64,000 bases of DNA from Adineta vaga. Lineage: Eukaryota > Animalia > Rotifera. Made by a program: the position numbers and the translations under genes. Under the pieces are notes generated by a model. That model was given only the letters and a program-made list of their open reading frames with translations. It ran no database searches and was not told the origin of the DNA. The stretch lies in contig CP075494.1 of assembly GCA_021613535.1 (NCBI GenBank), positions 12,400,001 through 12,464,000 of the forward strand, given 5' to 3'. Shown here piece after piece: positions 1 to 64,000 of this stretch; position 1 is the stretch's first letter, and the number at the start of each line of letters is the position of its first letter.

Positions 1-7
1 GAATATC

Positions 8-2405
8 ATGGATTCGGTACCATATACAGAACGACGTAATCCTAAAACCATGAATGTTGATATGGACACTCCAGAAGGTAGAGAGCGATACTTCTTCTGA
101 ATTGATTCGATATAAAATGAAGATTTTGTTTTTTGATCAGGTATTGTGGATCTTTTACATGAATGTAATATGGAAGTTTTTAATGGATATGAAAATCATA
201 AAGTAAATATTGATTTTAGTCAATTATATGTTGATGAAATTTTCATTCTAGGGTTTATCTGATGAAGAAATTTTGAATAAACTTGATCAGTTTGTATCAC
301 TTGTTCGAGCAACATTACAAGTATTGAGTGGATTCATCTCACTAAACTATTTTATTTCGAAAGTAATATTTTATTTAGAATGAAAAAGGTGTGATTGTTA
401 TTAGTGGATGTGGCACATCCGGTCGAATCGGTTTTCTAGCTTGTGTAAGTATTTAATTGGACTCTGAAAAAATTTAGTTTGTTTATTCTGTAGACGTTTT
501 TCAATCAAATATGTCGCCAACAAAATCTTCCTGATAAATATCGGTATATTATTGCCGGTGGAAATAGGTAGGATAATTTCTCTTTAGATATTCAATTCGT
601 TAATAGATGCTTCTTGATATAGTGCTCTGGTTACATCGATTGAAGCATGTGAAGATGATCCAATACTAGGTGCTAAAGAATTAAAAGATATTACTGAATC
701 CTATGAGCATGTTCTTTTTGTTGGTATTACTTGTGGATTATCTGCACCATTCGTTGGTGGTCAACTAGAATATTGTTTGGATAATCAAAAAAAATTCACA
801 CCTATTCTCATTGGTTTTAATCCGATTTCAATGGCACGACGAATATGTGTTCCTAAATGGCCAAATAATCGAACATTTCATGATATTGCATCGCGAATGG
901 AAGCAAACCAAGGAGTATTAGTGATTAATCCAATAGTCGGTCCTGAACCAATTTCTGGTTCATCAAGAATGAAAGGTGGTACAGCAACAAAAGTTATTCT
1001 TGATACAGTTTTTTATTTGGCATCGACAAATACAACAAGCAAAGCAAGTGATATGATTGAAATTTATAAGAACGCAGTCGATACAATGGAAATCGCTGGA
1101 AATGATCTGGCGTCTATTGTTGAACAGGCTGGAGAATGGTAAACAATTATACTTTTGAGTTTTTTCTCTATCATATCTGTCGATTTTAGTTTAAAGAATA
1201 ATGCTTGTATTCGATATGTCGGCTCATCTACATTTGGTATATGGGGTATGATTGATGCATCAGAATGTGTACCAACTTACAATTCTGGTTTGTTATAATT
1301 TTTTGTCATTCTATACTGAATCACATTACATCCACGTTCATAGCTTATAATGATATTCGCGGATTTATGGCAAATGATTATTTTAAACGAAATTTAAATC
1401 CTGGACCACCTAATTCTTTTGTAAGTTAAAAGATGCTTCATAAAGATATATTGCTTTTTTGTATAGATTTCACCTGCATTACACGAAGCTACACCAGATG
1501 ATTTATCGAAAACATTTGAAGATTTACCATCATCAAGTTTGGTGGTTTTTATTGATACAGGTATATATGGACCAACTATTCCAATCTAAACAATTAAATC
1601 ATATCTCTCTTTGAATCCTAGAATTTCACTCACAGAAAACATTAGTGCAAAAACTTCAAGAAAAAGGACATCGCATTGCTTGGATTAAACTTTTAAGTAT
1701 CGAATCATTTGATTCAGTTCGTTTTCTGGCTTTTTTTTTGTTTTGACTTCAAAAATAACAATATTTATTTTCCTATATAGAATTCCAAGGTACAACTCGC
1801 TGATTTTAGTGTTTGCATTCCATCATCGGATACGACGATGCGATATTGTCTAGCTGAACTCATACTTAAATTAAGTTTGAACACAATTTCGACTGGTGCA
1901 CATATTATGAAAGGAAAAGTTTTTCAAAATATTATGATTGATGTTCGCGTCAGGTATGCAATGTTTATGTCTATGCATTGATTTGATTTCAGGTTTGATT
2001 TAGTAATATTAAATTATTTTATCGCGCAATCGACATCATTAAAGTATGTGTTATTATCGAATCAGAGAATCTCGAAAAAATGCCGCCTTTTTCTTTAAGT
2101 CTTTAACTGGTGTTGATCAAGAAATAGCAGAACGAAGTCTTATTCAATCAATACATCAAACCAATGATAAAGTCACGGATAAAACTACAGAAGATCATAT
2201 TTTTGCTGTGGCTAATAATTCTGATCATGTATCAATATAATATTTGTTTTTAATTTCAAGTAGAATCTTGATTGTTTTTTAGATTGTTCCAATTGCTTTG
2301 TTTATGTGTTTGTCGAAATGTTCGTATACACAAGCGAAAAATGAAATTGATAAATGTCCAATAATTCGTGATATTTGCACCCATACCGGTCGATCTTCGC
2401 AATAG
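8..2405 (+). CDS. GCKR: Glucokinase regulatory protein-like (SIS-domain, MurQ/GCKR family), multi-exon
   Basis: Manual splicing of short GT-AG introns gives MDSVPYTERRNPKT..., SGCGTSGRIGFL, GITCGLSAPFVGGQL, GPEPISGSSRMKGGTATK, STGAHIMKGKVFQNIMIDV and a last exon IVPIALFM...RSSQ* (TAG 2403-2405). These are motifs of GCKR/MurQ SIS proteins. Confidence 0.88.
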
Positions 2406-3597
2406 TTTTGCTTTTATTTATTTCCACATCTTAAGAGAAATTATATTACTGGAATTGCTTTTCTTAAAAATAAACTATTTTAATAAGGTGCACTATACTA
2501 CACTTATTTGCTTTACTAAGTCTTTTACAAATACAACGAAGAAATTATAATATAGAAGGGAGCAGAAATAACCATTTGAGAATACTTTAAGTTCATTAAA
2601 ATCTTCCTACAGACGTTTACTCCTACACCGTGAATCGTTTGCTTACAAAAGAACAAAACGATATTGTAGCAAAATATAAATATTTACTCGTCATATCAAT
2701 CTTCTATCATCTGATGAAACAATTCTCAGTCGTTATTAACATATCTAAATCTCTTTAAATTTGGACTGAATGTACGTTCATATTAACATCAGCTATTCTT
2801 AGTGAACATCAATGATAATTTTTGTGTCAGTATGGCTCATCGACTACTGTTTATCCTAGTTAATCACTTGTTGATGTACCATTCACATCTATTTTCGTCT
2901 TCATTTTTAACAAAACTATACATCACTGTATCGATATCCGCTTTTTCAGTTGACAGTCATCTTCATCAATTGTATACAATTTATATTCGGATTTTATATA
3001 ATAATACTTCATCGATTATCATTCATACCACACTAAATCGGATGATTAGATTACTCATTGTAGGATAATTTGTATCAATCGAAATGCTTCTCATCAATGT
3101 GTCATAGTCACATACGTTCATATGATACTGAAATGCTACTATTACTTCGACGAACATTTACAAATGATGTTTATTCGCATCTTCAATGCAATATGTCTAT
3201 TTTTTAACACGTAGTATTCTATGCCTTGAATCTACACTTTCATTTCAAGTTGATTATCATCAATCTTTAACGAATAATTCACAAATCTATATAAACGATT
3301 TAGTATAATTTGCGAATGAATTTTTTCCTTCGACTAAACATCTGAATATAATGAATATCTAAATCATTGGAAGAAAACAATCCAAATCAATCATGTAAAA
3401 CTAGTGTACATTAGGACAATGACTTTCCATTGTAATTGCATCTTTTTATTGGATCCAATAAATCATCTTCTAACTTTTGTCTTCTATAGAATTCATTGTT
3501 ATATGAATATTGAAAATGAATTGATGTGTGCAAGCATTTCATATCGTTATTATAATATGTATAATCAATGAAACAAATACTAAATATTAGTATAGAC

Positions 3598-3716
3598 GCT
3601 TACGGCCATACCACGTTGAATACACCAGTTCTCGTCCGATCACTGAAGTTAAGCAACGTCGGGCTCGGTTAGTACTTGGATGGGTGACCGCCTGGGAATA
3701 CCGAGTGTCGTAAGCT
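3598..3716 (+). rRNA. 5S rRNA (cluster 1, copy 1)
   Basis: 119-nt GCTTACGGCCATACC...GTCGTAAGCT with complementary ends, box A (AGTTAAGC), box C (TGGATGGG) and a downstream T-run. Confidence 0.98.
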
Positions 3717-3741
3717 CTTTTTTTTCATTCTTTTTTCTCCT
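3716..3741 (+). terminator. Pol III oligo-T terminator (similar after every full 5S copy)
   Basis: T-runs directly 3' of the 5S end, followed by a second T-run. Confidence 0.85.
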
Positions 3742-3986
3742 TTTCACATTTATATCACGCTTAGAACTTTTTCATCCAGATTTTCAATTCAATCTTCGCC
3801 TTTTGTCGATCACAAGCTGTATCAATCGAAATCAACGCCTATCAGGTGATTATATTTTAGAATGATGCTATCTGTGTTTTTTAACTACAGACAAACATCC
3901 ATAGTTTTCAATTGAAATAGACAATAGTCGAAAACGAATATATAGTTCTGATAGAGTTAAAAGCGGCCAATATCCGTTAGTTGTAC

Positions 3987-4105
3987 GCTTACGGCCATAC
4001 CACGTTGAATACACCAGTTCTCGTCCGATCACTGAAGTTAAGCAACGTCGGGCTCGGTTAGTACTTGGATGGGTGACCGCCTGGGAATACCGAGTGTCGT
4101 AAGCT
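3987..4105 (+). rRNA. 5S rRNA (cluster 1, copy 2)
   Basis: Identical to copy 1. Confidence 0.98.
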
Positions 4106-4349
4106 TTTCTTTCATTCTTTTTTCTCCTTTTCACATTTATACCGTGCTAGAACTTTTTCATCCAGATTTTCAATTCGACCTTCATTTTTTGTCGATGACA
4201 AGCTGTATCAATCGAAATCAACGCCTATCAGGTGATTATATTTTGTAATGATGCTATCTGTGTTTTTTAACTACAGATAAGCATCGACAGTCGAAAACTG
4301 ATATATACCTATGTTAGAATTAACAGCGACCAATATTCGTTAGTTGTAT

Positions 4350-4468
4350 GCTTACGGCCATACCACGTTGAATACACCAGTTCTCGTCCGATCACTGAAG
4401 TTAAGCAACGTCGGGCTCGGTTAGTACTTGGATGGGTGACCGCCTGGGAATACCGAGTGTCGTAAGCT
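4350..4468 (+). rRNA. 5S rRNA (cluster 1, copy 3)
   Basis: Identical to copy 1. Confidence 0.98.
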
Positions 4469-4713
4469 CTTTTTTTTCATTCTTTTTCTCCTTTTCACAT
4501 TTATACCGTGCTAGAACTTTTTCATCCAGATTTTCAATTCGACCTTCATTTTTTGTCGATGACAAGCTGTATCAATCGAAATCAACGCCTATCAGGTGAT
4601 TATATTTTGTAATGATGCTATCTGTGTTTTTTAACTACAGATAAGCATCGACAGTCGAAAACTGATATATACCTATGTTAGAATTAACAGCGACCAATAT
4701 TCGTTAGTTGTAC

Positions 4714-4832
4714 GCTTACGGCCATACCACGTTGAATACACCAGTTCTCGTCCGATCACTGAAGTTAAGCAACGTCGGGCTCGGTTAGTACTTGGATGGG
4801 TGACCGCCTGGGAATACCGAGTGTCGTAAGCT
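4714..4832 (+). rRNA. 5S rRNA (cluster 1, copy 4)
   Basis: Identical to copy 1. Confidence 0.98.
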
Positions 4833-5018
4833 CTTTTTTTTTCATTCTTTTTTCTCCTTTTCACATTTATATCACGCTTAGAACTTTTTCATCCAGATTT
4901 TCAATTCAATCTTCGCCTTTTGTCGATGACAAGCTGTATCAATCGAAATCAACGCCTATCAGGTGATTATATTTTAGAATGATGCTATCTGTGTTCTTTA
5001 ACTACAGACAAACATCTA

Positions 5019-5408
5019 CATTCTAAAGAAAAAAGGATCTTCTCCTGCACGCAAAAAGGTTTCGTGTAAAACGTTTTTCCAAAAAGAGATTGAAGGTTCC
5101 GTACCAAAGGTTGGGAGGTTTACAGATATATATTAGGTTCCGCATAAACTAGGCAGAACCTTTAGAGCACCTACTGAATCTCTAGCAGTTGCGTATGAAA
5201 GATGCATAACCATCAGTAGTTTGGTTTGACACACAAAAAGCTTATTGGAGGTTTAGTAGGAAACTACGGAATTGCGTGTAAATTTCTGAATCCAAAAAGG
5301 TTTTCTTTGACAGCTACGGAAATTTTTCCATTCTGCCAAACTTATAAAAGTTCGCCACAGAACTACTGAACCCTTAAAGTTTAGTAAAATAACTTCTTCT
5401 TTAGAGCG
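5019..5408. mobile_element. Non-autonomous DNA transposon / MITE, ~390 bp
   Basis: ta|cattctaaagaa ... ttctttagagcg|ta: imperfect terminal inverted repeats flanked by TA, internal ggttcc/gaacc motifs, no ORF. It begins where 5S spacer homology stops. Confidence 0.6.
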
Positions 5409-5698
5409 TAGAAGACTCACGAAGAATTAAATACATAGTACAAAAAAGATCTACTCGAAAGTAAATCATGCCTAAAGGAAATGAATGGGAAATTATCACA
5501 AAAAACAAAGTCTTTTCATCTTTATTAATTAAACTATAACAAACAATAAATGTCCGAAATTCGTTTCTTAATATTAAACAGTCAGTTTACTCCCGAAAGT
5601 TTTAGTTGTTTAAAATAGTAACAACGAGTTTAGCAACGAAATTTCGTACCTTTCTCATTTTTCAATTTATTTAAACGGAAAAACGATGAAGAAAACAA

Positions 5699-5802
5699 GG
5701 GTCAACCTGACTTTGGTCGAAAGGTAATATGTCGAAAAAAGACATGTAGATGGTACCGTTTTTCTTCGACATTTTTCTTTTCGATCAAAGTCTGGTGAAT
5801 CC
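5699..5802. repeat. ~104-bp imperfect palindrome (mini-MITE-like)
   Basis: gggtcaacctgactttggtcgaaa pairs imperfectly with tttcgatcaaagtctggtgaatcc; the inner atgtcgaa/ttcgacat pair also matches. Confidence 0.55.
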
Positions 5803-5941
5803 GATCGTGCTGTTGTTGCAGGTTTTCCTAACATGATCGTGAAATCGTGTTCTTATTGGAAATATATAGAGTCTGGAGTGTCTGTGAATGGAAATGAAGA
5901 TATATGTGAGAAACATGTCAAGAGAAAACTAGTGCTTTTAC

Positions 5942-7364
5942 CTTGTTATACTGTAATGCAGCAGCGAAAAGTTTTGCTTCAAAATCTCCGATTTTATTCA
6001 TTTGAAGATCCAGTTTCTTGAGTGACTGTTAATAGAGAAAAGTATGAATATGCGGGAAATAAAGAGCACACAGCAATGATCACCTTGTTATCTCGTATTG
6101 CAGTAGCCAAATATTGAGCTCCTACACGTGTAATTCGATTGTCGACAAGACGTAGATCAGTCAATGTCTGTAGACAGCAGTGATGATGACAGATGTAAGA
6201 AACAGGTGAAGAAAATATTACGACTTTTACCTGGTTATCTTGCAATGCAGCAGCGAGATATTGTACACCAACATCTCCAATTTCACCGCTTTCGATATGC
6301 AATGTGGTGAGTGCCTACAAATAGAGACAAAGATAGATGTGAATAACAAGCGAAGAGAAAATTATGACTTCCACCTCGTTGTCTCGCAACATAGCAGCGA
6401 AATGTTGAGCTCCAACAGCTCCAATTTGATTTCCTCCAATCAATAGCTTGTTGAGTGTCTACAAATTGAGATGACAATTAACATGAAAGAGGTAAAGTGG
6501 AAATGAGGATGATCACCTTGTTATCTCGTAATGCAGTAGTGAGATGCCGAGCTCCAATTTGTGTGATTTTATTGTTGGCAATGTACAGCCCGGTGAGTGT
6601 CTGCAGATAGGGTTGACGATAGATGTGACACATTATTAGATAAAGAAAAAATGCTGATGATTACTTCGTTATGTCGTAGTGCATCAGCAATATAATGAGC
6701 TCCATTATCGCCAATGTTGTTGTAGTGAAGATTCAAATAAGTAAGAGTCTGTCCATAGAGTTGAAGATAGATGAAAAAATAATGAACGTAATTACTTTGT
6801 TATGTTGTAATGCATTAGCGAGATATTGTGCACCTATATGTCCGATGCGATTTTGCTGAAGATCTAGTTCCTTGAGTGTCTGTTTATAGAGAGAAAGATG
6901 AACATACGCGAGAAAAAGAGAAAATAAGAATGATCACTTTGCTATCTCGTAAAATAGTAGCGATATATTGTGCTGCAACATCTGGAAGTTTTCGCATCGT
7001 AATGCTCAGGCTAGAGTGTGTCTTTAAATAGAAATAAAAATAAACTTTTACGAAATGAATGGGAAATATTAGAAGATAATAACGTAGGAAAGAAGTTTAT
7101 GTATGCTTCTATAAAATTCATGTGATTAGAAAGTTATTTTTTGCTTTCTATGGTTTCTCAAAGTAACAAAGTAAAATTTATAATTTTCATTTGTCTATAG
7201 ATAAAGCTTACTTCATTCCGATAATAACTCAACACAGTTGCATCTAGTCTTGTACAAACATTGAGCATTGTGCATACGATGTTGTATAAGCTGAGATTGT
7301 CAAGGATCCGATAAATCAACTCCACAGGCAGTGTATGAAGAGAATGTATATTATTGTTCACCAT
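5942..7364 (-). CDS. F-box-like + RNI-type leucine-rich-repeat protein; final exon not resolved
   Basis: Exon 1 has LHTLPVELIYRILDNL (F-box-like). Eight ~84-nt exons follow, each one 28-aa LRR (e.g. TLTDLRLVDNRITRVGAQYLATAIRDNK, SLKKLDLQMNKIGDFEAKLFAAALQYNK), separated by ~50-65-nt introns. Confidence 0.82.
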
Positions 7365-8798
7365 CGTGTCAAATTGTTGATTTCTATGTTTTTCTGAAAA
7401 ACGAAAACTATATATCGTCTTTTAGTCTTGATTTCGTGAAATGTGATCACATAGTTTCCATTACATAGCCATCTACGGATCTTACTAGCTTCATATTCTT
7501 TAATTGTATATATATACCTTTTCAATTATTGAATTCATTTTTCAACAAAAGATATTGAATTAATAATTATTTTCTACGAAGTAAATGTCTGTTAGATGTA
7601 TAGAAAACGATCTGACTGAGAAAAACCTCACCCTCAACACCCTCAAGATTACTGAATATGATAAAATGTAGCGAAGCTTTTTGGTACATATTATTCTAAA
7701 TTATTACGTAAAATACTATAATATCTGCGAATACTCAGTTGTCAAAACCTAAACTGTCGTAAGATCATATTCATCAACAAAATTCGAGAAACCAGTCCAG
7801 GTCCACTCGGTCGGTCCCCTGTTTACGCTATTGGATAATATATCTTGCTAATCTCACTCTTTAACCGTCACCCTCAATTTTTTAGTGTATAGTTGCGCTG
7901 GATGCTCTATCCTGTTTATTCCACAATACTAAAAACAAATAATATGATACTCATCGTTTAGTGTAGTCTCATTGAGAAAACAGATGAAACATTGTGAAGA
8001 ATACCATCTTATTCCATGAGGAGAAACTGAAATAACACACATACAACCACACGAAGAAAAAACAATATATCCATAGGAAAATCCGAGAGTATAAGCACAT
8101 GTATATGACTTAACAATTGCCATTTATATACAACTGACTCAAGACCGAAGACGAAGGAGGTGATTCATCATGGCTGAAAGCCATAAAAACACACGATAAA
8201 CATGTGCTGTACGCACATGGAATTGGAAATAACAATACGAAAAACGAAACCATCGAATAGTGGAAGCCACAATGTTATTGAAAGTAAATAGTCTATGTTG
8301 GAAAAAAGGAAAAAAATGTCAAGTACTGTATGTATATGAAGATATATCGTTTTTATACTTACACTGCGAAACACATATTTTCGATATCGTTTGAACAATA
8401 ATTTTATTTCGTTGAATTTTTTTAACATTAACAGTACTTTCTTTCAAATATGAGTGTAGATACCAATGGTGGAGAAAGGAAAGATAACTCTGAAATTTTC
8501 AAGCACATACTTTCAACATAGCTACTAAGAAGGAATCCAAAGGTTAACTTTAAATTCATGTATTCACTGTAAGATATCTTGTGTTACAGTTCTTTTCTAA
8601 CCGTGATGAAGGTAGAGAGAAAATCTCGTCTTTAGTGTTATGGAATATTACAAAAACATTCCATAGGGAATTATCCAACATATATTCTTTCTTTCTATTG
8701 TCTATACCCTATATCAGTCTTCTGGTTTTTTCCCCAGTCAGATTTGTGTTGGCAGTAGTGAAGGGAATTTCTCTATGACATGTGGAAACTACCTAACG

Positions 8799-8802
<4 letters not shown>

Positions 8803-8830
<28 letters not shown>
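8803..8830. repeat. (TA)n microsatellite
   Basis: Direct reading. Confidence 0.9.
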
Positions 8831-8835
<5 letters not shown>

Positions 8836-9086
8836 TTATTTATTCATATAGATCCAATATTTTGCGTGTTTGTAAGATTATTATTGAAGTTACCAATAAA
8901 CATAGAGGATAATTATACGACTTGTCTCTTTAACATATTGGTTAGACGAGGACATAATATTTTAATTTCATTTAATAGAGTCAAACAATTAATTTTGATT
9001 TTAGAAAAATCTCGTTAATCGAATAAACAAAATTATTTGAATTAAAAGTTTATATCTTTCTGACTTCTAAAACAAATACTGAAAAC

Positions 9087-9392
9087 ATGCAAGATCCAGT
9101 TGAATCAGACGAAAGTGAAGATATAAATGATTATGATGATGATGATGACGATGAACAATCTGGCGAATCTGAAACAAGTGAAGGTGTAGTTGGAATGGAT
9201 TATTTTGAAGACGAAGGACAATTTATACACGAAGAAGATAATAGTGATGATGATATGGGACAACCAGATGAAGCAGACAAATTTCTAGCAAATTCAGAAA
9301 TGCTCAAACTTGGCGAAAAAAAAGTTAAAGTAGACCAACAAAATTGTGACGAGCTTAACAAAAATATTTATAAACATAAATTTTCTTCTGAA
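9087..9392 (+). CDS. Acidic (D/E-rich) exon, probable first exon of the downstream TIR-NACHT-HEAT gene
   Basis: ATG-started acidic frame ending GAA|gtaagt (phase 0). It joins in frame to the acceptor tttag|GAA at 11224. Confidence 0.5.
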
Positions 9393-11223
9393 GTAAGTGT
9401 TTGACTTCATGAAAAAATTGCGTTTTTATCTTAAAGGATATTATTTAAATAATGTTCCAAAACAGGCGACGGTAAATATTTGTTTAAAGAGTAAAACCGA
9501 GAAGACTTTCTAGACTACTGAATTATTTGTGGAAGTTCCATAGGTTTATCATTTGCTATTATGAACAAAAATAGTTTATTAAGTCAGAATTAATATAGTT
9601 ACTCTTTCATACATTGCATAAATTATATTTCGATAAATTGTCTAGTGGGTGTGACTTATTAGGAAAAGCAATGCGATTTTACGTTTCTCTATTTATTCTA
9701 TATTACAAACAGAAAAATGTCGAAAAATTTAGTATGGAAAACTAAATCTTGATTATTTTTTCCTTGATTAAAAATTAACGAAAGTTTATATGCTAGATTG
9801 TAGCATTCATTTGTTTTTCAACAAAGTTATAATAATAGAAATCAAAATAGAATATGAAACATGATATATGTCGTTTTCTGTTACTACTAGTAGTTAATCT
9901 TAATCGTCAAAAATATCTGATAGGTTCTATTGATTTGCTGCAGTACAGATACATACTGTTGGGTTTTGAGTGGTGAAAGAATATGTTCTCATTGTTCTTT
10001 CCAATAAAGTTTCTAGTAGAATTTAACTTTTTATATTGCACAAAAATCTTGAACTTTTACCCTTTTCTGTGTTAAATTACCTTACTTAATCTTATATTTA
10101 AATCTTGCGCACTGTAAGAGATTGTAAAACTACACATATTTGTCAGATGATGTTTCACGTTGATCATATCAGTTAGATTTGAAAGTATGTCAAGTACATT
10201 CACTCACTAGTTACGACAGAATCCTACAGGAATCTTTGTGACGGAATTGCATTGAGTTCCGTCGGACAATTCAATTGAAATTTGTCGAATGTTGGAAATT
10301 TTACGAGCGTTCATTTTAGCTATAATAGAGAACATCCACTTTGACGCATCGAATCTGAGTGGTGGAAAACACTCAAATATTTATCGATTATAACAAACAG
10401 TAACTTATTCACATCATGCATTTACTCACTATACATTGACGAAGATGTGTGTAGAATCATAATTTTTCACTTATCAACATCATAAATCGTTTGTTATACA
10501 CTTTAAAGAGTTTATTGAGCTCATATACAAAGCTAAAAAAGCGCATAATAAAATACTTTTCTGAAAGCTTTATGAGTTTAGTAAGCTTTTTTTAAGTGAT
10601 ATATATATGCTTATATACCATAATAGGCGACCAAATAATCGAGGTAGAAAAGAAAAATAGTTACCATTTTTTCCTCAGAGCATCTTGATGTGTCCGATCA
10701 TAGTGTATTTCAGTCTATATAATAGATTTTTAGTACTAAGACCTACCAAATATCAATTTTCTATAAGGGAAAAGAGTTTTAGTAAAGATATTGAAGCCTG
10801 ATATTTCTAAAATCGCTAAAAGAGAGCACTTGAGAACTTTGCATCCATCACAGCAGTTGTTTTTTTACGAGAACTATCGAGCTCAAAATATTCATGAATT
10901 TCAGCAGTCGGTTCTTTGTAATTTTTATTTAAAAAAACCAACCCATTTTTCGTGGCTTTTAGAATTACATCTTTCTAAGGACTATTGCATTCTTAATTGA
11001 GTGCATTTAACACAAGTAAGAATACGTACGCATATCACTTCTCTCGTTAGTAGTGGGTTTAATTGATATAATTAAGTGATGCTTTCGATGTTGCACATAT
11101 TATGCAGCTATCGATAGCATACTAAATCTCTCTTATTCCACAAAATATACTCCATTTATGCAACAGATAACCTTATCAGCGAACTACGACAAAATAGTTA
11201 TTAGAATATTTCTCAATTTTTAG

Positions 11224-14200
11224 GAATCTAGCAATATTGAATACAGATCAACTGATTCTACTGGAATCACATCGATGATGCACAATGAAAGGAAGCAAGT
11301 CGTGCTCTCATATAATTATAACAGCAAGCAGATCGTGGAAAAAGTTTTCAACATTCTGAAGGAGAAAAATATATCAGTTTGTTATGATGATCAGCACATG
11401 GAAGCGAACATCTCCGACGGGTATAGATTCTAAACTTGAAGAACTCTTTTAAAATAACATGAGATGGAATTTTTTGACGTTTAGCATCAACAGCGCCGTA
11501 GATACAGCTGAGATCGTTTGCTGTTTTATGACACCAGAATATCAGGATTCCATTAACTGTAAAAATGAATTACAGTATGCTAAAGAGAAAAACAAGTATA
11601 TTATTCCATGTATGATTGGCGATAAGCAAAACAAGCAATGGAAACCAACTGACTGGTTGGAATTCATCGTAACAGGTCTTAACTATATCGATTTTCAGGA
11701 AGAGTCTGATCAAAATATTCGATTAAAAGCTGAAGAACTTATTAACAGAATATCAAATCAATATTCAACAACTGTTCAGTACAGTTTGGTCGATGTCATT
11801 AAAAAGAAATATTTAAAAGAAGATAAAATCAAATTTATATTGGATGAAGAGAATAACTTGTCAATCGAGCACATCTATATTAATTTGGCAATGGTAAACA
11901 CAAAAGATCAGCACAACAAGCAAGAGAAGTCACCAAAATATAAAATGAAAAGCACGGCAAATCCAGAAAAAGAACAAGATTATGAGTGGAAACAACACGA
12001 TAGTACGATTTTAGGCGCCTATGAAGAAATTTATGGTAATCAAACGCGAATTGACATCGAAGGAATTTTTGGAAGCTCCAATGCTCCCATAAAAAAAGTG
12101 CTGATACTGGGACGACCAAAAATTGGAAAATCAACATTTTGTCAATATGTTACTTATCAATGGGCGAAAGGGAAGCTCTGGTCTCGTTGTGAATTGGTTG
12201 TGTTGATTGACCTCCTAAAGCTGACTAACACTCGATATCCAGCGACAAAACTTTACACATTAGTTGATCTTATTGAGAGAGAATATACAGCATGCGGTGG
12301 TTTATCACAGAAGGAAAAAACATCTTTCTTGCAAAAATGTAATAACGGAAACGTTTTATGGATATTGGACGGATATGATGAATTAACTGTAAAGATTCCA
12401 GAACAACTGAAACAGTGTTTGGATGATATATATGAAAAACAAAATTATATATTAATGTCTTCATCTTATGAAATTGTAACTTCATGCGATGTGAAAATCA
12501 AAATAATGGGATTTATACATGCTGATATTTCAAGGTATATCAAGCACTTTTTTCATCGGATTGAAGGTGAATTACCAAATGCTTCCTCCGAACGCCAAAA
12601 ACTACTGGATTTCTTATATTCAAATCGGAGTATTCATCGTGTTGCCAGTATTCCTGTAAACCTTGAACTGATATGTAGCCTTTGGATTGATCCACATCAG
12701 TTAGAAACGAAAGTATCAACAATGACTGCATTGTATGAGAAATTCGTAGTATGGCTTTGTCGACGACAACTCACAAAAGACAATAAAAATCTAGAACAGA
12801 TGACGAAAGACGCTCTCTATAAACAATTCGATAGAGAATTACAATTTTTGGAATGTTTAGCTTTCAAAACGGTGCAAAATGACAGAATTATTTTGCCCGC
12901 AGATCTTGTACAAGAGGCAACAAGAGAAACCGGATACGATCTACACGAATATTCCCAGGTTTTACAACTGGGCATTCTGAAATCATATGATAAAAAGTCA
13001 TTTGAAAATCAGAATGAAACTACAAAACAATATTATTTCATTCATCCCAGTTATCAAGAATTTTTTGCGGCACGTCATTTACTGAGAGCATTGAAAAGTT
13101 CAAATGATAATGAAGCTACTCATTTCATCAGCCATCAAAAATACAATCAACGATTTCGTTTGATATTTATTTTTGCCATGGGTCTTCTCGTAGAATCCGA
13201 TTATCAAGCATGCATCAATATATTTTGGACAAAGATTCAAGGGGAACCCCTTGATCTTGGTGGTCTTCAGCACTTACAACTTCTCACTGAATGTATCGAT
13301 GAGCTGGGCGATTCAGACGTATTTGATGATCGATTAAATATACTAAACAAACTAATGCATTTATTCAAAACATTCTTCGATATCGAAGCGAACGTCGTTA
13401 AAGATAATATGATAGCAATTCTCTCGAAAACATCGACTATATTTCAAAACAAACTCATGCAAAACAATCTGGCGCAACTACTGCATATCAGTGATAAATC
13501 TCAGAAATGTCGATTACTTGGTTTAATATCTCAGTTACCTGCGTTGCAACCCACCGAAAAACTCTTCTCTGTGCTTCTCCTTCACTTACGAGACTCATCA
13601 GACTCAATTCGGCAAGGAGTCTGTACTGTTCTCGGAAACATTGGCACTAACGTAGTGACCAAGCAGCTCACTGATGCTCTTGTCAAAGCACTTGGAGATA
13701 ATCATTGGCTTGTTCGCATAGCTGCCTGCAAAGCTCTTGGAAAGCTGAATAAGAATGCAGTAACAAATAACATAATCGATGGGCTCATCAAAGCACTCGG
13801 TGCCAGTTCGGACGACGTTACCACAGCTGCGTGTAATGCTCTAGTAAAATTGAGTGAAAAAGTAACAACCAATCTAGTGATCGATGGTCTCGTCCATGCA
13901 CTTGGTCATCATAAAAACTTCCTTGTTCGAATAAATGTGTGTGAAATTCTCGAAAAGATCGCTGAAAAAACACCAATCAATGAAGCGATTGTTGTCCTCA
14001 TCAATGCACTTGACGATGTAGCCATCGGCGTCAATGACTGTGCGCATGAAACTCTTATAAAGCTCAGCAAAACAGCATCGGCCGATAAGTTGATCACTAC
14101 TCTCATCCATGCACTTGCTGTCCATGAGAACTACCAGGTTCGAAAAAATGCATGCAAGATTCTCACAGAGATTGCTGAAAGAGCACCAAACAATGATGTG

Positions 14201-17200
14201 CTAGCAGCTCTCATCAATGCACTTAACGACCTAGCTTTTGACGTCAGTCGCAGTGCTCATGAAGCTCTAATGAAACTCGGTGGAAAAGTATCGACGACTG
14301 AAGCAATCACTGGTCTCATCAATGTACTTCGTCCGAACAGTAACTGGATTCAAATATGTGTATTTCAAGTTCTTGGGAACATCGGTGAAAAAGCGGCAAT
14401 AAATGAGGTGCTAACTATTTTACTTAAAGCACTTGATGATAAAGATAAGGATATTCGAAAAAATGCGTGTCAAACTCTAGGAAAATTTGGAGGAAAAGTA
14501 GCAACGGAAGACGTAATCTCGGCTCTCAGCTGTGTACTTCGTGATAATGATCCGGATGTTCGAATAAATGCGTGTGAAGCTCTTGGGAAATTTGGAGAAA
14601 AAGCAGCAACGGAAGACGTAATCTCGGCTCTCAGTAATGCATTGTATGACAAAAATGCGGATGTTCGACAAAATGCGTGTCAAGTTCTGGTAAAAATTGG
14701 TAAAACTACAGCAACGAATCAGGTGCTAACTATTTTACTTAAAGCACTTGATGATAAAGATAAGGATATTCGAAAAAGTGCGTGTCAAGCTCTTGGCAGG
14801 TTTGGAGGAAAAGCAGGTACGGAATACGTACTCTCGGCTCTCAGCTGTGTACTTCGTGATAATGATCCGGATGTTCGGATAAATGCGTGCCAAGCTCTCG
14901 GAAGTTTTGGAGGAAAAGCAGCCACGGAAGACGTAATATTAGGTCTCAGCAAAGCACTTTACGATTATAATGCTGATATTCAAAAAAATGCGTGTCAAGC
15001 TCTTGGAAAAATCGGTGAAAGCGCAGCAACAAATGACGTGTTAACTGTTATCCTGAAAGCATTTAATGATAAGCATGGTTCAATTCGCCAGATCGCGTGT
15101 AACGTTCTTGGGAGTATGAGTGAAAAAGCAATAACTACTACGGTCATCACTGCTCTCCTGAATGCATGTAACGATCGGTCTTTCGACGTTAGTCGCAGTG
15201 CGTATGAAGCTCTAGTGAAACTTGCCGAAAAAGCATCAACGAATGAAGTCATCGTTGGTCTCAGTAATGCACTTCGTGTTGAAAATGTAAATGTTCGAAA
15301 AAGTGCGTGTCGCATTCTTGCAGAAATTCTTGAAAAAGCGGGAACAACGGAGACGATCACTGCTCTGTTTTATGCACTTTCTGATAAGGATAGAGATGTC
15401 CAATCCACAGCGTGTATTGCTCTCAGAAAGTTTGGTGAAAAAGCAGAGACGAATGAGCTGATTGTTGGTCTTATCGAAACACTTGGCAGTAACGATTTGA
15501 ATGTTCGAAAAGAAGCATGCAGCATTCTTTCGCAAATCGGCGACAAAGTAGGAACGAAGGAAGTGATCACTGCTCTCCACAATGTACTTAGAACCGAGGA
15601 TAAAGATATCGGATTTTGGATCTGTATAGCTCTTCGCAAGATCGGTGAAAAAGCAGCAAATGATAAAGTGATCGATTATCTCGCCAGTAGTCTTATCGAC
15701 AAGAACTCTGGTCACCGAACAGATGCATGTGAAGCTCTTAGCGAGATGGGTGAAAAAGCAATAACCGAAAAAGTGCTAGCTGGTCTCGTTGACGCACTCG
15801 GCGACAAGAGTGTGTATTTGCGAGAGAGTGCATGCGAAACGCTCGCAAAATTAGGTGAAAAGGCAGCAACGGAGAATGTGCTAGTCGGCCTGACCAATGC
15901 GATGCGTAACAATGTTAACTATCCTAAACGTATTCGGGGAAAGGCATGCAAAGCTCTAGGAAATATGGGTGAAAAATCAGCAACGAATGTGGTATTAGCT
16001 GGTCTCGTCGAGGCACTTCGTGACAAGAAATGGGACCGGGATATCCGCCGAGAAGCGTGTGATACTCTTGGAAAGATCGGTGAAAAAGCAGCAACAAAGG
16101 AGGTGCTACAAGGTCTGATTGATGTAGTTCATAATAAGGATCGAGATGGGATATCGGATCCTGGAGAAGAAGCGTGTAAAACTCTTGCGAAGTTTGGTGA
16201 AAAAGCAGTAACGCATGAGGTGATCACTGGCCTCCTCAACGCACTTGGTAACAAGAATGCGTCTTATTCTGTTGAACGAGGGGCATTCGAGGCTGTTATG
16301 AAGCTCAGTGAAAGCGCAAAAACAAATCAAGTTATCGTTTGTTTAGTCGAGGGATTTTTTGTCAAAGGAAATAATGAAACTAATTTAGACAAGTCAAAAG
16401 CTCTCACCGCAGCGATGAATTCATATGCTGCACTTAAGGATTTAGATACTGCTATGATTGTGAAGCTGACACAATGTTTGAAACAATGTGCGAATATTGA
16501 ATTGGCAACGGTGCCACGAAAACAATTCATTAAAGTATATCTCGAAACCCGAAATGACGCCTGGATTCCTTTAGTTGAATATGCAACACTCTTGCAAAAT
16601 GTTGCGGTGACTATCATGGATAATAAAGTTACGATATACGATGGTAATTATGTGACTGAGCGACAGGTGACGGAGCCTGGAGTATTGGACCTTTTAAAAA
16701 AAAAGAGACCATTGTATGCAGACATCACACTGGCACCAACCATGACAAGTGATTTCGATTCACATCGAGTATTATCAGGTAAGGAAAACAAAGAAAATTT
16801 GACGATTTGACACTAGTATTATACTCGAGACTGCTTTTTGAATCAACATTCTTTTCAGTTAACATTTTTTGTCCTTTTAAATACAAAATAGAAAACTAGA
16901 GTCGTCACGCAACTCTATTGAATATTTATCATTCTTTCTCTTAGAATCAGAAGAATTTACTGTGCCAGATATTAACAGCGGAAGACTTTCTTGCAAGGGT
17001 CATCCTTGTCCAAAATGTGGCCAGTGCCGTGATTGGTATTTTACAGGCAATGCAGCAGAACTGGCTTGGCTGCAAGATGAACAACATTGGAATCACGAAG
17101 GTGACGCTTGGAAGCGTTGGCTCAACGATCGTTTCTACTTGAAGTTTAAGCCTCGTGATGGAAAAACCTGTGTTGGTCGCCACAATTTTATTTTTCCTTT

Positions 17201-17363
17201 CACTATTGGTAAATATGATTATGGTTTTCATGTGGGAGAAGGTGATTTTCCTCATGGTCCTGTTGGCTATGCTAGAGCTGTTCCGTATGCTGAAAATCTT
17301 CCTTATGATCATGAAGGTTATTATAGTGATTTTTGTGCTTGTGAAGATAATGTTGTTGCGTGA
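11224..17363 (+). CDS. NLR-like protein: TIR - NACHT - HEAT repeats - Cys-rich C-terminal domain
   Basis: Exon 11224-11420 (VVLSYNYNSK, TIR start); intron 11421-11484; CCFMTPEYQDSINCKNELQYA (TIR); Walker A GRPKIGKS; Walker B WILDGYDEL; YFIHPSYQEFFAA; 35-aa HEAT repeats; in-frame intron 16779-16944 to an exon ending at 17363. The unspliced frame stops at 16810. Confidence 0.85.
13560..16330 (+). repeat. Coding tandem repeat of ~105-bp (35-aa) HEAT units with a recent 315-bp duplication
   Basis: aggtgctaactattttacttaaagcacttgatgataaagataagg occurs at 14406 and 14721; ctctcagctgtgtacttcgtgataatgatccgg occurs at 14523 and 14838. Confidence 0.85.
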
Positions 17364-17619
17364 GATTTTTTGCTTTGTTTTTGTCCTTTTGAATTATAAT
17401 ATTATACATGAGAAATTTCCCTAAAGCGACATGTTTCATTTTGTGCGATGTAAATCATCTTGAAGGTATGGGTGTGAGACCAGGGTTAGAGTTTTGGCTT
17501 TGAAGCTCCATCCTCATCCCACCCCTACACCTTCCGAGATATTTGATTCAATAAATGTCTAAGAAAAAAGAAAAATGTATTGAGCATGAATAAAATCTGA
17601 TTTCTATGAATGATTTATC

Positions 17620-18390
17620 CTTTACAATATTTGTTTATTTTTATTTTCGTTCTAATGACAACTACAATGACAATATCCACCAGTATCATTTCGACGATAA
17701 AAATCACCATAATTCCACCCACCACTGTATGGTACATAAATACAATCAGCACAATCAGTTACACGAAGACAATTCCTTTTCTTTATTGTGAAAGAACTTT
17801 ATCTTTTGTTATGAATGACTGATTTCGTTCTAAATTAATGAACAAGTTGAACTATATGTAATAGAAATCATTATTACCTGGTATTAATGAAGATGAATTG
17901 TTTTCAATATGGAGGAATTTATTTTAATCGATCTGTAGATTCTTATTGATACAGAATTCTATAGGTTGTCGAATGAAATGATTTAAATCTTGTTGAAGAT
18001 TATTAATATCATTGTGTTCAATCGTTCTGTATCATGTTCAATAAAATCATTGTTGTCTTTTCTTAAACGAATTTCTTTTCTAGTCGATTCGATTCCTTGC
18101 ATGATCTCCGATTTTCTGCAATATATTAATTATAATGCTTGTTGACGAGTATTTTCGCCTATTTGAATAACTATTTCCATCATATCATTTTGCCAATCGT
18201 TAATGCTAACAAGTAGAGAACTTTCTACACGTTGAATTTAATTTATCCCTTTTGTTTTCATGATAAGTTGATTACAATCATTCATAAGATGATTTATCTG
18301 CATTGTGATAAAATAACGATTGACATCATGTACAAATACATATTTCTGAAATGGTTCCATATGTGGAACATCGTTTTATAGTTGTCATTC
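17620..18390 (-). pseudogene. Decayed B-box-like/coiled-coil gene with a C-terminal hydrophobic segment
   Basis: Minus-strand fragments CT*CQSLF, INDWQNDMMEIVIQIGENTRQQAL*, RLRKENNDFIEHD and GGIMVIFIVEMILVDIVIVVVI, broken by stops and frameshifts. Confidence 0.4.
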
Positions 18391-19423
18391 TCTAGATGAA
18401 TTAATGATATTATGTAGAGAATTGAATTTTAAGAATAGTGATTAAGTTTTTTATGTCACACCTTTTATTGGTGTACGAAAATTCTCATTCTCACTCACAC
18501 CTACGTCCTCCATATTGTACATGATAGATCCGATTATTACCATCTTCAGTAAATAGAAAACTACCATCGTTGGGCTACTTCTTAATTGTGATCAAAATTC
18601 ACACCTGTCTACGCCCTCACTCTCAAGATGGTGTTGAGAATCGATTACTTGTATAGAAACGCATATCAAGACCATCAGGTGTTTTTGTTAATTCTACCAG
18701 ATCTATTCGTTCACTTGCTTCATTTGCTAAACGTCATCGTGGATCACTCAAGTTAGAACTCATAAACAAAAGTCCATCCATAAAAATCATTTGATTGAAC
18801 ACGTGTAAAATAATATGACAGGATTTCGAAGACCATGAGCATATGTTGTCTGATCATTACCATTGAGATAAGATTGTTGAATGTCCATCTTGGGAATATG
18901 GCATGACTATTTCTCTAGTGCCTGATATAGCTCGCCTTGAGAATGTGGATGTATGTAGCTTATTGATACATGAATGCTATACTTACATTCACACCTTTTT
19001 TCCCTTGAATTTATTTTGACTTTCTTATTCGAAATTTTCTCAAATGCAGATACAAATGTAGATTATTTTCATATCATTTTACTTTTTCTTTTTCAATATT
19101 TGTAATTCTTGTGAAAATTTCATAATAAAATTATGAAGAAATCTAATTACAGTTGATCTATAGTAATAATGATAAGAACGAACAAAAATCTTGCCTTGCA
19201 AGTTATTTCTTTCCTCTTCAGTCAATATTGTGTTTACAAGAAGAGAAAGATTTTTTTAACATTTAGCTTTTTAGGCTAAAATCTGATCGGATTTTGAAGC
19301 AGAGGTCCAACCAGGCCGCCTGTTTATCATGTTTTTGCTAGCTTAAAATAAAAATTTTATTTTTCACCATAGAAAAACTCCTCTTCTTCGTTTATTTAAC
19401 TATTTATATATATTTACGAAACG

Positions 19424-19830
19424 ATGTCAGTAGAAGATGAAAAACAATTTGCCGAAGCTGCACTTCATTCTCCTCGCAGAAAATTAACATGTGCTACGAC
19501 ACATTCTAAACATGTCGCACATCTTTATATATGTGAACAATTACATGGCATACTTGCATTCAACCAGCAACAATCTATAACAGTTTCAAAGCCCTTGAAA
19601 AGAGACATAAACCTATAGAAGATCAATTTGCTGATCCCCATGGTGGTGGTGATAGCTGTGACGCGATTTCATTACCAACAACAACGAATAAAACTGATGA
19701 ACTTGAAAAATACTTAGGAATCAATATCGGTGATATTTATAAACAACCAGATCCCCTACCATTTTGGCGTGATCATAAAAATAAATTTCTAGAGTTAGTC
19801 TTGCTCGCTCATCGGTTATTCTCTCTTCCT
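19424..19830 (+). mobile_element. hAT transposase relic (C-terminal dimerisation domain)
   Basis: DELEKYLGINIGDIYKQPDPLPFWRDHKNKFLELVLLAHRLFSLP matches the hAT PLxFW...FPxL..LA...SIP pattern. It has an upstream in-frame stop and is truncated before the ATS..ER.FS motif. Confidence 0.78.
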
Positions 19831-20299
19831 TTTGAGAATCTTTAATATTGCACTAATTGATATGTTAAATTTATCTCGTAAATCACGATAAGACGAACCA
19901 GCATCATTTTTCTTAATTAAATTAATTTTCTGTTCTAACTTTAGATTATTACGACCACACATATCTGACACGAAAATTGAATTATGTTACGCTCAGTTAA
20001 TACAATCAAGTTTGTCTTGTTAGTCTTTCTTCTTTTCTCTTTCTCTATTCTTGGTTGAATAAAGTCATACATGCATTGAACTTTTTGACATCCGTCAGTC
20101 TCGCGCCAATCATTCTATTTCGGTTGGTGACACTCTCTATATATAATCACATTATTAAGGTAAATGTATGCAAATCGATACGAAAAACGCGTTCACATCC
20201 AGAATCAAGGGGTGTTCATGAAAAAGGGACGTTCGGAGAGAGAGAGAGAGAGGTTTTACTGCATTATAGTTAAAACTGACAAAGATGCGTTAGTTGTAC

Positions 20300-20418
20300 G
20301 CTTACGGCCATACCACGTTGAATACACCAGTTCTCGTCCGATCACTGAAGTTAAGCAACGTCGGGCTCGGTTAGTACTTGGATGGGTGACCGCCTGGGAA
20401 TACCGAGTGTCGTAAGCT
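20300..20418 (+). rRNA. 5S rRNA (cluster 2, copy 1)
   Basis: Identical to the cluster 1 sequence. Confidence 0.98.
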
Positions 20419-20687
20419 CTTTTTTTCATTCTTTTTTCTCCTTTCCACATTTATATCCTGCTAGAACTTTTTCATCTAGATTTTCAATTCAATCTTCGCC
20501 CTTTGTCCATCCCACACTGTGTCGCTCGAACTCAACATCTATCAGGTGACTATCATTTTCGAATGATATTTTTTGTGTTTTTTAACTACAGACTCACATC
20601 GATAGTTTTCAATTGAAATAGACAATAGTCGAAAACAAATATATAGTTGTGATAGAGTTAAAAGCGGCCAATATCCGTTAGTTGTAC

Positions 20688-20806
20688 GCTTACGGCCATA
20701 CCACGTTGAATGCACCAGTTCTCGTCCGATCACTGAAGTTAAGCAACGTCGGGCTCGGTTAGTACTTGGATGGGTGACCGCCTGGGAATACCGAGTGTCG
20801 TAAGCT
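20688..20806 (+). rRNA. 5S rRNA (cluster 2, copy 2; A25G variant)
   Basis: gaatgcacc instead of gaatacacc. Confidence 0.97.
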
Positions 20807-21138
20807 CTTTTTTTCATTCTTTTTTCTCCTTTCCACATTTATATCCTGCTAGAACTTTTTCATCTAGATTTTCAATTTCATCTTCATTTTTGGTAAGATG
20901 CAATATCTATAAATAAATGTAATTAATTGCCCATTAGCTAGTGAGCATCGTAACTACAAATGTTAAGCTGAATCAGTGAGAATCGAAGGTATGCTCAGAT
21001 AACATATTTTCGAATGATATTTTTTGTGTTTTTTAACTACAGACTCACATCGATAGTTTTCAATTGAAATAGACAATAGTCGAAAACAAATATATAGTTG
21101 TGATAGAGTTAAAAGCGGCCAATATCCGTTAGTTGTAC

Positions 21139-21257
21139 GCTTACGGCCATACCACGTTGAATGCACCAGTTCTCGTCCGATCACTGAAGTTAAGCAACGT
21201 CGGGCTCGGTTAGTACTTGGATGGGTGACCGCCTGGGAATACCGAGTGTCGTAAGCT
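21139..21257 (+). rRNA. 5S rRNA (cluster 2, copy 3; A25G variant)
   Basis: Same variant. Confidence 0.97.
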
Positions 21258-21527
21258 CTTTTTTTTCATTCTTTTTTCTCCTTTCCACATTTATATCCTG
21301 CTAGAACTTTTTCATCTAGATTTTCAATTCAATCTTCGCCCTTTGTCCATCCCACACTGTGTCGCTCGAACTCAACATCTATCAGGTGACTATCATTTTC
21401 GAATGATATTTTTTGTGTTTTTTAATTACAGACTCACATCGATAGTTTTCAATTGAAATAGACAATAGTCGAAAACAAATATATAGTTGTGATAGAGTTA
21501 AAAGCGGCCAATATCCGTTAGTTGTAC

Positions 21528-21646
21528 GCTTACGGCCATACCACGTTGAATGCACCAGTTCTCGTCCGATCACTGAAGTTAAGCAACGTCGGGCTCGGTT
21601 AGTACTTGGATGGGTGACCGCCTGGGAATACCGAGTGTCGTAAGCT
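21528..21646 (+). rRNA. 5S rRNA (cluster 2, copy 4; A25G variant)
   Basis: Same variant. Confidence 0.97.
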
Positions 21647-21978
21647 CTTTTTTTCATTCTTTTTTCTCCTTTCCACATTTATATCCTGCTAGAACTTTTT
21701 CATCTAGATTTTCAATTTCATCTTCATTTTTGGTAAGATGCAATATCTATAAATAAATGTAATTAATTGCCCATTAGCTAGTGAGCATCGTAACTACAAA
21801 TGTTAAGCTGAATCAGTGAGAATCGAAGGTATGCTCAGATAACATATTTTCGAATGATATTTTTTGTGTTTTTTAACTACAGACAAACATCGATAGTTTT
21901 CAATTGAAATAGACAATAGTCGAAAACAAATATATAGTTGTGATAGAGTTAAAAGCGGCCAATATCCGTTAGTTGTAC

Positions 21979-22097
21979 GCTTACGGCCATACCACGTTGA
22001 ATGCACCAGTTCTCGTCCGATCACTGAAGTTAAGCAACGTCGGGCTCGGTTAGTACTTGGATGGGTGACCGCCTGGGAATACCGAGTGTCGTAAGCT
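21979..22097 (+). rRNA. 5S rRNA (cluster 2, copy 5; A25G variant)
   Basis: Same variant. Confidence 0.97.
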
Positions 22098-22343
22098 CTT
22101 TTTTTTCATTCTTTTTTCTCCTTTTCACATTTATATCGTGCTAGAACTTTTTCATCCAGATTTTCAATTCGACCTTCATTTTTTGTCGATCACAAGCTGT
22201 ATCAATCGAAATCAACGCCTATCAGGTTATTATATTTTAGAATGATGCTATCTGTGTTTTTTAACTACAGATAAGCATCGACAGTCGAAAACTGATATAT
22301 ACCTATGTTAGAATTAACAGCGACCAATATTCGTTAGTTGTAC

Positions 22344-22462
22344 GCTTACGGCCATACCACGTTGAATACACCAGTTCTCGTCCGATCACTGAAGTTAAGC
22401 AACGTCGGGCTCGGTTAGTACTTGGATGGGTGACCGCCTGGGAATACCGAGTGTCGTAAGCT
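22344..22462 (+). rRNA. 5S rRNA (cluster 2, copy 6)
   Basis: Identical to the major type. Confidence 0.98.
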
Positions 22463-23389
22463 CTTTTTTTTCATTCTTTTTTCTCCTTTTCACATTCATA
22501 TCCTGCTAGAACTTTTCATCTAGATTTTTAATTCAATCTTCGCCTTTTGTCCATCCCACACTGTGTCGCTCGAAATCAACACCTATCAGGTGATTATATT
22601 TTAGAATGTTGCTATTTGCGCTCTCTATCTGGAAATACAGTACTAGAAAAAATGATAAGAACAAGTAACGCTCATCCTCTGGATTCGCGGACCCTGTTCT
22701 GAAAGAACGATAAGAGTGCTCAGTAAAACCCTCAAGCTGGATCTGAACTTAGCCGGATCCCGGTCCAAACAAACGTTTGACATAAAAGCTTTTTAAAAGT
22801 GTTTTTCATCTTCTCACCATTTCAAAGTATCACTCTAAGTTTTGAAGATATGGTGTTTTCGTGAGTTCCGTTTATTAATGAACAAGAACAAGAGAGAAAG
22901 AAACACACGTATATAGATAAGATATAGAGAGAAGAGAGAAGAACTAGATGGCGCACAGTGTACGATATACGAAAGAGAACCAAATACATGCGCGTATATA
23001 TACGTATATGTTTTGGAGAATTCCTTCATATATGTGATCATATGAATAGGGAAAACTTCAATATACGTATTTCGGAATTGTCCATACTAACAAACATAAT
23101 TGACGATACGTAAGAGACTTATGGTTCCAGTTTGAGCTAATCATGAAAAGCTGTGAAACTCTTTCTATCAATGAAATTATTCTTTATTTGACTCTTTTAG
23201 ATCATCAAATTGCAGAGAGTAGACAGATCAAAAGAAAAGACCTACATATTGTTACGTTTAGTATTTTAATTAATATTTCTGTTGATAAATTTAGTAGTCT
23301 GAGAATCTTTTATTTCAGAAGCTTGTTAAATCAAACTAACTATATCTATTTTGAAGATTATAATGAATATAAAATATTACGGATGTGCT

Positions 23390-26300
23390 TTAGCTTTCAC
23401 GGCTATTGTCAGGCATTTGTTTTTTTAAATATTTCATATTTTGCTTTACTGTTTGTTGAAAATTATCACTAACGTAAGTTGACGAAGTATTGCTTGCTCG
23501 CTTGTAAAAACTATATGCAATTCGATGCTGACGATCGCCAATATAATGACAACACAGTCCTATTTCGTTATAAAGTATAGGTAGTAATTCATTCTCCTGT
23601 ATATCAACGTCTTGTCTAAAAATATTACGGGCTTCTCGCAAATAAAATAAAGCTCGTTTGTGATATTCTTTTCTTCTATGTACTGATCCAATAAATATCA
23701 AAACTCTACTCAAGCTAATATGATGAACTGGATTGGAATATCGACGAAAAATAGTCAGAGATTTTTTCAAACTTTTTAAAGCTTTATTAAGCTTGTTATT
23801 CTCCAGATAAGTTTGACCAATATTGCAGTATACATTTGCAAGCACAATATTAGTCTCTTCATTTTCATTTGATAATAAAGAATTTTGTTGTGCAATTTCT
23901 AATACTCGATTACAATGATACATAGCTTTGGTTATGTTGCCTAGAGAAGAGAATGATGCTCCTAAAAAACTATGCAATTTAATCAATACATCAAAGTTCG
24001 ATTTCTTTTGTTGTTGGTGAATATTAAGAGCAAGTTTGTAGTACTTATTTGAAATTTTAAATCGTTTTTGAAATCCTTTTAGTATTCCAAGTTTAGTATA
24101 TGTTTTTGCTATCCGAACGTCGTTTGATGATAGATTCGATGTAAATAGATTACGTGCATTTTTTAAGAAAGTATTTGCTTTTGAATATTGTTTAATTCTA
24201 AAGAATTCTTCTCCAAGAAGATAATAAGCTTCGCCTAGATCAATTGAAGGAGATGGTTCCGCTTTTAAATAGATAGCTACAGCTTTTTTATACCATTTGA
24301 TAGCTTTTTGTGACATTTCTTTATTTGCATATAAAGTGCCTATTTGGCAATATGTGAAGGCAATTTCAATCTTACTCTCGGGTGAAAAGAGTTTATGAAA
24401 TTGTATAGATTTTTTAAAATATTTTTCTGATGCTTTGAATTGATTTTGATCACCATAATTAAGTGCCATTTCCTTATAAGTTTCGAACAATTGTTCACCA
24501 CATTCGGGCAGTAAAAGACATTGGCGTTTGGCCAGATCTTTCAGAATACACAGCGCCTTTTTATGTTGCTTTTTTGCGCGAAAAATTGTTGCTCTTATCG
24601 TATGGGTGATAAACGAAGCCTTAAATTTCAACGGATTTTTGTAACGATGTTGAATTTTCAACGATTTACGGCAATAAATAATAGCTTTTTTATATTGTTC
24701 TATATCACTGTATGCTGTTGCTAAGTTATTGTAGACGATCGATATATTATAATAATCTCGAAATTCACATTGTCTCAGGTGATATAAACATTTTTTGAAA
24801 CATTTCAAGGCTAATCTCGAAAGATGTCTTTTGATATAAAGAAGACCAAGATCAGTGTATATTTGAGATATACGATAGTGATCCAAATTGTGGATTGGCT
24901 TATCTAATAAAACTTTTAACGATTTATAATACTTATCAATAGCATCTGTTGTTTGATCTGCTTCATCGGATATACTACCCATCATTCGATACGTATCAGC
25001 TATATCTGGATGTGAAGGTGGTAATGTTTTTATACGAACTTCAAGTGCTTTGTTTGAATATTTGAGTGCATTTTTATGATCATGCATATCAAAATATACC
25101 GATGCTAGATTATTGTATGTTACAGCAATATCAGGATGATTATTAGGTAAATGGTTTAGTTCAATTTCTAGTGCTTTTTCAAAATTCTTCACAGCTTTCT
25201 TTCTTTTATTGAGTGAACTATATGTATCTCCAATATTGTTATATGTCGTTGCTAATGTTAAATGATAACTAGGAAGAAGTTTCATTTGAATATCTAAAGC
25301 TTTTCTTTCGTATTTTAGGGCAACTTTTCCAGCATCCATATGACTAAGTACTGAACCAAGATTGAGGTAAACTTCGGCAATATTCAAATGGCGCGCAGGT
25401 AATGTTTTTCTAAAAATTTTCATAGCTTTTCGTAAATATGCTTTTGCGATCTTGTATTGTCCGCGATCCGTATAAATAGTACCAATATTATTAAAAGCCA
25501 TGCCAACATCTAGATGATCAACCGGTAATTCCTGAATTAGAAGTTTGTAATATCGTTCGGCTTTATCAAGTTCATGAATCTTGTGAAGATATTCACCTAA
25601 AATAAGTAGAGAAGTTGTTTCACCAATACGATTATAATAGTCATTAAGTAAATATTGTATTTGTTCATCTTGCTCACTACTTAAACTTAGTACTACATGC
25701 CAAAAGTCATCGTTAAATTGTTCACACGATTCGATCTTAAATATAGTACCCATGCTAAACAATACTTCTTCCTCATTTTGATTTGTACTCCATTTCTGAA
25801 TATCTGCAAAAGGTTGCGTTTGTACAGAAATATCAACTATTATCTCGAATAGTACACTCTCAGCAATCGGTCGTAGTGATCCTCCAGAAAAAAATTCGAC
25901 AGCTATTTCTGATGATTTACTCGTTGAAAAAAATGTATTGATAGATATATATTGATTTACGCTTGACTTTATCTTTTGAAATTCCGTTGTCGAAACAAGT
26001 TGACCTCGATAGAACGTTAATGTAGATGATTTTGCGCTAGAGATAAATTGTAAGTGCATATGACGTAGTTGCTTGTAGAGATCGATAATGAAAAATCGGT
26101 AAAGAAAAATGTTATCAATATTTTCCGTTCTTAATGCTTTGTTTACCAGTCGATATACAAAGGAATCACGAGTGTACCATTTCAGAGCAGCATCTCTTGA
26201 ATATGATCGTTCAAATTCATTAATGTTTGATTGTTCAATTAGATTATTTTTATATTGATCGCGCGCTTCAGTTATCATATCTTGTTTAGCACTATTCGAT

Positions 26301-26929
26301 TCTGGTAATCGAACTAAGACTTGTAATAGTATCTGTGACCAGAAAAATGATGGCTTTTCAGTTGAATCCAATGAGTGAGATGTCTGTTCCAAGGTTATAA
26401 TGTTCATAGGCAACTGACTCAAACATAAATAAACATCATCGTGTAAATTGTTATAGAGTAATTTTTCATCGATAAATACACCGCGTATCTTTGGATATTC
26501 CATAGACCAAACTTTATGTGCTTCAATATTTAAGCAAAATATGTATATAGAATATAATTGATCAAGATGATGAAGTAATGGAACAACTTGTTTTCCTACT
26601 TGACCAGAAACAACTAAAAAAATTCGTTCATTTTCAATTGTGCATATATATTGCATACAATCATCTATATTATCGAATATTTTAAGATAATTTACAATGT
26701 TTCGTAATTTTTCAATATGATGATACCGTGCACGATATTGAACATCCAACCATATGATGAGGCAGTCTTCCAGATTTTCCTTTTCGTCATTTAAACAATT
26801 GAATAAGTTGAGATCTTGCTGTTTACTCCTGTTATTTGTTTTATAGTCATTTTTTAATTTTCTTAACTTTTCAGAAGTATCCGGTTTTGATGATGTTTTT
26901 TCCATCAAGCCAATAACATTTTTATCCAT
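23390..26929 (-). CDS. ADP-ribosyltransferase (R-S-E type) + TPR-repeat protein
   Basis: Intronless 1179-aa ORF with an N-terminal WLD alpha/beta domain, FYRGQ / FFSTS / NEEEVLF catalytic motifs, then diverged ~42-aa TPRs (LPNNHPDIAVTYNNLA). Confidence 0.88.
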   Translation of the reverse strand: MDKNVIGLMEKTSSKPDTSEKLRKLKNDYKTNNRSKQQDLNLFNCLNDEKENLEDCLIIWLDVQYRARYHHIEKLRNIVNYLKIFDNIDDCMQYICTIENERIFLVVSGQVGKQVVPLLHHLDQLYSIYIFCLNIEAHKVWSMEYPKIRGVFIDEKLLYNNLHDDVYLCLSQLPMNIITLEQTSHSLDSTEKPSFFWSQILLQVLVRLPESNSAKQDMITEARDQYKNNLIEQSNINEFERSYSRDAALKWYTRDSFVYRLVNKALRTENIDNIFLYRFFIIDLYKQLRHMHLQFISSAKSSTLTFYRGQLVSTTEFQKIKSSVNQYISINTFFSTSKSSEIAVEFFSGGSLRPIAESVLFEIIVDISVQTQPFADIQKWSTNQNEEEVLFSMGTIFKIESCEQFNDDFWHVVLSLSSEQDEQIQYLLNDYYNRIGETTSLLILGEYLHKIHELDKAERYYKLLIQELPVDHLDVGMAFNNIGTIYTDRGQYKIAKAYLRKAMKIFRKTLPARHLNIAEVYLNLGSVLSHMDAGKVALKYERKALDIQMKLLPSYHLTLATTYNNIGDTYSSLNKRKKAVKNFEKALEIELNHLPNNHPDIAVTYNNLASVYFDMHDHKNALKYSNKALEVRIKTLPPSHPDIADTYRMMGSISDEADQTTDAIDKYYKSLKVLLDKPIHNLDHYRISQIYTDLGLLYIKRHLSRLALKCFKKCLYHLRQCEFRDYYNISIVYNNLATAYSDIEQYKKAIIYCRKSLKIQHRYKNPLKFKASFITHTIRATIFRAKKQHKKALCILKDLAKRQCLLLPECGEQLFETYKEMALNYGDQNQFKASEKYFKKSIQFHKLFSPESKIEIAFTYCQIGTLYANKEMSQKAIKWYKKAVAIYLKAEPSPSIDLGEAYYLLGEEFFRIKQYSKANTFLKNARNLFTSNLSSNDVRIAKTYTKLGILKGFQKRFKISNKYYKLALNIHQQQKKSNFDVLIKLHSFLGASFSSLGNITKAMYHCNRVLEIAQQNSLLSNENEETNIVLANVYCNIGQTYLENNKLNKALKSLKKSLTIFRRYSNPVHHISLSRVLIFIGSVHRRKEYHKRALFYLREARNIFRQDVDIQENELLPILYNEIGLCCHYIGDRQHRIAYSFYKRASNTSSTYVSDNFQQTVKQNMKYLKKQMPDNSRES

Positions 26930-28628
26930 AAATGTCTGAAATATCGTCTAAGCAATATTGTAAGAAACGTTCAAAATAGAAATATTTGCTAATTTTTTTA
27001 AGCAACTGACTAAATTTTCTAATCTAATATACTTAAGTTCTATTTCAGTATTTGCTTCAAATATAATCCCGAACTAGTGCAGCGACTACACTTGTTTATT
27101 AGCAAACTCATATTCGATATTAGATTGGATCACAATAACAACATGGATCCAAAAAGCTAATCATGAACAGATAATTGATGTCAAACGTTAAGATAGTTTC
27201 TAGCGAGAGACGTCGTATTCGATGCGAAATGTGCTCGTATCTTCGAGTTTGAATGCATATTTTGAGAGAAATGATCGAAACGTGAAATAAGTGATATTAC
27301 TATTGAATGGTTTATATACAGATAACAGGCATTACACATGGGATTGTAAAGTCAAATAATTTAATTAAGAAAATAAATAAAATTGGGGATAGATTTGATA
27401 TAATACACAAGGATAACAGATGATCTTGCTACGAATCGAGTCATAAAATGCGGTAAAACTCTTTAAGGACTCACCAGAATAGATTCACGAGAGACTTTAT
27501 TCACACGAAGCTCAAAAATGCTTAGATTTCGCTGCAGAAATCGGAACTTTTCAAGTGATATATTAGTTCCGTGTACTAAAACTTCATGCTATTTAAGAAT
27601 AATATGGTCTTAATTATATAAACATGTCTAGCTCATTGAATAATGTTCGTTTTACGCTTTGACACATAATTCAAAAACGTTTATTCAGCAATTTTGAAAG
27701 AATTAATAAAATACTGACGATGTTTCATCGTATAGAATATGAGTTATAAATTTCTCAAAACTATATTTTTTAATATATAAAGAAATCAGTCCATAAAAGT
27801 TTCCATGACTACATCGATTATAAAAGCTCTTTCTTATATTTCGTAGTCGATGAAACCTCTATTGATCGTCATTTACCTGTTTTTGCGTACACGCTCAATA
27901 CTAAAGTAGTATAACTATTCAGTAAAAACGGTTGCTTCAGGAAACATGTGCATATTCAACTTTCAGTCAGCAAACAAGACAAACAGGCATTGGTAATAAA
28001 TTTTTTTTCTTCCTCTATCGTTTCTAACGAAACAAACCGGTTATAAGATTCTGTAGCAAGCTTGTCGACATGAAGTTTTACGATCGATCAGCGGGCAACA
28101 ACACAGAAGAAAAGAAAAACGCATGAATGATCGCTTTTAAACGAAGAACTATTACTCATTGCAGCAAATAAAGAACAATTGCGAGCATCAAAAGGCAAAC
28201 CAATCATGAAAGATGACAAAGGATGAGTGTGTGTGTGAGTAAGTTGGAGTTTTATATGATAACGAATTAGAAAGATGAATAATCTTTTTCCATGGCAGTG
28301 TCATAAAAATGTTCAAAAAAACACATTATAATCATTTAATTAAAATAAGTTTAGCTATACTAAATTTAAGATTGAAGTACAAAGTTGGAAATAATATTAT
28401 TCCAGACAAGTAATACTAGAATTCCGAATAGCAGTCATCATGAATTTTATACGAAATTCTAAGGATTTTCAAGCTATTTTTATATATTCAATATTCAAAA
28501 ATTTCGAAGTATCATAGAATACATTCGTTCCAATCTAATTTTATACAACTGTAGAGCAAAGAAAAATAGAAACCTTTTTAGAAAAATCGAAAAAGTCTTT
28601 GCTTCAGCGATCATTAGGCTTTACATTC

Positions 28629-28686
28629 GTGGGTGTGAGCGTGGGTATTAGATAGATGTAGTACCCACACCCACGTCCACACCCTC
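28629..28686. repeat. G-rich/C-rich inverted repeat of degenerate GTGGGT units
   Basis: gtgggtgtgagcgtgggta ... tacccacacccacgtccacaccc. Confidence 0.6.
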
Positions 28687-28755
28687 AAGAGAATACTTGA
28701 AGACGGATATTTAGCTGCAATAGAGTTAAAACTGACAAAGATGCGTTAGTTGTAC

Positions 28756-28874
28756 GCTTACGGCCATACCACGTTGAATACACCAGTTCTCGTCCGATCA
28801 CTGAAGTTAAGCAACGTCGGGCTCGGTTAGTACTTGGATGGGTGACCGCCTGGGAATACCGAGTGTCGTAAGCT
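28756..28874 (+). rRNA. 5S rRNA (cluster 3, copy 1)
   Basis: Identical to the major type. Confidence 0.98.
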
Positions 28875-29142
28875 TTTTTTTCATTCTTTTTTCTCCTTTT
28901 CACATTTATATCCTGCTAGAACTTTTTCATCTAGATTTTCAATTCAATCTTCACCTTTTGTCGATGACAAGCTGTATCAATCGAAATCAACACCTATCAG
29001 GCGATTATCATTTTAGAATGATATTTTTTGTGTTTTTTAACTACAGACAAACATCGATAGTTTTCAATTGAAATAGACAATAGTCGAAAACGAATATATA
29101 GTTGTGATAAGGTTAAAAGCGACCAATATTCGTTAGTTGTAC

Positions 29143-29261
29143 GCTTACGGCCATACCACGTTGAATACACCAGTTCTCGTCCGATCACTGAAGTTAAGCA
29201 ACGTCGGGCTCGGTTAGTACTTGGATGGGTGACCGCCTGGGAATACCGAGTGTCGTAAGCT
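29143..29261 (+). rRNA. 5S rRNA (cluster 3, copy 2)
   Basis: Identical to the major type. Confidence 0.98.
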
Positions 29262-29531
29262 CTTTTTTTTCATTCTTTTTTCTCCTTTCCACATTTATAT
29301 CCTGCTAGAACTTTTTCATCTAGATTTTCAATTCAATCTTCACCTTTTGTCGATGACAAGCTGTATCAATCGAAATCAACACCTATCAGGCGATTATCAT
29401 TTTAGAATGATATTTTTTGTGTTTTTTAACTACAGACAAACATCGATAGTTTTCAATTGAAATAGACAATAGTCGAAAACGAATATATAGTTGTGATAAG
29501 GTTAAAAGCGACCAATATTCGTTAGTTGTAC

Positions 29532-29650
29532 GCTTACGGCCATACCACGTTGAATACACCAGTTCTCGTCCGATCACTGAAGTTAAGCAACGTCGGGCTC
29601 GGTTAGTACTTGGATGGGTGACCGCCTGGGAATACCGAGTGTCGTAAGCT
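29532..29650 (+). rRNA. 5S rRNA (cluster 3, copy 3)
   Basis: Identical to the major type. Confidence 0.98.
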
Positions 29651-29925
29651 CTTTTTTTTCATTCTTTTTCTTCTTCTCCTTTTCTAATTTATACTGTGAT
29701 ACAACATTTTCATCTGGATTTTTAATTCAATCTTCGCGCTTTGTCCATGCCAAGCTATATTAGTCGAAATCAACAACTATCAGGCGATTATCATTTTAGA
29801 ATGATATTTTTTGTGTTTTTTAACTACAGACTCACATCGATAGTTTTCAATTGAAATAGACAATAGTCGAAAACGAATATATAGTTGTGATAAGGTTAAG
29901 AGCGGCCAATATTCGTTAGTTGTAC

Positions 29926-29998
29926 GCTTACGGCCATACCACGTTGAATACACCAGTTGTCGTCCGATCACGGAAGTGAAGCAACGTCGGGCTTGGTA
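29926..29998 (+). pseudogene. 3'-truncated 5S rRNA pseudogene
   Basis: Matches 5S for only ~72 nt with four substitutions, including box A (agtgaagc); box C and the 3' stem are absent. Confidence 0.9.
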
Positions 29999-30526
29999 AT
30001 CCTTCGGTCAATCACTTCCTGATGATTATTGGTAAGTATTTCCTGTTTCAATAAATACTGATTTCTGATTGGTTAGGACAGACAAACTTTATGTATCTCA
30101 AACCCATGATTTTCACGCTGTATAAGCCTTTCTTTCCGAAAACGGAATATCAATTTTAATTATTATTATTTATTTTTTCAGGTGTAATATTGTCTTCTCT
30201 TATATTAATAAATGTAAAAATATGCGAAAATGATGAAGTCGATTTGAAAATCTATTTGTATTGAGATGCTGCGGGACAGTAATAAAAAAAAATGAAAAAA
30301 ATCTAGGATGTCACAGTTGATGAGCTATTATATATTTGATTCGTTGTCTATGCATTACTGCGTCACAGTTATGCGAAGCTAAAAATCACACATAAAATAC
30401 CTGACTCATTGTATTGACGAAGGAAAAATCACTCGATCATGATGATACGACAGAACGTAAAATATAAAAGCATATTCTTATACAATTTTTCGTATTGCTT
30501 GCTTACATTTTTTTATCGCATTAGAA

Positions 30527-31432
30527 ATGAGTACAAATGCATATAAAAACGTGTTACTAGTTGGTGCTTCTGGCGATGTTGGAAAGAGTATTTTATCCGA
30601 TCTCCTTGCGGATCCGGATTTTAAAGTGAGTGTTCTCTCACGCTCTGATTCAACAGCAAAATTTCCTCCCAATATCAATGTTATCAAGGTTAATTATTCT
30701 GATCAATCAGCTCTTAGTCAATCATTGACTGGTCAAGATATTGTTATATCAACTGTTGGTGGAGAAGCTTTATTGGAAAATTTTGATAAAACTTTGATTG
30801 GAGCAGCTCTTGCAGCAGGTGTCAAATGGTTTATTCCATCAGAGTATGGTTTTGATTTGGACGATCCTGCTGCTTCGTCTATTCCAGTTAATATTCCTCA
30901 ACTTGAGAATGCTGAACTCTTAAAACAAAACCAATCACGTATGGCTTATACATTTATTTCTACCGGTGCATTTTTAGATTGGGGTCTTGATAATAGTTTT
31001 CTATGTTTTGATATTCCTAGTCGTACAGCAACTTTATATGATGAAGGTAAACATACAGTATCAGGCACGGTCCTCAATAATCTGGGTAAAGCTGTCGTTG
31101 CAATTCTTCGTCATCCTGAACTAACGTTAAATCAACGAATTTGTCTTGCTGATACAACATTTACACAACAAGAAATTCTAGCTCTCTTAGAAAAATATAC
31201 AGATACAAAATGGACAGTAAATCATGTGACAACACAAGACACACTGAAACGAGCAGAAGAAGAATGGAAGAAAGGAAATATAAAGGATGGTTATTTTGCA
31301 TTTCTTCTCTCGTTGACATATGGTGGTGCCAACACATGCAATTTTGGATCTAAGATTAAAAATAAAGTTTTAGGATTGAAAGATGTCACACTGGAACAAA
31401 TCGTTAGAGAAGCTGTACAACGAAAAAGCTGA
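30527..31432 (+). CDS. NmrA-like / isoflavone-reductase-family NAD(P)-binding protein
   Basis: Intronless 301 aa with LLVGASGDVGKS Rossmann motif, AGVKWFIPSEYG and TGAFLDW. Confidence 0.9.
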   Translation: MSTNAYKNVLLVGASGDVGKSILSDLLADPDFKVSVLSRSDSTAKFPPNINVIKVNYSDQSALSQSLTGQDIVISTVGGEALLENFDKTLIGAALAAGVKWFIPSEYGFDLDDPAASSIPVNIPQLENAELLKQNQSRMAYTFISTGAFLDWGLDNSFLCFDIPSRTATLYDEGKHTVSGTVLNNLGKAVVAILRHPELTLNQRICLADTTFTQQEILALLEKYTDTKWTVNHVTTQDTLKRAEEEWKKGNIKDGYFAFLLSLTYGGANTCNFGSKIKNKVLGLKDVTLEQIVREAVQRKS

Positions 31433-32220
31433 TCTGTGAACGCTTTCCACTTGTGTTAAATTACTTATATCGTATGTTTGTGAATACCTATCATACTCAA
31501 GTACGCTAGGTGATTTTTTGCTAATTGTCATATCGTTTCAAATATGTATAACTCTTTATTCATAAACATTTAATCATAATAAAAAAAAGTGAAAATTTTT
31601 TATCAGAACTAAAAGTACAAAATGACATGAAATAAACTATGATATCAAGAAATCTTATAAATTACAAGTAGATACAATGAATGCTATGAGTTTTGTTTCT
31701 CATAAGTTGTGATAAAAATTGATCCTAGTATTTCACCGTTCAATAATAAAAAAATCTTCCGTTTCGCCATCACTTAATCCATCGGAACATTGAAAAACAT
31801 GCATTTGACGTTTAACGAAAACATCACCATATTTATTTCCTAGTCATTCATATTAATGTACAATTGTATCATTGGCATTTTTGAATAGGTGGAAATGTTT
31901 GATTAGACGATTGTTGATTTTCGAATGGACACGACCAATAAGTCTATTTCGTTCTTCGACTATTTCTATAGTAGTTAGAATCATATCTATTATATCGAAG
32001 AAGCATCATTTATCTTCCATTTGATCTAGAACATATGTAATTAAGCTCTTTCATTGTATTTCTGTTTTTATTTTATTTTATTTTATTTAAGTATAATACG
32101 TTTACTCGATTAATAATTTATAAAAACAAATTTTTCAATGAATGAGCTCCGTAACTTATCAATTATGATCATTTTATACACGAGCTTCGTATGTTGAAAA
32201 GAAAAAAACGTGCTAGGGTT

Positions 32221-33877
32221 TTATCCGAGAAACTGATACCATCCTAAATGAGTTTGCCGAGGATGTTCAAGCATCTTTTGCCAGTCAGATTGATAACGTG
32301 TATGTTCACCAAGAAGAATCGATGTCGATGACAAGAATGAATTTGTCTTTGAATTTAATTCGATATGAATATAAACAGATTGAATCTTGTTTTGTGGAAT
32401 ATTTTGTGTAATGATATCTTTGATTTCATTATCAATGGTGGAACTATTAAAAATGAACGGAATTTTCTTTTGAAAAAATCGACGTCCTTGATGGAGAAAT
32501 GTCATCGTCAAACGAAGATCTATATCAGAAAGAAGAAGAAGAACATTTTCGAGAATAGATTAATCTACTACTGACCAATTTTCTTTTCTTTTTCTGTTTT
32601 ACAGAAATAACGTATTTTATTAATATGAATAGTAAATCGTTGTGAAGTTGGAAGATAACTTATACCAAGAAAGATCTCTCCAAATGTGATCTATAAGTGA
32701 ATAAAAAAACATGAGTTGGAGTTCGAATAGCATATATTTATATCGAACTTGAGGAGGATTCTGAAATTCAATTATTTTTTTGTGCTTAGGTACCAAAGAT
32801 GGATTCATTGGAATAATTGATTCGAACATTAAATCTTGAATACCAGATCGATCAATACAAAACAATAAAAATCGTAATGATGTCAATGCTAAATCATTTT
32901 TTTCAAATTGTAATTGTACGAATTCATCACAGATTAATGTATCATTTGATGTTCGAGGTAAACTCCTGCAAATAAAATTCAAATCAAATGAAAAAATAAA
33001 GAAAGAGCAAACTTTGTGACTTTTTCTTGTTGCTTTTTCCATGCATTGAATGATAGACTTGATCGACGTTTTTTCCAACTTTCTTGAATTTTATTAAATA
33101 ATTTATTATTTGATAATTGTACACGAATAACATATTCCGCTTGTTCATCAAACGCTGGATGAATAGGAAAATGTTCACCATTGATCAAATGAATATTGAG
33201 GAAATTCTTCACAATATCAAAATCAAGTTCAACTTCTAATTGAGCATATGGTGGTAACGGGTATGTATTGCTGATTGTTGATAATGTACCATTATGTGAA
33301 AAAGATGAACGAACCGATTGAGAACGAACATTTTTCGTATCTAATGATAGTAACTGATCACTACCCTAAATATCAATGAACGAATTAGACAATATATTGC
33401 AAAGACAAATGTACATACAGTCTTGTATAATATACCTTCACTATCCGATACAGTTCCATTGGAATATTTTCGACCTATATTTAAATATGGACTTTTCGCT
33501 AGTTTATCTAAATTTAAGATTTCTTCAGTTTTGCCAATCGATTCGTAACATGGTGGTGGTGGTATTATAAGTAGATTTTTTCCTGATATTGTATTTATCA
33601 AATAATGTTGTTCTTTATCTTGATAAAAATAAATTTATTTGTATTTAAATATTTTACACATACAATAGATCTTACTTGTTTTCTTTTTCACGAAATATTT
33701 TCGTCTTAAGAAAGATCGAGGATAAAGCAGACAGAATAATATACAACCAACGAACGAAACGAAACTTGAAACAATAACTATGATCAATATTCGTTCGAGT
33801 GTTGTAAATGAACGATGGTATGGTAATAAACGGCTGATTTGATCAATATAGTCTTCATTTTTCGTATTGTTAATCAT
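32221..33877 (-). CDS. Synaptotagmin-like single-pass membrane protein with tandem C2 domains, multi-exon
   Basis: N-terminal TM segment (ILIIVIVSSFVSFVGCILFCLL), GEIFLGISYLPTSQRFTI and C-terminal WQKMLEHPRQTHLGWY typical of synaptotagmin C2B ends. Confidence 0.65.
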
Positions 33878-34337
33878 ATCTATACGAATCGTCGAATGCA
33901 GTAATTGCTTTCTTTTTTTATAAGATACTTTTTGTTTCTTCACACTTACGTATACAACTAACAATGACACAGCTGTGTTAGATGGACGCGAAAACACTAT
34001 TTGTGATCAAAAACAACAACGAACTAGTCATTTGCTTTCTTCAATTCAATTCGATAACTATTCACAATATGCGTATCCACGATGTCACAGCTGTAAATCA
34101 GTCGGATGACTAATCCGTACGATCGAATGATTGTCTTTATAAATTGATTCTCTTTTGAAATAAATAATCAATGTCGTTTTTCTTTTAAGAAAAAAAAAAT
34201 TAACCTCGATGAAGAACAAAAAATAGAATCAGCATACACGCACATATTCGTATATACATATATAGAACTGATATTAGAAAAAGAAAAAAAGGAAGTGTTT
34301 GTAATTATCACCAAGAATTTGAATTCATCTGTTTTGT

Positions 34338-35085
34338 TTATGATTCACGTAATTTTGCCAATCGTTGAGAAAGTTCGTCCTAGAAGAAAACAGTAAAACA
34401 AACTAGATGACATACTGGCAAATATAATCCTACTTGTTCTTTCATAGCAACTGAAGTGCTTGTCATCGGAGCAGTTGGTATGTTAAGATTAACTTCAATA
34501 CCTGCTTCATCAGCCATTTCTTGCATAAGTTTCGAAACTAGATCGACTGGTTGTTGAACTGATGTTGCACTTTGCATAGCATCATCCATAACTTTAGTTT
34601 TTACTTCAAGATCTTCAAAATTTTTCTCTAAACTATCCATTAATTTCGATGTTTCAGTCAATGGCATATTTGCTGTTACTTTTGACATTAATGAAACAGT
34701 TTGTTTAAGATTTCCTGCCATCTAAAGAGATGAACAAACAGTTAGAATCAAATGAAATCAAAAATTTACTTGTCGTTGTGCTGCAGAATTCGCAACTCGA
34801 GCTTGAACACCATCAACACGAGCTGCCATTCGTTTACAATTTAATGATTCTGAATGATGTCGAATAGCATTTTCTGCGTGAATTTTCGCAGCTTCAACAT
34901 TTCCTTTCATTAATGCTTTTTTAACTTTATCACGTTCGACTTTTTCCTGTTTATCATGAGTAGCTGCTTGTCGTTCAAGCATTTTTGTTTGCATTTTAAA
35001 TTGAAAAGCTAATTTATCTATTACAACGAAAAATAAATAAGTATTAATCAACAAAATTGAATGTAAAATAGTTCATACCCGACAT
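34338..35085 (-). CDS. CHMP1: ESCRT-III protein CHMP1 (Did2/Vps46), 4 exons
   Basis: AKIHAENAIR, RMAARVDGV, LMQEMADEAG and terminal DELSQRLAKLRES* (MIM motif). Confidence 0.93.
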
Positions 35086-35263
35086 ATCGATGAATTTAAA
35101 TGATTATCAATTAATACGGAAATCTGAAAATATACATAGAAAATGAATATATTATTTATTCTATACTAAAAATTATTATCATCTGACAACACCACTCACA
35201 ACAAAACACAAAACATAAATACATATGTATATGTATATATATATATATCGAAATATTATATGA

Positions 35264-35877
35264 CTAGCGCAAGACGAGAAATAAACCAATTAAACTCAAA
35301 CCAATACATGTTAGAGAGAAAGTAAAAAGTTTATTCAAATTATCACTATCATACGTAGAATCCATTAAAGCTATAGTATCCTAAAATAAAGAATTCTTCA
35401 TTTAATTTTCATAAACTTAGTCAGTAATATTCTCGCACTTACCCATCCACCATGATCTTTAATCCAATTTGTTAATCTTTTAACTACATATTGTCCAGTA
35501 ACGCAAGCAATTCTATCAGCAATATCATTATGTTTTCTTGCAATAAATGTACTAAAAGCAAAAATTGTAATAATTTTGCCCCAAGTTACATTATTATTTT
35601 GAATTAAACAATTAAAAATTCTTGTCAAGTCACGACAAAGAAAATCGTCAATTATATCCTGACGATTAGTTTCATTTTTATCAATTGATATTGATAATGA
35701 ATCAAGTTTTCGAAGCATTCCAGTAAATAAAATTTCATGTCGATGTATTATATGATCAACTTGTTTTTTTATACGTAAATAATTCGGCTGTTGCAATGGA
35801 AGTTGACAGATGAGTGCAACAGCAATTTCCATTGTTTCAGCTTGTATACGACCTTGTTCTCCATCAAAATATGACAT
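35264..35877 (-). CDS. Bcl-2 family protein, 2 exons
   Basis: BH1-like VTWGKIITIFAF, BH2 WIKDHGGW|gtaag, and a last exon with a TM tail TCIGLSLIGLFLVLR*. Confidence 0.88.
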
Positions 35878-36775
35878 TGAACTAATACTAACTAAATAAT
35901 TCGGAATATAAGAAAACGACGAAAAGAATTTATCTGTCAGTTTATACTATGACTCATTTGTCTGATAGATAAATATGAATAATGATTAATTTAGGAATTG
36001 TCGTTATTTTTATTATTATTGAGAAATTTAACAGAATTTCTGATAAAATAGTCTTTTTTTAAGATACTTAGAATAGAAAGAATGAATTATATATGATGGA
36101 ATAGAGGGACGTAGAATCGCTAGACGTTAACTGAGATTGGTTACAGCAGAACGAATGAGTTGTGCATTAGTAGTCACAACGTAACGTAAACCGACCACAT
36201 TTATTCCGTCCGTCCGTCCCGTTTTGTAAAATTAGTCTAACAATGAAATAAGGAAAATAGTGATCGCCTGTTCTACCAGTAGTCTGGAATTCGTCATTCA
36301 GATAAATCAAACAAAAAAATATATTTCAGTGTTATTCAGCAAACGATAGAATGTGTATACTTTACTAACTTGTAAATACAAATACAAAGGAATAAAACTA
36401 CGTTTTGGGAAAGAAAAAGCTTATCGAATCATCCTTTTCGCTGTTCAAGTATTCATATTGATTTTGTATTTGTCTTTGAAAAATAAATATTTAACCTTGA
36501 AAAAGACCTTTTAGTTTATTGAGTGGAAGTGGAATTAACTCAATTACGAACACATCTAATATATACACATGAAAAGATTAAATCGAAGTATAGATTTGTA
36601 TTTGTTTTGTATATTGACTGTAATATTTTTTTCTTTCGATGAAAATAAAAGAACGAAAAGGAATAGTAATCGAAGGTGAATAGTCTATGTTATGTTATAT
36701 ATGTGAGAAAAGAAACGAACGTTAACATTGATCATACTTTGTCGTTAAAAATAGCAAGGAAAAAAAGACATTTAC

Positions 36776-37603
36776 ATGTCAAAATCATTGACTCGAACAT
36801 ATTCACTTCGAAAACATGTACGACCGATGATTGATATCGACGAAGAAGATGATGAACAACGGCGAGATTCGTCTGGTCGAAAACGCGTAGCTGTCGTCGA
36901 TTGTTTATTAGATTCTTCGTCGGATGAAAATGATGAAACAAATCTTAATTATGAAAAATTAAGCAATGTTCTATGGTTAACATTTACCGAAATTTGTCAT
37001 ATACGTTATGTGATTGCTCAAACAACGTTAACTCTTGATAAACAATGTTCAGAAATTCAAAATGGAAGTCTTTGTTATCAATGTCGAAAAAAAACTAATT
37101 CTTTCTTTTTCTTACCATCATTTCTTCAAATTAATAAACGTGAAATGTGTTATGTTTGTCAACGAAATATGTGTAAAAAATGTTCATATTACAATTTTTC
37201 ATTACCTAGTTCAAAACTATTAATTCCTATTCAACTTCAAACATTACTTAAACCATCATCGATTAATATTGAACAGAAAAAAGAACAAATGAATAAATCA
37301 GTGAATAAACAAACAAAAACAATTTGTTACGACTGCTTACAAGTAAAATAAACTTCTTATTATCTTCATACTCTTGATGAGATTAAATTCTAGGTATTCA
37401 GTGAACACCGGCAAACATCGCAATTTCATTTTAAACCTCCATACACTCCATTTCGTCGAACTTTTTCATTACCTCCTGTTTCTGGTAAGAATTCGAATGA
37501 TATTCATTACACACGTCATCGTCATCGTCCACATCAAGTAACTAATTGTAAAACTGAAAAATCAACACCAATAATAAATGCCTCACTTATAACAAAATTT
37601 TAG
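36776..37603 (+). CDS. Spire C-terminal-like protein (Spir-box + modified FYVE zinc finger), 2 exons
   Basis: LTFTEICHIRYVIAQ resembles the Spir-box; CYQC...CYVC...CKKC...CYDC cysteine pairs; second exon 37394-37603. Confidence 0.6.
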
Positions 37604-37741
37604 TTTTTATCAATAATATTTCACTAGTTTTATTTTTTATAGATAATAATAAATCATCGAGTTTAACATAAGATAAGAACAAATCAATATATAAATACAA
37701 CGAAATAAAGAAAAAGAAAAATATTCGACAAGAATTATTGA

Positions 37742-38348
<607 letters not shown>

Positions 38349-38748
38349 TTTGTTTATATTTATAAGATAATGAACTAGTGTCTATTGTTTATATAGACAC
38401 AACCGTGATAATATCATTGGTTAGAGAAAGAAAAAGATTTAGAGGGCAAATGATTTAAATTTCATTGATCTATCCAAAGTCAGCTGATCATGTAACTAAA
38501 AGATGATTTGATAACGGTGACAAATAGAATAGAAAAAAGTTGTACGTTGACAGGGGGAGAAGATAATAGTAGATACAATCATCCGATGCAGCTAAACATC
38601 TGTAATAATGATGGACATTCCTTCCTAAACTACGGATTTTTCCTCATTTGTAAATATTCCATCATGATAAAAACGAACCTCGAATTGAAAATCTCCACGA
38701 GAACTTTCTACCGTGATATAAATTAAAAAAGAAAAAGAATGAAAAAAG

Positions 38749-38867
38749 AGCTTACGACACTCGGTATTCCCAGGCGGTCACCCATCCAAGTACTAACCGA
38801 GCCCGACGTTGCTTAACTTCAGTGATCGGACGAGAACTGGTGTATTCAACGTGGTATGGCCGTAAGC
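38749..38867 (-). rRNA. 5S rRNA (cluster 4, last copy)
   Basis: Exact reverse complement of the major type. Confidence 0.98.
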
Positions 38868-39132
38868 GTACAACTAACGAATATTGGTTGCTTTTAACCT
38901 TATCACAACTATATATTCGTTTTCGACTATTGTCTATTTCAATTGAAAACTATCGATGTTTGTCTGTTGTTAAAAAACACAAAAAATATCATTCTAAAAT
39001 GATAATCGCCTGATATGTGTTGATTTCGATTGATACAGCTTGGCATGGACAAAGGGCGAAGATTGAATTGAAACTCTTCACGAGAACGTTCTAAGCGTGA
39101 TATAAATTAAAAAAGAAAAAGAATGAAAAAAG

Positions 39133-39251
39133 AGCTTACGACACTCGGTATTCCCAGGCGGTCACCCATCCAAGTACTAACCGAGCCCGACGTTGCTTAA
39201 CTTCAGTGATCGGACGAGAACTGGTGTATTCAACGTGGTATGGCCGTAAGC
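39133..39251 (-). rRNA. 5S rRNA (cluster 4, middle copy)
   Basis: Exact reverse complement of the major type. Confidence 0.98.
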
Positions 39252-39517
39252 GTACAACTAACGAATATTGGTCGCTGTTAATTCTAACATAGGTATATAT
39301 CAGTTTTTGACTATTGCTTATTTCAATTGAAAACTATCGATGTTTGTCTGTAGTTAAAAAACACAAAAAATATCATTCTAAAATGATAATCACCTGATAG
39401 GTGTTGGTTTCGATTGATACAGCTTGTCATCGACAAAAAATGAAGATGATATTGAAAATCTAGATGAAAAAGTTCTAGCAAGATATAAATTAAAAAAGCA
39501 AAAACAATGAAGAAAAA

Positions 39518-39636
39518 AGCTTACGACACTCGGTATTCCCAGGCGGTCACCCATCCAAGTACTAACCGAGCCCGACGTTGCTTAACTTCAGTGATCGGAC
39601 GAGAACTGGTGTATTCAACGTGGTATGGCCGTAAGC
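39518..39636 (-). rRNA. 5S rRNA (cluster 4, first copy)
   Basis: Exact reverse complement of the major type. Confidence 0.98.
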
Positions 39637-40411
39637 GTCTATACTAATATTGATTATCAGTCGCTTTAATAAGTATATCTGTAGAAAGGTAAATTAGAAA
39701 CCATTTTTCATAGATTGATGCTTATTCATTCGTTTTGATAGTTTTTAAAAATGAATTTTCGTGAACTGTTTATAACGTTATTCATATGTTATAGATAGTG
39801 ATCCTTAAGTTTTTCTATTGTCATCGTTCATAGATGTGCCAAGCCATTGGAATGTTCATTAGTCGATCGTCATATTGTCTGGTTTTGCTAAGTGAACTGG
39901 AAACATTGTCTTTGTATTTTCAATATCGTTGACAACAGTTTTGTAATAGGTAAACAATAATTTACCACACATTCAAATGATAGATTGAGTTTGATTTTTT
40001 TTTTGGTTATTGTTCGAGTTTCCAAGAAAATATATATACTTGATTATATAAGATTGAATGTGGTTCTATGCCATTTTTGAAATTATCTCGTAAATTCAAC
40101 GAGAGAAGCTTTTCATGGAGAGAAATCATGAACAATTGCTGAACTATTATTTTTTCATAGTAGAAATAAACGTACATCTGTTGAATTTTTAATGTTCACT
40201 ACTGAGTGAATCACATTGGCATGATTATCTTTATCCATTTTTATATGTATATCTGAGCATGATAAATAAGAGCATGACTACAGAACAATCTATTTTTCAT
40301 GCGAGAGAAATGTTATCTTCGCGGAGTACTATATTTCGACACAGTGAGTAAAAGAATGTATATTGATATATTTTGTAGACTAACGTAAGAAAAGGAATAC
40401 GCAATTTTATT

Positions 40412-41296
40412 TTAAATATAAAAATCTAATAATAATACAAGCAAATATAAAACTAAACACATTTCACTATACATACTTTCATTTCTTCGGCATGTATCTA
40501 GATCTTTATTACATTCATCAAATGCACACATACATACCGTATCTTCCAATGCACATTGTGAAAACACAATACTTTTCGATGACCATGTATATGATTTACA
40601 AAGTTCTGTTTTATATTTCATTAAATAAGCTGAATAAATCGATGGAATCAATGTTTGTCTCGTTATTTTATTTGCACGATCAATACTAATAGCACAGAGA
40701 ACACCTTGATTAGATAAATACGTTTTACAGATATCATCATTTTCGGAACATAATGGTATTAAACTTGAATATGCTAATTCAGTAAAATCTTCAGGTGATT
40801 GATAACATGTCACTCGATTAGTTAATGGTACAATTGTATTACTGAATAATGATGCTTTTTGACTCCAAATCGGATTGATCTGTCGTATACATTGTGAATA
40901 ATTGAAATTGCATAAATTTGTAACACAGATACAAGCTCGATATGAACCACGAAAAATTGTATACGGTGATGCAATACAATAATCATCATAACCATTGAGA
41001 GTATTTCGAGGAAAATAATGACATTCACGAACAAGATTTTCATGATAAATTTCCACTTGATTCACTTGAAGGCAAGTATAAGAAAAACCTGCTAATCCTG
41101 CGCCAGTCAACGAAAGTGTTGTCTCAATAGCATAATTACGAGCAGTAACTAAACATGCTTCACAATTTTGTGAAAATGTTGTTGCTAATCCAATATCATG
41201 CTGACAGGTGATATTTCGAATTGAAATACGATCTTCAGCTGAACGAAGTAGTGCACATGATGTTCGAAGATAGAATACTAGAAAGAAGAGTAACAT
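40412..41296 (-). CDS. Secreted/surface Cys-rich protein, Ly6/uPAR(three-finger)-like, possible GPI anchor
   Basis: Signal-like MLLFFLVFYL, two domains ending CICVTNLCN and CMCAFDECN, and a hydrophobic C-terminus. Confidence 0.6.
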   Translation of the reverse strand: MLLFFLVFYLRTSCALLRSAEDRISIRNITCQHDIGLATTFSQNCEACLVTARNYAIETTLSLTGAGLAGFSYTCLQVNQVEIYHENLVRECHYFPRNTLNGYDDYCIASPYTIFRGSYRACICVTNLCNFNYSQCIRQINPIWSQKASLFSNTIVPLTNRVTCYQSPEDFTELAYSSLIPLCSENDDICKTYLSNQGVLCAISIDRANKITRQTLIPSIYSAYLMKYKTELCKSYTWSSKSIVFSQCALEDTVCMCAFDECNKDLDTCRRNESMYSEMCLVLYLLVLLLDFYI

Positions 41297-42025
41297 TGTA
41301 TATGAATGTCGGCTTTTGCTATAGTCAATGTATCGAATGGTTGTTATATATTTTTCATTGCAAGTAGACAGGAACAAAACAGCATCACATCAGTCAATAT
41401 GTATTTTTATTATTTTATACAAAAAAAATTTAAAATTTAAATCATTATATACTATTATTTGCTTATGTCTCTTCTCAGTGCCAATATAACTGTAAACTGA
41501 TAACCTTGTAGTTTCAAAACAATCTGCATATCTATTTTCAATATGACTCTTCTTCTTCTTTCGTTCGTTTTTTTTCTAATTTCTTTTCGTCTATTTGTTC
41601 ACATTTTGTGCTATATGACATTTGAAGACTCCATTCTATTACTTTTTTTCGTGAATAATAAAATGCTAAAGACTGGAGTGTCTTTCACATTTATGAAACA
41701 TACGATTCTACGGAAGGAAAAACGGCAGAATAGACAGTATTTCATTTATATCTATCTATCTATCTATCTTTCTAGAACTGAAGAATCTGAAATGGTATTG
41801 CAATTAAATGAGAACTTTGCATGTTTTTTACTGTCTGATCGGAGTAGGTCAAAGGCATGCAATTAAAAAAGTAGATCTATGATCTTGCTATTCTATCTTC
41901 TTTGAAAATAAAATTCTTAGCTATGTATCTATAGTACAGACTATGTACTAAAGATACAAGTTGAATATAGTAACATTTCGCATCAATTTAAAATTCTTTT
42001 TTATTATTATTTTAAAAACAAAAAT

Positions 42026-45000
42026 TTATGATAGAATAGGGGACGTTGTAGGAGCAGTAATATGTCTTGTATTCTGATCAGGAGATAAAGCCAGTGAGCT
42101 ACTATTTGTTAATGCACATAATTGATAAAAGTCTGGATTATGAGATGGAACAATAAGATCCATTGTAGGTGATACTAATGATAATTCGTTGTTAATTGAT
42201 GTTGGTCGATCAAGATCATTTTCTGGTCGTAACCATGGATATTCAAATATCTGTTGAAGTAATATTTGTCGTTCAACAGCTAATTGTTGATCATCGACAG
42301 ATTTAGTTTCTATTTCTTGATCTTGTTGTTGTTGCTGCTGTTGTCGTTCATCAAGAAATCGTCTCTGTTCAGCACAATCGTGTGACCAAACCTGTAATTC
42401 CGTATCTGAACCATAAGTATTAATTAAATGTACCTCAACAGAGTGTTCATTAATTGTGTTCGCATGATAAACATGTGAAGAATTTTCACTTTCATGTAGA
42501 GCAAATGTTTTTCGTTGTAAATCAGAATCAGAAGAAATTCGACGAAAGAATATTAAATGATTTAATGCACCAGGAAACAGAAGACGCTTTTGAGGTTTCG
42601 TTGATATACTTTGATCCAATATTGTTGTTTCAAGTGACGATGATCCATCACTCGCACTGTCATCATGATCAATAAAATGATCTTCAATATATTCTGACAT
42701 ATTGAAAGTTGCAGATGATGAACTTGTCGTGTCGGCAGCATCATCGGATATATTCGATAATGTTTCAGCAGTTAAAACTTTTTCAAATGTTTCCGAATAA
42801 GAAAATATCGATGATGAAGATGAAGATAATGAAAGAGTCGTATCTTGTTGTAAATCTGGACTGTTGAGACTATCAAGTGAGATATCCTTAGGTGGAGATA
42901 ATGTTGGTGTTGATGCTAAAGGTATTGGGACAATATTTGAATAACGATTACGGACAAATGGACAAAGAAATAATGTTCCATCAGACAATTCTTGTGTGAA
43001 TTCTTTCAATTTATCATTTTCAACTAGAAAATAAACGAAGAAAATCAATCAGATGCAAACTAATTCATTTTCAAAAAAGAATCTGGTTTCAGGACATTCT
43101 TTTCCGAAGAAACAAATTTGATTTTTCTAAAAATACTTTTGCTGATTTCAAGGTTTCCACAAGAAATAATGGCCTTCTGGTAAAATAGTTACTATTTGCA
43201 TTTAGACAAAAATTTTGAATACAATTGTTAGGAAGATAGTTATATGTCAATGAGGACATATACGATCTTGGGATTTTTTACATTATACATGCTGTGAAAA
43301 ACAACATTATCAAAAACACTTGTGACATTTATTTGATTATCATATTCAACATATGACACATCATATTTTTCTCAAATCAATATTATTCTTTGTGAAAAGA
43401 AACAAAAAATATATCGAAAACATACCTTCATTCACCGGCTTATCTAAGCATTGTTTATTTGCGCTATTATTGAGCCAAGTTTTGACAAGTCCAATATTTT
43501 TCTGTCGATCATCAACTTCATTCTTCTTGATATCATCTTTAACATCAGTCGATGACCATGTCGAATATCCTTCATCTTGCAAAATCGGTAATAATGTGTT
43601 TAGTTGTGCTTGTTGTTCTTCAATACTTGATTCACTTGATGTTGAATTCATTTGTTGAATTGAATCATTAGATTTTATCGTCTGAAGTGTTGTTCTTGGA
43701 GATTTATTCAATGGAACTGAAATCTGATTATTGATGTTTTTCTTCGTAGTAGTTGTAGTTGAACATATTCGAGTTTTATTTGCCATAGGTTGAGTAATTG
43801 GAGATGTACGAGCTGTTTTCTTTGCTGCTGTTGTTGTTGTTGTTGTTGTTGTTGTTGACATACTATGAACTGAAGTAATTGGACGGTTAGATGCTGTGAT
43901 TGTATCTTTTTCGGTTTTTGATATAATAGATACTGGGATGCTTGGTTTTTTGTTTAGAATCTGTTCTCGATTTAATGATGTTGTTGTTCTTACAGGCACT
44001 TTGGATACTTTTGGTGTTGATAATGAACGATTTGTAGTAGCAGCAGTAGTTGATGATTGTATCTTTGAATCTGGACGACGACATGGTAGTCTGGAAGGAC
44101 GAATTGTCTTTGTTGCTGTTATCATTGGTTGAGGTGTTTGACAACGATCAATGTTATGATTTGTTACTGTCATCGATGGAGGTGAAGGTAGTTTCGAAAT
44201 GATAAAAGTTTCCGAACGTTGAAGAGTTTGTTGATCTATTTAAAATACAAATAATGTAAATCCTTAGTTGTCAGTTGTATATAATCTTACTTGTTGATTT
44301 GTTTGAAATTAAACAAGGCGTTTTCATATTCTTCTAAAGAAGCGAATGAAATATAATTTGGTGAAATTTCATTCCTATCAATCTTACTGTATTAAGTGTC
44401 CAACTATCAGATGTTGACATTGAACAACGCGTTGTCGATGATGATGATGATGATGAAGAATTTGAAGATGAACGAAATAATTGATTATCTATTTCAATAG
44501 GTCTATGATGGTATTGAATTGCATTACCTGTCACTGACGATAATCTCTCAATGACATGATATATTGATGCACATTCTTTACGAATATTCTAAATTAAGAA
44601 AAAATGTTTTATCTTTGAAAAGTACCTGTGTCTATGGAATACATCAACTACGCGTGTAGAATAAAGATGAAAGAAATATCCCAAAGGAATAAATAGCATT
44701 GAATCTGAACATATATTGCACTAAGTCGTACCTGATCATTTATTCAAAAAAAAATTGATACTATGACTCGTCGAACTACAGACGGTAATCCGAGTCGTGT
44801 GTGTATGCGTTAACTAGATGACAAAGAGTATTATACAAAGATGAGTTGTCTAGTCGGCATCGTCTTAATGATCTACCTTCATTGTCTTTTAAGTTTGAAT
44901 TAATTCACTCTAATAGACTGTACAATGGTTAATATTAAATTACCTTTTCTTTTGTTATTTAATCAAAAAGTAAAGAAAGTGTCTATAGAATTTGACTAGG

Positions 45001-45740
45001 AGAGATGAAGAAGTCATGTCCGGTGATTTCTTTCGATTACGTCCGTTCGCCCGACAGAATTAATAACTGTTACTATTTCTGATTGTTGATTGCGGACCAT
45101 TTACTATCATCAATAGAAGAAAGAAATGTTACAAACCATATGCCGTTCCAGTCTGCTAAAGTAGTTAGCAAATAACTACGAGGCAGATTATGAAATCAAA
45201 AAGCTACAGATTGTTTCTCTACATTGATCGTTAATTGAGAAGAAAGTAGTATACTAGACAATTTATCATTCTTTCCTTTGTATTTACTTCTTGCATGACT
45301 GCTGTTCGTATGACCATTGTTGATAATTGATCAAGAAATTGTACATATTCTTCTCGTTGACATTGATTTTGAGCAAATAATTTTCCATTTTCTTCTTCAA
45401 GTTCTCGGATATGTTCATCAAGAAAATATGCTTGATGAGTGTTGACATTTGTTTTACACTATTATTAATTGATGTAAAGAAACAGAAAAAAATATTTGAA
45501 TAATATAAAATATAACTAAAGATTGTTTTGCTTTACCAATGCCTCAAGCTGATCAATACGTTTGTGTAATTCAGTATTCTCAGTTTTAAGCAGTGACATA
45601 CATTCATCAAATTCACGAATTTTCGTCTAAGATACAAAAGAAAAATAGATTTATAATATAAATATATACATGCATTGTTGTTTTACCTCGTATAAAGATG
45701 GATCTTGAAGTTTATTCTTTAATTTAACTAATATACTCAT
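42026..45740 (-). CDS. NCKAP5-like coiled-coil protein with long S/T-rich disordered region, multi-exon
   Basis: Spliced ELEEENGKLFAQNQCQREEYVQFLDQLSTMVIRTAVMQE|NIRKEC resembles the NCKAP5 N-terminal coiled coil (from memory). ORFs 43361-44173 and 42026-43048 are likely later exons. The exact exon chain is uncertain. Confidence 0.55.
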
Positions 45741-47816
45741 AATCGTTGTTAGGTTATGTAAGAATCATTACTAAAATGAAACACAACAAATGTATGTATA
45801 GAACTAAACTGAATATAAATATAAATTCTCACAGTTCCCATTCTCTCCTGCCTTCTCTCATTCTCTCATTTCTTCTTATGTGTTTGTGTATCAATCGAAT
45901 CGATTGGATGTATGAACAGTCTCATCAATCGTAATAAAAGAATGAGTTCGGTCATATTTAGAAGGAATGTATTAAACTGAAAGTGTAGGAAGAAATAACA
46001 ACATTTGAAACCTACTTAGTCTAAACAATACTAATCACTTATTCTCTTCAAAGTTCTAGAGACAAACGACGATAGTTTTCTTTTTCTCTCTTTTACATTA
46101 TTTAAGCTATTGTGTGTGTTATTCATAGCTAGGTTTTTTTTCTTGCTACTTCTCTTTCTCTATCGTCTACCTCGTCATCTTACAATTGGGATTGTGCAAT
46201 CGAGTAAAAAAAAGCGGAAGGAGAAAAAGAGCAAAATGTCAACGAAAGAAACATACCAGCGGAAACGACTAGAGGCAATCTATCAGACACAGAGAGAGAG
46301 AGAAAATCTGTAATGTTGAGAAAGGTGAAATGACCATACATACTCAATAAAAACAGGTACTTTTTTATTTAAATCCTATTCCATCTTCAATCTGTTGACG
46401 TATCATTGAAAAATGAACAACTTCCAATGGCAAAAGAAAAACACAATCATCTCATTTGATACATTCTTTTCCTATTATGTAACAGATATCTATCTGGTAA
46501 CAAAACACAGTCCATCTACTGTACAATACAAACATATTAGGATACCAGTTACATATACATGCTTACACTTGAGATATTACTCTTCTCTACCTATAGTCTC
46601 GCTTCTTCACAGAAAATAGTTATTAAATGCGACAGAAAAATAGTTTATCTATTTGTCGATATGCTTTACTATTAATAGAGAATGTTACTTCTAATCATGT
46701 TCTATCCATCTATATATCATTTGATTGACAAACATTACTACGTAGTTCTACTACTTCTTCTTCTTCTCTTTTTTTCCTATCATTTACTGTCCTCGTTGAC
46801 AGAACAAGGACAGAAATATAAAACGTATGTCCAATACTAAGCTATTATTCAAGAGTATAAGTCTTTTTCTCGTTATAGTAGTACTAATGACAGTAGTTTC
46901 ATTCTGTTTCTTTTAATTCATCGGAATGACTATGGGATGAAGACATACTTTTCACTATAGCCTTTCATGAAAATGCATATCGATTACTCTTGTGCAAATT
47001 CTTTTCCCTTTTTTCTTCTTTCTTTTTTTGGATTGAGTAATCGGATTCATCGGAATAGAATAAAAAAAGAGAGAGAATTGAGTAAGATTTGTCATATTGT
47101 GCTTGAAAAAAATTATCCACTTACTAATTGATTCAAGGTTTATCAATGACAATAATGCTAACTGAAAGAAAGAAAGAAATAAAGGAATTTTCATCGATTG
47201 TTCATAACACGAGTGTTCATTGCTTGACCTCGTCGAATGATAGTAACCATTACACAGAGACATATGTCAAGCGAATTGGATAGGACACAACCGTTCTGCT
47301 AACCATTATACCACTGCGACGACGAATTAAATAGCATAGAAAAAGAAATAACATGCACGGACATACATTCAACAGAAAGAAAGAGAGAAAGAAAAGAAAT
47401 TGACACTTCTTTTTCTATCGATGAACAAATCTCACTGCAGGTCATTGATATTTAATGTTTCTCTTTCAGATAGCCTCACTTCAATAATAAGAGCATGAAT
47501 AAAAATGCCTTTCAATAATGAAAAATGATATTTATTTGCTATGAAAATCAAATAACTAAATATATGTACATATTCATCGTACGTAGAGTTGAAGGATATT
47601 GAACAATGAAGAGTAACAATATATTCGATATATGAAGGTTAAGTATCGAGAGAAAAAGATTAGTTGAACAAATCATACGCTTACGTTTGTTCCTTTTGGT
47701 ATTACTTTAACATCGTTTATTGACAATGGAAGATTTGTATACATATATATCTAATGAAAGACAGACATTGTCAATCTATTCTAGACAAACTGAGACAGTA
47801 CAATGTCATTTCGATC

Positions 47817-49143
47817 TTATGTAGAAAAATAACCAAGCAATTCAATTTCAGAATATTGAACTGAAGTATGAATATTTCGTTTAGATGTAATCAAAATTCT
47901 ATAACTCAAATACCAAATGGCATTGTTATCAATCGTAACTCTGTTTCCACATTTTGAACGACCGGGATCTGTAGTCAGACCAGTTGTACCATTGTAAATC
48001 GGAATCCAACTTGAACTGAATATCAATTGTGAAAACGATTGATTGCTACCTTCAATCATCACTGTCAATGGATCGCTTTCAGGAAGGTCATGGGCAGTAC
48101 AAAATCGAAATGATACTAGCAATGATAGACCTCGTTTTGGTGTTAAATAAACACCAGTGTTCTCTCCACATTCCAATGTTGTGATAAAGTTACATGATCC
48201 ATAACTAGTATATTTACTATTACTATTTCTGTCGAAGGCATAGTCAGGAATCGCATTCGAGTAATATTTACCCATACCAGCAGTACCAGCTGTTGCTAAA
48301 TTACTATCACTTTCCATAGTTGTATTCCAGATACCATAAACAGTTTCATTGGTACTAGTAAGGAATGATAATTCTATTAAGAGTGTAAAAGATATCAGAT
48401 AATGAAAATCGTATTTTACCTCGATTAGATTTTTTAAGAGTTGGAATTAGAAGAGCAATTAGAACTACTGTAGTAATTATACCAAGTATAACTATAATGA
48501 GTATACCTACCAATATGCCAATACATTTGCATCTAAAAGTATTTGAACTTTCCACTGTATATTTGATGAATAAAACACTTCTTACCGTCTTTTCTCTCGA
48601 AGTTGTTTCGTTCTTTGGCGATATTCTTTTGTTGGACCATATTGATAGTGAGACAAAACATCTGTAATCTGTTTACATTTGAAAATAGATTCGTGTTGAT
48701 CAAGAAGACAATTTTACCGTATTAGTATCATCATCATCATCAAAAGAGAAAACATTATTCTATGGGGAAGAATATATCCTTTTATACAAAAATTAAATTG
48801 AAACGAATGTAATATTTACGTTTTGAGGAACTACTTTGGATGATTTCCATAATTGTCTTGATGCAAATTGACGAGTTCTGGTTGGTGATTTCTCTTGGTT
48901 TTTTTGAGCAGCTATAATAGCTGAAATCTACATGAAAACAAAAAAAACTATGAAAGATGCCTATTGGCAGATTTTGTAAATTATACCGAACGTAAATTGT
49001 CAGTAGGAGTAGTAGAAGATTGTTCAGGTTCATTAGTTGCAATGACATCTGCTATTCGATCTAAAGTATTTTATATATTATAAATGTTGGAATGAAATGA
49101 ACATACTTCTGGCCATCCATGTTTCTTTGCTCTCTGAATGCAT
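47817..49143 (-). CDS. Multi-exon single-pass membrane protein with an extracellular beta-rich (discoidin/galactose-binding-like) domain
   Basis: TM segment CIGILVGILIIVILGIITTVVLIALLI; final exon has AFDRNSNSKY...DPLTVMIEGSN...YRILITSKR...VQYSEIELLG. Confidence 0.55.
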
Positions 49144-49758
49144 GTCGAATTATATTTTAAATTTGATGAAATGAATTCCTTTTTATGTTGACCATTTTGA
49201 CGTCAGAACTATATCAGCATAAGTAAAATAATCAATTCCATAAATTATACCATCTGGAATAATGGCTTCAGTTTTGCCAGAACATTACATACACATAGAC
49301 TTTATCCGTGTATTTTTTATGGTTTCGTTATATTTCTATGTTATATTTGAATGCGATTGAATAAAGTTATGAATAGGCACTTCTCTTATTCTTTTCAAAG
49401 GCGTATCATCGAAAGAATACTGAATACAAGAGCTGGCTACCGACATGAATATGTTCAAATAACCAACTTTCATACATTTCACATCATAGACAGTATATTT
49501 TCTTGTTTTCAGCAATTCGTTGAATTTTTTCTCCTTTGCCGATGATACTGATTGATTTTAATCTTAGGTCGACTAAGGATTGAAAATTATTTAGAATTCT
49601 GCATATGATATGATAATCAGGCTTTTATTAATTTTATATTAAAAAAAGAGTACATACAAACGTCTACATATAAAAAAGTAACAAATGGATTGCTCACTTA
49701 TTGAATAGAAATCAAAATTAATAATTACACATTAACTTAAAAATATAGATGAATGTTT

Positions 49759-60997: not shown

Positions 60998-62047
60998 TTA
61001 AACATAATTAATCTTCATTAATTTAACCTTATCATGAATTGAATAGTTCGTTAAAATACTATCGTATGCAATTGGATGTAAGATATGTTTACCTTGTCGA
61101 AGTAGTGCTACAATATCTGTTTGATTATATTTACTTAAAGTAATATGTAGAAAGTCATGTTTTTGATTAAATGTAGCAATAGCTAGTTTTTCAATATTTG
61201 CGATTGTTCCCATGAGAAATTCTTGAAAACGAAAATCAAGATCTGTTTCTCGATGTAATCTTTTTTTATGAATCAATTGCATGTATCGATAATGATGAAA
61301 TAAAAGACGTCGAGACCAACGAGTTATTGGAGCAAATACTCCAAGCCAGTCAGATTTTGGAAATATATCTGATTCTGTTTTTGGCCATTGTTTCCAGAAC
61401 GATGATTCTGTTCGAACTATATCTACACATAATAGATCAGTTGTTTCTTTAGCATAACTATCAAAGAGATATGTCATATTATGGACATGAACCCATTGCA
61501 CACCATAATTTATTAACCAAGCAGTTGTCAACGAACGACGATGATATAACCAAACAACTGCACGATCCCATGCTGTATATTCAAGACGTGGAAACTTTGT
61601 CATATAACGAACTCCATATGTATCAAGTGTTTCATTAGAAACATGTAGAAATCGATGAGTATACGAACGAAAACTTCGATTCGTATGGGATGAATTAATA
61701 TGATATGGTTGATCGAACATAATATATACATCGACACCAGTACAAAGTAAAGCATGAAAATTTTTCCATAGAAAAGGAACTAGTTGCGGACCGCCAATCA
61801 TAACTGCTAAATGACGACGATTAGAAATATTAAAATGAATATCTGTTGAACATGACAATAGTAAATCATCATCATCAAATAAATCAAAACCATGAATGAA
61901 TTCTTTGTCATCTGCCGTTCCGATTCGGAATTGTTGTAAATTACGATAACAGATTAGAAAAATAAGTATACAAATCAAACTAAGAATATATGGATAATGT
62001 CGATAACGACGTGGAATTGAACGAAATAATATCTGTACTTTAACCAT
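60998..62047 (-). CDS. Type II membrane protein, possibly glycosyltransferase-like
   Basis: Intronless; short basic N-terminus, TM segment ILSLICILIFLICY, luminal domain with TAWDRA, FQEFLMGT and HPI motifs. The function is a guess. Confidence 0.55.
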   Translation of the reverse strand: MVKVQILFRSIPRRYRHYPYILSLICILIFLICYRNLQQFRIGTADDKEFIHGFDLFDDDDLLLSCSTDIHFNISNRRHLAVMIGGPQLVPFLWKNFHALLCTGVDVYIMFDQPYHINSSHTNRSFRSYTHRFLHVSNETLDTYGVRYMTKFPRLEYTAWDRAVVWLYHRRSLTTAWLINYGVQWVHVHNMTYLFDSYAKETTDLLCVDIVRTESSFWKQWPKTESDIFPKSDWLGVFAPITRWSRRLLFHHYRYMQLIHKKRLHRETDLDFRFQEFLMGTIANIEKLAIATFNQKHDFLHITLSKYNQTDIVALLRQGKHILHPIAYDSILTNYSIHDKVKLMKINYV

Positions 62048-62264
62048 TATATATTTCAATGATTACTTACTCGGAATATATCGACACGTGTTTGTCGGTT
62101 CGATATCATAATATTCATTTTTGTACCTTGCCATATTTTTATGTTCTGTAGTATGAATCATCTTCATCAAAAAGCGATAGTTCGCAAATTAGCCTACGTT
62201 TTATTTCTTCTTATATAAAAGTGATCAATATCCAAAAACAAAAAAAACGGATATTTGATGCGAT

Positions 62265-63383
62265 TTAATTTGTTTTTTTCAAACAAACTTCAATTGTAGA
62301 TGTAATATTTTTTAAACCTTCCTTTAATTCTTCTATTGTTGGCCATCCATATCCGATTCGCATGAATTTTTTATCCATTTCAAACCAATGGCCAGGTCCT
62401 ACAAATGTTTTGAATTTGTTATTTAAAACATTATAGAATTCTTCAGGATTAACATCGACTTTTATTCTTGGAAAACAAACAACACCTCCTTGTGGTTCAA
62501 CCCATTCAAGATATTGATTGGATTCATTCATCCATTCTTTAATGATTTGAAATCGTGCTTGGATTTCATTCAAGATTAATGGTAATCGTTCGTTACGTGT
62601 TAACATATATCGATAAGCAATTTCTTCATCGACAACAGAACCACAAATCATAATTTGTTCTTTTGCAGCAAGAAATTTTGTCATCAATTTTTTATCTTGA
62701 CAAATCAACCAACCCATTCGGATTCCTGGAAGACCATACGTTTTTGATAGTGACGAAACGGATACAACATGTGTATCAAGAGATGCAGCAACGGGTAAAA
62801 CATTTGCAAAGGTCATATCACGATATGTTTCATCAACTAGTAAAGTAATTCCTTTGTCTTTCGTTAAGGCAATAAGTTTATCCAGATCTGGACGAGATAT
62901 AACCGTACCAGTTGGGTTATTTGGAACAGTTACACTAAGAAATTTTGTTTCGTTAGGTTTAATTTTACCTTCAATATCATTGACAGATGGTAAAGAAAAT
63001 CCATTTTCGAATTGTAGTTCAAGAAAATCAATATGAGCACCAATAGCACGAGGTGTTTCAATATTAGTAGCATAATTTGGATGTTCAACTAGAATACGAT
63101 CATTTTTACCAAGAAGAGTTGTTGAAACAATGAAGAGAGCAGTTGCTGCACCTGAAGTAAGTAAAACATCTTCTGGTGTAACACCTGCATCCTTAGCAAT
63201 CAATTCACGTAGTTTAAAATGGCCAATATGATCTCCATATGCAATAATAAGTTCTTGCAAATTTAGATTTAAATCACCAAGTTTCATATCTGTTACAGAA
63301 CTTTCAGTCAAATTGAACTTGACATTTTCATAACCCATTTGTTCGGGTGATTCAATTTCAATTGGCATTCGTGCATAATTCAT
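62265..63383 (-). CDS. PLP-dependent aminotransferase class I/II
   Basis: Intronless 372 aa with PNNPTG, LLVDETY and SLSKTYGLPGIRMGW (PLP lysine). Confidence 0.93.
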   Translation of the reverse strand: MNYARMPIEIESPEQMGYENVKFNLTESSVTDMKLGDLNLNLQELIIAYGDHIGHFKLRELIAKDAGVTPEDVLLTSGAATALFIVSTTLLGKNDRILVEHPNYATNIETPRAIGAHIDFLELQFENGFSLPSVNDIEGKIKPNETKFLSVTVPNNPTGTVISRPDLDKLIALTKDKGITLLVDETYRDMTFANVLPVAASLDTHVVSVSSLSKTYGLPGIRMGWLICQDKKLMTKFLAAKEQIMICGSVVDEEIAYRYMLTRNERLPLILNEIQARFQIIKEWMNESNQYLEWVEPQGGVVCFPRIKVDVNPEEFYNVLNNKFKTFVGPGHWFEMDKKFMRIGYGWPTIEELKEGLKNITSTIEVCLKKTN

Positions 63384-64000
63384 CTTTGATGTCGAATAAT
63401 GTTTTACTTCAATCTAAAAAGCAGATAGAATGCCAAAAAACAACTCAACTCAACTTGGTTTTGTTTTTCTACACGTATCTGAAGTTCTATATATAATAAA
63501 GGTTATCATGTTTAAGATAATGTGTTTCACTTTTTACATATGTTGATTATTTGCCATTAGTTTTTCTTTATATCATTTTATTTTCATGATAAGTATATAG
63601 GTAAGCAACAGAAAAGAAAATACTGTCTGTTAACAAATGATATAACAGTTTTGTTTTCACATGTATACGTTTGCAAAAAAGAAAATAGACACGCATAAAT
63701 AAGCACAATAAAACACTAAAATATCTTCCTGTCTTCCATTTCAATCACATAAAACCCAATATATATATGTATATGAAATATAAATAACAATTTTATGTTC
63801 AAGAAAACTCATTTCAAATGAACATAACAGAGTATTAAAAAAAAACAAATCATTATCATACGTTTTCTTTAACTAAAGATGTTTCTCCTTTCTTTTTCGA
63901 GGATTTTTTCGTTTTCTTCGTTTTCACTTGTTTTCCATCTAATACAATAGAATTTTTCAATATTTCATTTGCAAAATAAATCAATACACTTACTCTCAGG

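Follow-up and report, generated by a model that had tools for sequence, protein, structure and literature searches.

The main 5S rRNA gene locus of Adineta vaga was probably built by local amplification of two inverted single 5S genes, with one of the resulting arrays split by two lodged blocks of other DNA, and probably serves no dedicated cassette function. The window, a 64-kb stretch of A. vaga chromosome 5 that was analyzed as a whole, contained 17 Rfam matches to 5S rRNA, comprising 16 intact genes (115.2 to 115.8 bits) and one degenerate copy (42.3 bits, against a gathering score of 38). The 16 intact copies were 99.2 to 100% identical to one another over 119 nt, and a predicted Pol III terminator of 5 to 9 T directly followed the 3' end of every copy in the window. 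The genome contains 53 5S genes, 19 of them on chromosome 5 and 16 within the window. With 53 occurrences of a 5S 40-mer per 100.8-Mb genome and 16 of these in the window, chance clustering was effectively excluded.

The genes were arranged head to tail in gene-plus-spacer units of 364, 389, and 451 bp (TRF arrays with 91 to 95% matches) and formed arrays A to D (Table 1). The original prediction described three same-strand 5S clusters over 26 kb, and arrays A to C, all on the plus strand, indeed span 26.4 kb. The inverted array D (38.7 to 39.6 kb) lies beyond the range covered by that prediction and was not mentioned in it. Array A is composed of units of 389, 363, and 364 bp, with the last spacer truncated at 184 nt, and array B contains an 840-bp higher-order repeat (389 plus 451 bp) twice and one 364-type unit, with the last spacer truncated at 146 nt. 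The spacers of all four arrays belong to one common family that is private to this locus. Spacers A2 and A3 were 97 to 98% identical to spacer B5 on the other side of interval 1, and arrays B and C have a common start point (about -62), where both carry one private variant. A literature search on 5S organization in rotifers gave nothing relevant, and metagenome scans with patterns specific to the 5S spacer of the locus gave no match.

Table 1. Features of the A. vaga 5S locus and its surroundings (positions in the window)
Feature	Position	Strand	Evidence or content
GCKR/GKRP gene, 3' part; left syntenic anchor	957..2438	+	collinear with A. steineri GKRP gene, L021 1-1502
5S array A	3598..5016	+	4 genes at 3598, 3987, 4350, 4714; Rfam 115.8 bits each
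Interval 1, non-5S DNA	5017..20237		15.2 kb, between arrays A and B
11.9-kb block common to close relative (L026/L027)	5529..17454		blastn 82-90%, mostly 88-90%, sharp homology ends
F-box-like/RNI-type LRR gene, intron-rich	5798..7364	-	LRR_6 E 1.4e-5; orthologous exons in L026, L031, L032
TIR-NACHT-HEAT gene	11275..17363	+	TIR exon 11275-11433, main exon 11459-16810, last exon ~16962-17363
Patchwork filler	17455..20237		~1.4 kb resembling C3:2698330-2700122 (82-91%) and ~170-bp low-copy repeat 19819-19987
Head-to-head degenerate telomeric (TGTGGG) repeat pair	17467..17529		begins 13 bp past right breakpoint of 5529-17454 block
5S array B	20238..22608	+	6 genes at 20300, 20688, 21139, 21528, 21979, 22344
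Interval 2, non-5S DNA	22609..28693		6.1 kb, between arrays B and C
ART-TPR gene	23390..26929	-	intact 1179-aa ORF; Pfam ART and TPR_12
Second head-to-head degenerate telomeric repeat pair	28628..28687		at interval 2/array C junction
5S array C	28694..30038	+	3 genes at 28756, 29143, 29532; degenerate copy 29926-30038
NmrA-like gene; right syntenic anchor	30527..31432	+	Pfam NmrA; orthologs 75% in A. steineri, L025
Conserved housekeeping block: unnamed gene, Snf7/CHMP, Bcl-2, unnamed gene, H2B	32190..38338		collinear with L021 5825-12723; Pfam Bcl-2, gene calls
5S array D	38669..39636	-	3 inverted genes at 38749, 39133, 39518

Within interval 1, no 5S or spacer relics were found. An F-box/LRR gene and a TIR-NACHT-HEAT gene had been predicted here. 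The LRR part of the first gene was borne out by Pfam (LRR_6, 25.2 bits against a cutoff of 23.4), while its F-box is tentative: the window exon had no Pfam match at an E value of 0.01, and a paralog at C3:4.58 Mb had an F-box-like match (E value of 0.002) below the cutoff. The second gene was likewise recovered, as the main-exon ORF matched TIR_2 (36.5 bits; cutoff, 28), NACHT (35.9 bits; cutoff, 26.7), and HEAT_2 (343 bits). The extent of this gene was taken from an 1,868-aa gene call in L026 together with collinearity. The predicted protein has an N-terminal TIR domain, a central NACHT NTPase, and C-terminal repeats, the same architecture as in its orthologs, and the gene is single copy, with the nearest paralog (52% identical) on a different chromosome. 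The transposable element relics that had been predicted in the interval were borne out in part, by the low-copy repeat and the 1.4-kb segment shared with C3:2.70 Mb. No reverse-transcriptase/endonuclease ORF of the R1/R2-like type was found in the intervals.

Interval 2 holds one ART-TPR gene, as originally predicted, encoding a putative arginine-specific ADP-ribosyltransferase fused to a TPR array, with Pfam matches to PF01129 (30.3 bits; cutoff, 22.3) and TPR_12 (241 bits). A second ART-TPR gene at 54964-58329 is located outside every 5S interval. Housekeeping genes had been predicted to be absent from intervals 1 and 2, and none was seen there; a third 5S-bracketed interval, from array C to array D (30.0 to 38.7 kb), does carry NmrA, Snf7/CHMP, Bcl-2, and H2B. 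We also found two head-to-head telomeric repeat pairs in the window, compared with 0 of 300 simulations that produced even one. TGTGGG is the rotifer telomeric repeat and a marker of subtelomeric DNA rich in transposable elements (PMC7943196, PMC8494291), and the degenerate pairs near two interval boundaries are compatible with subtelomere-type DNA. Since the pair 3' of the NACHT gene is present also 3' of the A. steineri ortholog, the pair may move together with the gene instead of marking an insertion.

We compared the locus with the corresponding region of A. steineri (contig L021), in which the order is GKRP (gene call with Pfam GKRP_SIS_2 and GKRP-like_C), one gene, one 5S gene on the plus strand, NmrA, and later H2B and one 5S gene on the minus strand. 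The flanks are collinear, and the distance between GCKR and NmrA is 3.2 kb in A. steineri, compared with 27 kb in A. vaga. In the Adineta-like contig L025, one 5S gene lies about 390 bp upstream of NmrA. Array C is placed relative to NmrA as is this single 5S gene in A. steineri and L025, and the site of array D is occupied in A. steineri by a single inverted 5S gene. The inverted 5S pair of A. steineri is identical at 88 of 90 upstream positions, and its inverted arms are about 2.1 kb long. In A. vaga, a private proximal upstream motif is confined to two copies, the first of array A and the outermost of array D, which mirror the A. steineri pair. The A. steineri 5S genes have a spacer unrelated to that of the A. 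vaga arrays.

The "empty" sites that had been predicted were found in both relatives: between GCKR and NmrA, A. steineri and L025 have one 5S gene and no cargo. There is, then, species-level presence/absence exactly at this 5S site, with cargo in A. vaga and none in L021 and L025; only one loaded state was seen. At the ohnologous position, no 5S gene lies within 336 kb of the NmrA ohnolog at C2:5.14 Mb (C2 is homoeologous to C5 [PMC8494291]). The 5S loci examined on C2 as candidate ohnologs of the window were rejected for having no matching flank genes.

The cargo of interval 1 was found elsewhere in bdelloids. The 88 to 90% identity of the 11.9-kb block to L026 extends over noncoding parts, and no 5S gene was found in L026, which covers 2.1 kb to the left and 3.7 kb to the right of the block, or in L027. 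The F-box/LRR and NACHT genes are also paired in L031 and L032, without 5S, and A. steineri (contig L028) has the NACHT ortholog (67% identical) alone, without the F-box/LRR partner, at a separate 5S-free locus. As judged by these matches, the F-box/LRR and TIR-NACHT-HEAT genes form an old, conserved two-gene block, present as a pair in three other bdelloid contigs and represented in A. steineri by the NACHT ortholog. Since the gene block is 5S free elsewhere, even at 88 to 90% DNA identity, we infer that its relocation into the 5S array happened within the lineage of A. vaga. The spacers of arrays A and B are far more alike than the block is to L026 (about 11% divergence), which indicates that the two arrays were contiguous or exchanging after the separation from L026. 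An ART-TPR gene beside the NACHT ortholog in L028 was rejected as the ortholog of the window ART-TPR gene, its identity of 30 to 44% being at the paralog level. The flanking genes of L026 were also used to seek the donor site of the block, and no ortholog could be named in a family of more than 330 candidates with a best identity of 55 to 57%.

We propose that the ancestor had two single, inverted 5S genes that bracketed the housekeeping block from NmrA to H2B. In the A. vaga lineage, local amplification would have turned both genes into short tandem arrays with a single private family of spacers, and the plus-strand array would then have come to lie in three pieces parted by two blocks of non-5S DNA. 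Block 1, the old F-box-like/LRR and TIR-NACHT-HEAT pair, would have been relocated from 5S-free surroundings, with repair of a double-strand break or ectopic joining of subtelomere-type DNA as the most likely route, and block 2 would have brought in one member of the very large ART-TPR family. How the events were ordered and which repair mechanism acted are inferred, as is the direction of change, with the polarity (gain in A. vaga) resting on two outgroup contigs of uncertain phylogenetic position. The shared start and private variant of arrays B and C indicate that the blocks were not two independent random insertions and that the history was more complex, for example with array B copied in secondarily or with a site preference. 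The 97 to 98% identity of units in arrays A and B may stem from continuing exchange between these arrays, with the repeats recombinationally active, and, like direct repeats in general, the 5S repeats could bring about deletions or duplications at a later time. The locus provides a dated, synteny-anchored case of a bdelloid multicopy RNA-gene locus built from single genes and shows immune-type gene blocks changing genomic context without sex.

The original proposal was that the 5S mini-arrays may serve as landing pads or as handles for recombination, through which defence-type cassettes would be loaded, unloaded, and copied time and again. Several of the results are in line with this proposal: the site carries cargo in A. 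vaga and none in two relatives, two separate non-5S blocks lie within one array, 5S arrays stand on either side of both intervals (the same repeat flanking each cargo unit), arrays B and C share a left junction position, and units of arrays A and B are 97 to 98% identical across 15 kb. At other 5S loci, we found an F-box paralog between two 5S genes at C3:4.58 Mb, an ART gene starting about 400 bp from an inverted 5S gene at C3:11.10 Mb, flanks in mixed combinations, and a monomer that is circularly permuted. On the other hand, the cargo families are so abundant (about 894 ART and 859 LRR-exon candidates genome-wide) that 5S neighbours are expected by chance. The predicted enrichment of NACHT and ART genes beside 5S was absent from tests of limited power that covered half of the other 5S loci and the top-scoring subsets of each family, with first-look candidate counts as background rates: of 97 other scored ART paralogs, 1 had a 5S locus other than this one within 40 kb, against an expectation of about 1.4, one ART gene was found in 200 kb around nine other 5S loci (about 1.8 expected), and the six further full-length members of the TIR-NACHT-HEAT subfamily all lay more than 190 kb away from 5S genes. 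Other 5S-bracketed intervals contain CorA and G-patch protein genes, as the interval from NmrA to H2B contains housekeeping genes here, and the cargo block is 5S free in four other taxa. No recombinase or integrase was seen among the window ORFs scanned against Pfam, a scan not exhaustive for short or spliced genes, and neither cargo exchange between 5S loci nor repeated use of a site was seen. Presence/absence at the site is the part of the proposal that stood, and we consider repeated loading unlikely. The locus looks like a one-off, lineage-specific insertion history and not a 5S-based cassette system, a tempting interpretation that is mostly unsupported.

A variant of this proposal holds that, in bdelloid rotifers, DNA of the broken-end or subtelomere type is preferentially captured by 5S arrays. 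The units lodged there would be gene modules with telomeric repeats at their borders, in this case the NLR-like gene pair and the ART-TPR gene, the -62 junction would represent a site preference, and the 5S repeats would later drive module loss or duplication. We hold this to be rather improbable; if true, it would generate presence/absence variation of immune-type genes in asexual lineages.

The loaded state might instead be ancestral, with the cargo lost from A. steineri and the L025 lineage by recombination between direct 5S repeats. Such a deletion leaves exactly one repeat, as at the empty sites, and the length and similarity of the direct arrays would suffice for homologous recombination. 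We give this little credence: two independent collapses would be required, the TIR-NACHT-HEAT ortholog of A. steineri is kept at a different, 5S-free locus, the gene pair is without 5S in three further taxa, the closest one included, and the A. steineri spacer does not match that of the A. vaga arrays. It is highly improbable that the layout is an assembly artefact joining unrelated contigs across the 5S repeats, since, although 0.4-kb repeats at 90 to 100% identity are classic mis-join sites, the arrays have their own unit subtypes and unique junction sequences and are only 1.3 to 2.4 kb, well below long-read length, both outer flanks are syntenic with A. steineri, and the A. vaga assembly is chromosome level (PMC8494291).

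The favoured history of amplification and insertion can be set beside known systems. With integron-like cassette arrays, the locus shares only the layout of cargo between repeated sites, and unlike them it shows no integrase among the ORFs scanned, no defined attachment site, no cargo exchange, and no enrichment. In various fungi and animals, 5S rDNA can be dispersed or interrupted, and 5S genes can be linked to histone or other genes. The locus resembles these in its short head-to-tail units, many small loci, array-specific spacer variants, and a 5S array beside H2B; it differs in that NLR-like and ART-TPR genes lie between pieces of one array and that synteny reveals array growth from single genes in one lineage. 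The NLR gene clusters of plants and animals evolve by unequal crossing-over. Like them, the locus combines a fast-evolving STAND-type receptor gene with a repeat-rich, structurally variable region, but its repeats are 5S units and not NLR paralogs, and its NACHT gene is single copy. Bdelloid subtelomere-type DNA contains expanded families, transposable elements, foreign genes, and interstitial TGTGGG repeats (PMC8494291, PMC7943196). The window intervals are similar in having expanded-family genes, low-copy repeats, and telomeric-repeat relics, with the same telomeric motif flanking orthologs in other species; unlike such DNA, the locus lies away from the chromosome ends, 12.4 Mb along a chromosome of 16.9 Mb, and among conserved housekeeping genes. 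Two leads emerged from these comparisons, namely, the conserved F-box/LRR-NLR gene pair and the pairs of telomeric repeats that border NACHT and ART genes in several species.

The window covers C5:12400001-12464000, and Rfam placed 17 5S matches in it, in the plus-strand mini-arrays A, B and C and the inverted array D. We searched the assembly (100.8 Mb in six contigs) for a 40-mer of the 5S gene and found 53 occurrences in 19 loci. Since 16 of these are in the window, it is the largest 5S locus of the genome, and the second largest, at C4:3.80 Mb, is a pure tandem of 11 copies. The original prediction was that the 5S clusters bracket immune-receptor-like cargo. This bracketing was confirmed, at a locus of unusual structure. 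Arrays A to C were recovered by Rfam, and the cargo ORFs gave Pfam matches to TIR_2, NACHT and HEAT, to ART and TPR, and to LRR_6, the F-box-like start being weak. The searches used exons or single ORFs as queries.

5S arrays and cargo genes of the window, and head-to-head TGTGGG pairs in other contigs
Feature	Position	Strand	Content	Basis
Array A	3598-4832	+	four 5S genes	Rfam
F-box-like/LRR exons	~5798-7364	-	RNI-type LRRs (LRR_6) behind weak F-box-like start	
TIR-NACHT-HEAT upstream exon	11275-11433		supplies start of TIR domain	
TIR-NACHT-HEAT main ORF	11459-16810	+	TIR_2, NACHT, long HEAT array	
TIR-NACHT-HEAT last exon	end near 17363			
Array B	20300-22462	+	six 5S genes	Rfam
ART-TPR ORF	23390-26929	-	ART + TPR	
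Array C	28756-29650	+	three 5S genes, plus degenerate copy 29926-30038	Rfam
Array D	38749-39636	-	three 5S genes	Rfam; absent from the original prediction
TGTGGG pairs, L026 (labelled Rotaria socialis)	1814-1892, 7239-7313			
TGTGGG pairs, L028 (A. steineri)	8800-8877, 9631-9691, 21946-21998			
TGTGGG pair, L029 (R. socialis)	23281-23341			

The dispersed 5S copies that were read were identical over 119 nt, except for four array B copies with one substitution. The spacer family was private to the window locus, and elsewhere in the genome only 110-nt partial matches of 76-80% were found. Duplicates within arrays (A2/A3, B1/B3, B2/B4 and C1/C2) were 99-100% identical, and array B contained an 840-bp higher-order repeat. 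Identity was 97-98% between the A2/A3 and B5 units despite a distance of 15 kb, 93-94% between A1 and A4 and C1 and C2, and 90-93% between arrays D and C. The terminal spacer was truncated at 184 nt in array A and at 146 nt in array B, and no 5S or spacer relics were found inside interval 1 (A to B) or interval 2 (B to C). The simplest reading is one contiguous, locally amplified array that was later broken by inserted DNA. The left ends of arrays B and C both lie about 62 nt upstream of the first gene and have a common private sequence variant there. This identical left junction does not fit two independent random insertions; array B may have been copied in secondarily, or there may be a site preference.

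We then compared the orthologous site in relatives. The A. steineri contig L021 has the order GKRP, a spliced 523-aa gene, a single 5S gene (+), NmrA (75% protein identity to the window NmrA), an unnamed gene, a Bcl-2/Snf7 gene call, another gene, a histone gene and a single 5S gene (-). By tblastx, window 957-2438 was collinear with L021 1-1502, and window 30418-38338 with L021 4550-12723. The GCKR-NmrA distance is 27 kb in A. vaga versus 3.2 kb in A. steineri. Arrays A to C, with all that lies between them, have one 5S gene as their counterpart in A. steineri, and the counterpart of array D there is the single inverted 5S gene. In the Adineta-like metagenome contig L025, GCKR 3'-end remnants are followed by a single 5S gene about 390 bp upstream of NmrA. 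The NmrA locus of Rotaria socialis showed neither 5S nor synteny. The probable NmrA ohnolog (57%, C2:5144023) is on C2, the chromosome homoeologous to C5 (PMC8494291), and no 5S gene was found within 336 kb of it.

The single 5S genes of A. steineri sit in an inverted duplication of about 2.1 kb (L021 2108-4227 and 13163-15163; 80-92%), which takes in one neighbouring gene and brackets the NmrA-to-H2B block. The 90-bp upstream flanks of these two 5S genes were identical at 88/90 positions. In A. vaga, a private proximal upstream motif was common to the first A copy and the outermost D copy and occurred in no internal unit, and because of this motif the two copies are likely positional orthologs of that old inverted 5S pair.

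Two side observations concern this region. The window NmrA-like gene (30527-31432) is intronless, with dozens of 53-58% environmental-metagenome matches bearing bacterial-style names (YbjT) and fungal matches of about 40%; the gene may be old and of foreign origin. L025 1-5700 carries bacterial-looking genes (Por_Secre_tail, NifU, RecR, glycosyltransferase) joined to the rotifer GCKR remnant, NmrA and Bcl-2, and is either a foreign-gene cluster in a bdelloid or a chimeric assembly.

The cargo of interval 1 was found elsewhere. The closest relative of the window TIR-NACHT-HEAT protein was P0098 (87% identity), on contigs L026 and L027, both labelled R. socialis. L026 2147-15859 matched window 5529-17454 at 82-90% DNA identity, mostly 88-90%, non-coding DNA included, and both ends of the homology were sharp. 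The window has arrays on both sides of this block, array A ending 512 bp before it and array B starting 2.8 kb after it; in L026, the flanks of 2.1 kb (left) and 3.7 kb (right) contained no 5S gene. L026 (GCA_905331485.1, CAJNYT010004957.1) and L027 (in GCA_905332275.1) are A. vaga-like over 11.9 kb despite their label, and the R. socialis housekeeping NmrA ortholog has only 70% protein identity, versus the mostly 88-90% DNA identity of the block. The two contigs thus look like contamination by a rotifer of the A. vaga complex; transfer between bdelloids would be less likely.

The F-box/LRR and TIR-NACHT-HEAT pair was found again, in the same divergent orientation (55-74% translated identity) and with no 5S beside it, on two Adineta-like contigs, L031 (309 kb) and L032. 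The A. steineri ortholog of the TIR-NACHT-HEAT gene on L028 (67% identity) had no 5S either, and the F-box/LRR gene was not adjacent there. Since L026, L031 and L032 all carry the pair 5S-free, it is an old unit whose usual context is without 5S. Its place inside a 5S array appears to be confined to the A. vaga lineage and younger than the roughly 11% DNA divergence from the L026 organism. For the ART-TPR gene, relatives were found at 60-70%, and the one readable relative locus (R. socialis, L029) had no 5S.

Conservation of the divergent pair (window 5798-17363) extends to at least four bdelloid genomes. The two genes could form a functional pair, for example an NLR-like protein and a dedicated F-box partner.

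Telomere-like repeats lie near two of the junctions. The telomeric repeat of rotifers is TGTGGG, with enrichment around TEs and in dynamic subtelomeres (PMC7943196, PMC8494291). With two mismatches allowed, the double hexamer gave 8 matches in the window versus about 1 expected. The matches form two head-to-head pairs, and none of 300 simulated windows contained even one such pair. The pair at 17467-17529 begins 13 bp past the right breakpoint of the L026-shared block, and the pair at 28628-28687 lies at the junction of interval 2 with array C. In L026, L028 and L029 this motif, often as perfect repeats, adjoins NACHT and ART genes as well, so it may travel with these genes and be no record of this insertion. 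Such short pairs, with their repeats 20-40 bp apart, recur directly beside NACHT and ART-TPR genes in several species; they could be a small foldback element or healed ends that were fused. From the block to array B, the 2.8 kb of sequence is a patchwork of 1.4 kb matching C3:2.70 Mb (82-91%) and a repeat of about 170 bp in at least eight copies.

The original prediction also proposed a possible 5S-anchored gene cassette system, and named a lack of enrichment of such genes beside 5S as an outcome that would count against it. The ART domain region gave about 894 first-look candidates genome-wide, and all 98 that were scored were strong matches; the LRR exon gave about 859. Of the 97 other scored ART paralogs, one (C2:6251240) came closer than 40 kb to another 5S locus, at a distance of 37.6 kb, versus about 1.4 expected. 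The genome has seven full-length members of the TIR-NACHT-HEAT subfamily, and none of the other six was within 190 kb of a 5S gene. The 200 kb around nine other 5S loci contained one ART-family gene (C3:11.10 Mb), where about 1.8 would be expected. NACHT genes were absent from this DNA, and its single F-box paralog (41-45% identity) was oriented oppositely with respect to 5S. Within their limited power, these counts gave no enrichment, the outcome that the original prediction had named as counting against it. Between-5S intervals at other loci held a CorA transporter gene and a G-patch gene, and the third 5S-bracketed interval of the window (C to inverted D) held NmrA, an unnamed gene, Snf7/CHMP, Bcl-2, another gene and H2B, all ordinary genes. 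A second full-length ART-TPR family gene (54964-58329, 1121 aa) lies outside every 5S interval. With no enrichment, a block that is 5S-free in other bdelloids and ordinary genes in other 5S intervals, the cassette system was not borne out. The comparison, with partial enrichment tests and a polarity read from two outgroup contigs, supports a lineage-specific history instead, in which single 5S genes would have been amplified in the A. vaga lineage and subtelomere-type gene blocks would then have relocated into the 5S array.

Several further features were observed. The TPR units of the ART-TPR gene at 54964-58329 are encoded by a tandem array of a 126-bp repeat (15.5 copies, 89% matches), and window 49759-52818 is an intact 1019-aa ORF in which a DUF7932 domain is combined with a short collagen-like stretch. 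L026 16799-18785, which flanks the shared block in that contig, belongs to a very large A. vaga family of ORFs of about 1550 aa with a 7tm_1-like region, found at more than 330 places in the genome, and a pseudogene relic of this family lies inside a 5S-bracketed interval at C2:6297850-6298329. At C2:6279000-6308999, four 5S genes have mixed flank combinations, the upstream flank being common to copies 9778 and 11314 and the downstream flank to 11314 and 21475; two of the four have a CorA ORF between them. At C3:11093000-11102999, the inverted 5S copy (8361-8899 of that segment) is a nearly complete array monomer in circularly permuted form: of a 449-nt spacer, 286 nt lie upstream of the gene and 134 nt downstream. 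A re-integrated circle or a formerly longer array would give such a copy.
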